NCBI GenBank assembly: GCA_001724265.1 | Contig: MEDY01000197.1 | Location: 1-64,000 of the forward strand | Origin: Rhizaria sp. SCN 62-66 | Lineage: Eukaryota | DNA length: 64,000 nucleotides | Reading direction: 5' to 3' | Part shown: piece after piece, positions 1 through 64,000 of the stretch | How positions within the stretch are numbered: position 1 is the stretch's first letter | How the letters are laid out: each line of letters begins with the position of its first letter | Program-made: the position numbers and the translations under genes | The notes under the pieces: generated by a model | What the model was told of the DNA's origin: nothing | Databases searched by the model: none | Seen by the model: the letters and a program-made list of their open reading frames with translations, nothing else

Positions 1-289
1 GGGGGGGTCAGGGGCAGCAACACCGATTGGTGATATTGATGCTGTACGTCGTACGTGCTGTTTGTGGTGGTGATTCAAGAAGGGTATTTAGCGACACAAC
101 ATATCACAGTCATTACGTGCGTCGCACAGGAGTGTTACGTTTGACATCCATGCGCTGCACACCGTATGCCCTGGAGGAAGAAGAGAGCATACCGACTGAA
201 CCAAACTGGCGCTAGAGATCTTTACAAGAAGGGAAGAGTTAAATAACTCTCACGATGCTGATTATAAAACGCTTTTAGGCAGGGATTTC

Positions 290-2205
290 TTAAGCAGTAA
301 CAGCAACCGAGGTAGAGTTATAGATGCAGGCATTACGTGCAATGCGGAAATTGCCGTTCTCGCCCCTGTAAAACGCATACATATCCATAAAACAAACAAT
401 ACATACAAAATAAAGCGAATGAGCGTCGTGCGAGTCAAAAAACACTATCCAAGAACAAGCGTGACGAACGATGTCGAAGAAGAGAGAATACATGAAGAGG
501 ACAAAATATTTAAATAATAAGATCTTTACATTATAACACAACCTAATTGTCAATAATCGCATAAGATCGAAGGAGAGAGATTTATACAGGCGATTCAGGA
601 TTTGACCCCCCCAAAAACGTACCAGCCGGAGCCCCACGAGTTGCGGATCAGGAAGTAGTCGAGCTTCCACATGCGGGGCATGTCAGCCTCCTTGACAGCC
701 TTGAACTGCTCGCGGCCAGTCTGGCGGTCGATCAGCGCGCTGCTGTAGCCAACAAGCGTGACGGCGTGGTTGGGGTAAGGAGAGCAGCTGGTGACGATGC
801 CGGACTGGTAGAACTGCAGAGAGCCCTCAGCATGAAGACCGACGACAAGGGGGGAGCGGGCGACGGCAGCCATGTGAGCGATCTCAGTGCGGGGGATCTG
901 CTCGACGGTGCGGATGCGGACGTCAGAGCGCTCGACGCCACTGTTGCAAGGCTGCTGGTAGCCCTGTGAGAGTGCGGAAAGAGGATGAACAATGAGGATA
1001 ATTTGGACAAACTTAGACACAATTTTCAACATAAACGTCTAAAACGTTGTTTTAACACACATAAACGTGAAATTATTGAACGTGATGCACAGTCGTTGCT
1101 GATGCTCCAAAAAGGGGCAACTTGAAAAGATTTGTTCAGGAAACGTACCGCATACTTGTACTTGGACTCGAGACTGATACCGTTGGCCTTGACGTAGCGG
1201 GCGGCATCAACAAAGTAACCACCGTTGCAGGACGAGGTGCGGCTAGTGCAGTCAAGAAGCTCCTGCTCCGAGACGTCAAGAGGGGTGGTAAGCTTGTTGG
1301 CGATGGCGTGGGTACTCTCGATCATGGAGGCGGCACTAAAGCTCCAGCACGAGCCGCACTGGCCCTGGGAACGGATGCGCCACTTGCTGCCGAAGTGCTT
1401 CGACCAGTCGACGGACTGGGGGAGGTCCTCAAGGTTGAGCTGGGCCTCGGCGAGGTTGCTGGTGTCGCCGGCGACCTCGGTCTCAGCATCGGCGTCAAGG
1501 AGGGAGCCCTTGACATCGGTCTTGAAACCGAGCATCTTCTTGAACTCGGCCGGGGTGAGGTCGGTGAGCTCGTTGACGGCCATGGTGAAAGTCTCCTTCT
1601 TGCTGTTGTGGAGGGTGATCTTCTCGAGGTTGGCCTTGAAGCTATAGATAGCGCGAAAGGTTCATTGGTGGAAGAGAGAGAGAATAGAAAGGAGTGAGTA
1701 CATTGATGACTACGGTGACAAATTAAGTGTTCATAGTCTAGTTTAAAGTTATGTTGCATAAAACACAAACACATATCGTGGATGAGCATGTGTGTAGACT
1801 TAAAAGAGCAAACCATGCCATATTTGAATCAAAATGGCGTCGTCAAAAATTTGGAGAAACGTACGTGGCGAGCTTAGCGGGGATGGAGCTCGCGGAGTAG
1901 GCCTTCTTGAACTTGGTGATAAAGTTCTTGAAGACTAAGGAAAGGAACCGAAAGCAATGTGGCGTATTCAATGAATGTGAGTGTTAGATTTGCGTGTATA
2001 AGCGAGATCTAATGTCAAAACTGACACTTTTGGGAGCGATCGAAAGTGGCCGGGAGCGAAAGGGAGTTCAGTGGACAAGATATCAAGTCAGTTTAGGGAC
2101 AAAAGCAGACGTACGGGCGGCATACTGCGCAACGGTAAAGACACCGGCCTGCGCCGTGCAGATGTAGCAGAGAACCGCCACGAGAATGACCTTGGTGGAG
2201 AGCAT
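290..2205 (-). CDS. Papain-family (C1A) cysteine protease, cathepsin L-like, with signal peptide and I29-type prodomain; about 356 aa
   Basis: Five exons: 2205-2115, 1934-1865, 1641-1149, 963-623, 365-290. All introns are GTACGT...AG and phases are consistent. Motifs: signal peptide MLSTKVILVAVLC, prodomain FKANLEKITLHN and MAVNELTDLT, catalytic QGQCGSCWSFS, NHAV and IRNSWGSGWGENG. Stop TAA. Confidence 0.95.
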
Positions 2206-3915
2206 TCCGGCACACACTGAGGGCGGGGAAAGTGTCGGACGATGGTCAAAAAAGAAAACAGAGTCGGTGAGACACAAAAAAGAAGTTTGTTGAGAAGAGC
2301 ATCGTATTGTCTAAATATAAAGACCGCAACACGCTTATAAATTTGAGGATATATGCATTTTAGAAAAGATACAGAGGGGAATCTTCATCGGAAAAACATC
2401 GTTAGCGAGGATTGCCTCGACCTCCTTTTGCCGAGCCGCGAAGTGACATTTTGCTTCACAGCACCCCTGCAACCGGAAGGCCACAAATGCTGAGCAGAGC
2501 TCAAGAGGTGATCTATGCACTGCGTACATGAAAATCCAACAATATCGTCTTCATGAATCTCACTAAGTCTTTTTGGCTCAACCCCCAACCCGACATCAAT
2601 CTCTTGGTCACTTTTCGCTCTGGACCGGCTTAAGTTTTTTTTTTTACTTTAACGGGCCAAGCAACCCACAGTCGCAAAGTAAAAAACATGATAACCTTAC
2701 GGACTCAAAACCTTTGTGTAATGGACACAAAATGCTTTATTTTCTGCTTAGATCAAAATGTCGCGACATTAATTTTGCAAAATCAAGTCTTAGTTCGGCA
2801 TTTACACCTATCTCTGGTGTTTTATCGCTTCAAGCGTGGAGCCTGTCCACTCCTCGTGAGCGCGTGCAAAGCGCGTGCTCACAACGTTTTGGAGGTCAAG
2901 ATCACGTTTTTAAATCATTTTGACTCATTTATTACTACGGCAGTGTTAAACAGAGTCGATACCACGTTATTATTTGGTTAGTTTTTCACCATTGTCTCTG
3001 TTCACTATGTTGATTTTGTTTGGAGGTTCGTTGCAAGCGCGTCGCCTCGAACTCCCACATCCAAGTGTATTTGAAGATATTTCGTTCGTATTTCACTTAT
3101 ATATCATAGTAATAAACGTCATATAAGCGCAACCTGCATACAATTTGCGAAAACCGAAGCTTTTGGGTGAGAATACACTGATATTTCTAGCTTACTTCGT
3201 GAGTGGCAAAGATGCTTTAAGATTGAAATGTCCGTTTGATTGCGGATTTATGACAAATTCCTCTGTTTTCTCTTTAGAACTTAATACGCATATCCATGGT
3301 CAGATGAGTTTGAGAAGAAAAACCGCTTGACAAAAGCATCTTCAGATTCGCGATCTCCGCTGCGCTTTAAGCATCGTCTACAGCATCGTGCGCCAACTTA
3401 ACGTCTGCTAGAGTACTGTCAAGCATCGCAAACGTCCGAATTAGCAAGTGGTAGAACGCTGTCCTGTGCGGGGCTCATGTGAAAGTACATCATTTCTGAC
3501 GAGCGCCTGGAACAGTTTGCTGCCGTCAAACAACCAAACCCGCGACGGTTATCCGCTCGACTCCACGAGCGTCGTGTTTTCATCTTCTTGCTGCCGGTGT
3601 CGAGGCGGCGACTCTGCAGGTCAATGTAGCGCCCGCAATTGGCGACTGGCCGGTCACAAAGATCAGCGACTATAGTGGCACGGTCGCGGTCTGATGGGGC
3701 ATCTGGAAAGACGCGGCGGATCATCCCCGTGATTTACGAGGGGAACCTCAATAAATGATGTTGTTCGTGTAAACCATAAGCTTTGTATTTAATGGACAAA
3801 CGTTCAAAAGTTACTGCTTTTGTTTTATTGTCCCATGGCGACACGACGTCGTCCAATATTAATGTTAAATTTTTTAACCATAGAGGCAAGTGAAGTGCAC
3901 TAACAGCGTGAGCTT

Positions 3916-6900
3916 TTATGCACCAGCCGCTGCTGGGGCGGCCGCAGCCGCCGCATAGTCCGCCGGCGTTAGCGCCACGTTCGCGCTGTCATCGTACAGC
4001 GTCGCGGCGTCACACTCGCGCACCATGCGATGACACAGATCAGGGTTATACCCTTCAGCATCAGGCGAACAGATCTCTGCGCACTCAAACGTGCAGCACC
4101 CATGCATCAGGTTCACGCGGTGCCCGTCCGCGGCGACAGCGTCAGGCGCGCCGTCGACAGTGGGACTGCGGCGACGGCGCGCGCGCTCACCACGGTGCTC
4201 GCGCGCGTTGCGGCGAGCCTCAGCCCAGGGACGGCGCGACGGGGAGTCGCGCGACCGCGCTGATGCAGCAGCAGTAGCGGCGGCGCCGTCAATGTTGGTC
4301 ATTGAAGCACTTGATGACGCAGTGCTTGGAGCTGCCGCTGCCATGTCATCGCTTCCGCGAACTGCAGAATAGCGCACTGCATGGGCAGCGTTGTCAGCGG
4401 TCATAGTTGCGTAGCCACGGCGCCGTGCGGGGATTGTGATCACAGGGATGTTGCTGTTGCGAGACTCAGTTCTACGAGCAGACCGGCTTGCAGTCACAGC
4501 GCTATCCCTCACAGCACCAGACTCTGCTGGAGTGTGGGCGTTAGCCGCATTGCCAGCGAGCGGCGAGGCGGCGAATTCACGTGGCGGAATCTCAGTGCTC
4601 CAGCTGTGGTTACGGCCCCACGCGCCCAGGCGACGGCGAAAGCGCGCGATTGCAGACGCAGAGTCACGCGCTGGCCCAGCAACAGTCAGCCTTGGGCCAT
4701 CACCCACCCGCGGGCACCGTGACTCCGCTTCTGCATCAGTAACAGGGCTAGCGCGAGGACCAGTGCTGGTTTCAGTGCTAGGGCGTGCGATGCCGAGACC
4801 GGGAGGCAGTGGTGACGCGGCCAGAAGATCAGAGAGCGCTGTCACAACAGCGTCCTCATCAGTTTCTTTTACTTCGCGCCACGTGTTGCGCGTGCGAACG
4901 CGGCGGTTGCGTCGTGCGCGTTCGTGCTTGCGACCGCGGCGCTTACATGCACCAGCATTTGCGCCACCGTTGTCACCGGTATCTGTAACAGCAGCCGTGT
5001 CAGGACAGTCAGCGTTGATAGTGACTGGGGCGCGGGCAGCAAGTTCAGTGAACACGTCGTCAATCTCAGCTCGATTAATGTACGTGCTGCCAGCGGTGCG
5101 GTCCTTGTTCTTCTCAGGCTCAGCGTCGCCGTGATTAGCGCGGATGTGGCCGCCGTAGATAGCGCGATTTTCGCCGGTGATACGGCCAACAGGGCCAATG
5201 CCATCGTGGATCGGGTGATACCGCAGTGTTGTGAATCGACGGCTGCGGCTGTAACGCCTGGAGCCCGCATCACTGTTTGCAGCAGCAACACCAGCGGCGC
5301 GTACACAGTTAGCGTTAGATCGATCACGAGCAACCTCGCAGTTGCTCATCATGTTCACCGAGCCAACTGCACTAGCACGGGCACCATACGCATTGTAGCT
5401 GTTACGATTGCTTGTGTCTCGACTATCGACCGCCGGAAGTGCAACGCCGGGGCTGCCAATATCGCGTTCATTTGGCTTATTACGATCGCAAACACGTCCT
5501 CTGCCACCGCACCTTTCACGGCGGTAGTCACTGTAGTCGCGGCGCCGTGGAATCTCACGTTCACCGCCCTCAGCAGAGTCAAAGAATATAAGTGTCGGGG
5601 CACCGTTGCCTGAGGCACGACTGCTAGCCACGCTGCGATCACTGGGCGTGCATGGACTGAGCTCTGTGCGCTCCATGACGCTTGAGACGACATCCGGCTT
5701 TGCGCGCCCAGTCGGATCAAACACTGCTGTGCTCGCAGGCGCGTGATCACGCACGACCAACGTTGTGATAGTCGGCTGCACTGCTGTACCGCCAGTCTCG
5801 GTCGCAGGCGGGGGGACGGCCGTTGTGTCGCTTTCGCCGTGGCCGCTGCGGTGAATCCCAGAGGGCGCTGCAGCGAGGCGCGGGGCCAGTCCGGCTCGCG
5901 CATCAGCAGCGGCACGGTTGCCGGCAGTGTCCAGCGCCGGCACAAACGAAGCTGAAGTGACCGTGCGCGGCGGCTCAGGCACAGGCGGCGCAATGCCGCT
6001 CGCGTCTGTCAGCACAGGAGGGCTCTCTACGACGGGCGTAGGCTTGATACAGCGCCTTGGATGGCGCCTGCATAGCCGCTCTAACCGCTGACGAAAGATT
6101 GGGTTGTTTGCGGACGTGTACACACGGGCTGCATCGCCTGAGGAAGTTAAGGTGCCCCGAGAAGGTAAGCCGCTGCCGGGCCTCATGCCAGGGGGAACAA
6201 CGGCGTCAGGCACGTCCGGCGCTGTCATAAGTAGCGAAACATCCGCTGCAGGAACTGGAGGTGCCCTCATCAACGCCATCGTCGTCCCACGGCGATCGTT
6301 CGAGTCGCGCTCATCGTCGCTGTCGCTGTTGCGGCGCGCTCGTGCTTCGTCGATTTCACGGCGGGAAGCGGGGCCCGGCGGTGAGCGAGAGTATGGATAC
6401 AGCGAGCCACCAGGATAAGGATACGGCTCGCGGTAGCGAACACCGCCGTCGCGGTCAGCGCGGGCGTTGCGACCGCCGTAGCCGCTGAGCTCGCGGTTGT
6501 TATCAACGTACTCGTGGTTACCGGAGCGGATGCAGTTTGCGCGGTTGCGGCTGCGGTACGGGTCACGGGTGTTGCTATTGCCACCGTAGTCGTTGCGACA
6601 GCCCCACAGCGGCTGCATCAGCGCGTTGTACGGCGCGGCGGGGTGGCGACGCGGCGCGGGGAGCTCAGTGTACGGGTCGCGCTCAATGTAGTCAAAGTAA
6701 ACAGAACGGATATCTAGAAGAACAATAAATGAAGATCAAAACACACATGTGCTGGGTGAGTAAAAACAACAAGCGCGCTCGATTAGCCCATTTTGCGATT
6801 TGTTATGGAGTTAGCGTACCTGCTACGTTAGGATTCATGGTGTACGGCGGCTCACTGTCTTCGTTTGCGGCTAAAGTAGCGGACATGACAGCGCGCCTCG

Positions 6901-8671
6901 GCCGCCACTAACCGTCAACAACCTCGCCTCGCTCGCGTCCGCGGCTGCGGCTGCGAGCGCGCGCGTAACTGTCATCGGGCACGTTAGCAGCAAACGAGTC
7001 CGGGTCAGGCAGCCGGCGAATGCGGCGGCCGCTGCGTCGCTCCAGTGCGCGCTCGCGTTCGCGACCAGAATCCCTAACTTGGCGAGCGCGCGTGCGCTCA
7101 GGGATCTCTAGCGGCATTGCAACTCCACCACTGTTGGTATGGACTGGGTGCAAGCGGCGCATGTCGCGTCCCCAGCTAAACACGCGGTCACCAGCGTTGC
7201 TTGCGGTGTGGCCAACGACCACGGTCGGCTCAGGCGAGCCATCGGTGACCTTCTCAAAGGCGTTACGCGTTGCATCAGCAGCGTCACGCGCTGCGTGGCG
7301 AACTCGCGCCGCAGCGTCACTGGCAAAATGGCGAACACGCGCTGCTGCGTTGGAGAAGAAGTCCCGCGTCGACTCGGCCGCCTCACCCGCAACTTCGCGA
7401 GTGCGCGTGGCAGCGTTACCTGCGGCCTCACGTGTACGTGTTGCAGCGTCTGACGCAAAGTCACGTGTGCGCTCTGCAGCGTCGCTGGCGACTTCACGAG
7501 TGCGCGTTGCAGCGTCAACAGCGAAGTCACGCGTATGCTCGGCAACATTACTCGCAACATCGCGGGTGCGCGCGGCTGCGTCTTCCACAAACTCGCGTGT
7601 GTGCTCAACAGCACTAGACGCGGCATCCCGCGTGCGAGCGCCAGCGTCCTCAGCCAAGTCACGAGTGCGCGCGCCCGCGTCGGCCACAGCGTCGCGCGCG
7701 TGGGCCGCAGCGTCGCTAGCCGTTTCACCTACACGGTGCGCAGCGTCCGCGGTTGAGTCGCGCGCGCGGGCAGCTGAGTCAGCAACTGCGTCGCGCGTGT
7801 GCGTCGCTGCATCGCCGACAGCGTGGCGCGCGCGGTCTGCGGCGTCTGTGGCGTAGTCACCCGTTGCAGCGGCAGCGTCACGCGCGCGGTCCGCAGCAGT
7901 GCGCGCAGCTTCACGCGTTCGGTCTGCGGCGTCAACAGCGAAGTCACGCGTGTTTGTGGCCGCTGAGTCAAGCGCGTCGCCCGTACGCTCAGCAGCACGG
8001 CGGGCAAAGTCGCGCGTATCAGCTGCCGCGTCTGAAACAGCGCTGCCGGTGCGCTAGAAAACGCGACGGCCAATGCCGCGTGTGTCGGCCGCCGCACTCG
8101 TAACACCGGCTTCGATGCGATCGTCGGCGCGCCGGACAAAGTCGCGTGTGTCCGCGGCGGCATTGCGGGCGGCGTCACTAGCGCGGGACTCGGCGCCAAA
8201 GATGGAATTGCGCGCGCGGGTATACGCATTGGCGCCAACTTCGCGAGTGCGATCAGCCGCGTCAATTGCGGTGTCGCGAGTGTGGGCAACGGCGTCAGAG
8301 CCAAAATGACGCGCGCGCGCTGCAGCCTCCGCTGCCAAGTTGCGCGAATGAGAGTACGCGTCCGAGGCCGCATGGCGCGTGTCTTCCGCGGCGCGGTCGG
8401 TTGCACGGGCAAGGCGGCGCGCGCGGGCTGCGACAGACTCCCGAGCGCGCTCCCACCACGAGCGGTGCTCTCGCTCGGTGGCTTCGGCAGTCGCAGGTAC
8501 TGCAGGAGGCGCGGAGAGCGCCGTGACGTGGTGAGTGTTAGTTGGCCAGGTCCACGGGGGTCCGATTACGGCAGAGACATAGATCGCTGCGAGGGTTAGA
8601 AGGAGAAGTTGCGTTAGGATGCGGCGGGTGAGAGTCCGCCGACTTGAAGTGAGCCAGTCAGTTCGACCCAT
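3916..8671 (-). CDS. Signal-anchored or secreted protein with about 30-35 11-aa amphipathic repeats (LEA group 3/perilipin-like), a long disordered region and a Cys-rich C-terminus; about 1549 aa if two in-frame TAG are read as sense
   Basis: Exons 8671-6820 and 6713-3916; intron 6819-6714 is GTACGC...TTCTAG, phase 1, and joins in frame. This unites the track ORFs 8054..8863, 6908..7687 and 3916..6618. In-frame TAG at 8054-8056 and 6908-6910. Hydrophobic N-terminal segment ILTQLLLLTLAAIYVSAVIG. Stop TAA. Confidence 0.75.
7250..8410 (-). repeat. Degenerate 33-bp coding tandem repeat (11-aa unit resembling DAAARTRDFAS)
   Basis: Translated units include DAAERTRDFAS, DAATRTREAAG, NAAARVRHFAS and DAAADTRDFAR. 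The repeat register continues across the TAG at 8054-8056. Confidence 0.85.
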
Positions 8672-9657
8672 AGCTCTCTGAGTGAACACGAAGAAGAGTG
8701 AAAGACCTAAAGGAATGAGCGTCGATTTTATGAATTTAAATGTTAAAAGTGAGGCTGTGAAGCAAATATAACGATTCACTACTGCCTTTTGACTTGTGTT
8801 CAGTTCGACCGTCGGACGACTGACAACCCGTGTTGCAACTTGAAAAAAATTAATACCGTACATGTACTACCAAACACTACAAGCAAGGGATGTTGACATT
8901 TTGTAATAAAAAAACACGATAAAAATAATATTGTGAAATAGTATGAAATACAAAATATTTTATTTTTACATGCATTCTGCTTCAGGAACACGTAGGGGTG
9001 TACTTTAAACTAGTCTTCGCAACTGAAAAGACCTGGAGACCTGTTGTCAAAGCATGAGGAGGGATAGCGAAGGATAGATCATACCTCATTGTATTGCACA
9101 CGACGTGCTACAAAGAAAGACAACTACTAATTAAGCAAAAGAATGGCGTCAGAGACTCTCGGAGGAGGTCTGAGAGTTGCCATACATGGTCACAATCACA
9201 GGATCTGTCAGACAAACGACTTGACAAAAATTAACACAGAAACATATCAAAGTGAATTCAGAGCATTGTAGCGTACTTACTGCAGAGATTTCGGAAGAAT
9301 AGTTCATTAACCACCGCGTCGCTGCTGCTTGCACAGTGGTGTGAAGACTCAGTTGTCCAACAAATTAGAGCAATGAGTTCATCACCACTCAAGAAAAAGG
9401 CAAAGGCAGACGACACTCAATCATGATAGGCATAAATATAATCAACATACTTTTAATCAAAACAATTGCAAAAGACTAATAGTCGCCTCAAAAAAGGTAA
9501 AGGCGTATCTTTAAAAAGTAGAATGCATCTCTTATTCGTTGATTTACGCTCGACGTTCGTGTTGTTTCACGATCCGTGCAAGATAGTTTAAAAATGATCA
9601 AAATAGCATCAAAATAAAACAAACAGTCGACAAAAAATATATCGGCTTATCAAAGTT

Positions 9658-12600
9658 TTAGACAATCACACAACCACCACCGCCATTGCTACGAGCAGTT
9701 TCTTCGCCGTCCTCGTCATCATAATCATCATCTTCGTCATCTTCGTCATCCTCGTCCTCATCCTCGTCGTCGTAATCGTAGTCGACGGGCTCAAAGCGAG
9801 GCCCACTGCCGCCACCACCGATAGCGCCTACACCAGCTTCAGCGCCACATTTCTCATCACCCACCGCATCCTCTGCAGGACGTGAACTGCGGCGACGCGA
9901 GCGCTTCATGCGCCGCGGTTTACTGCCGCTGCCACCACGGCCAAAGCAGCCCACGTAATTGCTCCGGCGCTTCCCGTCGCGATCATCATCATCGCTGTCG
10001 CTGTCTCCTACTGCACCGGCACGACAGCATCCGCCACCGCTGTGATGTTCATCCGCATAGTAATCACGTGCCATCACAACTAATGGCGCAGTCGCGGCTG
10101 CAACAGCCCCGGGCCGTGTGCGCGTATGATGCGAAGCGCGCATCGTGGCAAGGAACGCGAGCGCGAGCGGCAGCGCTGACGCCACAGCAAGCGCGGGCGC
10201 GTGCGTGCCAGCGGAGACCGTAAGGCAGCCGAGATCACGCACGAAACGCACGCGTTTGCCGCTCTGCCGAGCGGCGAGCGCGGTGGCGTATTGCTGGTGT
10301 TGCAGAGCGAGAGGCGACTGCAAAGGACCGGCAAGGGCGCCATTCGGCGCAGCACCAGCAAGAGCGCTGGCAGAGCCGCGGTTCATTGGCGAAAGCGGCA
10401 TCAATGACAGCGTCGGGGACACACCGGCGCCCGCAATAGATCCGTCGTGCGTTGGACTGGCGTCAGGCCCGTTGGATTGATGAAGGCCCAGCAGTCCTTG
10501 CCCGGACCGTTGGGTCGGTAGCGGTGACGGCGGCGGCTGCAGCTTGTTCTGCTGCTGGTGTTGTTGCTGCTGCAGTTGTTGTTGCTGAACGGCGTAGAGA
10601 CCCTTCGCGGGCGACATCACCGTCACAGTCGAGTGCTTGATGATTGAGCCTCCTCTGTGAGCGCGGAGAATGCCTGCCAGCTCAGGCGAGATTGGCGAGC
10701 CCGGAACACCGGCAGGGTGAGACGCAGCCCAGTTTGCGTTGATGAGCGCAGCCGGCACGCGCGCAGGCGTTGTGGAACCAGTGCTACCGCTGAGTCCAGA
10801 GTTACCATTGTTGTTGTTGTTGCTACTGCTAGGAGAAGTCGGTGCAATTCCACGTGGTCGCACGTACGGCGTGACTGCACGCTGCAGTTGCGGCGCAGGG
10901 TTATTCACAATGAACGAACCAGGGGCCTGTGCGGCATAGAACTGATGGTGTGGCGACTGCGGCTGCTGCGGTGCACTGGCGGGACCCAAGATGGGTGACG
11001 GCGGCACCGCAGTGAACGAGATATGTGACGACAGCGGCTGCGTCGGCTGCGGGACATGAGGTGCAGCGGCATTGTGCGGCTGTGCTGACTGCGATTGCGA
11101 GGACGGCGCAAGTGGCGGTAGACCTGACGAGGCCTGCCCTCCCGGACTTTTGGCAGTGCCGGTGGCCGGGCCAGGCACCGCGAGTGCGAGCGAATACGTG
11201 TGCGGCGGCAGTGGCTGCGCAAGGTTCACAGCTGGAACGGGTTGATCTGACTGTGGCGCAGTGCGGCGAGTCGCGATGGGCTCAGACATCTCAGTCGCAA
11301 TCGGGTCAGCGACAACATCAGCTACAGCCACATCAGCAGCAGCAGTGGCTGCGGCTATGGGTGCAGCAGAGTTCTCTGCGTCATTCAACAACTCGATAGC
11401 GCTGGGGTACGAAGCACGTGCCAGCATGTATTCTGCCATAATGTCGCTGATACGCGGCTTAACTTCCGCGGCGCGAACATCCGTTGCGCAAAATGCGTCA
11501 GTGGTAACAACTGCATCAAGGGAGTTCTGCGCCGTTGCAGCAGTCGGTTCAGGCTCAGCGGCAGAGACAGTTTGGTCAGGCTGCGTCGCTGCAACTGGAA
11601 GAGGCGCGACTGTTGCTGTGCGACCACCGGAGACTGCGAGGCCTTGTTGTTGTCTCTGTGAAGCAAGATCACGCGCATACTCGTCCTGGATTTGACTCAA
11701 AGTCAAGCCGCCAGCCATCGCGAACCGGCCGCGCGCACTGCCATCCGCCTCTGCAGCAGTCGAATCGTGTGTGGGCATCGGCGGCAACGGTGGCGGCGGC
11801 AGAGGGTTAGTTCCCAAACTCACAGCACTGCTGTCTTGATCGTTATAATGATCAACGTGTGACTGAGGGCTGGCGGCAGCAATGGGACTCATGGTCAGCG
11901 GCGCAAAGGGCGGCTCTGACGAGGCCTCAACTCTCAGCACCGGCGCACGCAGCCGCGCCGCCGCCGCAGGCACCGGTGCCGCCACAGGGTGGTACAACGG
12001 ATCCGGCATCGCGACAATCGCGGGAACAGTCGCGTGCAGCGGCGGCGCAGCGTTGATGGCATCAGTGATCGAGGTAGAGTCGTCGCAGTCGTCGTCGCCC
12101 TCGCACATCACAGGCGCTGGTGCGACGACAACAGTGGTGGAGTGCGAGTGCGGCGAACCTGTTGCGGCAACAGAAGAAGCAACGGCGGCGCTCAGAACCA
12201 GTATCAAGCGCAAAGCGCGCGCGCGCCGGTGGTGCCTGCGCGCCTCGCTCGCAGCAGTAGCGGCAGCAGCAGCGGCATCGAGGGCGGCGGCAGCGAACAC
12301 AATATTTGCCTCATTCTCGACCTCTGCGGCGCGCGCAGCGGCTGTGAACGGGGCGAGCTCTGCCGGGACACCTGTCGCAGTCGCAGCGGGGCTCGCAGCA
12401 GCGCGCTGTTTGCTACTGGCAGTCGCGCGTGTCGCCTCTAGGCCGTGGTTGCGCGCCTGTGAGGGGCGCGGGTGACGGGAACCGCGACCCGTGAGAGGCT
12501 GTAGAGGAGCAGCGTTCGAAGCAGCACCAGCAACTGCAGGGACAGTTGTCGTTAAGGGGGCCTGCGAAGACTGAGGCGCAACTCCTGCAGCAACAGTAGC

Positions 12601-15600
12601 TGATGCAGTCACTGAGACAGGCGCTGCCGCAGCAACGCGCGACAGCAAAGCTGCAGCAGACAAGAGCGCGGTCGAAGACGGAGTCATTGTTGACTGCGAG
12701 CGCGTATGAGCGTGTGCGTCGATCGCGAGCCGAGCCCAGAGGTTCACAGCGGGCTGCATCGCAGCAGGCACAGCCTCAACAATTACAGGGGCGCTAACAC
12801 CGGGCTGTGCTTGAGCGTGACTGTGGCTGTGGCTGTAAATGTGATTGGAGTCCAGTTCGCCCCACGGCAGCGCACGCGCCATCACCCGGTGCGCAGACCC
12901 GTCAACAAGCGCAAGATCCACGCTCGCTGCGGCAACAACCGCGCCCGTGTACGACGTGGCCGGCACAGTCGCCAGCAGCGCCGCGTCACCCGCAGCGCTC
13001 GCGAGCGCGGCCGCGGGAGCGCACGTGTCAACCTCGGCCGCGGACGACACCGCTGCAGTGGCGCGCGCGAGCGCGGCTGCGGCGGCGCGCGCGCGCCGAG
13101 CGGCGATGCGCGCGCGCGTGGTAGCGGCGCGAGTGGCGGCAATGCGTGAATGCGCGAGGATCGCGGCTGTCGCGGGGTAGTCGGCGCAGAGCGACGCGTG
13201 CGAGACTGAGCCCAGTGCGGCCACACCGGGCGCAGGGGCGATGGGGGCATTGAGAGTCGGAGCGGTCGTCGACACCTCGAGAGAGCTGAGGGACGCAGAA
13301 GCAGCGGTGACGCCGGACGCGAGCACGGCGGCTAAATACGCAGCGACGGCCTCAGCATCAGCGGTGCTTACGTTGGAGTCGGAAATCAGAGCGGGGCCCA
13401 TGATGGTTGCGAAGGCGGCAGCAAGCGCGGCCGAGTCCCCAGCTAGCGACATCGCCAGCGCAGTCTCAGCGTCCGCAGACGCCGTCGCCGCGGCGAGTTG
13501 GCGTTGGGTGAGAACAACAGAGCTGTCCAATCCACCCGCAGCAGCGCCCGGCGCAGCGTCGCCCGCCGCACTCACAGCAGCCGTCGCGACAGCAGAAGCA
13601 GTTGCGGAGGCTGCGGACGTCGCTGCAATAAGCGCGGACGCGCTCAGCATGGGCATCAACGGCGCTAGCGAAGCAGCTGTGGCTGAGGCAGCGGCGTCAC
13701 TGTCACTGGCAGCACCAGGCGTCGGCGCGCGCGCGTTCTTGCTCGGTTTTGACGCTGCGGCTGCGTGGACAGTGACCGCGGCCGCGCCAGAGTGCGAACG
13801 CGTCAGCCGCTCAGTGCTTGCGCTGGCGCCAGTCGCCGGCGCACCGGCGACCGTGGTCGTGGCCGAGCTCGTGTTGAGACTGCTCTGCTTCAGCAGCCGC
13901 TGCGTCGGCGGGCCCGGCGGCAGTCCTGTCGCGGCCGCCGCCGCGGGGCCTGAAACAGCGACGGGGGCCGCGACAGGCGAAAGACCGTGAGCAACGCTGG
14001 CAAGGACGCTCGAGTTCGCAGTGTGGCGCCGGCTGCCGTCGCTCTCTGCGCTCGACTGAGATACCTCAGACGGCACACGCGCGAGTGGATACTGCACTGA
14101 CTGCTGTTGGAGTTGCTGCGACTGCTGCTGCTGCTGCTGCTGCTGTTGCTGTTGCTGTTGCTGCGCTGTCGGCGGAGGCGGCGGTTGCGTGGCAAAACAC
14201 ACCGCGCGCGTTGCCAGCAACGCCCTCGCTACAGCGGCCGCGTCCGTGGACATCGACTCCGGCGTCGGCGCCAGCGCCGGAAGCAAGCCCTGGAATCGCG
14301 CCAGATTCTCCGCCGCGGCCGCCGCAGTGGTGGGGTCGCCGATCAGCTCCAGCGGTTTGGGCGGCTGCAGCGACGGCAGAATGCGGCCCATGCCGGCCAC
14401 GTCGGCGATCGCGGACGCGGTGTCAGCTAAGTTAGCACGGCGGAACTTGTGCGCAGATGCAGCGGCAAACATCGCGGCCGGAGTCAAAACCGCGCTAACT
14501 GCGGGGACAGAGGCCGACGACGCAGGAGCAGCGGGAGCATTCGCAGTCGTCGCAGAAGCAGCAGCGGTCGGTGACGGCGCAGGAGGTGCAGCCGCGGTTG
14601 CGGGCGACTTCGCGGATGCATGCGTCGCCGCCGCCTCGCCAGCAGTGGCCGCAACGGCGGCAGGCGGGACCGGCAGCGCAAGTGCATGCGTTGCCGCAGT
14701 GATCGCCGGCTCGAGCTCTTCGCCCCCGTCGATCACAACGGCGGCGGCAAGCGTGCGAGACAGCGGCGCCCACAGTCGCGTGAGCGCGTCGCCGACAGAG
14801 CGCGCTGCGTTGGGGCCGTGCGCGAAGAAGCTGACAGACCGCACGTGCGCGATGCCAGTAGTTGCCGTCGCAGCCGCAGAGGAGGCGGGTGCGTTGTCGC
14901 TCGAATCATCGGCAATGAGGGGCACGTGTGTCACAGCGGGGATGGCACGCTTGTCACCGGTTCCGCGCTGCTGTTGCTGCTGCTGCTGCTGAGGAGACAA
15001 AGCGGACGCCAGCGACGCATCGTCGATGAGCATCTTGTACAAGAACAGCGCTAGCGGCGACGGCATCATTGCGTCGACACTACTATTCGCCGCAGCGCCG
15101 CCTGGGGCAGCAGCGGCGGTCGAAGAGCCACTGGCCCCGCTAACCACAGGCTTTGGCGACATCAGCGCGGGGGCAGCACTTGTCGCAGTCACCGTGGTTG
15201 GGGGAGGCGGGACAAGGACAGGTAAAATATCGACAGCATCGAGGAAATACGCTTGCGCCAGCGTCAAATGCGCGACTGACGCCAGCCCTATAAACAACAC
15301 GCCCGCTGCGGACGAGCTCGTACTGGGGCTCGGCGCAGAGGCCGGCGCCAGCGCAGGCGAGCCGTACGCACTGCTAATAGCACTGTTCGCACCGCTATTG
15401 CCACCATACGCAAGCGCAAAGCCCCCCGCGCTGTTCGCAGCGACAGAGGCAGGGGCGGGGGGAGGGCGCGGGCGCACGCGGAGACAGACGGGCAACAGCG
15501 CTACAAGGGCGCGCAGCTGCGCAGTGCGGCCGAGGCTCGCCACCGCGGCGGCCACGCTCTCCGTAGAGCCGTAGCCGCCCGCAATCAGCGCTGCGGCCAC

Positions 15601-18416
15601 TGCGGCGGCGAGAGCGAGCGTGCGACTTACAGCGCCAGCGGCCGCGTCGGTGAGTTCACCGAGCGGCAGCGCGGCGAGCGGGGCCGGCGGGGGCAGGCCC
15701 GGCAGTAGCACGACAGAGGCTGACGCGGAGACTGGCGCGATGATCGGCGCCACGCCGACCGATGCGGCGACTGTGGGATACGTGGCAAGGAGTGAGTAGA
15801 GCAACAAGTTAAGCTGCCGCCACTCGCGGGCCGCGCGCCGCCACAGCCGCCCCACGCACGGCGGCGGGGCGCCGCAGCCGTTCCAGTCCCCCTCGGCCGC
15901 CGCTGTCAGCGATGCTGCGGTCTGCGAGCCGCCGGAGCCGCTAGAGCTGTTGCTGTTGGCTGAGCCAGCGAGCGAGGGCGGCGCGGGAACCGCACTGGCA
16001 CCGCCGGCGGTGGAGGACGTTTGCGAGATGTCGCCGTCAGCACCGCTTTCGACGGACGCTGTAGAGCCGAAGCTGCCAACGCGCACGACAAGCGGCGGAC
16101 TCGCGTTGTTATGACCACTATTGCAGTTGCGGTTACTGCTGGAGCCACTGCCACTGCCATTGTTGTTATTGTTGTTGTTATTGAGCGCAGCGTTTGTGGG
16201 CGTCGGTGCCATCGCTGGAGTATGCGGCGCTGGAGGCTGCGCCGGCGGCGACGATAACGACGGCGGCGGTAAAATGGGCATCGGCTCGACGATCGCAACG
16301 CGCCAGCCCGCCGCAAGCGCGCGCGTGACCGTGGGCAGCGTTGTGCCAGCGCAAAGCCCGCTGCCGCATAGCCCGCCGCACAGTGACGCCGCGGCCGCGT
16401 CCGTCGCCGCGTCGGACCCAACCGCAGCCGCTGCAACAGAAGTGGCACCGTTGCTAGCGGTGGGCGTAGAGCGGGTCTCGGCGCCGCTGAGATAGCGCGC
16501 CACTGCAGCCGCGGCCGCAGCGGACACGGCGCCGGGGCTGGTGGTGCTTGATACCGCGTACCCAAGGGCGGGCGTGCCGGGCGACGGCGACACACCGCGC
16601 TGCGCAGTTCCCGAGGCGTGACTGTGGGCACTGTACGCGGATGCGACGCCGGCAGTTGCACCCAGCGCCAGCGCGCCGGGCACTGCGACGGTAGCGGCGC
16701 TGGCGTTGGCGTGCTGTTGCTGAGGCGGGATCGGGGAGGGCCAGCGCGCCGCGGTAACGCTGCTGGGGTTGTTGCAGCCGTTGCTGTGGGCGTCGTCGGT
16801 GGCGTCAGAGCCGGCAGCGCCACGCAGGCGCGTGTAGCCCTGGGTTGGCGATATCGAGGGCGGCTGACCACGATTGATATGGGCGCTATTGTTGTTATTG
16901 TTGTTGGGGCTGTAGAGCGACGGGCTTTGGCCGGACATGGACGACGACGGGGGTGCAAAGCCACCGTGGGGACCGTGACCGTGAACAGGGGCAGCCACAA
17001 CGTGCAGAGACGGCGACGGCGTCGGCTGTGGCGTCAAAGGAACCGTCAGATGACTGGCCATCGGCGTCGTCGTGTTGCTCGCGCCTGTGTTCACACTCGC
17101 AGTACTCGCAGTCGTGTTTTGACTGTTGTTGCTGTTGTTTTGATTAGTGTGAGTAGGGTTCGTGACCGTGGACGGGAGACCGTTGACTGCAACAGCTCGC
17201 AGCCAAAGTCCGGGCCCAGCTCCGGGGCCAGAACTCGGCAGCACCACCATCACGTCAATCTGCTCCTCTGAAGCCGAAGCAGCGCCTCTTACACCAGCCG
17301 ACATGGCTAGGGTACTTAAATTGGCCTGGGGAGTGCTGGCATCGCTGTTACTGTTGCCACGAGTCTTAGTACTGGCAGGACCCTGTGGCGTCTGCTGCGG
17401 CGCGCTAGCAGTCGTTGCGGCAGTCTTAGCAGTCGTCGGTGCAGTTTGCTGTTTCTGCTGCTCTTGCTGTTGAGCATTGGCCGTGAGCGTGAACGCGGTG
17501 GAGCGAGGGAGCACGTCCGGTGAGTGCCACACAGTGACCGTGGGCTGCGTGCACACGCAGTCGCCGTACACACACCGGCGCTGGCGCATCCTCTTGGCAC
17601 ACTGGCTGCGCCCGTGGCCACTCTTCGAAGGCTTCTGACCGTGACTGTGACCGTGACCAGGGGCTGACTCTTGCAGTTGTTGTTGTTGAGATTGACTTTG
17701 AGCAAGCCACTCTGTATCCCAGTCCCAACAGTCTTCATCTACCTTGCGGCCGCCGCGATGATTGCCATCGCTGTAACCAATGGTGCTCACAGTCACCTGG
17801 GTCTTCTGCTGTTGCACACGGTCGTTGGCGGTGTCGCCGGCGTCTTTGTCGCTGGTAAGCAGACCATCCTCATCGTCGTCATTGTCGTAGTCATCGCTCA
17901 TATCATGGTCATCGATGTCGCAGTCGCAGTCAGCGTCACCATCAGAGCCATTGTTAGGCGAGTGAGTGCTAGGGTTGTTACTATGATTGACTGCGCCACG
18001 CATGTGATGAAAGCGGCATCCACAGCACCGGCCGGGGCCAGGTTCACTGCCAATCGCACTCTGCGCAGCCGCACTAGAAGTCGCAGAGGCAGCGGCAGGA
18101 GTTGTAGTTGCAGCAGCAGATGCAGATGCAGCAGCAAACGCAGCAGCGGTGGCGGCAGTGGCAGCGGCAGTCGGCGTCGGTATAGAGCTAGCACTCAGAC
18201 TCGTGTTGCTGGGCTTAGCGCGCGGTGGCAACGGCACGCGTGTTGCGACGAGCCCATGTGTACGCGCGAGGGATGCCATCAGTGTCTGCTGGAGAACACG
18301 TGCCAGTGCCGCGTAGTGCCGGTGTGAGACCCATAGGTACGCACTGCCGCACGCGCCGGCGCTGCTGCGAGCACGGGAGCCCGCGCTGGAGCGGGAACTC
18401 ACGGTTGAGCCCGTCG

Positions 18417-18447
<31 letters not shown>

Positions 18448-19086
18448 TGATGATGAAGATGAAGAGGAGTATGAAGAAGAAAAGGCGGCGCTTAATCTGC
18501 GTGGGTACGTCAGGAGACGCGGACACGGGGGCGGCAGCGCGGGACCAACAGCAGCAGTGGCGGACAGCCCGCCGTTAGGAGGTGTCATCGCAGCAGCTGG
18601 AGAGACAGTCGCGGCGGCCTGTGACGGCGGCGGCGGCGTGAGAGCGTATCCGAAGGCAGCGAGTGATCGGGGCCAAGGAGTCGCAGGGAACGTGTCCAAC
18701 CAGCACGATAGTCGCCGCCTGGTAGTACCGGAGCTCAGCGCAAGCACCGTGGACAGTGGTAGGTGTGGGGTGCGCGGTGGCAGCGGCGGGCCGTGCATGG
18801 GCAGCGCGGGAGCAGGCAGCGGGCGCAGCGAAGAAGGAACGAAGGCAAGCGCAGGGAGAGACCGTTGTGAGAGCAGCATGGCCCAGGGCGACGAGCCTAG
18901 GGATGGCGACGGCGGCGACGGGGGAAAACGCGGTGGGTTGAGGATCGAGGTCGAGGTCTGGGACGGAGCATGGTGTGTTGAGGGGTGCGGAGGCGGGTAT
19001 GGCTGGAGGTTCGAAGCAGTTACCACTTGTGTTGTGCCCGATGCACTCGGACCACCACCAGGGTCGTTGCATCGCAAGCCATCCAT
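9658..19086 (-). CDS. Giant (3142 aa) intronless Ala/Ser/Pro/Gln-rich protein of unknown function ending in a CaaX box (CVIV)
   Basis: Uninterrupted 9.4-kb ORF flanked by AT-rich DNA. The C-terminus has a polybasic stretch (KPRRMKRSRRRSSR), an acidic tract and GGGGCVIV, then TAA. An in-frame TAA lies shortly upstream of the ATG. Confidence 0.85.
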
Positions 19087-19556
19087 CGCAACGCTGCGCC
19101 GGGTGCTTAGTAAACACTCCGGTTAGCAGTTAAGTTGAAGGCTTGAACGGAAGGGCTATGTAGATATGAGCCGAACGGGATTTGTGAGGAGCGATGGCGT
19201 TTGACTGGTTCAACGGTAGCGAGGTTAAATGAGGGTGTAAAGGAGCACAGGAACACAGAAAACAGATAGTCTTATTACAAATATAACGTCATTTCAGTCG
19301 TAAAAGTTTATACGTCTTGTGAAATTGCGTAGAAAATATTGCCCGTGCTACAAACTTGCTTTTAAATTGGTCCCTCCAATCCTTGCCGAACGGGGCTCGT
19401 CGCTGCCGCCGACCGTACCTCCAAACTCCGAAGCACAAAACGAGTGTATTGTGGGAGGATCTTTCAGCGAAGAGGCAAAAAATGATTGAAATTATAAACA
19501 ATAAACTTGTTTTTATCGTATAAAACTCGAAATAACTATGTATCCTGCGTATATCC

Positions 19557-22507
19557 TTACATATCCGTCTCACCCCAGCCGTCCCCACGCTTCACGCTGC
19601 GCCGAAGATACCCCAACTGGAACCCCTTGGGCGGCAGACCCTTGCGCAACGGCTCCGGCCACGCGTCCCCGCGCCGCGCCAGCAACGCCGCCAGCTGCCG
19701 CACCTCGCCCGCGGGCCACACGAAGACTTGGACTCCATTCATTGCACCTGTGCCGAGTCCAGCTGCGACGCCACTCGCAACGCCACCTGCGGCTGCAGCA
19801 GCTGCTGTTGTTGTTGCGTTGGCGATGGCGTTGAAAGCTGCAATAGCGGCAGCTGAGGCGCCAAGGGGAGGCATACGCGCCCACGAGCGCAGCGCATTGG
19901 CCACTGCGATTGTATCCGCGACAGTCTTTGCCGTGGCATGAGATTGCGACTCTGGATGTGGCGGCGACGGCGGCGACTGCGGCGACTGCGGCGACTGCGA
20001 GTGATTAGAACCCAGGTCAGCCTCAGCACACGCAAACATCACCTTGACTGATGACGTCAGAAATCCTTCCTTTCCACTGCTTACTTTAGCTGTCTCGTTC
20101 GTCTTTGAGTCGGACTCAGCTGAGACAGCGGCTGTGACGGCGTCAGTGAGCGACTACGACACTGCAACGGATCCGTCCCACCCCAGCACCTGCAGCGCCA
20201 GAACACACCCCTTATCCAAGTCAGCGACGGCGCCACGACTCAACGAGGAAGCGCCACCGTTCAGGGAGGAATCACTCCGGTGACCGACGGTGGAGCTGGT
20301 GTCCGGTGTCCCGACCAACAGGCAGCGCAGCGCACCGCGGGCGGAGGCGGCGGCCACGAGTGCGGCGGCCACTGCGCTCTCGAAGCGGTACGGCGCAAAC
20401 ACACCGGCGTCGCCACGCCAGCGGTTGTCGACGCTGGAGGCAGGCTCGAGGGTGTATTTAAACAGTCGAACAGCACCGGTAGGCAAAACAACAACCGTGG
20501 GCGTTGCCTTATGCGCCGTCATCGTCGTTGCATCATCAGTTGTGTGAACAACACTACCCGCCGTCGCAGTGTGATCGCAGTGACTATGCGCGCGAATGGC
20601 ACAGTCCTCGTGACTAGAACTGTGATTGTGAGCAACGTAGCCGGGAAGCCGCTTCACCGCTGTATCAAGCGCACTCTCACTCTGTGCAATGCCTTCACCA
20701 CACTGTATTGCCACAGCACTAGCCTCTGCAGCTCCCGTTGTCACTGTCGATGTTTCAACGACGACGGCGACCGCGACGGCCTCTCGTTCACCCACAAGCG
20801 TGCCGCAACCGGGGCAGTGTAAGGGCTCATACCAGCGGTGTAAGTACCCTGGCACAGACAGAGGATCAACTGATCCCGTCGGAATGCCACCGTGCTCACG
20901 GTCACCCGCAGGATGCTCATTACAGTCATGCCCACAGTCATCTGGAGCATGCCCACAGTCGCCACTGTTGTGCTCACAGTCACCTGAGCCATGACCACAG
21001 TCATTGTCATGCTTGCGTCCATCCTTGTCAGCACGTTTATCTTTATCATCATGACTGTGACCCTGGTGGCCGCCACAGCACGCTTCGTTCACAGTTGGTT
21101 CATCAACAGCTGTCGTTCCAATGTCGAGCTGTTTCAGAGCCTCGACAAGCGCGTCCGGTGAATCCAACAAAGGCACAACCGCAGCTGCAGCCGTCGCCGC
21201 GCCCGCCACCGCGCTCACAGTTGCAGCAGCGGCCTTCGCCAGCACCACGCCGTCCGCAATGCTGGCATCAGAAGAGTTGGCGGTTTGTTCGAGGGTCCGG
21301 AGAGGGGGTGCTGCGACGGCGCTCATGATGGCGCTTGCAGCGCCACCGTTGTGCACGAGAGGCAAATACCCGCCACAATGCGCGCGCACCGCAACCCGAT
21401 CACCCTCATCCGCGCCACAACTGCTGATATTGTTGCTGTTGCTGCCGCCGCTGTTGAATTCAGTCATCCCCCCCTGATCACTCGCAGTGTCGGCCGCATT
21501 TGCAGCAGTGCGAGAAGACGATGAAGTACCGTGAGAACGCGAAGTGACCGCGGCGGTGACCTGTAGCGCGGCATTCAGCGCGGACTGCGGCACTGCGAGG
21601 TCGGTCTCATGTGCGAGCAACCAGTCAAGACCGACGTATAGCCTCCCGGGCCGTGGCTGCACATCGTGCCGCGCTGCAGAAACGCGCGCGCGACGTTTGT
21701 TGTGGCAGAACCACATGTCAGCGCCCTCAGACCAGTACGGCGACGGCAGAGGCAGCACGGATATCGGAGCTTTCGGGGCGTCTCCTGCGTTGGAAGCAGT
21801 GGAAGCGTTGGCGGCGTTAGCGGCTGCGGCGGCTGCGGCGATAGTGGCAGCGCGCCACGCGGGAACGGACGGGTCAGCAGGGGCTGCGGCGGTCGCAGGG
21901 GGCTGCAGCGGGCGGAGAAGCGGCGCGTGGCAACACCGCGAGACGAGTCCAGCGGTGTAGGGTGCGAAAGTGAGCTCGGCGGGGGCGGGGAAGCAGTCGG
22001 ACTCGAGAGGCGCGGCCGGGAGCGGGCTCGCTGAGAGCGAGATACAACAAGCAGACAAAAACATACGAAGGAAAATACAATTAAAAATGGAAATATCAGT
22101 TGCTTAAAGGCTATACAGTTGGGGATACAATGTTTTAGATCATATTTGTTGTTACTGCACGTACTGGTATCTTCGAAGCGGACGCGGAGAATGAGGCAGC
22201 CAGGCGCGCGCGACGTGGCCGCAGAGTCGGGATCTACGTCGCAGTCAAACGTCGCAATAGGCAACAAGTAGTCGTTGTCAAGGTCAAGATTCACAGCGAG
22301 TGGGGACGCGCCGGGTCGCGGTGTGCGGCGTAGCGAGGCTCCGGCGGCGGCGCGGGCCGTGACAGGGAACGCGTCCGGAGAATCAGCGCAGAGGTAGAGA
22401 GTGCGGCGGGTCACCACAAGACGCAGGGATGCTGCCTCAGCGTCACAGCAGTGTACATAGACAGTAAAGCTGCGCGCTGGTGGCGACTTTTCAACAAACA
22501 GGAACAT
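19557..22507 (-). CDS. UBE3D/HECT_2 (E2-binding, Ipa1-like) family protein; about 938 aa with one in-frame TAG
   Basis: Exons 22507-22165 and 22030-19557; intron GTACGT...CAG, phase 1. Motifs: SRCCHAPLL, LPLPSPYWSEGADMWFCH, LHCPGCGTLVGE and VRLFKY. After the TAG at 20154-20156 comes the family-like C-terminus SVKVMF...LAALLARRGDAWPEPLRK...FQLGYLRR. Stop TAA. Confidence 0.8.
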
Positions 22508-22825
22508 TGGTGTTGTGTAGATGACGCTGCTCGATGAAGGTGGAGCAGAGGGCTCGGATGATGCCGTTTGGCGCGCCAAGTGGCAGGAACTAAACTGAGC
22601 AATTACCAAGCACGATTGTCATTTTTAGATGTGTTATATTGTTAAAAATATGACTGTATCAAAATATAATTGGGCAAATAACAATCACCCCTGTTGACGG
22701 AAATATGAGCTCATGCCAATACCATTTTTATTGACACCCAACGGGGCGCACGGGTCACTTGCTTTTTTGCGATTTCTTAATGTCTGTTGTTTGCCCTCTG
22801 CTAGTTTGGCTTCTGAAATCAGGAG

Positions 22826-25800
22826 ATGGAGGCGTTCAACGAAGTTTTCAATTGTCCCGGTGGGACAAAGTCTAACTCCTTCAAGCGAGACGACTCCGAC
22901 TCCGACTTCACTGACTTCGAGAGTGAGTTTGACAATGACGGCCAAGCCGCAAGCTCCGCGGCAACGGCGAGCGCAGACGGTGCAGGCGCGGTTGCTATGA
23001 CAGGTGGGCTTGCCCCAGGCCCTCAGAGATCTAACGTCACAGCCACACTGCTCGGCAGCCTTCACGAGGACAATTACGACGAAAACGACTCAGTCGTCGC
23101 CGAGCTGAACGACACCGCGCACCATCCGCAGCAGCAACAGCAGCAGCCGCCAGTCGGTGTCTACGGCCCTCCCGTGCCTGCTGGCACTAGCGCTGCTGAG
23201 CTCGAGCGCACTTCAACGCATGATGTTGCTGTCAGTGCTACTGCTGCGACAGACACGGTGAAAAGCGGTCCTGCGTCTACTACCTCCAACACCCACGGCC
23301 ACGCTCACGGTCACACTTACGGGCAAGCTGCCAACACCAGCGCCGGCAAATTGCAGGCACAGCCATTGGATGGACTGCAGCGGCAACATAGCGGTGCAGC
23401 GGGACGCGACGACACTGTGCGTAACCGTGGGATTTCGATGAAGCAAGATGACTGCGACATCTCACAGCATCCCCATACACAGTCACTTACACAGACGGTG
23501 TTACAGTCAGATTCGCAGTCGCAAACACGGATGCAGAACCAATCACAGAGGCTACTGCAGGCGAACGCGGAAAGGGAGAGTGATCGCTCGTTCCAGGCCG
23601 GCAAAGGCGACGATGATGCTAATGAAAGCAAGACGAGGGGCGTGAGTAAAGTCCACTCTAACGACACTGTGTCGTTTGCGAATGCAGCGCAGCGCGACTC
23701 GCAGCAACAACAAGCGAAAATACTGCATCCCTTGCCGATTCCTGAGTCACAGAAATTGGTGCCACAGCGACAGGCGTCAAGTGTCGCGCCATCTGCACAT
23801 GGTGATGGCATCATTTTCGCGCCTATAAATAACAACAAGTCCACATTACGTGTCATCAGTAGCACGTCACGTGACAGCAGCAAACCGCGGGCCGATAAAA
23901 GCAACGATATACCAACGGATAGCAAAACAACAGAGAACGGCGAAAGCAGCGCGCCAGTGGAGCAGCCTGGTGCGGGTCATGCGCCCGCTCTCGGTGATCA
24001 CAATCCACTGAATGATTCGCGCGCATCTGAGACGTCTTGGAACACCTCACTTGAGAAACTGCCGCATGCCAATGTTCCCCTGACGCGAACGTCTTCCGTG
24101 TACTCCTCCTCGTCATCTGCACAATCGCAGTCGCAAGCACAGTCTCAGGTACACGTACAAGCACATGCACAGGTACAGGCGCAGTCGCAGGCGATGAAGG
24201 CTCAGACGAAGTCTAAAGATACGGGACGGCTCAAGAGCTCTTAGTTTGCTGCCCAGTCTGCCCTACCGCACTCACCGACAGCGCCTGCGAAGATCGAGCC
24301 ACAGCATGACACAGCGACACCCCATACAAGGATGAATCACCCCATCTCCCAGGCTGTGGATGTCACGTTTGAAAGACATTCGATGTCCCCATAGCAGCAG
24401 TCGTCAATGGGCCGAGCGTCCGCCCCAATGCCGTTTACGGCAGCGTCCCTTACTTCTGTACAGTCTGAGAACAGTCTACAGCTGACGAGTGCCGCAGAGG
24501 CCCTGCTTGAGACTGAGGACGGCGGGCCACCGCCTCTCGAGCCTGTCAGGTCCGATGCCGGCGCCGCCGGCACCGCTGCCGGCGCCAAGGTGCGCGCGAT
24601 TGTGCAGTCGCAGCCGCCGCCGCCACTGGCGCCTCTGCCGTCCACTGCGTTTGCGGGAGATCGGAGGCACAGGAAACTTATCAAGAACAGCATCTGCAGC
24701 GACTACACCGACAGTAGCGATGATGACACCGCGGCAGCGCAACGTCCTAATGCGAGAGAAGCGCTCGCTCAACATGTCGACCAGACGTGCGTGCCACAAG
24801 TGGGAGCGAACATGAATGACGACAGTGACCACGCATCTGCGGCGCCATCCAGTGCGACTGTCAATCGGACTCACTACGACGCTTTCACCTCTGCCTTAGC
24901 GAGTGCTGGCTCCGATAGCAGCGATGCAAGCGCCATCGACGACTCCGGCGACGAGCTGATGACTACTTTCGTCAAGAAGGCTGCTGCGCGGCCGCCGTCA
25001 TCGCAGAGCGGACGTATTACGCGTCGACGTGCTGCCAGGCTCAAGATCAACCTTCCGAATGCCGTCGCTCGGATCACCAAGCTCGAAGTCGGCAGTTCAG
25101 CGGCATCCGCGGCAACTGCGCCCATGCGACCCGTGAACCAACAAAGCTCGTCAACTGACGCGAGTGCGAGCGCGGGCGCGAATGCGGCCGCTGCTGCAGC
25201 TGCTGCCGCTGCGGCGGCGTCGGCAAGTACTGGTGCTGCGAGTTCTACCTCGGGTTCCGGTACAGCGGCTGCGGCGTCGACTCGCCCTGGTAGACGTGGC
25301 CCTGGCTGGCCCCGCAAAGACAGTCTGCCGGGCTCTGGCGGTGTCTCTCGTGCGCAAAGCCCCCAAGTCCAGAGTCCTCGGTTCGGCGCATCTTCGGCAG
25401 CCAGCTCGCGTTCGACGAGCCCTCTCGGCTTGGCTCGCAACAACGCTGAGCAGCGGCGTCCAGCGGCGACGCGGAATCTGACGGGGAGCGAGCGCGAAGT
25501 CTTCTTTCAGGAGCAAAACCGCGCTGTGAGGGCGCAGAAGCAAAGCACGCGCGATGCGGACCGCGCGAGACGTGCTAATGCGCGCACAGTGGTCCCTGTA
25601 AGCGAGGCTGGTGGCGGCAGGCGTGCTGTGGGAGGCAATCGAGGCACTGCTGCTGTTCGCAAGAGCGCGACTTTGAGGGAGCTTGAGTTTGACTCGTCAT
25701 CATCGTCATCATCATCGCCATCGCCATCGTTATCATCGAGCTCTGAATCCGACTCTTCATCTAGCTCAGGCTCGTTCTCGGACGTGAACTCAAATTCAAG

Positions 25801-28544
25801 CTCTAACTCCAGCTCTATTTCGAGTCCGAGTTCGAGCTCGAGCTCAGAATCCAGTTCTTCTGACTCGTCATCGGACTCTGAAGGCGAAGTTGTCATTCAT
25901 CCCCATTTGCTGCCATCACAGTTCGTCTACGACGAGTTAGACTGTCGCCCCGCTGTTCCGTTCAGAGCAGTAGCGCCAGCCTCTCAGCAGCCCGGGCAAC
26001 TTGACGCTCAACCTGTCGCTGTTGCGTCTCCTGCGGCTGCACCGTCGAGTGCAGCGGCGACAGCAGCAGTGGCCGCTTCAGCGGCCGAGGCAGCTGAAGC
26101 TAAGGCGGCCGCAACACGCGCTGCATTGGCTGCCAATGCCGCAGCAGCAAATGCTGTCGTGACGCACGCTGCGGCCGCTAAGGCAGCTGCCGCTCAGGCT
26201 GCCGCCGCTGCGAACACCAGTGCTTCCCTCCCTTATGTGCCGGCGAATGGTAAGAAGCAAGACCTAGTTCTGGCGCCCGCAGCAGGTGTGAACACGTCGA
26301 CGACTGCGACGACTGCTACGAAGGATACTACCCCTGACCCCGTTATCGCAGCAGCTGAAGATGTTGCCACTGCAACCGCCGCTGCAGCAGCAGCAGCAGC
26401 GGCGTCGGTGGCAACATCGTCCTCAGGAGCGACAAGGGCGACGGGAGCGACTGGAGCGATAAGAGCGACACTGTCCTCAGGAGCGACAGGGGCGACACCT
26501 GCTAGTACTACAATGGGAAAGACGCCGAAGAGTACTCAGATGGTCATCTCGGTCGTGAACCCCCCTAGGCAGGCAGCGGTTGTCGCGGCTGCTGCTGCAG
26601 CAGCTGCAGGCGTGACTAGCACCAACCGTCGCGTCGTGATGAACGATGATGACGACGAGTACGCCAATGGCGTGCATGCTAAGGCACAAGCTCACTTAGA
26701 GTTCCGACTCACGCCCTACGCAGCGGTACAGCAAGACAACGCATATGCTGCTGACAAGGAGGTCACTGCCAACGCGCGGCCCAAACGCACTCGGCAGCGC
26801 AAGCGCACCTCCGAAGGTTTCGCCGAGGCGGAGGAAGCTCGTTCCCGTCGCCGCAGAGTACGCGGCTATCCTGGTGCAATCGCCATTGGCGATGAGAGTG
26901 ATGACGCCGAGATCGCTGACGACGACGATGACGACAGCGACGACGGTTTAGAGGTGACTGACGTCGTGTTGGCACAGACGCCGACACCGAAGAAGGACAA
27001 GAACGCGTCTTCCAGGACCAAGTCAAAGTCCCAGGCGAAGGCTGGCAGTGCGAGCTCAGCACCTGCACAGAAGGCACGCAAAAAGTCGGCGGCGGCGGCG
27101 TCTGACGCTGCCGCTAGGTCGGCGGACAGTGCTGCCGCTGTTGTCGATGATGGCGACGAGGAGGAAGAGGACGAGGATCGCAGTCGTGCTGCTGCAGCGT
27201 CTTCAAGTCAAAGTCGGAAGAAAAAATCCCGAACGCCGGGCCGTGGCCGTCCCCTGGGCACCCCGAATCGCCCCAAATACGACAGTGGCATTCTCGTCAC
27301 CTCCGACGGACCCACGAACTGCACTCTGTGCCCGGCCGGGTTTGGCACGTCGTCAGCACTGGTGGCACACGCACTTGAGGCCCACCAGATGCACATGTGC
27401 ATGGCCTGTGGCAAGATGTATAACAAAAGGGCGTCGCTCTGGGCGCACCAGCTTGAGATTACCGTCTGCTGGCACTGCCGCGGCAGCTCATCCGATCATC
27501 AGGTACGACGTGAGACATCATCATTCTCGTACTTATCGCATGCATTCATTGTATTGTTCCATTTGCATCTCACTTCTAATATCCTGGCAACATTACATTT
27601 GTTTAGGCCTATGCTAAGCACTCTAAACACTGCTTTATCGCCGCTCAGGGCAACAAACTCACGTGCCCTGAGTGCCCTGACGAGCTTCCGCACTACGAAG
27701 GATTTGTGTACGTTGATAATGAATATTGTACACTGCGTATATCTTCCTTGACTCAACTATCGCGCGATCTATGAGTTCTATTCTTTGTCCTCACATTCAT
27801 TTTCTCTCACTTCCTGCGTCTTTCCTGACACTTAGTAATCATCTCAAGGAGCACCACGGCGCGACTGACGCTCACTGTGCGCAAAAGTACGCGGATATTG
27901 CATTCAAATTCCTTCACTCCCGTGCTCGCAACAACATGATCTTGTCGTTAGCTGACTTTGAAGCCAAGCGCAACCACTGCAGCCGGTCTCGCCAAAGCTT
28001 CGCCGACTCCTTGCGGCCCGCACAAGGTCACAACGCGCGCATCGTTGTGCACGAGGGCTTTCAGCCAGCAGAGACGTGGGTGCGCCCTGCGGTGCCGCAC
28101 AGTAAACCGCGCATCACCATGGCCCAGGACCCTGATCCCAACTCTGTGACAGCGGCAGCAGATGATACCGCGACAGCCTCTGCGACTGAAGCTGCAGCGG
28201 CGACGAGCGGTGTTGCCGCGGATGGCGCGACCGCTGCGGACAGTGCAAGTGCGAGTGCAACCGATAGTGCGAGCAGCTCAAGCGCCAGTGCAAGTGCGAG
28301 TGCGAGCGCAAGTGCTGATGAGATTGTCAATGAGGAGAATCAAACTTCTGCGAGTGCGGAAGGCGCTGCTTTTGCCTCAGCGGCAACTGTTGCTGCTGTC
28401 TCTACCGCCGCCGCTGCAGTTGCAGTAGCTGCTGCTGCTGCCGCAACAAATGTGACTTCTGACGACGATACTATTATAGTCTCAAAGACTAGTGCGGTGA
28501 AGAGGCATTGGAAATATCATTTGGGCAACGACGACGATGACTGA
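22826..28544 (+). CDS. Large nuclear protein with AT-hook-like motifs and C-terminal C2H2-type zinc fingers; about 1828 aa with two in-frame TAG
   Basis: Exons 22826-27502, 27607-27707 and 27836-28544; donors GTACGA and GTACGT, phases consistent. Track ORFs 22826..24244 and 24407..27751 share one frame, separated only by TAG at 24242 and 24392. Motifs: RRGPGWPRK, GRGRPLGTPN, CTLCPAGF..LVAHALEAH, CMACGKMY..LWAH, CPECPDE..VNHLKEHH. Stop TGA. The exact start codon is uncertain. Confidence 0.75.
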
Positions 28545-28719
28545 ACTGCAAATCATTCTAAATGAACATCACCTCGCAATAAGCTAATTAGAAAACCTTA
28601 CGTTACATAAATCGAACTCTGTATTTATCGCCATTTGTAATACACATTCGCGTGTTTTATCTTCTTTCATTTAATGTCACACGATTCGTAAACTTCTATC
28701 TTAAGCGATCTTCATAAGT

Positions 28720-31700
28720 TTACCACTCAGCTTCGGCCGCAGCCTCAACATGGCCGCGTTGTGGAGACATCATCTTACTAGCGCGTTGTTCCGGCGTCAG
28801 TCCAGGGAACACAGTGCGCCGAACGCCAGGCGTCTTGCTGTTTGACGCCGCAGCAGTGGGAATCTTGCTACTCTGACTCCTCGCGCTCTGCGCATGTCCT
28901 TGGCTCTGACTCAAACTCGGAACAGAGCCATGTCTACCACCGAGACTGCGGTGGTACTCAAGCTCTGGTCCCGTAGCCTCGCATGGCAGCGTCGATGCCA
29001 CCCCACTCGCGCTCGCGCTCGCTTCAGCGCCCGCAGCAGCGCCAGCGTCGCCGTGACTGTTCGCGTTGAGCGCAAAGGGCAGCGGCGTCGGCACTCGCGG
29101 GAGGCGCGCGGGCGACACCGCGCCCCCGCCACGAGGTGACGCCGCCGCGTTCAGACGCGGTGACGCGCAGGGGGACCCGGCGGGCGAGCGGCCGGGCGAC
29201 CGTGGAGACCCCGGCAGCGGCGGCGGCGGCGACGTGCGGCCAAACTTCGGCGCGGGCGGGCCGAAGAGAAACGGCGTCGGCTCAGTGTCGAAGCACCCCG
29301 CGTGGCGGCCGTCGGGCGCGTGTGGCCCCGGGCACGGGGAGCCCGTGCGCGACCGACTGCACGCGCCGCGCTGCGTCGGCGACTGCGAGCGCAGCGACGG
29401 CGACTGCGAGCGTGGGCGGAACGGCGACGCGGGGAGACGCGCGCGAGAGATCCGTCCCAGCTCACGCTCAGCCTCGGCAGACGCGGACTTGGCGGCAGCG
29501 AGTGCCTCAGCGGCGGCCGCGGCCTCCGCGGCAGCCGCGGCGGCCTCAGCAACAGCGGCTGCCTCCGCCTGCGCCGCAGCGTGCGCGGCGGCAGCGGCCT
29601 GCGCCGCAGCGGCGTTGGCGGCCGCGACACCGGCGTCCTGCCGCGCTTGACTGTGGATCTGCGCCGCGCTCTGTGGGCTGAATGCACCGGATGTTACCGC
29701 GGGCCGGCGCGGGTTCAGCGGCGCCCACACACCGCCGGCATCGCCCGTCTTGTTAGCGCCGCCGCCAAGGGACGTGCGGGCGCGGTTGCGGGCCAGCGAC
29801 GCCTCGCGCGCGGCTGAGCCCACCGTCGCGGTCGCGGTCGCGGCCGGCGGTGACGCGGCGGCGGCGGCGGCGGCGGCGGAGGCGCGGCGGCGCTCGCGGA
29901 CTCGGTCAGCCGCGGCGGCAGAGGCGGCGGCGAGCGTGTTGGCAGCTGGGCTCGAGCTGGATCTAGCGATGTCGGAGAATTCGTTCAGCGAAATGGCCGA
30001 CGGCGCGCGCAGCTGGGAGGGGCTTGCAATGCGGCCTCCGGCAGCGGCGGTCGATGACAGACTGCGGCGGCCACGCGCTTCAGTCGCGGTTGCACCGTTG
30101 CTGTTGTCGTCACTGTATACAGCGCCGAACGCGTCGCGGACAGTGTTGGACTCGCGCTGCAGCTGCTGCTTCAACGCAATCGCGCGCTGCAGCTCTTCTT
30201 CCCGCGCCCGCTCCCGCTCGCGGTCGCGCTGGCGCTCGAGACTGGCTTCGCGCTCAAACCGCTCTTGCGCCTGGCGCTCAAGCTCCAGCCGCGCAGCGTG
30301 CTCGCGCTTCTGCTGCTCTAACAGTTCACGCTGCTGCTGTTGTTGCTCCTGTTCAACCCGTTCTTGCTCTTGTCGCGCCTGTTCAGCGCGGGCTTGCTCC
30401 GCGCGGAGTTGATCAAACCGCGCTTGCTCCAGCCGCGACCGCTCACGCAGCGCGTGTTCACGCTCTAAAAGCTCGCGTTCGCGGTACTGCCGCTCGGCTT
30501 CAAGGCGCTGCAGCTCGGCGCGCTCCAAGTCAAGCCGCCTCTGCCGCTCATCCTCGGCCTCGCGCTGCTGCTGCAACTCACGCTCCTTCTGTTGATGCTG
30601 CAACTGTAGCTGCTGCTGCTCACGGTCGCGCGCAAGCTGGACCTGGCGCTGGTACTGCCGCTCGCGTTCAGCCTGCTCAGCGGCCGATCGCTCTGCAACA
30701 GCGCGTTGCTCAGCTTCCATACGCTCACGCTCACGCTGGGCACGGTCGGCGCGCTCGCGCTCTTGCTCGATCTCGCGGTCGCGCTCACGGTCGCGGGCCT
30801 GGGACAGCTCGCGCTCGTGCTCGCGCTCACGGTCGCGCTCTCGGTCACGTGCACGCTCGCGCTCAAGCTCTAACTCGCGCTCATGCTCGCGTTCGCGGGC
30901 GCGTTCAAGCTCGCGCTCACGGTCACGCTCCTGCTCGCGCTCGCGGGCACGGTCGCGCGCCGCCGCCGCCGCCGCCGACGCCGAGGCAGACGCTGAAGCT
31001 GCGGCAGCAGCGGCGGTCGCGTTGGCAGCCGCGGCCGCAGCAGCAGCCATTGCCGCGCGCGCCACAGGGTCAGACGCCGCGAGACCGGCAGGTTGCGCGA
31101 TGACGATTGGCGCCGTCGTGTTCTTTCCAGTCTGACTGGTGTTGACAAGCGCGTTATTGTTGTTGTTAGAGCGCAGAGAGTACGGGTTTGTACCCTGGTG
31201 AACAATTCCCTGTTGCAGCCTCCGCGCAGCCGCAGTCGCAGCGTCACTGTGACGACTCTGAGCCATCTGCGCAAACACAGGCCTGAATGCAAACAGCTCC
31301 GACGCGTTCGGCGACGCAGGCACTTGCTGCTCCTGCTCACGGTCACCCGTCGTCGTCGTCAAGGCGGCTTGACTTTGATTCATCTCGAGCTGCTCGCCAG
31401 CGGCCTCCGCGATGGCCGCGGGCGGATAAAGCGCACGCAACACATCGCCAGGCGCTAGCAGCGCCAACGCTCCCGGCGCGCGCTCTGTCATCGCGTCCGC
31501 CGCAGCGAGCACGGCATCAAGCGCGGGGAAAAGCCGTGCAGAACAGAGCTCTCTGAACGCGGCCGACGCGAACCCCGACCCCGGGCCCGGCGGAAGTAAG
31601 TAGCTGTACCGCGGGTCGAGCGCGCCGTCCGCGCCGGCCGCGGCGGCGGCAGGCGCGGAAAGGGCAACGGGGACCGGGCTGGGCAGCGCGCGGGCCGCGG

Positions 31701-34323
31701 CCGTGGCGGCGTGCAGCTGGGCCGCGGGCGCAACGGCTTCTAATAGAGTCGCAAGCGCGGTGCCGAACACGCGCGGGCACGAGCGCAGCGCGACTGACCG
31801 CAGCGCGGAGTATAAGTGCGCCGGCGTGAGCGCGGGCGGCGCGGCGGATAGCGGCGACCGCGGTGCTCCCGGCGTCGTCGCCGTTGTGGCTGAAGACAAG
31901 GCGGATGCAGAAGCGGCACCGCGGCGGGTAGCGAAGGTTGAGAACGCCATCGCCACGGCCGCGGACTCCGCCTCCGACAGCACGCCCCGCAGAGGCAGCG
32001 ACGACGGCGGACCCAGCAGAGCAAGCATCGCGGCGTCCGGCGCGGCGGCCGAGGCGGCGAGCGCGGCGGCGGCCGGACCGGCGGGGACCGCGCCCTGTGC
32101 CGCCGCGGCTACGGACAAAGAGTCCGCAGCGGAGGCCGGGTGGGGGAAAAGCAGCGCCGAGGGGGGCACGCCGGCGACGGCGGCGGTCACTGCGCGCTGC
32201 ACGGCCGTGGCCGTGGCGCGGGCTAGTGACGGAGACGCGACGTGGCGCGCGGCGGGCAATGGCGCAGGGACTGAGGCTGGCGCGGAGGCAACGGGCACCG
32301 CGACGACCGCAGTGTTGGCATGAACAGCGTTGTTGTTGTTATTGCTGTTGTGTGTACGACGGGCAGGAGTCACGAGAGCAAAGCCGTTGCCAGTCGTGTT
32401 GATGTGCGCGCTCGCGGGCTGCAAGTGACCGTGAGCGTGACCGTGAGCAGGGCGGCCACGCATAGGCGATGCGTAGGCTAAGTGGCCGTGAGCGGCAGTG
32501 GCGTATCCGTACGGGTGACCGTGAGCGACCACGCTAGCGCTGAGCAGATACGAGCCGTCAAGCGTGTTATCGCCGTTGAACAGCCCCATATCCACTGTAG
32601 CGTCTTCCTCATCGTTGTGATCGTTGTTGTTGTCGTTGTCGCCGTGGCTGTTTGCACCGCGACCACGACTGTGGCTGGGGCTTTGACTGTGGCTGCGATA
32701 ATACTCACCAGCGCCGGCAGTTTTGTTCTGACGCTCACGACTACGCTGTTGCTGTTGCTGTTGCTGTTGCTCTTGTTGTTGTTGATGATGATGCTGTGGT
32801 TGGTGCTGGCGTGTCGCCGCAGCAGCTTGCGCCTGAGATTGAGTCGCACCGCTGCCGCGACGAGCTCCATCACCACCACTACTCGCGCTAACGATGTTGC
32901 TATTCGTGCTGTTTCGGCGTGGCTCGAGAGCGCGAAGCTTCTGCTCTGCCACAGCAGCCCGGTCATCGCTCTCCGCAGCGCCATCACGCGCGACTTCGAG
33001 CCGCGCGGCCAGCACTTCACCCTCCTCTTGCGCCGCCTTGGCTTCCTCTTGTGCTGCTTTCGCCTCTTCCCGTGCAGCCCGAGCCGCCACGCGCGCAGTC
33101 TCAGCTGCCGCAAGCGCCGCCGTCAACTGCCGCTGCAGACCGGCCAGCTGCGCCGTCAGCCGGTCATTCTGCGCTTTAGCCGCGGATAACTCACCGCGAG
33201 TGTTACTGAGGTCAGCGCGAGCGTCCGCGAGGTCGTTTCGTGTGGCGTGCAGCTCAGACCGCGTGACTGCGGCGTCAGCACGCGAATCACGCAACGCCAC
33301 AGTCAACGCGGCGACACTGTTCGACGTCGCCGAGCCGTGTCCGAGGAAGTCAAGGCCGTGGGGGAAAGCGGCCGCCGCGTCGGCACGCGCACGTTGTGCG
33401 TCAGCCTCAGCCAGCGCGGCAGCAAGCACTTGTTGTAACGATGCAACCAAACCACCGTTGGAATCACCGCTATGAGCTGCGCGGCTGCTACTGGTAACGT
33501 TGGAATACGGTGCGTTACTGTGGTGCTTTGCGGCAGTCGCGGCAGCGTTCGCGCAGCGGCGCCAGTGCGAGAAGCCGTCAGCGCGCGCTACAGCGGCGGC
33601 GCGCGCGGCGGCAGCGGCGGACGGCGACCGGTCGAGAGCCTCGGCGAGCAACTGCGCTGCTAAGTCACGCTGCTGCTTGTGCAGGGCCTGGAGCTGGGAC
33701 CGCGCGCGCGCCGCCGCGCCAGAGCCAGCAGCAACAGCGGCGTTAGAGCTAGAACTAAAGCTGTGAGAGGATGTTGAGCTTGTGGCTGTGGCTGCGGCTG
33801 CGGCGGGGGCGGGGGTGAGAGGGGTGATGCTGCTACGGTGAGGAGAGAGAGCGCGGTCAGCGCGAGCCCGCTGCGCTGCGGCTGCGTGCAAAGAAGAACG
33901 CGCGGGAGAGCCGGGCAAGTGCGCGCGCAACGCTGACGACGACAACGGCGCCATCCCACTGCCATATGCATTGTTGTTGTTGCTGAAGGATACGTTGGCT
34001 GGGGAGTGGTTGGGGGAAGCGCCGGTAGCTGCTGCAAGCGGGCCTGTAAAGGAGTAGTCGAGCAGGTCGCCCGCGTGCGCGCCAGGGATATTTAACGGCG
34101 CCCGAGGTTGTGCAGGTGGCAGTGAAGTGATGTAGATGTACGGCGCAGTGTTGGAGGAAGAAGAGGCGAGCGATGAGGCAGCACCACCAGTGGCCGCGGC
34201 ATGGGCGGCCGTCACTGCGGCCAGAGGACGGTCGATATACGCAATAGACACATCAAGCGGGGGAGCAGGGCCAAATGTCGGCAGATATGTCCCATGTGCA
34301 GATGTGTTAAGCGTGGAAGACAT
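28720..34323 (-). CDS. Intronless 1867-aa coiled-coil protein with Ala-rich and R/E/D/Q-rich charged helical segments; function unknown
   Basis: 5.6-kb open frame. Heptad-like segment (LADARADLSNTRGELSAAKAQNDRLTAQLAGLQRQL) and a long (RE/RD)n region. Stop TAA, AT-rich flanks. Confidence 0.85.
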   Translation of the reverse strand: MSSTLNTSAHGTYLPTFGPAPPLDVSIAYIDRPLAAVTAAHAAATGGAASSLASSSSNTAPYIYITSLPPAQPRAPLNIPGAHAGDLLDYSFTGPLAAATGASPNHSPANVSFSNNNNAYGSGMAPLSSSALRAHLPGSPARSSLHAAAAQRARADRALSPHRSSITPLTPAPAAAAATATSSTSSHSFSSSSNAAVAAGSGAAARARSQLQALHKQQRDLAAQLLAEALDRSPSAAAAARAAAVARADGFSHWRRCANAAATAAKHHSNAPYSNVTSSSRAAHSGDSNGGLVASLQQVLAAALAEADAQRARADAAAAFPHGLDFLGHGSATSNSVAALTVALRDSRADAAVTRSELHATRNDLADARADLSNTRGELSAAKAQNDRLTAQLAGLQRQLTAALAAAETARVAARAAREEAKAAQEEAKAAQEEGEVLAARLEVARDGAAESDDRAAVAEQKLRALEPRRNSTNSNIVSASSGGDGARRGSGATQSQAQAAAATRQHQPQHHHQQQQEQQQQQQQQRSRERQNKTAGAGEYYRSHSQSPSHSRGRGANSHGDNDNNNDHNDEEDATVDMGLFNGDNTLDGSYLLSASVVAHGHPYGYATAAHGHLAYASPMRGRPAHGHAHGHLQPASAHINTTGNGFALVTPARRTHNSNNNNNAVHANTAVVAVPVASAPASVPAPLPAARHVASPSLARATATAVQRAVTAAVAGVPPSALLFPHPASAADSLSVAAAAQGAVPAGPAAAALAASAAAPDAAMLALLGPPSSLPLRGVLSEAESAAVAMAFSTFATRRGAASASALSSATTATTPGAPRSPLSAAPPALTPAHLYSALRSVALRSCPRVFGTALATLLEAVAPAAQLHAATAAARALPSPVPVALSAPAAAAAGADGALDPRYSYLLPPGPGSGFASAAFRELCSARLFPALDAVLAAADAMTERAPGALALLAPGDVLRALYPPAAIAEAAGEQLEMNQSQAALTTTTGDREQEQQVPASPNASELFAFRPVFAQMAQSRHSDAATAAARRLQQGIVHQGTNPYSLRSNNNNNALVNTSQTGKNTTAPIVIAQPAGLAASDPVARAAMAAAAAAAANATAAAAAASASASASAAAAAARDRAREREQERDRERELERAREREHERELELERERARDRERDREREHERELSQARDRERDREIEQERERADRAQRERERMEAEQRAVAERSAAEQAERERQYQRQVQLARDREQQQLQLQHQQKERELQQQREAEDERQRRLDLERAELQRLEAERQYRERELLEREHALRERSRLEQARFDQLRAEQARAEQARQEQERVEQEQQQQQRELLEQQKREHAARLELERQAQERFEREASLERQRDRERERAREEELQRAIALKQQLQRESNTVRDAFGAVYSDDNSNGATATEARGRRSLSSTAAAGGRIASPSQLRAPSAISLNEFSDIARSSSSPAANTLAAASAAAADRVRERRRASAAAAAAAASPPAATATATVGSAAREASLARNRARTSLGGGANKTGDAGGVWAPLNPRRPAVTSGAFSPQSAAQIHSQARQDAGVAAANAAAAQAAAAAHAAAQAEAAAVAEAAAAAAEAAAAAEALAAAKSASAEAERELGRISRARLPASPFRPRSQSPSLRSQSPTQRGACSRSRTGSPCPGPHAPDGRHAGCFDTEPTPFLFGPPAPKFGRTSPPPPLPGSPRSPGRSPAGSPCASPRLNAAASPRGGGAVSPARLPRVPTPLPFALNANSHGDAGAAAGAEASASASGVASTLPCEATGPELEYHRSLGGRHGSVPSLSQSQGHAQSARSQSSKIPTAAASNSKTPGVRRTVFPGLTPEQRASKMMSPQRGHVEAAAEAEW

Positions 34324-34806
34324 CGGTGTGTCGACGCTAAAGAGGCGAGCGGGTGCGCTTGATGTGGCGAGTTACTGAAGTTTACGAAACTACACAATAG
34401 GCGCATAATACATCGTGGAGATAAGATTTAAAATGTAAAACATATATAAATCACCTCATGAAAAAAATAATCATTCTTGAAGTTTGAAAATTACGCGCTT
34501 CCACGCCGCATGAGGCCGCAACGTTTTTTTGATAGGTGGCGTCCGCCTCAGCCCAACGGCTACAAAGAGCAGACCAGACATGCAAAGGAGCCATTATAGT
34601 CGATTCTGACTCAAAACAAGATAAGATGATAAAAATAGAGATAACTAAACAATCTATGTGTATTACTATGTCAAAATATATTACTGTTCGATGAAATGGG
34701 GCACATTATCGTGCTACAGTCAGTATATTCCCACTCATTTCGCACTGGCCAGCCAACCTGAACAATGCGCCTCCGTCAACAAGATCTCACAACGCTGCAT
34801 CTGCGT

Positions 34807-36699
34807 TCACAACACCGCGTCCTTCGACGCAGCCGCGGCAACGATAACGTGTGTATGATGCGCAAGCGCCGCGCCGCCACCCGCGTACGACACGACAGAG
34901 ACACCCTGCGCCGACGAAGCGGACATCGAGCTCCCCTGCATCGGCATCGACCCCGCGACAACCCCACTTGCGCCCACGCCCGCGCCTGACTGCTGTTGAG
35001 GCTGCGCGAGCGCGGCCTGCGCCTGCGCGTGCGCGGCGGCCTGTGCGGGGGATAGAGCCGCCGCCGCGTTGCTGCGCTGCTGAGCCTGGAGCCCGCGGTG
35101 CAGCATCGACGGGGAAAGGATCCACGGTGAGTCAGCGACGCCACCAACCACGGCGCCCGCATTTGACCCGCCGGCAGCACCGCCAGCGCCGGTGCCGGTG
35201 CCGTTGTCGAGCGACGGGGGCCGGTAGGACCCAGAGTTGCTGTCAACGGATGTGGCACTGTTGCTGTTGCTGCCTGTCATCGAAGTTGATTGATTTTGCT
35301 CTTGTTCAGGCGCGAGATCAGTCACAGGCTCGGCGACGTACAGCGCGCTGGACAGAGGAATCAACATCGAATCAGCGCGCGGCATGCCATCGACACCGCT
35401 GCCCTTGGCGCCAGTGCCACCGCCAGTGCCAGCGCCAGCGCCGGTTGCGGCAGTGGTACTGGCAGTGGCAGTGGCAGCGAGACGGTTGGACGACGCGTGC
35501 CTGCTCTTAACCCATCCAAAGGGCACGGAAACCGCGAACACCACGACCGCGAGCGCGAGCGCGGCGACGGTGACGACAGCACTGACGAAGATCACACGCC
35601 GCAACGTCTCTTCATCGTCGACATTGGGCTGCGGCGTGTCGCAGCTCTCGTGCGCGAGCCCGTCAGGGCACCGCAGAACCGGTGCTGTACGCAGGGCGGC
35701 GGGGGTAAACCCACGGGTCGCAAGTAACCGCGTGGCGGGTGCGTTGGTGTCGCGCAAGACCTCGAGAAACGCGTCGAGGACGTCGGAGCGTGCGCGGAGG
35801 AAAACGCGGGTACGCAGAAGACACGTCGGCGGCTCGACCTTGCCCGGCGTGGCACGCGCACTACTCTTGCGCCCCTCACTCTCAGAGTCAGAGGCAAAGT
35901 CAGAGGGAGAAGAGAGAAGGTACGCGACGTCCTCTGAGATGGCAGCAGTGATGGCTGAGAACGCGTCACTTGCGAGCGCGAGTGCTGAGCCGAAAGAAGA
36001 AGACTGCGTGCTCGTGTCCTTGACGTCGGGCTTGACGACGGTGTCGGGCTCCAGGCCGAGGCTGAGAAGCGTGTTCGGATCGATACCAGCGGTTGCGAGC
36101 TCCCGCACAACACGGTGGAAAAACCAGTGGTCATCCGCCAGAGCCGACTGGGGCACTGAGAACGGAATCAAGACGTCTGTGCCAACGAGCTGTGCGTGGC
36201 GCACCGTCACGGTCGACAGCGCGTGATTGTACACAATCTCGTCGGTGTTCGCATCGATTGCGATGAGTAAATGAGTGCCGACGGGGCAACTCATCGCATG
36301 GGCAGTGCAGCGCGGGAAAGTGCCACTGACCGTCACAGTGCCCTCGACAGAGATGGACGACCAGGGGATGCCGCCGTCGGGCAGAAAGCTAATGTACTGC
36401 GGCGTGACGGCGCCGTCGACAACGAATGCGACGTCCCGGAAGCGGCGGAGCGAGGAACTGTGCAGGGTGAGAGTCACGTTTGTGAGCTCGCCGTTTTCGA
36501 CTACTTGCTCAGGGGCGTCGATCCAAAAATCGGGCTCGTCGTCGCCAACGGAGACGCGGGAAGTAGCGGAAGTGGACGTCTGTGTTGACGCAGTGACAGC
36601 AGAGACCTGGTGGAGCGCCAGGAGGCTGACGAACAACAGGCAGGCGAGTGCAAAGCCCCTCGCGAAGGAGCGCCCCCTTCGCGTGATAGATTCAGACAT
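34807..36699 (-). CDS. Predicted type I single-pass membrane protein, about 630 aa; function unknown
   Basis: ATG at 36699. Signal-peptide-like GFALACLLFVSLLALHQVSA, beta-rich Cys-containing ectodomain, TM segment VIFVSAVVTVAALALAVVVFAVSVPFGWV, low-complexity tail. Stop TGA. Confidence 0.8.
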   Translation of the reverse strand: MSESITRRGRSFARGFALACLLFVSLLALHQVSAVTASTQTSTSATSRVSVGDDEPDFWIDAPEQVVENGELTNVTLTLHSSSLRRFRDVAFVVDGAVTPQYISFLPDGGIPWSSISVEGTVTVSGTFPRCTAHAMSCPVGTHLLIAIDANTDEIVYNHALSTVTVRHAQLVGTDVLIPFSVPQSALADDHWFFHRVVRELATAGIDPNTLLSLGLEPDTVVKPDVKDTSTQSSSFGSALALASDAFSAITAAISEDVAYLLSSPSDFASDSESEGRKSSARATPGKVEPPTCLLRTRVFLRARSDVLDAFLEVLRDTNAPATRLLATRGFTPAALRTAPVLRCPDGLAHESCDTPQPNVDDEETLRRVIFVSAVVTVAALALAVVVFAVSVPFGWVKSRHASSNRLAATATASTTAATGAGAGTGGGTGAKGSGVDGMPRADSMLIPLSSALYVAEPVTDLAPEQEQNQSTSMTGSNSNSATSVDSNSGSYRPPSLDNGTGTGAGGAAGGSNAGAVVGGVADSPWILSPSMLHRGLQAQQRSNAAAALSPAQAAAHAQAQAALAQPQQQSGAGVGASGVVAGSMPMQGSSMSASSAQGVSVVSYAGGGAALAHHTHVIVAAAASKDAVL

Positions 36700-37002
36700 G
36701 CTCAAAGCTCAAGCGTGCGGAAAAAAAATAAGATAAAAGGCCGAGTAACGCGGAAACGCGTGTGCAAATAGTACCAGACTGTCTTTGACGATCAAACAGT
36801 CCAGAACGAGACACTCCAAATCACCGCCCTCCTCCTCACCAGACAGTCCCCTCGTTCGATTTTTTGGGGCCGACGGAGGGCCAAGACGGCGACTGGAGCG
36901 TGACTTCGTAACATCGACACAGCGCTGGAACTTCCGTCAAGCGCATATTACGACAAGTTTCCGGCCGTTTTCGCTGTGAACTCGCACTGAGTAAAATTAC
37001 TC

Positions 37003-38282
37003 ATGTCCAGTAACACGTCCTGCTCTTCCTGCGCAGCGTCCTCTGCCGCCACTGCTGCGACGCCGGTGCCGTGGAGCGCCGAATTCCTCGCGAAATACGA
37101 CACAATCGTCTTCGACTGCGACGGCGTCATCTGGCGCGGCTCGCATTTTCTTCCCGGCATGGCTGAGACGCTGACGCACCTCGCCTCGCTCGGCAAGACT
37201 GTTCTGTACTGCTCTAACAACAGCACTAAGTCGCGCCAGGACTACGTTGACAAGTTCGCCGCGCAGAACGTTCCCGTGCAGCCTTCGCACGTCTACTCCA
37301 GCGCGTCCACCATTGCCTCGCTGCTGCTCGCCACGGATGGCTTTGACGCCGCGCGCGACAAGGTCTACGTGATTGGCTTCACGGGACTCAAGCAGGAGCT
37401 CCGCGAGTCTGGCATCCAGATCATCGACGCCGACGACGTGGTACGTGCTCGATATTAAAGCAAAGCAAAACGATAACGCAACATTAGAGCTTGAATGCTG
37501 TATGTTCATATTACCATACGTGTATCCTCTCACTCAACTCCATCTTCACTGTTTGCTTCATATTTCTGTTTCTCGCATTCGTTTCGTTGTTGCCTTCCTG
37601 TGTCCTTTTATCAATGCGCACACAGGCGCCGTCCTCTCTGGGCATGTCTGGCCTCGCCGCCGTGACCCCCGATCCGGCCCTGCGCGCCGTTGTCGTCGGC
37701 CTTGACCCCTCAATGTCCTACTGCAAAGCCGCTTACGCAACGCTGTTATTGCTCGAGCGTAACGCGCTCTTCTTCGCAACCAACCGCGACGCAACTTTCC
37801 CCGGTGCGCGCCGCACTCTCCCGGGCGCCGGCTCCTGCGTGGCCATGGTTGCCGCCGCCGCGGGCCGCGAGCCGTCCGTGGCGGGCAAGCCGTCCCGCGC
37901 GATGTTCACCGCTCTCGCCGCGGACCACGGTGCCGTGCCGTCGCGCACTCTCATGGTCGGCGACCGGTTAGACACGGACATTGCATTCGCAAACGCCAGC
38001 AACATGGACTCGCTGCTCGTCTTTACGGGCGTCACCGAGCGCGACGCGTTTGCGGTCAAGCGGGCTAGTGGCGGACTCCCGCAGGCACATACGCCGACGT
38101 ATACAGCGGACGGGGCGTGTGTGCTGGCGGGGGTCGAGTTCGTGCCCTGGACGGCGCCTGCTGAGTCAGCAAGCGCGCCGGAGCCGCTGGGTAGTGAGAC
38201 GCCCGTCGCTGCGGTCGCCACGGTGTCCATTGGGGTCGTCGAGCTGCCTGATTCGACGCAAGAGAATAAGCTGGCAGTGTAA
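37003..38282 (+). CDS. HAD-superfamily subfamily IIA phosphatase (phosphoglycolate/4-nitrophenyl phosphatase-like), about 364 aa
   Basis: Exons 37003-37440 and 37626-38282; intron GTACGT...CAG, phase 0. Motifs: FDCDGVIW, CSNNS, FATNRD, AGKPS, MVGDRLDTDI, LLVFTGVT. Stop TAA. Confidence 0.93.
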
Positions 38283-38862
38283 ATTAACTGTTTTTATTTC
38301 GAGGAGGAGGCTTGCGAGAGTCGCTTTGGTTACTTAGTAAGATTGCTGTTTTTTGGTCCGATCATATGTTTGAGTGGTAATAAAATAGAACATTCGTTAT
38401 TTATTATTTTCAATTTTTCAAAAAATAACTTTTTGTGGACCACTTGTACTCTGATACTGTGACGAATTGAGATTGTGGGCACGAGTGCCGAAAATAGATT
38501 GGACTGGATATACGGGTGGAAGTGATTTTTACACGTAAATAAACACAGAAATTATAAACAACTAATGTATCGCGGTAAGTATATAAAAAGAGATCACACT
38601 ATTGAACAAAGACTATCGACTAGATATCTCCTATTCTTCATCTTACTCCCTTCCAACGAAACTAAATGTTAGATTGCCCTTGAAAATAAAGACACAATTT
38701 TCAACAATCCCCCTCACTTCATTCAAAATATATTGACTAAAATCCATTAATTAACATATTCTAAAATCAGCTTATCAATCTTAACGCATATGAGCGCAAT
38801 TGTGGTCTCACGTAGCCATGCATAGTGAAACTCACTTTAACACACTTTAAGTAGCACCAGCT

Positions 38863-41800
38863 TCACTTAGCCAGCGCAGCCCACGTCGGCTTCCCCGCGT
38901 TGCCACTGTTGGAGTTGCTGTTAAGCGGCAACGGGGCCGAGATAGACTGGGAAGGGGTCCACGGTGCCGCGGCAGCGTTAGGCACAAAGGGCTTCGCAGC
39001 CGGACTCGGCTTGCACGGGCTCGCTCCCGCACTCGCAGTCAGACTTGCACCAATCACCGCTGCAGCAGTGATGTTGCTGCTGCTGTTGCTGTTGTTGTGA
39101 GTCGCCTTGCTCTCGCCAGAGGACGAGGACGGCGTGAGACTAGTCGCAGGAGAAAGCTGCGGCTGCGAGAGCTTCTGCAGACGTGACGGCGACGCGAGCA
39201 CCGACGCTGCAGTCAACGGCGGCGCATTCACGCCAGAGGAGCTGTTTTCAGTCCCAGATGCAGTCGCAGTCGCTGTTGTTGTGGCGGGGCCACCACCAGA
39301 GGAGAGAGTCGGGAAAGCAGCCGCTGCGCCGCTGTTACTGGTGTGCGCAGCAGTGCTCGGGCGACTAATCACGTTCCCACTCGCCGCGCTCTTAGCATTT
39401 GCCGTGTTGTTGTTCGCGGGATTGTTGCCGCCACTGGCGACAATCTTTGCCCACATGTTGTTCGCAGGGGCAGCCACAGCCGCAGGAGCAGGCGCGGGCG
39501 ATGGGTTCAGACTCACAGCCGTAGTTGTAGTCGCAGCCGCCGTTGCGGGCGCAGGCGCGGCCACCGGGGCGGCCATGGTGACGGGGCCGGGGGCAGCGAG
39601 CGTCTTTGCGTTGCCGTTGACCGCTGCGGGGGCCGCGAAAGTGACCGGCGCCGGCGCTGCCATTTGACGGGCGCCGTTGCTGCTGCCACCACGGGCGCTG
39701 TTGCGCAGCATAGCCGCCGCAGTTGCCGGTCGGGACGCGGACGCAGACGCAGCGGCATCTCCAGCAACCGCAGTCGCAATCGAGGAGGTAGCATTCACTG
39801 CAGGGCTCACGTCACCAGTGCTGGCGTTTGCGGTCTGTTGCTGCGGCTGCTGAGTGTTTTGTGCGTGGTGATCGCCATGGCGACGTGTGTTGTGCTTGAG
39901 ACCAGAACGCTCCATGTGGCCCTCTTTAGCCTGTTCTTTAGCGTGCTCCTTGGCTGCCGCGCGCTCACGGTCATTCCGCTGCTCACGGTCACCACGCTCA
40001 GTGCGCTCACGGTCCCCTCCGCGAGGGTTGCGACCGCCGCCGCCACCGCGTGCAGGAGCAGTGGCGGGCACGGGAGCGCCGACGCCAGCGGCACTTCCGG
40101 CGGCGGCCACAGGGCCAGTGACCGGGCCAGTGACCGGGCCGGTGACAGTGAGCACAGGCGGCGGCGGGAGACGGGGGCCGCGGCCACCGCGCACCACAGT
40201 CGCCGGCTTGACATTGATATTAGCCGCATCTGTAGCAGCATCAGCTGCCACAGCGCTCAGTTGTGACTGACGGGGTTGACGCTGCCCCTGCTGCTGTTGC
40301 TGCTGGTTCCTGTTGTTGTTGTTGCTCCCACCGTTGGTACTGTTAGCGGCGGTTGCATTTCTGCCACCAGAAGAGTTACGGTTCGTACTAGCAGCAGAAG
40401 TCACAGACGCAGTTGTCGCAGCGGCGGCGACGACGACGGGGAGCGCGATCGACGCCGCAAACGCCGCCGCCTCAGCCTTGGCCGCAAGCTTCGCTTCTTG
40501 CTTGGCTGCGTTCTTCGCTGCCTTTGCCGCCGCCGCCACCTTCTTGCGTTCCTCTTCCTCGGCCTTGAGCCGCTCGCGCTCGAGCTCTTGCGCAACCAGC
40601 GCGGCAGCGGCCTTGCGCTCGCGGGCCAACCGGGCCTGGATCTGCTGCTTAGACTCGCGCTCACCCTCGGGCTCAGCCGCCGCGGACCACGTCAGCGTGC
40701 CGTTGGTCGTCCGGCCGGATGGCTGGTAGCCGCTCCCCGCCCCGTTACTATGGCTGCCGCCAAGGGAGAACCCCAGCACGGCGTCGGGCCCCGCAGAGGA
40801 CGGGAAAGCGGTCGAGAGCAAGGCAGGTGAGTCGCCGCAGAAGGAGAACCCGGGGAATAGAGTGCAGTTGAGTGCTGGAGACGCCAGACCGTTGTCGTGC
40901 GCAGTTGCGGCCTTGTTGGCCGCGGTCACCGTGCCGTTGGTGGCAGGACGCGGCATGGCAACGGCGCCGGCAGTGTCTTTCTTGTCGGCGGAGGAGTAGC
41001 GCTGGAATACACCGCCTTTGTTGCGCCGCGAACCCATTGCATCACTAGCAGCAGGAGCGGCGGTCTTCTTGGTGCCAGCCTCAGGGTTGTTGTTAGGAGC
41101 GTCGGCGCCGTCGTTGAGAGCGACCTTGGGCATCATGGGCTCCTCGGGCGACGGCGCCGGGTCCGACGACGGGGACGACACCGGCGAGTCCACAGGGGGT
41201 TCCGCAGTGAAACGTGGGTCAAACAGCGAAACGTCGTCGACAGCGGAGAGAGGAGGCACGAAGGGCGGCGCAACCTCACGGCGGGCGAGAGCGGCCCAGT
41301 CGATTGAGGCGAAGAACTTGTGCTCTTTGATCTGCTGCACGGTGAGGCGCGCAGTCTGTCAAGGAAACAAATGAGGGAGATAAGAGAGAAAAATGAGTAT
41401 TTTAGAATAAACAACAACATATGACATAGTAGCAGAAAAATAAAGCGTGAATTAAAGTCAAGTCCCAGATTTGAGTGCATATGATGCCCACTAGGAGAAA
41501 GATCTTGTTCTAAAGTATGAGCGAGCACGTACCTGGTCGCGAGTGAGCAGCCCCTTCATAAGTGAAATACACTCCGGTGTTAGCGTACGCGGGTAGTTGA
41601 TCTGCTTATTCAAAATCTGCTCCTGAATCTCGGCCCGATTCTCCCCCGCAAACGCCGTGCGCGTGGTCAGCATCTCGTGCAGCAGGCAGCCGAGAGTCCA
41701 CCAGTCCGCGGGCTTGCTGTGGGCCTTACGCAGCACGATCTCGGGCGCGAGGTAATGCAGCGAGCCGCAAAAGGAGAGATTCTCCTGTGACTCAGCGTGT

Positions 41801-42847
41801 TGCTTCGCAAAGCCGAAGTCCGTCAACACGGCGTGACCGGCGGCGTCGAACAGCACGTTCTCCGGCTTCAAGTCACGGTATAGGATGTTGCGCTCGTGGA
41901 GGTATTCCAGCGCGAGAACGACCTGCGCGGCGTAGAACCGTGCCTGGCGCTCCGTAAACGCGCCCTCACGCTCGAGTAGGGTAAACAGCTCGCCACCGGG
42001 CACGTAATTCATGAGTAAGTAGAGCTTGTGCTCGGTCTGGAACGCGTATCGCATCCGCACGATGTACGGGTGATCGAGTCCCGAAAGCACGTTACGCTCG
42101 ATGCGAACGTTATCGACAACGTTGCGCTCAATGAGCTCCTTCTTGCGCATAACTTTCATCGCTAGCACGTCGTTGGCGCGCGCGCGGGCCGAATGCGCTG
42201 CGATCGTCGCCGCGGTAGGCACGCGGCGCACGAGGAAGACTTTGCCGTAGGCGCCACGGCCGAGGACTTTGAGGAGCTCGAAGTCGGCAACGGTCTTGAC
42301 GCGCTTGACCGAGGCCTGGGGCGTGTCCAGCAACGGCGGCTGCAGCGCGGCGGGCAGCGGCAGGGGCACGACGACCGACGCCGAGGCCGCATCGCCGCTG
42401 CGGCCACTGCTGTTGCTGTTGCGCGCTGCAGTGCGGGTGGCGGCAGGGAGGTGGATGCCAGCGTTGGAGTCAGCGAAGCCGGCGGCGCGGGTCAGCGCGG
42501 CCATCGCGGCGGTGACGGGCGCGGCCGTGGAAAGGTCGGCGTCGTCGGCTAAGAGCGAGAGATAGCGCGCGGGAGCGAGAGACAGTACGGAGGGGAAGGA
42601 GGTGCGGAGCGCCGAAAATGTGAGTTCAGGTGTTCATATAGCACACAATATTGCGTTAAACAGTGCGGGGGTTGCGCATTATTGTAAAAATATGCGTGGT
42701 GAAAGGGGAATATATCGTACCAGGCGTAGGCGCATCGAGGTCGATGGGCAGCGCGGCGTAGGACAACATGCGCACACGGCCTGCCGTGACCGTCACCGCG
42801 TCAACGGGAAGGATCGGCAACGCAGCGTCTGCGACGTCGGAAGACAT
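38863..42847 (-). CDS. AGC-family Ser/Thr kinase, ribosomal protein S6 kinase-like, with a very long low-complexity C-terminal tail; about 1211 aa
   Basis: Exons 42847-42721, 42548-41533 and 41355-38863; donors GTACGA and GTACGT. Motifs: LGRGAYGKV, AMKVM, YRDLKPEN, DFG, SFCGSLHYLAPE, turn motif FTAEPPVDSP, hydrophobic motif FPGFSF. Stop TGA. The first-exon start is less certain. Confidence 0.9.
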
Positions 42848-43544
42848 CTGCGGCAGCGCTGTAAGGGGCGAGAGGAAAGTGGGCAAAGCAGGAAAGGGCC
42901 ATTAGACTTAGAGGAGCAGAATGCGATTGAGCGAAGGCTCGTAAACAGAAGAGGGACTTGCGCGTTGACGTCACTTCTTGTTTGTGCACATCTTTTGACA
43001 GCATTACCATGCCAGAGATATATTATTTTGTTGACGCACAAATATTTCAAGCCGTTTTAGCAACAGATCCAGTGTTGGTTTTTCTATCGACGGTCGTCTC
43101 ATATCGCTCACAAGTGTTGTTTAAAACTTGCAAACAGGGTCGCATTGTTGCAATGTGGGTGGTGGCCACCGTTTTGCCTTCTTGCAATTGTAACGCGCCC
43201 GTAGGTACATAGATGAGCCACAATGCGCATCGGATAAAGTGACAACTATGAACCAACGCACTTTAGAGCACTGCACACAATGTTGACAACTTGGACGCTT
43301 ATATGGGCTATATCAGGGCGAGCCGAAGGAGACGCCAGTCACAGTGGACTGGAGGGTCTTGAGCGCGACCCGACCACGAACAAAAATCAGCTGGTTAAAA
43401 CCAGTCGAGATATGTCGCCCTTCATCGTTAAACTGACTTTAAACTAGTGCGCACACCAGAACAGCTCTCATTGTAATCGAATTTCAAATATAATACTTTG
43501 CAGTTAGAGTTTAGCAGAGCTGAACTGCGTTTCCCGTCGCCAGA

Positions 43545-46500
43545 ATGCCACTTACAAATTCAGGCAGTAAGAAGCGTACGGCTCCGTCCTCGGCACCGGC
43601 TTCCACAATTTCACTTCCTTCCGCGTCAAGTGTGTTACACGCCCCGCGTGGTGTTGCTCCCGCCCAGGCGGTTCGCCACGCTCTGCGCGATGTTTACCTC
43701 TCCCAGGCCTTCGTGCCCGCCGCTGCCGCCGATTTTGCATTCCCGCTGACCGACACCGCGCAACTGCGCCGTGCGGCCGCTACTCTCGCTGCACAGCGCC
43801 GTGAGCTTGCTCGCGCACGCCCGCCTCGTGGTTGGGAGCGCGGCGCCGATGAGGCCTCCGACAGCGAAGATATGGGCGCGTTCGAGTCCGGCGCCGCCGC
43901 GCAAAACAAGGACGGCGACAGTGACGACGATAGCGAGGAGGAGGATGAGGACGAAGACGAGGATGAAGATGAGGATGGTGACGATGATGAGGGCAAAAAC
44001 AATGGCGACGAGGATAACTCTGTTACGTTGGTGTCGCCCGCAATCGCGGCTATTCCCGGCTACCCGCACTGGTATGCCCAAGCGTTCTACACCCCTGCCA
44101 AGCACTTGAACACTGACAGCAACAACGCAGCGACGGCGAACGCTCGCAAGTACGCACGCGACGCTGTGTACGCACTGCTGAGCGCTGTCTCAGTTGCATA
44201 CAGTCCTGATGTGCTCAATCCCCCGCTTTCGCACTTTGCTCTCGCGCCCACAGTCACTCCTGCGGTCACTGCGGATCCCGCATCTGCGTCTGCGTCAGCG
44301 TCTGCGTCAGCGACGGATAGCGCTGCACCTCGCCGGTCCGCGCGCGCTCGTTCCGCGTCGACCGTCACGAGTGTCATCGGTTCCGGCGCGAGCGCTGCAG
44401 CGATGCGCGCCGCCGTCGCAGCATGTACCGACGTCGTCTCACTCACCGCAATGCTCACTGCACATTCTCGCGCTCTCGCAACGACTACTGCACACGTTTC
44501 CGTTGCAAAGGACGATGAGCCCCGTGTGATCATGACAGCTGGTAAGTGCAACGTGACTGTGGGCGCGGACACCCGCCGCGCGCTGTTTGCACTGCTACCA
44601 CGTGTTACCACCGCACTCGCGGCGGCCTGTGCTCACGCTTGCGGTCTCGTCGCATCTACAACCACTGCAGTTGCTAAAGGCACGACTGTGAGCTCGTTCG
44701 GTAGCGTTGACCTCCAGATTGGTTCTTCTCTTCCACAGGACTCTAGCGATGATCACAATAACAGTGACCGTGAGCAGTCAGGCGACGCTATGCGCGTGCC
44801 AGACGGTTTGAGCGCTGCCGTGTCGTCCGAGGGCGAAGCGTTGGCGACGCTGTGGAGCGAGGGCGCGCGTGCACAGGGCGCGGGGCATATGCTGTGGTCA
44901 GGCGCCGAGGGCCGCTGTCGCCTCGCCGCGCCCACTGACACTGCCGGCGCATGGGGCTCGACTGCAAGCAAGAAGAATCACAGCAAGAACATTGTCAAGA
45001 GCAAGAGTATTGCTAGTGCAGCTGCAAATGACTGTGAGCAGAGTGACTGTGAGCGGGCTGCCGCTGCGCTGACGGCGTGGGTCAATAGCGCAGCGGAGGC
45101 TGTTGAGGCAGCCGGCGGTATCACGATTGTGAACACAACTACCACCAACGACGATGATGACGAAGATGAAGGGGAAGATGAGGATGAGGACGAGGATGAT
45201 GCTGAGGAGGAGCAAGATGGTGATGACGACGATTGGCGGCTTACTCTCGAATTCTCGCTCCCTTGCCCGCCTGAGCTTCCAGCACCGGCAGATCTGCTGC
45301 CGCCACAGCTCGTTTTTGCTGGCATCGAGCGCCGCAGCACACGCCACGGGCCCGGCGCCGCGGCGACACCGGACGGTGCGCTCTGTTCCGGCACGTGGAT
45401 CGACGGCACTTTTGCCGGTACAGGTACGATTCATTCTATATATCATCGCAAATATGTTCAAAATGTATCGACACCAGTTATTGTATCTTAAAACATTGTA
45501 AGACACATTGTTCGCCTTCATTTGCCTCACAGACCCGTGGATTCACTTACTTCAATGCAATTTGATTTTTCGAAGACAACGCGTGGCACTACGATGCGCG
45601 CGACCCCGCTGCTGGCTTATTGCGCGGCCTTTTCCGCGGTGGCGTTCCTGTTCACGCGCGCTTCCACGCTTACGTCCGCACGTCCGCTGAGCGCGCTCGC
45701 ATTGCAGCGGCCGCAGCGGAGGCCCGGGCTATGGCTGAGCAAGCCGGTGAGCTCTCAGGCCATATCGACAGCAACATTGCCGCCAATCAAACCGATGAGA
45801 GCCACAACAAGCGTAGTCGCCCTGCAGATGCCGAGTCTGCGAAGGCCGCGACGGATACTACTGCTGTTGGCTGCTCTGGCGCTGCTGCGACGGTCGACGC
45901 TGACGCCGGAACTGTCGCGCTGCCTCTTTCCCTGTTGCCTGAATTACCTTCTGTCACTGCTGTGGCTGACAATGAGGAGACGACTACTGTGGCCGAGGCT
46001 GTGGCCACGCTTGCACAGCGCCCCCCGATTGCGTATGACCCCGCCACGGGCTCCCGCATCTCCCGCACGCCCTTGATCGTACGTTTCTACACACTTTTCT
46101 CTTTGTCAGTCAACGACGAGAAGCTTGCGCACATCCCATCATTTTGGTCTGGTTTCATTTTGTCACATTGAGTTTTAATATTTCCGTACATTTTCTTAAT
46201 GTAAGCAATATTTACTGAATTCGCCCCCGTTATGCTTTGCTTTATTATTTTTTCTAGCCCGATTTGTGGGAATCTTCCCGTGTGCGCCCCGGCGTCTCGT
46301 GCATCCCCAACTCCGGCGAGGGCCTTTTCGCCCTCTGCGCGCTGCCCCGCGGGTCTCTTGTCTCGTTTTATAACGGCACGCGCCCGCTTGCGGCCGCCGT
46401 TGACCGCCGGCCCTGGTCACTCAACGGCAACGCCATCACCGTTGTCGACGAAGAAGCCACGTGCATCGACGTGCCAGAGCCGTGGGACGTCACAGCGCGA

Positions 46501-46962
46501 TACTGTGCGTCTCTATCACACAAGGCGAACCACACTTTCCGCCGCTCAGGCCCCAGCGCCGGGTTCGAGCTCCTCGTCCACCCGCGCTTCGGCAAGCTCA
46601 AGGCCATGCGTTTGCTGCGCGATGTCGCCGAGGGCGAGGAGATTATGGTCGACTATGGGTACCCGCGGACGGGCCGCAGCGGGCCTGACTGGTTCAAGCA
46701 GGGCGTGCGCGACCTTCGCGACGGCAAAGACGCTGCGGGTGGCGAAGTTCCCGTGCTGAGCTCAGTTGCGTCGGCGGCTGGTGCTGACAGCGCAGGTTCT
46801 GACTCTGTTTTGCAGGAGCCGGACGCGGAGGAAGGCGCGGACGCGTCGGTTGATTTGCGCGCGGTGCCCTGGGCAACGCTACCGGCCGCAGCCAGGGCGG
46901 CGCTGCGCGCGTTTGGCGTGGCTGGCGCCGGGCCTGCCGCTGCGGCCGCTGTGTCTAAATGA
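43545..46962 (+). CDS. SETD7 (SET7/9)-like lysine methyltransferase with an expanded acidic/low-complexity N-terminus; about 1028 aa
   Basis: Exons 43545-45423, 45576-46078 and 46258-46962; donors GTACGA and GTACGT, phases consistent. The SET domain closely follows remembered SETD7: PDLWESSRV..SGEGLF..VSFYNG..WSLNGN..IDVPEPW..YCASLSHKANHTF..VHPRFG..GEEIMVDYGY. A MORN-like remnant lies upstream. Stop TGA. Confidence 0.88.
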
Positions 46963-47479
46963 GACTGCGACTGCCACAATGACTATGGGACTTAGCTATG
47001 AAGGCCAGGATCGGTGCACTTGCGTACTGGACAGCATATTTACTTGTTTATTCAATCGGTCAAATACATATCGTATGCTTATTTCCTTTGGTCGCATCAT
47101 CACATCTATTCGGCTGAACGATTTCTTTCGCTCTTTGTTACGCGACCAATGAAACAATAACACGTCTATTACATGAGATTGACTGGTGCGTGAAATAAGG
47201 GTTTGGGAATTTTTTAATGTTTTTATTACGAAATTATTTTGATTTTGCGATGTCAGGCATTTCCGAGAGCAACTGCTGAGCTTGTTTACACATCGCTTCT
47301 TTTCTTTTCTTATTCAAGCTTTATCATACTTCAAATAATAACACAACTAGTAGTATCCGTTTCTCTAAGACTAAACAAAACAACAGGCGATTCACATCAA
47401 ATCAACCACACACACCATGCTTAGAGTGCTATAATGCAGTGGCTTTTGCAAGCGAGCGAGCGCAAGAGAAAGATAACGC

Positions 47480-48682
47480 TTAATCGCTCTCGTCGAGAGT
47501 GACGTGACCCTTGCGGCCGCGCTTGACCGCAGCGGCCGCAGCGGGCGCCACCAGCGCAGCGGGCTTAACGCCGCCACGGGCAGCGCGCGCGCGCTCGGCA
47601 AAGGACATCTTGGGCGGAGGGCAGGCCTGCGGCTTGTCATCCTCCTCCTCTTCTTCCTCCTCCTCGTCGTCGTCGCCAGAGAGCTCCTGAACACTGTCTT
47701 CATCATCATCGTCTTCGTCGCTGCCGGGCGCGACGCGCTTCTTGGCACGGAGCTTCTCACGCGCAGCGCCCTCAAGCTCGTACTCGTACTCGACCTCACG
47801 CTGGAGCTCGCTCTCGTCATCCTCGTCCTCCTCGGCATCCTCGTCGTCGTCGTACGCCTCGACGAAGTTGCCACCGAGGGCGTCGATGTCCTCGTCCTTG
47901 TCCAGGTCCTCCAGGTCGCCAACCGCGGAGTCGAACTCGCGCTGCGGGAAGTTGACGATGTCGTCGTAGAGGTCGCCGTACGTGCCGGACTTAAGGCGCT
48001 CGAGCAGCTCGTGCTTGATCGAGTCCTGGAGGTTGGCCGCGGTGTGCGCCTTCTGCTCGCGGCGCAGGTCGCGGCGCTCGAGCGTCTTGTTGACGGGCAC
48101 GAGCTCGAGGCGCAGCTGCGAGCGCATGCGGCGCATGCGGAGCAGGTACTGGTGGATGCGCAGAAGACGCTTCTTGGAGAGGGAGACGAGGTGCTCGGGC
48201 CAGTAGGCGAGGTGGCGGTCGATCTGCTCAACGGCCTTAAGGAGGTTCGGGTGCAGCTTCACGCGCTCCCACAGGTCACGGGGCGTGTGCGCGCGCTCAG
48301 CAGTCTTCATGTACAGGTATACCTGGCCTGTCAGAGCGCAGTGAGTGAAGAGTAGGAAGATCGGAGAGACGGAGCGGTGTGAGCGGAGGGTGCATAGCAA
48401 ACAAGGAAGAACAGCTATTCACAGGGAATGACTATGTTCACAGAGAACAATACCGTGTAAGGTTTATATGAATATTGATGCGCAGTGGATGCAGTGTGAG
48501 GGGGACGTACCTTGCTCCTCCTGAATGGTGCAGTACTTGGCGTTGGCCAGCGGGCAGGAACGGCGGTTGCAGATACCATTGAGGTTGTACTTGTTACGGC
48601 AGAACTTCTGCGTGCGGGTCTTGACCTTGAACGAGCAGAAACCCAGGTTAATGGTGTTCCAGATGATGGCGTCGGACTGCAT
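47480..48682 (-). CDS. MAK16: MAK16 ribosome biogenesis protein, about 339 aa
   Basis: Exons 48682-48511 and 48327-47480; intron GTACGT...CAG. Motifs: [63 protein letters not shown], acidic tail with EVEYEYE. Stop TAA. Confidence 0.96.
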
Positions 48683-49225
48683 GGTGTTGACTGAGGCTTA
48701 TGCAGCGCCGCGGGCGTGCACTCGGACACAGAGCGAGAGAGAGGGCGAAAGGGGCGGGAGCGAAGCGGGTACAACACACGGTCTGTGGGTCTGCGCTCAA
48801 AATGAATTAATCAACCACGTCACTGGTAGAATGTACAAGTGGGTGGAGAAAGGGTTGATCCGTCTTACGAACAGTTCAGCGGGAATTTGAACCTTTGCGG
48901 AAACTCAACACCCGCGCAGCCCAACCTCCCCGAGCTTTTTCGCGAACCGGACAGCTTTTCGAGAATGCCTCCCGCTCGCTGTCGGCCGCCTAGCCGTTCG
49001 CACATACAGATTGTTCCCATCTACAGCACCCATTTGTCCGTCAATGAACATATGGGTAACATTTCTATAGGGTTTAGCTCGATTTATCTTTGTTTTTAAA
49101 CGCATGCATGCTATGATGTTGTTATTCTCGCACTATCGCCGTCTTTATTCGCTCGTCCTCACCGTTCACTTCTTCTCTTGCTCCCACCACTTCCCCACGC
49201 CCCCCAGGTTGCCTTCTCCTCTCCC

Positions 49226-49719
49226 ATGGCTCACCTGCTCAAGTCCACGCTTGTCTACGCGGGTAAGGTCTTTGGTGCCGCCTTCCGCACCGCCTACAAC
49301 AACGTTGCTCATGGTCCGTCGTCCTTTTATATCGGCTGAACACCATCTCTTGCACTCTCATCCTTTATCAGAATGTTCTCGGTTGCTTTAACTCACTCTC
49401 GCTCACTCTTATCACTTCATTTGCTAATCTTTGCTCTCTGCGATGTGTTTCTGTAGGCGGCATGGCGTCCAGCGCCGTCGCGGGCGTGCAGAAGCGTCTC
49501 CCACTTGACGAGGCGCGTCAGATCCTCGACGTCCCCGCCGACGTCAAGCCCGACGAAATGTACGAAAAGTACAAGAAGCTCTACGAGGCCAACGCGGTCG
49601 AGAAGGGCGGGTCGTTCTACCTCCAGTCGAAGATCTACCGCGCCAAGGAGAGCTTTGAGAACGAGTGGGCTGCCAAGAGCGGACGGCTCGGCGGCGCTGG
49701 CAAGAAGGTCAACCAGTAA
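49226..49719 (+). CDS. PAM16: Mitochondrial import motor J-like protein Pam16/Tim16, about 116 aa
   Basis: Exons 49226-49313 and 49457-49719; intron GTCCGT...TAG, phase 1. Motifs: N-terminal GKVFGAAFRTAY, LDEARQILDV, GGSFYLQSKIYRAKE. Stop TAA. Confidence 0.93.
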
Positions 49720-50729
49720 ACTGCATCGTTAAGTTAACGTGCCGTGTTACTTATGACCTCGTGCTTTCGCTCGCTTGACTTTAACCCACATTCTCATGGT
49801 CTCATGACTTGCTTGACGTTGTGGGACAGTTTGTTTGCGTTTAGTAGTGTCTGAAATATGCAATATTGACGTGTTTCGCTCCTTCACTGCAATATATTCA
49901 CTTGCACAGGCGCACGCCTGAGGCACTCACGTGTGTTTGCGATCTATGCGCAATGCAAGTCGAATCTGTTGGCATGCGCACTTATGCGTGTGACCCGCGA
50001 TGCTGTTGTCTGTCGCTGCCACGATGCGTTTTATGTTGCAGTCAAGCACACACGAGCAACACGCTTCCTGTCACGGCCATAGTCACAGTCAGACAGACGT
50101 CGCCGCGCCCGGCACTCCACCACCCAGCTGTCATATGCGTGCTGCATGTGGTGGTCGACACATGAGCACACAGTCAGGCACTTTGCACTGGCTCTCAGCT
50201 CGTTTTAATCTCGTTACCTAGCGCTTCCTTTGCGAAGGAGGCATGTTTTACTCTATTATCTATTTCGGTGCCTAATGGGACCAGTTCAGTGTCTAAGCTT
50301 GACAAATACACAAAACTCCACTTGTAATTCCAGATATGCCCAGCGTTGTACCATTGATGTTTGTTTGGCTCGTTATATCTATGACGTAGGTTGGCAAATG
50401 ACACTGCTTGCGTGGCAACCACAAAACGCAGGAACTTTTTTGTGTGAAGATGCCACATGAAATCTAAAGGAGACTCAACTTTGCCCATATTCCGCGCAGA
50501 AGACCGTCACTCGACATGTGAGTAAAACTTTGAATTAAAACGCATAGATATCTGAACTATTTGTAAATCACATAATCAAAAAAACTCTTATCTCGCTCTT
50601 GCACGACCTTCGTAGGTTCGACTGCGTCATACTTGGCAGTCATTTCCCACTCCCCTTTCCCCCGCGCGCTTCCCCCCGTTCCCCGAGCCCCGTTTTTATT
50701 CCCGCGCGCCCCCTGCGCTCCTCCGAGCC

Positions 50730-51821
50730 ATGGGCTGCACTGAGAGCCGTCCGCTGGACGAGAACGCGCTGTTGGAGGCCAACGTGCCCGTCCCGCGTCC
50801 CGCCGACGACCCCGATGACGAGGGCCTCTATTAGCCCGTCTCCCCCATCTCCCCCTCTGCCTCCCAGCAGCCGCCGCCGGACCCCGCGCCCGCGCCCGGC
50901 TTTGCCCCGCCGCGGCAGCCGATCCCGGGCGCGGGCGTGCGGCCTGTCAGCGACCTCGCGGCCCTCGCACAGCGCCGCGTCGCTCAAGCCTAGGAGCAAC
51001 GCCTCCACGACGCTCGCGTCCAAGAAGCAGAGGCTGCGAGGGTCGCGCTAGAGCAGCGCGCCGCCGCAAAGGAGAAGGTGCGCCGCGCGCTTGCCGGTGC
51101 TACGGCTGCGGACCTTCCAGGCGCGCAACAGCCCGTATCAGGCAGCGTTCTGACTGCGACAGGAGCATCAGCATCAGCATCGTCACCCTTCACAACCACC
51201 ACAACCACGGCCTCTGCGCCTGCTTCGATGGTTGTGCCGTCGCCGTCCCCGCCCGCAGCACACGCCGCCAGTGCACAGACCGCTGTTGCTGCCGCAGACG
51301 CGGCCGCCGCCCCCGCAGCAGCCGCCTCAGCCTCGAATAGTGCGAGTACGAGTGGCAATGATGCGAATGTACTGCCTGCGACAGTACTGACCCGCAGTGC
51401 ATCGCTTGGTCTCTCATTTACACCCGGTGGTAACATGATCGTCGCTCTCCCAGGCTCATCCCGCAGCGCGTCACGAGCACCCTCACGTGCGCCCTCCCCC
51501 GGCATCGCGCAACAGCAACAGCAACATCAGTCCAGCTCCAGTGCGTCGATGCTGTCGAGCAGTATGCAGTCGCGGCCCCCCGGCCCGTCCTCAGCGCTTT
51601 CAGGCGCGTCATTAATCAAAGCCACCATGGGTGCCCGCTCAAGTGCAACCAACAACAACAACAACAACAACAACACTACCAACAACAGCATCAGCAGTAG
51701 CGGCTTAGCTTTGTTGTCCAACTCGCGACCTGGATCACGCACGTCTAGCCGCCCCTCCACTGCACATGCGCCCATTTCACAGCCTCTCTCTCCCACCGCA
51801 GCCACCGCCGCAGTCGCCGCC

Positions 51822-51853
<32 letters not shown>

Positions 51854-54221
51854 GACGCAGTCCCTCGCCACCAGCGCCAGCGCGAGTGCGAGTCCGAGCG
51901 CGAGTGCGAGTACGAGCGCCAGCGCGAGTGAGAGTGCCACTGCGAACATGGGCGCGAGCAGCTCCCCGACAGTCGCGTCTGCGGCGCGTGCGAGCGTCAG
52001 CGCTAGCTCCAGCTCCACATCGAGCGCGGCGTTTGCGTTCGCCGAGACTGCTGCGCACAGTGACGCGCCCCCTCGCAGGCCCGGCACGCCCGGCCCCGCC
52101 TCCAAGGCCGCCGCTGCCGCGATGGCCGCCGCAGCCGCCGCGACTGCGAGCGCGACTGCGAGCGTCAGTGCAGTGCGGGACACGGGGCGCGAGGCCGCTG
52201 ACGGCGCCGGGCCTGCGATGGCGCTCGACCCCGATATGACCGACTACGACCACACCGACGCCGGCGAGGCCCACAGCGACGGTGACGACGATGCCGATAG
52301 TGATACAGGACTGCCATATATCGCACCTAGCGCACACTTACACTCGCACTCGCTGTCAAATGCGCTGCGGAATGGCTCTGTGAACTCATCAGAGAACGGC
52401 CGCTTGAACAACACCAACGCCAGTGCAAGTGCTAGTGCGACTGCAGGTTCTGGCGCTATTCTGCCGGACAGGGCGGCAATCACCGCGTCACGCCCTAAAT
52501 CAGCCTCGTCCTCCGCCTCCGCCTCTGCTTCCGCTTCGGCCGCCGCGTCGCCCTCCGCCGGCGCGCTCGCCAGTCAAACCGGAAGCTTCGCCGCACTCGG
52601 CTCCACAACAGCAGCAACGACGCCTTCACACAGCAACACTCTTGGTGCGACTACGTCTGTATCGAGCGCGGCCCCGTCGCGTCCCGGCTCAGCGCTGCGC
52701 CGCCAGCCCGTGTATCTCCCGCCGACACCGGCATCTTCGGCACACAGCGCTAACAGCGGCGGCGGCGGCGGCGGTGCGCAGAGCACTGGCATTGGTGTCG
52801 GCGGTGTGATGGCGATGGGGCCACTGTCGGCCTCGACCTCGGCCTCAGTGTCGGCGTCTGTGTCGGTCGCCAATACGCCTCTCAAGCCCTCACGCTCGGC
52901 CAACTCCACCGCCGCAGCTGCAACCGCAACAAGTAACGCGAATATTGCGGCCAATACAGCAGCTGGAGGGGCGTCCATGCTAGCGACGCCGTCGTCTGTT
53001 GCCGGCAGTGCGCCACAGACTACCGTCCGTGGGTTCGGCGGCAATTCAGTACTGCGCCCTAGTAGCGAAGTCCCGTCCCCACTGCGACCGACACTGCTGC
53101 TGCGCACAGGCCGCCGCCATAGCAGCTCCGACGACGACTGCTCTGGCACGGCGACGCTCAGCGAGAGTGACTACTCGATGACTGAGCCCCACACGGACAC
53201 GGCCGAGACTGTTCGGTCGTCGGTCAGGCTCGCGAACGCACTCGGGATTGGTTCCCCCGGTGAGGCGGAGGCGCAGTCGCAGGGTCTGCTCTCGCGCATC
53301 GTCTCCCGTGTCTCACACTCTCAGCAACTGCAACAGCAAATACAACATCAGCAGCAACATCAGCAACAGCAGCCGAATTCGCACCGGAATCCCCACGCCC
53401 GCGCTGCAGCCGCCGCTGCCGCCAAGGCCGCTTTGGCAGCCCCGCAACAGCACTCGAGTGCGGCGCCCTGCACTAGCGCCGCGAGTGGCGGTCTCTTGCG
53501 CATGTCTGTGAACGTCTCAGCGCTGCCCGCTGCTCCGAGCCGGTCGCTGTATCTGCACGGATCGTCGGCGGGCTCGTCGGGTCCCGTTGCGCCGTACGCG
53601 TCGGAGAGCTCGCCGCTGGCTATGTCGCCGCTTATGGGGCCGCAGTACGCGCCGGTGCGTTCGATGCCCCTGCTCGCCAACACCACCATGTCACACAAGA
53701 CCAACAACGCTAACAGTAACGTCACAGCGTCTGCGTCCGCGAATGCGTCTGCGAATGCGTCGAGTGCGAGTGTGAACAGTCGGTGGACGTTCGAGCATCA
53801 ACAAGACGGCAACGGCTGCGGATCTAAGTCATCGGCTTTAGACGCTCAGACGACTGAGCTACAGCAAGATAGCATGCAAAAACAGCAGCAACAGCAACAG
53901 CAGCAGCGCCAGGAGAACGAGTGCGTGACGCCCGACGCAGACGCCACCGCGCCCTCTGCTCTTAGGGCGACTGGGGCTGCTGCGGCTGGCGCAGAGCAGA
54001 CGCCGCCGCTGCCGTCGCTACCCGCTCCCGGTGTCACTCTGTCGCACATGTCCTTGACCGACGACCGCTCTCGCCACAGCGCGTCATCCGCCACGTCGTC
54101 GTCGCTGTCGTCTGCGGTGCTCACGCCCGCGGCCGCGCCCGCGTCCATGCTCGCCGCGTTTGCGATTGAGGAGACGGGCATCGAGCTCGAACTCGACAAC
54201 AGCAGCGCCTCTGCTCACCCG

Positions 54222-54306
<85 letters not shown>

Positions 54307-57300
54307 GTGTCGTCGCTCGATGCGACCGCGTTGCGCAGTGTCAGCAGCCGCAGCGACGACACCACCGGCGATCATGCCGACACAGAGTGCGTTTCCCCCG
54401 GGAAACCCCAGGTGCCCGACTCCAGCTCCACAGGCTCAGGCTCGGTGCCCAACTCGCTCTCCGGCACTAGCTCGTTCTCTTGCGGCGCCAGCGCCAGTGT
54501 GAGCTCCACGGTCGCCAACTCCCCCACAGCCGCTCTCACCACAACAACGCAAGCTGCCAGCGGTGCCGTCGCCGTCCCCGCATCAAGCTCAGCCCCCGAC
54601 GCCGCCCCCGACGCCGCCGTCGCCACCACCGCGCACGCCGCCGCTGACGCCACCAGTGCCGCCGCCGCCGCAGCCGGGGCCATGGCGGCCGCCGCCGAAG
54701 CCGTGGTCGCCGCGATCACCGAGCTCCCCTGGGAGCTTTCCCTGGCTTCCGCGGCCACAGCGCGCGCCCCCGACGCCGGATCCGCTCTCGGCGCTGTCGC
54801 CGCGCTGGCCAAAGAGCTATGCGCGCGGCCGAGCGCGATGGAGCGGCAGACCCGTTATTTCTCCCTCGGCCAGGGGCTGCCGCGGGCGCCGGCATGGGCA
54901 CGGCAGTCGCAGTCGCACGGGGCCCGCAGCGACTCCGCGGCGCCGCAGCTGACGCTCACCGTCGCCGAGGCCGAGGCCGCGGCGGCTGCGGCGCAAGAGC
55001 AGGCACAGACCGACGCCGCAGGCGTGCTGCCCGAGTGTGAGGCCATGTCTGTCGCACGCACGCACGCGACCATGCACCGCTTGACGGAGCCTGACAAGGA
55101 CTGGGTTGGCGCCCCGACGCCGCAGCACCCGGACGCGTACTCAGACCGCGAAATTGTTGCTCTCTTGCACCGCTGCACCGCCGCCGACCACCGTGCCAGC
55201 GCTGATATCAGTGTCACTGAGCCGAGAGTGCATACCTCGGCCGCAGCGAGCCTCTACTGGCGGCGCGCGCCAGCAGAACGGAGCGCTGGCTACCAGGGCC
55301 TCGCAGGCAAAGTCGCTATCCCCGGCGCGGCCACTGCACTCTCGCGCGCACAGTCGCAGTCGCGCCCCGGCTCACGCAGTGCGTCCCGCAGTGCGTCACG
55401 AAGTGGATCACGGCAGGGTTCTCGCGCCGGCTCGCGCCACAGCAGCCGCCGCAGCAGCGTCGTCGCTGGCTCTCTGACCACCGCGTCAACCGCGTCGCCC
55501 GCTGCCGTCGCCGCTGCGGCGTCGTCGGCGCTGGCGTCGGTCCCCGCGAGCTATCGGTGCACGATCCGCGAGTCCACATCTGTGGCGACCAGTGGTGTCA
55601 CGCGTACCATGGCCGCGCGCGTACTCGTCGCTGGGTTTCTCTCGCGCCTCGCCACCCAGCGCTTCTCGGCCGCGTTTGTAGAGGCGATCGGAGCGCATGA
55701 GACTGACGCCGCCGCCGACGCGGACAGCGGCCCCGGCGGCGCGCCCCCCGCGGCCACGGCCGAGGAAATCGCGAAGGCCGACGGCGAGGACGCGGCCGAC
55801 GCACAGGCCGCCGCGACCGCTGCCGCCGCCGCCGAAGCCGCGGCGACCGAGGCCGCGGCCGCCGCGGGGTCCGACGAGAGTGCCGCCGCCGCTGCTGCCG
55901 CGTCCGCCGCCGCCACCGCGGCTGCCTCGCTGTCGCCGTCGACCGCCGAGGCCCGCCGCAGCCCGCGTCTGCTGATCTCACTCGCACGCGCGCGCTCCGC
56001 GATCGACGCTGCTGCTGCCGGCAACAACAAGAGCGCGCAGTCCGCCGCGATGTCCGCGCGCGACGCGGCAATCCTCTCCCGGCTTTCTTCCGCCGCGCCC
56101 GCGCTGTTCGCGTTCATCGCGCGCACCGCTGACCTGCGCACGGTACGCGTGACCGACGCTGCCGACTACGCACGCTTCCTCACCGCACGCCGCGAATTCC
56201 ACGCCGCGGCCGGCACCGCGCCGACCGCCGGCGAGGACGACTGCCAGGTCGAGCGCGTTGAGCTGCGCGCGCAGCTGGGCGACGCGTTCCGCCGCGAACA
56301 CCCCGCCACGATGGCGCTGCTGGACCGCGTGGCGCGCGTGCGTGGCGCCTTCTACGCACTGCCCGTGCCCGCGGCCAACGCGAGCCCTGCCGCGGCGGCC
56401 GCGCTGGCCAACGCGCCGCTGCGCGCGACGACGCTGTGGAGCTACGACGGCGAGCGCCGCGAGTGGCGGTTTGAGTGGCTCAAACGCCGCGGCGCCGCAC
56501 AGTTTCTTTGGCTCGACGCCTCCGCGGGCAAGGCGGTGCGGCCGGTCGCCACGGGAGCGGCGGTAAAGCGCCCCGCGGCCGGCGCGCGCGCTGGCGGGAG
56601 TGTGGCCGGCGAGCGCGAACTCTGGCGCAGCTCAGTCTGGCTCGACTACGACCGGACGGGCCCCAATGCCTCGGCACCGGGCGGGCTGCCTGCGAAGTCG
56701 AACGACGCGAAGCTCGTGTTCCAGGCGCCCCCACCTCCTCAGTATGGCGCCGCGGCGGCTGGCGCGGCGTGGACCAAGCAGACCGCGGTGAGCGGCGTTG
56801 CCCCGGGAACGCTGCAGTACGCGCGGTGGCTCGCCCGCTCTGGCCGCGCACCGCCTGTTCTCCCTCTTGCCGCGATCCCGCTCGACCTCCCGGCCGCGGG
56901 TCCCCTGCGACTTAACTTCGAGATCGACGTCAAGTTCCTCGCGTGGAGCATCTCCCTCCCCGGTGTCGACATTGCCGTGCGCGCGCGTGACGTGCACCCG
57001 CTGTACCACCACTTGCCAGCGCAGGCCCACGGTTTGACCGCGGCTGACCTACCGGCACCGCGGCGCGCGCTCGTCATGGCACTCACTCACGCACAGCAAA
57101 AGCTCCGCACTCTGACCGCGGCTGGCGCTAGTAGCAGCGACACCGAGATTGACGAAGCGACCGCCGCGGTCGCCACTGCCGAGGCCGCGTGCCATGTCGC
57201 CGCCGCAGCACCCGCAGAAGCCGCGCTTGTCTCAGCGGCAGTTACGGTGTATGACAACGCGTTGTCGCAGCCCGGCGCGCGCGCCCGCGGCTGGGCTCCT

Positions 57301-58334
57301 CCGTCGGCCGCCTCTCAGGGCGCCTCCGCGGCCCGCGCCGCCACGGCCGCCTGTGCCGCGGCGTCTCCCGCGGCGTCTGGGACCGCGACGACGGCGCGTG
57401 TCTCCGCCGCGGGCGCCTCCTGGCCCACGGGGGAGTGGGCTGGCCGCCGCCCCGGCTGCGCGCGCGATGCGGTCATCTGGGCCAGCGGCGGCGGCGGCGC
57501 GCGCGGACAGCAACTGGGGTTCACTACGGTCACCACGTTCCGCCTTGCCGCCATGGCGCTGTCGCCGATGACCAAAGTCGCGCTTATGGTCATGGGGCTC
57601 AGCGACCTGGTCGATGTCGCCATCAAGTCCACGGAGATCACACTGGCGCATTATGCACCAGTGACCGCGGATGGACCCGCTGCGCCCGCGGAGTTTACGC
57701 CGATTGACGTAGACACGCTATTGCCGCTGGCCACGGTCTTTGATGCCGCGGCGAAGCGCGCCGCCGAGGCGCTTGCGCGGGTCAATACGAAGTCTGCCAC
57801 TGTGCAGGGTGAAACAGCGGTCGTCGCCAAGGCTGAGGTCGAGAAGAGTGTCTACGATAACGTACGTCAAATGATTTTCTATTTTTCATCGCCCAATTAT
57901 AATATTTCTTTAATATGTATCTGCTGTGGGATTTAATTAATTGTATCTCACTGTATTGCATGCTTTGATTCATCTTGTTTGTTTAGCTGTTGACGTCGCC
58001 GCCCGCAACGCTGATGGTTCCGTACAATAAGCCCGTTGTTGAGCTTTTTTTCACCACATCATCGCCCATCTCCTCGTGGGTGCAGAAGTTTATGGTACGT
58101 TATCACCCATATTAACCCAAAGGAATCAATTCTGCGACAAGTGTTAGCTTGATCGATCTTTGGATAGCACTCTCCTCACTCACCCATCACCTCTTCGCAT
58201 ATTTCATTTTCCGATTTTGTTTGCTTCTTACGTAGGCCGGTAACACGACGTACTACTTGGCGCGTTGGTTTTGCATGATGCGTTTTATCTACCGCTTGAA
58301 TCTCGCACTCGTACACGCTGTTGAGGCCACGTAA
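50730..58334 (+). CDS. Very large (about 2440 aa) protein of unknown function starting with the dual-acylation-like motif MGCTES; two in-frame TAG and one frame break at an AAC tract
   Basis: ATG at 50730 is in frame with track ORF 51078..54470 through TAG at 50832 and 50991. The frame switches to ORF 54160..57936 at the (AAC)28 tract. Exon 1 ends at 57861, followed by exons 57987-58094 and 58236-58334; both introns are GTACGT...TAG, phase 0. Stop TAA. Confidence 0.65.
54222..54305 (+). repeat. Perfect (AAC)28 microsatellite within coding sequence
   Basis: 84-nt uninterrupted AAC array, read as poly-Asn in the upstream frame and poly-Thr in the downstream frame. Confidence 0.97.
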
Positions 58335-58755
58335 GCACTGCTTTGTGTCAATCCACTCAGTCATCGATTCCCCGACTATCACAATATTCACACTCATATC
58401 AATCAGTTTGCAGTCTTGTTAAAGGTCTTTTTTTTTACACTATCACAGTGCATTTGCTCCGGCGCCTTGCGTTGTATTTATTCCGTATCTTTGCTCCCCA
58501 TATGTCTCCCTGTCGTGGCGTGTGACGCCTAGTTTATTACTAGTTGCCGTTGCATCGACTTATTGTAACTATTCCCGTGACTTTATATATTCCCGATACA
58601 CTTTCCATGCTCTATTCTTGATAGCTTAAGCTTCAAATGTATTTCTATGAAAATCTGTGCTATGTAACTGCACGTGTAGTAACACGCATGTGAATCTATG
58701 TAAGATAGGCTTGAACTGATGTTGTTCGGTTTTTGATATCTGCGCTCGTGCATAA

Positions 58756-60334
58756 TTAACTCATCAAATTAGCACAAAACGGCCCCGTGCAAACTGACAC
58801 ATCCCCCCACACGCGCCCCATCGCACTCCACGCGACACTCGTATTCTCAGCCAGACTCGCAGTCGCACTCGCAGCACTCAGTATGCCCAGAGTCGCGCCT
58901 GAATAGTACCATGCCAGAGCCCAGTCCGCGACTGCGGAAAGCGCCACAGCAGCAACAAAGCGCAATGCGACGCTGGCCAGCACACATGCCAGCACGCGCC
59001 CAGAATCCGCTGAAGTTGCAGTGACGCTGTTAGCGTTCACTGTCCTTGAGTTGGTATTACTGTCCGAAGCAATGCTGTCGTTTTTACCATCAGCGCGTGA
59101 GTCAGCCGCTGCGTCCGCGTCTGAGACAACAAGCGCGGCAGTGGCGGCGGATGCGACCGAGAGATATCCCATCGTGAGCAGCGCTACAAGCAGTGCATCT
59201 GCCACGCGCGGCAGCCACGGGTCCCCTGAGTGCGCGACTGCCAGTAACGCGGGTAAACGTGACAGCCAGAGGGCAAGCCACAGCGCCGCGCGCGCGCCGG
59301 GGCCAGTCGCTCTCGCCAGCACCAACGCAGCCACACCCGCAGACGCTTGTGCCCCCTCACATGTTCCTTCGCGTGCGACGCCACGCGTGTCTGTACGTGT
59401 GACAGCGCTCGTGACAGTGCGTGTACTTGTGATTGTGAGCTTCGAGAATACGGGTCGCAGTGCAAAAGTGAGTAGCGCGGGCTGCACAAGCGCGAATACA
59501 ACGTCTGCAGCGAGAGTAACCGCGCCGACAGCGAGCAAATGCGGCGCTGACACCGCAGCCACAGTCGCCGGCAGCAACGGCGGGAGAGATAGCGCAGTGC
59601 GCAGCGGCGCGTCGACAGCGGGCGTCAGTACAGTCGTCAAAAACTCCGGCAACGCGGCCGCTGTCAGCGTCACAGTCCCCGTGACAGCAGCGCTGACGGC
59701 AGCGGCTGTATTCGCGGCGGTACTGGCGACGAAAGTGACTATGGGCCGCGGGCACCAGACGGCGGGCCAGGGCGGCGAATTGACCATGGGGGGCAGCAAC
59801 GCGGCCAGATCGGCGTACGCCGCGGGGCGCGGTATCGCAAACGCATACCAGGCCATCGCAGCGCAAACAGCGCGCATAAGCAAGCAAGCGGTAAGCGCGA
59901 GGAGTGTCACAGGCGAGCGTTTCGGCGGCGGAGGCGGGATCGCGGCGGGCGTGGACTGCTTATGCGCTGGTAGCGGCGAGAGCGCGTCGGGAAACGTGAC
60001 CGTGCCGCAGGTAAGTGCGCGCGTGAAGACGGCGCGGTTATAGATGATATGCGCGAAAGCGGGTCCGCGGAAGAGGAGGAGGTCGAGCACGACGAGCAGT
60101 AGCGGCATCTCCACGTACGGGTCCGTATCAGCGCCGCAATGCGTGCACTTGCGCAGACGCAGCTGCAGAGCGATGCGCTCAACAACGCATGGCGTCGGCG
60201 TCCCGCTATTAATGCCAAAATAGAATAAAAATATGGTGTGAGGCGCGCGTTGTCTGAGAGGGTTGCATCAAGTGAATCGGACGAGGGTCAGAGCAAAGCT
60301 GGACGTACCACGAGACGCAGACATATGGGTCCAT
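58756..60334 (-). CDS. ARV1: ARV1-family ER membrane protein (sterol/GPI homeostasis), about 491 aa
   Basis: Exons 60334-60309 and 60205-58756; intron GTACGT...TAG, phase 2. Splicing restores the Arv1 zinc motif CVSCG...LRLRKCTHCGADTDPYVE and the following LDLLLFRGPAFAHIIYN. Several TM segments follow. Stop TAA. Confidence 0.88.
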
Positions 60335-60835
60335 AATTACCACAACAAACGCCTTCTAGTTGCAGCAGGCAGGTGTAAAAGTAACAAGTTCGCTAACGGA
60401 GGTTTTAAGCCAGATCAACAATGACGTTCATACTTGCAACCGCTCTGACTGATCCAGAGTCGGCCAAAAAATCGATTCTGGAACGGGTTCCGAAAAAACA
60501 TCGTTTCTTCAAATCGGCTTCTGGTGCAATACAGGCCATACTGCACCAAGACGTTATCGACTGATTATCTAATTGAACTCATATTTATTCGCGAGTATGT
60601 GCTACTATGTGGGCCTTGCCAAATTTGAACGCTCGTTGTGTACCTTGCATATATCGTCCTTCAAGAAGCAAACCTGTCTGTCCGAATGAATATGGCTGAT
60701 TCATCGATGCACGCTCTCACCGTGGCCCTTTCACTGTTTGTTCCAAAGACACCCTTCACTAGCTACCCACAGAGATTTTTTACCTCACAGACCTGTCGAC
60801 CCCTTGAGTTCAAGCTTGCCTGTGCGGCTACTACG

Positions 60836-62960
60836 ATGTCTTCGGCAGCTGTCCCACACCACTCCTCGGAACCCGCCTCTTCGGGGGTTGCTTCTGCGGA
60901 CTCGTCCTTCGTTCAGCGTACGTTCCCCAGCTCTCCTGACCGTATCGACGCACCCCTACCCCTGTTTTACACAACCACATCTCACTACACCGACAGTGCT
61001 GCGACTTGACTCCTCCATGTACTCACACAACTCGCAACTCCCCTATTCGTATCGTATCCACTTCCCCTTTCTCTCACAACCCACTACACTCGACGCCTGG
61101 TTGCTCGCTCATCTCACAGACACCGCAGCGACCGATGCGGCTTCCGCAGCGACGTCCCGCGCACGCGAGCAGTTTGAGCTCGCCAAAGCGCGCCTCTCCC
61201 AAGCCCTCGAGTCGCGCCCCTCCGACGCCGCTCCCACAACCTCCCTCGCTCCCCGCCTTCAGGCCACCGCGCGCCAGCTCCAGCGCCGCATGACCGCCGA
61301 CGTCATCGAGCGCCACGTTGCCGACCGCGTTACCCGTCCCGCGAACGACCCCGCGCTGCAACGCGCAGTCGCCGCCGCTGCGATGGGCTCCGCCCCAGCC
61401 CCCGGCGTACCCACTGCGCCTTCAGCTTTGGCCCCGTCGCTCCACGCTGCCGCGGTGGCCCTCGCGCGGTCCCGCGTCCGCGACCGGCTGAACGACTTCA
61501 TCGAGACGCGCCCGACACCGGAAGATCTCGCGGCGAGCATCCTCGTCGCCGCCGCGCCCGCGCCCCTCCCCAACTCACACTCACACAACAACTCTAACAG
61601 CAACAACAGCACCGGCGGCGCCTCAGCGTCTGCGTCTGCGTCCGCTGCCGCCGCGCAGCACCTGGCGCCCAGACTCCAGGGCGCCGCGCGCCGTCTTGAG
61701 CGCCGCATCAAGGGCGACCGCGTGTCCCAACTCCTGCAGCGCCGCCCCGCGCCCGCGGCGCTCGCCCAGCACGGCGTCCTGCCGCCGCACGTGACGGAGC
61801 TGGCCCCCGCGCTGCAGCCCGCACGGCACGAGCTCGAGCGCCGGTTCCGCCGCTCGCGCCTGCAGCAGCTTCTGGGGGCGCGTGCCGGCAGGGAGGAGTT
61901 GAGGCAGCGGGGCGTGTACCAGGACGCGCCGACGACGGCGGATGCGGCCGGGGATAACGAAGGCGTGTGGGTCGCTCAGTCACAGGCGCAGGCACAGCAA
62001 GACAACGACGATAACAGCGCTGCTGTCACTGCTGCTCACGGTTCCTCCGAGCGCTATGACCCTGTTCACGACGACGATGATGACGAGGATGAGGATGAGG
62101 ACGAGGATGATGATGACAGTGACACCGACAGCGAGAGTGACGACGAGGCGCGGTTCGCCGCCGCCCGCGCGCTCGCCGCCACCGACCCCGCCGCTGCTCT
62201 CTCACAGGCGCAGTCCGAGTACACCGCCCTCCGCACCGCGTTCGCGCGCCAGCAGGCCGCGCTGGGGGACCAGGTGGCCGCGCAGGAGCGACTGCGGGAG
62301 GAGCTGGCGCGGCAGCAGCAGTTGCACAGGGAGGAGCTGGCGTTGCAGCAGCAGCAGTTGCAGCAGGTGTTGGCGCAGCAACAGGCGCAGATGCAGGCGC
62401 AGTTGCAGCAGCAAGTGCAGCAAATGCAACAGCAGATGCAACAGCAGATGCAGCACGTGCTTCAGCAGCATCAACAACAGCAGCAGTTTCAGCAGCAGAA
62501 CGTTTCCGCCGAGCAACTCGCACACCACCACCAGCAGCAACAAGAACAGCAACAACAACAGCAACAACAGCACATTGCACACGAACAGCAACCCATCGCT
62601 CAACAGCAGCAACAACAACAACAGCAGGCTCAGGCCCACGCTCAGCAACAGCAACAGCAACAGCAGCAGCAGCAGGCGCCGCCCTCGGCCTCATCGTCTT
62701 CGGCGCCTTCGAGCCTGCCTGCAGTCGACGCCCCCTCGTATCAGCGCCGCTCCCGCGCATTCCACCTCACGCGTCTGCTACTGAAGACTGTGGCGCAGAT
62801 GGCAGAGGCTGGGGAAGTCTCGCTCCCTCAGAAAGGCGTGCTGAAAGACCTGGTGGTCGATCAGGACCGTGCGCTGCTCGGGGTCGCGGAACAGTATGAC
62901 CGGGATAACGATCTGGGGACGTTTAAGGATGCGCTCGTGCGCGCCGCCATGCGCAAGTGA
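60836..62960 (+). CDS. RPEL-repeat (G-actin-binding-like) protein with polyQ and a small C-terminal helical domain, about 640 aa
   Basis: Exons 60836-60917 and 61120-62960; intron GTACGT...CAG, phase 1. RPEL-like units: LSQALESRPS, LNDFIETRPTPEDLAASIL, VSQLLQRRPAPAALAQHGVL, LQQLLGARAGREELRQRGVY, with LAPxLQ spacers. Stop TGA. Confidence 0.8.
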
Positions 62961-64000
62961 GTCCAAACAATGCACTCACTTACAACCGAGTGCTTAGTGC
63001 CTCCAAGGCTCTATTATGCGCATGATTGACTGTGAATGCGTTGTGACGCACGAGCAAGAAGCAACGACGATGTTACAGAGTCACAATAGCACAAGTTACA
63101 GCATGAGTGAGCTCTTGAGTGATTTTCCCACTCACTGCCTCTTCAGTAAGATGCTATGAAACTTTTTTTATTGTGGATCTATAAGTAACGTTGTTTTTGA
63201 AACCATCCACATTATAGACGAAAAGTAATATTTGTGGCTATGAGTTGCTTGCGTCGTCTTGTCGTGTTTACGTCGCTGTTGTGCATCGCTGCTGTCACAG
63301 TCACAGTCGCTATGGTCGTCGTCCTTTTGACGGCCAACTATTTCTGTTTGTTTGTTGTATTCTAAGTGCTGCTGTCGTCGCATTTGTCTTGATTTCTCTT
63401 TTCAACTGCCTCAATGCGATTTGTTCCAGTGATTCAATCAGCTTTATTAATCTGCATATCATTGTTGCTGCTGTTCTCTCACCTCTCCTTCTGTGCCACC
63501 TATTCAAATAGCGGACACTAACTTTATTTTTCTTGTTAAAGTCTTTGTTTGTCATCATCTTTTGTGATTCACCCATCCATCCCACTTTTGCACTGCTTTT
63601 TTCTTTTGATCTTTTTTTTTTTCTCACTCGTCCGGTTTCCTCGACCATCATCATCATCAAAGCTCCACAGTTCTTCAACTTTGGTTCCTCGTTTCAGTTT
63701 CCTCTGCTGTTGCTTTGATCTAGGGCTCGGGTCGTCGCTGTTTCAGCCGGACCCTTTCTCATTATTTCTTTCTCTCTTTCACTCTACGAGTACGCATCAG
63801 CTCCTCTTGTCTTATAAATTCGCCCACTCGCTCTACATGTGTGTGACGTGACTTTGTTTGACTTGGCTTTGGCTCTGTTTGCTTGTTTGATATCTTGTAT
63901 TTCAACGCAACGCGGCGCAGCGCACAACTCACTTTGTCAACACTCACCACAGTTGCGACGTTTTGTGCGATTCAAATCACATGTCTTTCGTTTTTCGTCG

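Follow-up and report, generated by a model that had tools for sequence, protein, structure and literature searches.

Across a 64-kb stretch of DNA, which we refer to as the window and take to be nuclear sequence from an uncultured eukaryote of bioreactor and wastewater metagenomes, TAG, alone among the stop codons, interrupts intact coding frames. We consider it probable that this organism translates UAG into an amino acid, uncoupled from UAA, and that UAA and UGA still act as stops. A sequence-only reading of the same DNA had proposed an uncoupled reassignment of UAG; the parts of that proposal that held up are that UAG is translated through and that UAA and UGA terminate; the passage through UAG may reflect a reassignment proper or efficient or context-dependent readthrough.

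In-frame TAG codons and gene ends

The coding DNA of the window is GC-rich (60-70%), and its genes lie in a multi-gene, intron-bearing arrangement. A Mak16 tree, which had no rhizarian in it, left the lineage unplaced. Seven in-frame TAGs, three on the minus strand and four on the plus strand, were verified in the sequence exactly where the earlier reading had put them (Table 1), as were the triplets said to follow them (CGC, TGG, TCG, TTT, CAG, CCC and GAG). The curated set of 15,586 codons holds these seven in-frame TAGs and neither a TAA nor a TGA, in agreement with the reported absence of the latter two; the count of seven stood, and the total that accompanied it had been estimated at about 17,000 codons. 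Out of frame, TAA (23 and 125) and TGA (216 and 449) are frequent in the same set. TAG usage, at 0.45 per 1000 codons, is confined to four of the 14 genes whose ends could be defined, with two TAGs each in genes 1, 3 and 4 and one in gene 2, the sample behind all these counts being one 64-kb window. Wide use of the codon across genes, by which established reassignments are recognized, is thus not what is seen here (4/14 genes), and the very low usage speaks against an established reassignment rather than against UAG being read as sense.

Table 1. Genes carrying in-frame TAG codons, and related features of the 64-kb window
Feature	Position	Strand	Description
Gene 1	3916-8671	minus	Exon 1 8671-6820, intron 6819-6714, exon 2 6713-3916; ends in TAA
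Gene 1, first TAG	8054-8056	minus	Final position of an 11-residue repeat unit
Gene 1, second TAG	6908-6910	minus	29 codons upstream of the GTACGC donor at 6819
Gene 2	19557-22064	minus	UBE3D/HECT_2-like, 835 codons; ends in TAA
Gene 2, TAG	20154-20156	minus	Within the HECT_2 (UBE3D-like) domain region
Gene 3	22826-28544	plus	Long low-complexity protein; C2H2 zinc fingers close to its end; TGA at 28542
Gene 3, first TAG	24242-24244	plus	X2 DNA contig 21840-24350 identical
Gene 3, second TAG	24392-24394	plus	150 bases past TAG 24242
Gene 3, two introns	starts 27503 and 27708	plus	GTACG donors; 3' exons read by eye
TAG ending a kinase exon ORF	41491-41493		Falls within an AT-rich GTACGT intron
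Gene 4	50730-58334	plus	TAA end at 58332
Gene 4, first TAG	50832-50834	plus	Codon 35 after the MGCTES start
Gene 4, second TAG	50991-50993	plus	Codon 88, in a helical stretch reading RRVAQA, TAG, EQRLHDARVQEAE
Gene 4, (AAC)28 microsatellite	54222-54305	plus	Coding frame shifts +1 across the run
Gene 4, introns	57862-57986, 58095-58235	plus	GTACGT; 3' exons read by eye

At the 14 gene ends that could be defined (one fewer than the 15 genes of the earlier reading, whose statement that none ends in TAG otherwise stands), the terminator is TAA in nine cases, TGA in five and TAG in none. This sample is small and not genome-wide; were the share of TAG 20-30%, the chance of meeting it at none of the 14 ends would be 0.044 to 0.007. 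The tally of gene ends and in-frame stops that had been suggested as a check therefore came out, within the window, in favor of the proposal, TAG being absent from the ends and the sole codon to interrupt the frames. The sequence beyond the two kinds of site also differs: the 150 bases 3' of the true terminators have a G+C content of 0.30-0.51, against 0.52-0.81 3' of the seven in-frame TAGs. A further TAG (54468-54470) ends the frame-0 ORF of gene 4, but it lies outside the coding frame, which changes earlier, at the (AAC)28 microsatellite: from there to this codon (54306-54467), the original frame scores -27.1 against +11.6 for the new one.

Under a standard code, the TAGs would have to be passed by leaky or programmed readthrough, and TAG would end genes elsewhere in the genome. 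The great rarity of in-frame TAG is as expected if each such codon costs yield, yet TAG terminates none of the 14 genes in the window, and the need for two readthrough events in each of three genes would multiply the loss. On this evidence and that of the codon context given below, we regard readthrough under the standard code as unlikely.

Coding continuity across the TAGs

The TAGs divide the four genes into stop-free segments of 270, 381 and 34 codons (gene 1), 649 and 198 codons (gene 2), 475, 49 and 1118 codons (gene 3) and 72, 52 and 1158 codons (gene 4). The segments joined by taking TAG as sense have codon-usage scores of 0.16-0.31 bits per codon, in the range of ordinary coding sequence in this DNA. 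When TAA and TGA were taken as sense instead, as a control, the extensions were 7-59 codons long, apart from one that reached 194 codons with a score of -0.24 bits per codon. All scored at most about 0.06, with the exception of one of 16 codons at +0.19 and one of 27 codons at +0.32. In six-frame scoring, the TAG's own frame came out on top in all eight whole flanking segments tested, by a method that places the true frame on top in 205 of 239 known coding windows of 50 codons. Downstream of the TAGs, over 49-1158 codons, the sequence shows no frameshift and no TAA or TGA and still scores as coding.

The same picture is seen gene by gene. Exon 1 of gene 1 begins with a signal- or TM-like segment followed by 11-mer repeats of the type 'TRDFA.DAA', for which a domain search gave weak Apolipoprotein/Synuclein-type repeat matches, all under the cut-offs. 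Repeats of this kind stand in the same frame and register on both sides of TAG 8054, which occupies a variable repeat position (D, A, E or T in other units). Between the second TAG of this gene and the end of the exon (6820-6907), frame 0 scores 7.8 and the runner-up among the six frames 4.1, and exon 1, with both TAGs, leads through a consensus GTACG donor in phase into the 931 codons of exon 2, as read from the sequence. For the 49 codons between the TAGs of gene 3, frame 0 scores 7.3 and the other five frames are all negative. In gene 4, frame 0 outscores the other five before the first TAG (50730-50831, 12.6), between the two (50835-50990, 15.3) and after the second (50994-51197, 11.2).

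We also weighed whether the gene models could be wrong, the TAGs being either spliced out or positioned between independent reading frames. This could take the form of short or non-canonical in-frame introns, one perhaps spanning each close pair of TAGs, of an upstream ORF preceding the main one in gene 4, or of two genes each in the place of genes 1 and 3. The spacing within the close pairs (150 and 159 bases) is near the local intron length, GT...AG pairs can be seen by eye around most of the sites, and an ATG follows 4 codons past TAG 24392 and 7 codons past TAG 6908. However, the known introns of the window are AT-rich, start with GTACG donors and measure from 105 to about 180 bases, whereas the flanks of the TAGs are of the high G+C content given above and score as coding in the TAG frame; neither a GTACG donor nor an AT-rich island is present at any in-frame TAG. 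Similarly, tandem genes here are separated by AT-rich spacers of 470-990 bases, compared with 22-160 GC-rich bases at the TAGs. The 68 coding-like codons from TAG 50991 to position 51198 have no in-frame ATG from which a separate frame could start, and the repeats of gene 1 stay in register over TAG 8054. Together with the unspliced RNA described below, these observations make faulty gene models rather improbable as an explanation, even though RNA cover was seen for neither TAGs 24242 and 24392, TAG 6908, nor TAGs 50832 and 50991, the last two lying outside the region examined.

Homologues, RNA and independent DNA

Homologue support across a TAG is available for 20154, one of the seven. An exhaustive phmmer search with gene 2 returned 13 proteins at E<=0.001, two of them being the window's own pieces. 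One single protein of 801 aa (P0126) matches gene 2 collinearly on both sides of the TAG, and another of 233 aa (P0127) is collinear with it and runs unbroken over the position of the TAG. Two full HECT_2 members (P0130 and P0131), which extend to profile positions 369 and 367 of 369, can be aligned to gene 2 beyond its TAG. This post-TAG part carries the conserved segments 'VKVMF' and 'WP..VR.L..L..R...WPEPL...PPKGFQLGYLRR', and in it L795 and P803 are invariant in all seven aligned family members. By these alignments, the domain has its conserved end encoded 3' of the TAG; under mere readthrough, the short product would lack part of the domain, a point against that rival. The column of the TAG itself lacks conservation, P0127 having A and P0126 having V or G there, and so points to no particular amino acid.

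The same TAG is bridged by an RNA contig from the polyA run X6 (20090-20419), which extends for 64 and 263 bases on its two sides, has no differences from the window and no gaps, and is unspliced; the library may hold some DNA, and contigs rather than raw reads were examined. Splicing or editing of the mRNA at the TAGs had been named as an observation that would speak against UAG as sense, and at 20154, the sole TAG with full RNA bridging, the contig retains the codon unspliced and unedited. TAG 8054 also lies in an RNA contig (8032-8454), but with only 22 bases on the low side, and among the contigs over 6001-26000 no bridging RNA contig is listed for 6908, 24242 or 24392.

Since the window is metagenome-derived and may have flaws in its sequence, as the odd +1 change of frame at (AAC)28 illustrates, the TAGs might in principle be consensus errors of assembly or sequencing. 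Against this, contigs from a different study (X2) and from X3/X4 carry TAGs 8054, 20154 and 24242 with no differences. For TAG 20154, the contigs identical to the window are those of X2 (18750-21861) and X3/X4 (19412-20555) and L001, the identity of the last spanning 19412-20511; for TAG 8054, there is an identical X3/X4 contig (7383-9356). A metagenome scan for the organism returned one contig of 1100 bases. No variant letters are listed at the TAGs within 6001-26000 in contigs of other samples. Gene-caller proteins that end at TAGs 8054, 20154 and 24242 were recorded from 3 to 6 contigs each: P0264 terminates at TAG 8054 on 5 contigs and P0263 (472 aa) at TAG 24242 on 6, with 3 contigs for the remaining TAG. 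An artefact is hence largely refuted at these three sites and, as an account of the TAGs overall, scarcely credible.

The identity of the TAGs in samples listed from 2015 to 2025 bears equally on whether they are nonsense alleles, or mark young pseudogenes, in dispensable, fast-evolving low-complexity genes that yield truncated proteins. The affected proteins are indeed mostly of low complexity and without a Pfam match, and several mutations per gene are to be expected after the death of a gene. At the codon usage of these genes, TAG is also the likeliest product of random nonsense mutation (56-58%), but on that basis seven TAGs out of seven would arise with P of about 0.02, a low though not negligible value. 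Decay is further at odds with the 49-1158 downstream codons that remain coding-scoring and free of frameshift, TAA and TGA, with the retention of invariant family residues in the post-TAG part of gene 2, and with the implausibility of four dead genes among 14 in a compact region. We consider nonsense alleles highly improbable.

Sequence context of the TAGs

A pyrimidine at the +4 position, which is the weakest context for termination, follows six of the seven in-frame TAGs as compared with one of the 14 real terminators (Fisher p = 0.00085). Pyrimidine-initial codons make up 39% overall, so that six of seven after TAG has P = 0.017. As a full reassignment predicts no context bias, this bias fits leaky termination and favors readthrough. 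On the other hand, beyond +4 the seven contexts have no motif in common, a point against readthrough. The contention that the lack of a readthrough motif argues against leakiness is weakened by the +4 pyrimidine; no hexamer is common to the sequences 3' of the seven TAGs.

The close pairs of TAGs in genes 3 and 4, 150 and 159 bases apart, have a simulated P of about 0.007, calculated post hoc. Such pairwise clustering is predicted by none of the hypotheses considered.

Comparison with known systems

The background invoked in the sequence-only reading, namely uncoupled UAG changes in Iotanema, a rhizarian and some ciliates, agrees with the published accounts (PMC5304391, PMC11687900). In the rhizarian exLh (Sainouroidea), UAG encodes Leu and UAA and UGA are stops (Panek et al. 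2017, PMC5304391): 384 UAGs occur in 71 transcripts (about 5 each), mostly at conserved Leu columns, and the true terminators are UAA in 56 cases, UGA in 15 and UAG never. The present organism resembles exLh in having UAG as the sole in-frame stop and a preference for UAA at gene ends (here TAA 9, TGA 5), and in being an uncultured protist found in mixed sequence data. It differs in its mere seven TAGs in 15,586 codons, none of which is at a conserved column.

In the fornicate Iotanema spirale, UAG encodes Gln and accounts for about 8% of Gln codons, with UAA as the main stop (PMC5304391). Both organisms share a UAG change uncoupled from UAA and a fairly low use of the new codon, but UAG, if it is Gln here, would make up only about 1% of the Gln codons (7/674). 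Moreover, Iotanema is an anaerobic metamonad, unlike the source of the window, which encodes, as read from the translation, what we take to be a TIM16/Pam16-like mitochondrial import subunit.

McGowan et al. (2024, PMC11687900) describe phyllopharyngean ciliates in which UAG encodes Leu (TARA MAGs) or Gln (Hartmannula and Trochilia); those with reassigned UAG have internal UAGs in 78-91% of genes and possess suppressor tRNA genes. Here too UAG alone is affected, UAA is the preferred stop and the discovery is metagenome-derived. In contrast to these ciliates, TAG occurs in just 4/14 genes and no tRNA-CUA gene was found within the 64-kb window, in which ARAGORN reported one doubtful tRNA-Ala(GGC) inside a coding region. 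An Rfam scan of the window gave nothing, and the eRF1 gene is absent from it. The GC-rich, multi-gene, intron-bearing window bears no sign of a ciliate.

Stop codons that serve as both sense and stop are described from Condylostoma and Parduczia (PMC4967479), karyorelicts (bioRxiv 10.1101/2022.04.12.488043) and Blastocrithidia (PMC12153298). As in these organisms, a stop codon is probably decoded within genes here, and the +4 bias hints at a competition between decoding and release. They differ in that several or all stops take part and a codon decoded within genes serves for termination as well, whereas UAG is the only one affected here and ends none of the 14 genes. Finally, in the programmed UAG readthrough of standard-code eukaryotes and viruses, a UAG in a weak context is read by near-cognate tRNAs, usually once per gene and close to its 3' end, adding an extension at low efficiency. 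The weak termination context of the in-frame UAGs is a point in common. Yet, in the window, what follows the TAGs includes parts of a conserved domain and over 1000 codons, three genes contain a pair of TAGs, and the codon, which in such systems also ends other genes, is absent from the 14 defined gene ends.

A possible intermediate in codon reassignment

If UAG is read as sense, as we favor, the residue could be inserted by a tRNA with a CUA anticodon, or by a near-cognate tRNA combined with weakened recognition of UAG by eRF1. The scarcity of in-frame TAG, together with the pyrimidine that follows six of the seven, suggests that decoding may still compete with release at UAG, in which case the change would be young or incomplete. 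This leads to a more specific proposal, which we offer tentatively and hold to be possible though doubtful: that we are looking at a natural intermediate of codon reassignment (an "ambiguous intermediate"), uncoupled from UAA, in an unsampled eukaryotic lineage. In such a state, gene ends would already have been purged of UAG and the codon would be decoded as an amino acid with the release factor in competition; new UAGs would then persist only where a pyrimidine stands at +4, in tolerant, disordered and fast-evolving segments. A stop-to-sense change limited to UAG is a rare kind of genetic-code change, and, if the proposal is true, its ambiguous intermediate would be open to observation in an organism encountered repeatedly in wastewater reactors across ten years of listed runs (2015-2025).

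In-frame TAG codons and controls with each stop codon

A sequence-only reading of this DNA had claimed seven in-frame TAG codons (8054, 6908, and 20154 on the minus strand and 24242, 24392, 50832, and 50991 on the plus strand); every one lies at its place and shares the frame of the surrounding open reading frames (ORFs), and the triplets that follow them (CGC, TGG, TCG, TTT, CAG, CCC, and GAG) match those listed. Its codon tally stands as to the stops themselves, with seven TAG and neither TAA nor TGA in frame, although the curated set holds 15,586 codons rather than the estimated ~17,000. Likewise, no gene ends in TAG, nine ending in TAA and five in TGA, which gives 14 defined ends where 15 had been counted. 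As a control, we applied the same procedure to all three stop codons, reading one at a time as sense. When that codon is TAA or TGA, the extensions run for 7 to 59 codons, apart from a single one of 194 codons (-0.24 bits per codon), and they score at or below ~0.06, except for two of 16 (+0.19) and 27 codons (+0.32). TAG as sense joins segments of 49 to 1158 codons at 0.16 to 0.31 bits per codon, resembling known coding sequence. In a six-frame comparison, the frame of the TAG scores highest for all eight whole flanking segments, although two of three sub-windows of the tail of gene 2, the UBE3D/HECT_2-like gene, tie or fall a little short; for comparison, among 239 coding windows of 50 codons the true frame wins in 205. 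Downstream G+C is 0.30 to 0.51 past real terminators, as against 0.52 to 0.81 past the in-frame TAGs. The original observation is confirmed.

A conserved domain interrupted by TAG

Gene 2 offers the strongest single case. An exhaustive phmmer search with its read-through protein against 1.84 billion representatives recovered 13 proteins at E<=0.001, two of which come from the window itself (636 residues up to the TAG and 115 past it). One homologue (P0126), a single protein of 801 residues, has matches on either side of the TAG: the HECT_2 motif region upstream (E = 7e-19) and the C-terminal segment downstream (E = 1e-7). Another (P0127), a fragment of 233 residues whose GC-rich source organism is a closer relative, runs unbroken through 'VFAPY.FE', 'GCVLAVQVL', 'VKVLFA', and 'WP..VRALA.VL..R..AWP...PPQGFQLSFLRR', and TAG 20154 falls between its second and third blocks. 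Two full HECT_2 members (P0130 and P0131) extend to profile positions 369 and 367 of 369; the window's post-TAG part aligns with them, and L795 and P803 are invariant in all seven sequences. Given these collinear homologues and conserved post-TAG segments, TAG 20154 breaks a conserved domain, the end of which is encoded beyond the TAG in the same frame. The column aligned with this TAG (A; V or G) is unconserved, and hence the inserted amino acid cannot be read from the alignment. In Pfam scans, neither the read-through proteins nor the post-TAG pieces showed any domain other than HECT_2 in gene 2 and a weak C2H2 match in gene 3.

Gene structures, introns, and mRNA

The TAGs could instead lie in unrecognized introns or between separate reading frames, which we regard as quite improbable in view of the structure of the other three genes and of the available RNA. 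In gene 1, exon 1 and exon 2 (6713-3916) join in phase (G + AT = GAT); 11-residue repeats continue in register across TAG 8054, and the 29 codons past TAG 6908 run to a consensus donor, followed by an in-phase splice to 931 further codons. Gene 3 passes through two GTACG introns to end at TGA 28542, and the stretch between its TAGs scores as coding and comprises 160 GC-rich bases, whereas tandem genes here are separated by AT-rich spacers of 470 to 990 bases. Gene 4 starts with MGCTES and carries its TAGs at codons 35 and 88; its end at TAA 58332, reached through two GTACGT introns, is as first described. As the 68 coding-like codons past its second TAG (50991) contain no in-frame ATG, a downstream start is unlikely. 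When homologues of gene 4 were sought with its first 400 residues (TAG read as Q, table 15), none of the 8000 candidates scored, each of 220 to 700 residues, reached E<=0.01; low-complexity words probably swamped the search, and this null speaks for neither side.

At the RNA level, a 330-base contig from a polyA RNA run (X6) spans 20090-20419 with no differences and no gaps; hence TAG 20154 is retained there, unspliced. Splicing-out or editing of the TAGs in mRNA is countered at 20154 by the unchanged codon in this contig, and only in part at 8054, where the RNA contig 8032-8454 includes the TAG with just 22 bases on its far side. RNA libraries can contain DNA, and the zero RNA depth in the bin 8669-9335 (667 bases, nearly all spacer), as against 5 to 8 in the DNA runs, is weakly consistent with an RNA origin of these contigs. 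No bridging RNA contig for 6908, 24242, or 24392 occurs among the contigs listed, which is no evidence of absence. The five introns read are AT-rich, span 105 to ~180 bases, and begin with GTACG; none lies at a TAG. Short in-frame GT...AG candidates of 36, 42, and 45 bases, noted by eye around 8054, 6908, and 50832, were rejected as chance since they lack both the GTACG donor and AT-richness and since the two RNA contigs are unspliced. A transposon-like insert bounded by the TAG pairs was likewise set aside by eye, the inter-TAG stretches having neither mutual similarity nor terminal repeats.

Several further features of these genes were recorded. The donors at 6819, 27503, 27708, 41531, 45424, 46079, 57862, and 58095 are uniformly GTACG followed by T, C, or A, and together with the AT-rich introns this uniformity could act as a signature for finding more contigs of the organism. 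Exon 1 of gene 1 (6911-8671, minus strand) encodes 11-residue units in tandem, ~45 in all, that follow the pattern 'TRDFA.DAA..', and its matches of Apolipoprotein/Synuclein/YtxH type are weak and below cut-offs; from these repeats it looks like an amphipathic-helix protein in the style of LEA proteins or apolipoproteins, fused to a 931-residue part without a known domain. In gene 4, a perfect (AAC)28 run at 54222-54305 (plus strand) coincides exactly with a +1 change of the coding frame, with no evident GT...AG intron; the old frame scores +37.5 before and -27.1 after, and the new frame +11.6, then +39.7. A genuine frameshift, slippage, or an error in the sequence could each account for this switch.

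Features in the window and their coordinates
Feature	Position	Strand	Remarks
AGC-type protein kinase			Intron-split
Mak16			
UBE3D/HECT_2-like protein	Gene 2		
C2H2 zinc-finger protein	Gene 3		
Gene 1 exon 1	ATG 8671 to GTACGC donor 6819	-	Acceptor AG 6715-6714
Intron	6819-6714		
Intron	~41531-41356		
Intron	From 27503		
Intron	57862-57986		
Intron	58095-58235		
Unbroken ORF, 3142 codons	9658-19086	-	No Pfam match at E<=0.01; RNA contigs map onto it
ARAGORN 'tRNA-Ala(GGC)', 90 bases	12919-13008		Inside the 3142-codon ORF; probably a false positive
Candidate single gene (by eye)	43545-46962	+	Apparent exons 43545-45423, ~45530-46078, and 46258-46962 with GTACG introns between; putative acidic YL1/BUD22-like region and SET-like C-terminal exon; end TGA 46960

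The TAG sites in independent DNA

DNA contigs from a run of another study (X2) and from two further runs (X3/X4) are identical to the window over 7383-9356, 18750-21861, 19412-20555, and 21840-24350, and within the compared range (6001-26000) the listed contigs show no differing letter at any TAG; the identical stretches take in the TAGs at 8054, 20154, and 24242. An assembly artefact at these sites is accordingly hardly credible, even with X3 and X4 counted as one data set because their contigs are identical. The two are on record under separate studies and years, yet agree piece for piece, and they are probably a single data set filed twice. Proteins from standard gene callers that stop at TAG 20154, 24242, and 8054 are recorded on three, six, and five contigs, respectively. 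A scan of metagenome contigs with the N-terminal part of gene 2 gave as its sole match a 1100-base contig (L001) identical to window 19412-20511, and none from related species.

Nonsense alleles or young pseudogenes would also yield in-frame TAGs, and with the codon usage seen here 56-58% of random nonsense mutations would produce TAG, so that finding seven of seven to be TAG is by itself worth just P ~0.02. Among eight sequences looked up, four of them in the collection in clusters of one or two members, no strain variant had a TAG replaced by a sense codon. X2 differs from the window at four sites in gene 1 (codon positions 2, 3, 2, and 1) and at six sites in the gene of 3142 codons (phases assigned by hand); third positions are not in excess, and the numbers are too small for a test of selection. 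We consider such alleles or pseudogenes very improbable and retain the decoding of UAG as an amino acid as our preferred reading.

Features that do not fit complete reassignment

In-frame TAG occurs at 0.45 per 1000 codons and in four of the 14 genes whose ends could be defined. This is much sparser than in phyllopharyngean ciliates, for which PMC11687900 gives internal UAG in 78-91% of genes, or in the rhizarian exLh, with ~5 UAG per transcript according to PMC5304391. The +4 base is a pyrimidine after six of the seven in-frame TAGs, while the share of codons that begin with a pyrimidine is only 39% (P = 0.017), and a purine after 13 of the 14 terminators (Fisher p = 0.00085 for the contrast); this bias suggests that the release factor still sees UAG. 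The TAGs of two genes also form close pairs (24242/24392 and 50832/50991, spaced by 150 and 159 bases); in simulations, at least two such pairs arise among seven random sites with P ~0.007, a post hoc value. The low usage and the +4 bias bear on leaky readthrough under the standard code, which would leave UAG a terminator that is sometimes passed; with the absence of TAG from all defined gene ends also to be weighed, we think this unlikely, though deserving of some weight. If UAG is instead decoded as an amino acid, the reassignment is possibly at an early or ambiguous stage.

Source organism

The window is nuclear DNA of a eukaryote. Its 64,000 bases contain no N and bear long ORFs on both strands, with 60-70% G+C in coding stretches and AT-rich spacers. 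Besides the tabulated proteins, we take it, from reading the translations, to encode candidates for a TIM16/Pam16-like protein, a HAD phosphatase, and a SET-domain exon. The ends (1-3900 and 63000-64000) are AT-rich, with a G+C of 0.46-0.52, and have short ORFs that overlap on both strands. Metagenomes of bioreactors, wastewater, and activated sludge contain the stretch; their runs belong to several studies and are listed from 2015 to 2025. The best named matches of the kinase are from animals and plants (45-51% identity) and those of Mak16 from oomycetes (53-55%). In a Mak16 tree of 24 rows (three unnamed and 21 named, hand-picked out of 120 listed, with no rhizarian, amoebozoan, or alveolate), the window clusters only with two environmental proteins, apart from oomycetes, ochrophytes, green algae, fungi, and animals. 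This tree leaves the lineage unplaced, apparently joined to no sampled group.

Implications

A change confined to UAG, with UAA kept as a stop, is described in PMC5304391 for one rhizarian (exLh) and one fornicate (Iotanema), and in PMC11687900 with three origins in phyllopharyngean ciliates; in one further ciliate, UAA and UAG reportedly specify different amino acids. The change proposed here is of the same kind as in exLh, Iotanema, and the phyllopharyngean ciliates, and this GC-rich, intron-poor organism would be a new, as yet unplaced, lineage for UAG-only reassignment. A practical consequence concerns public catalogues: database proteins of 636, 472, and 269 residues each end at a TAG, and since standard gene callers cut genes at every TAG, the catalogued proteins of this organism are split or truncated. 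If the reassignment is real and independent, it would further strengthen the case that UAG and UAA can be separated mechanistically. More generally, the low usage and the +4 bias could then reveal how a stop codon is captured, a stage that is usually inferred and seldom observed.
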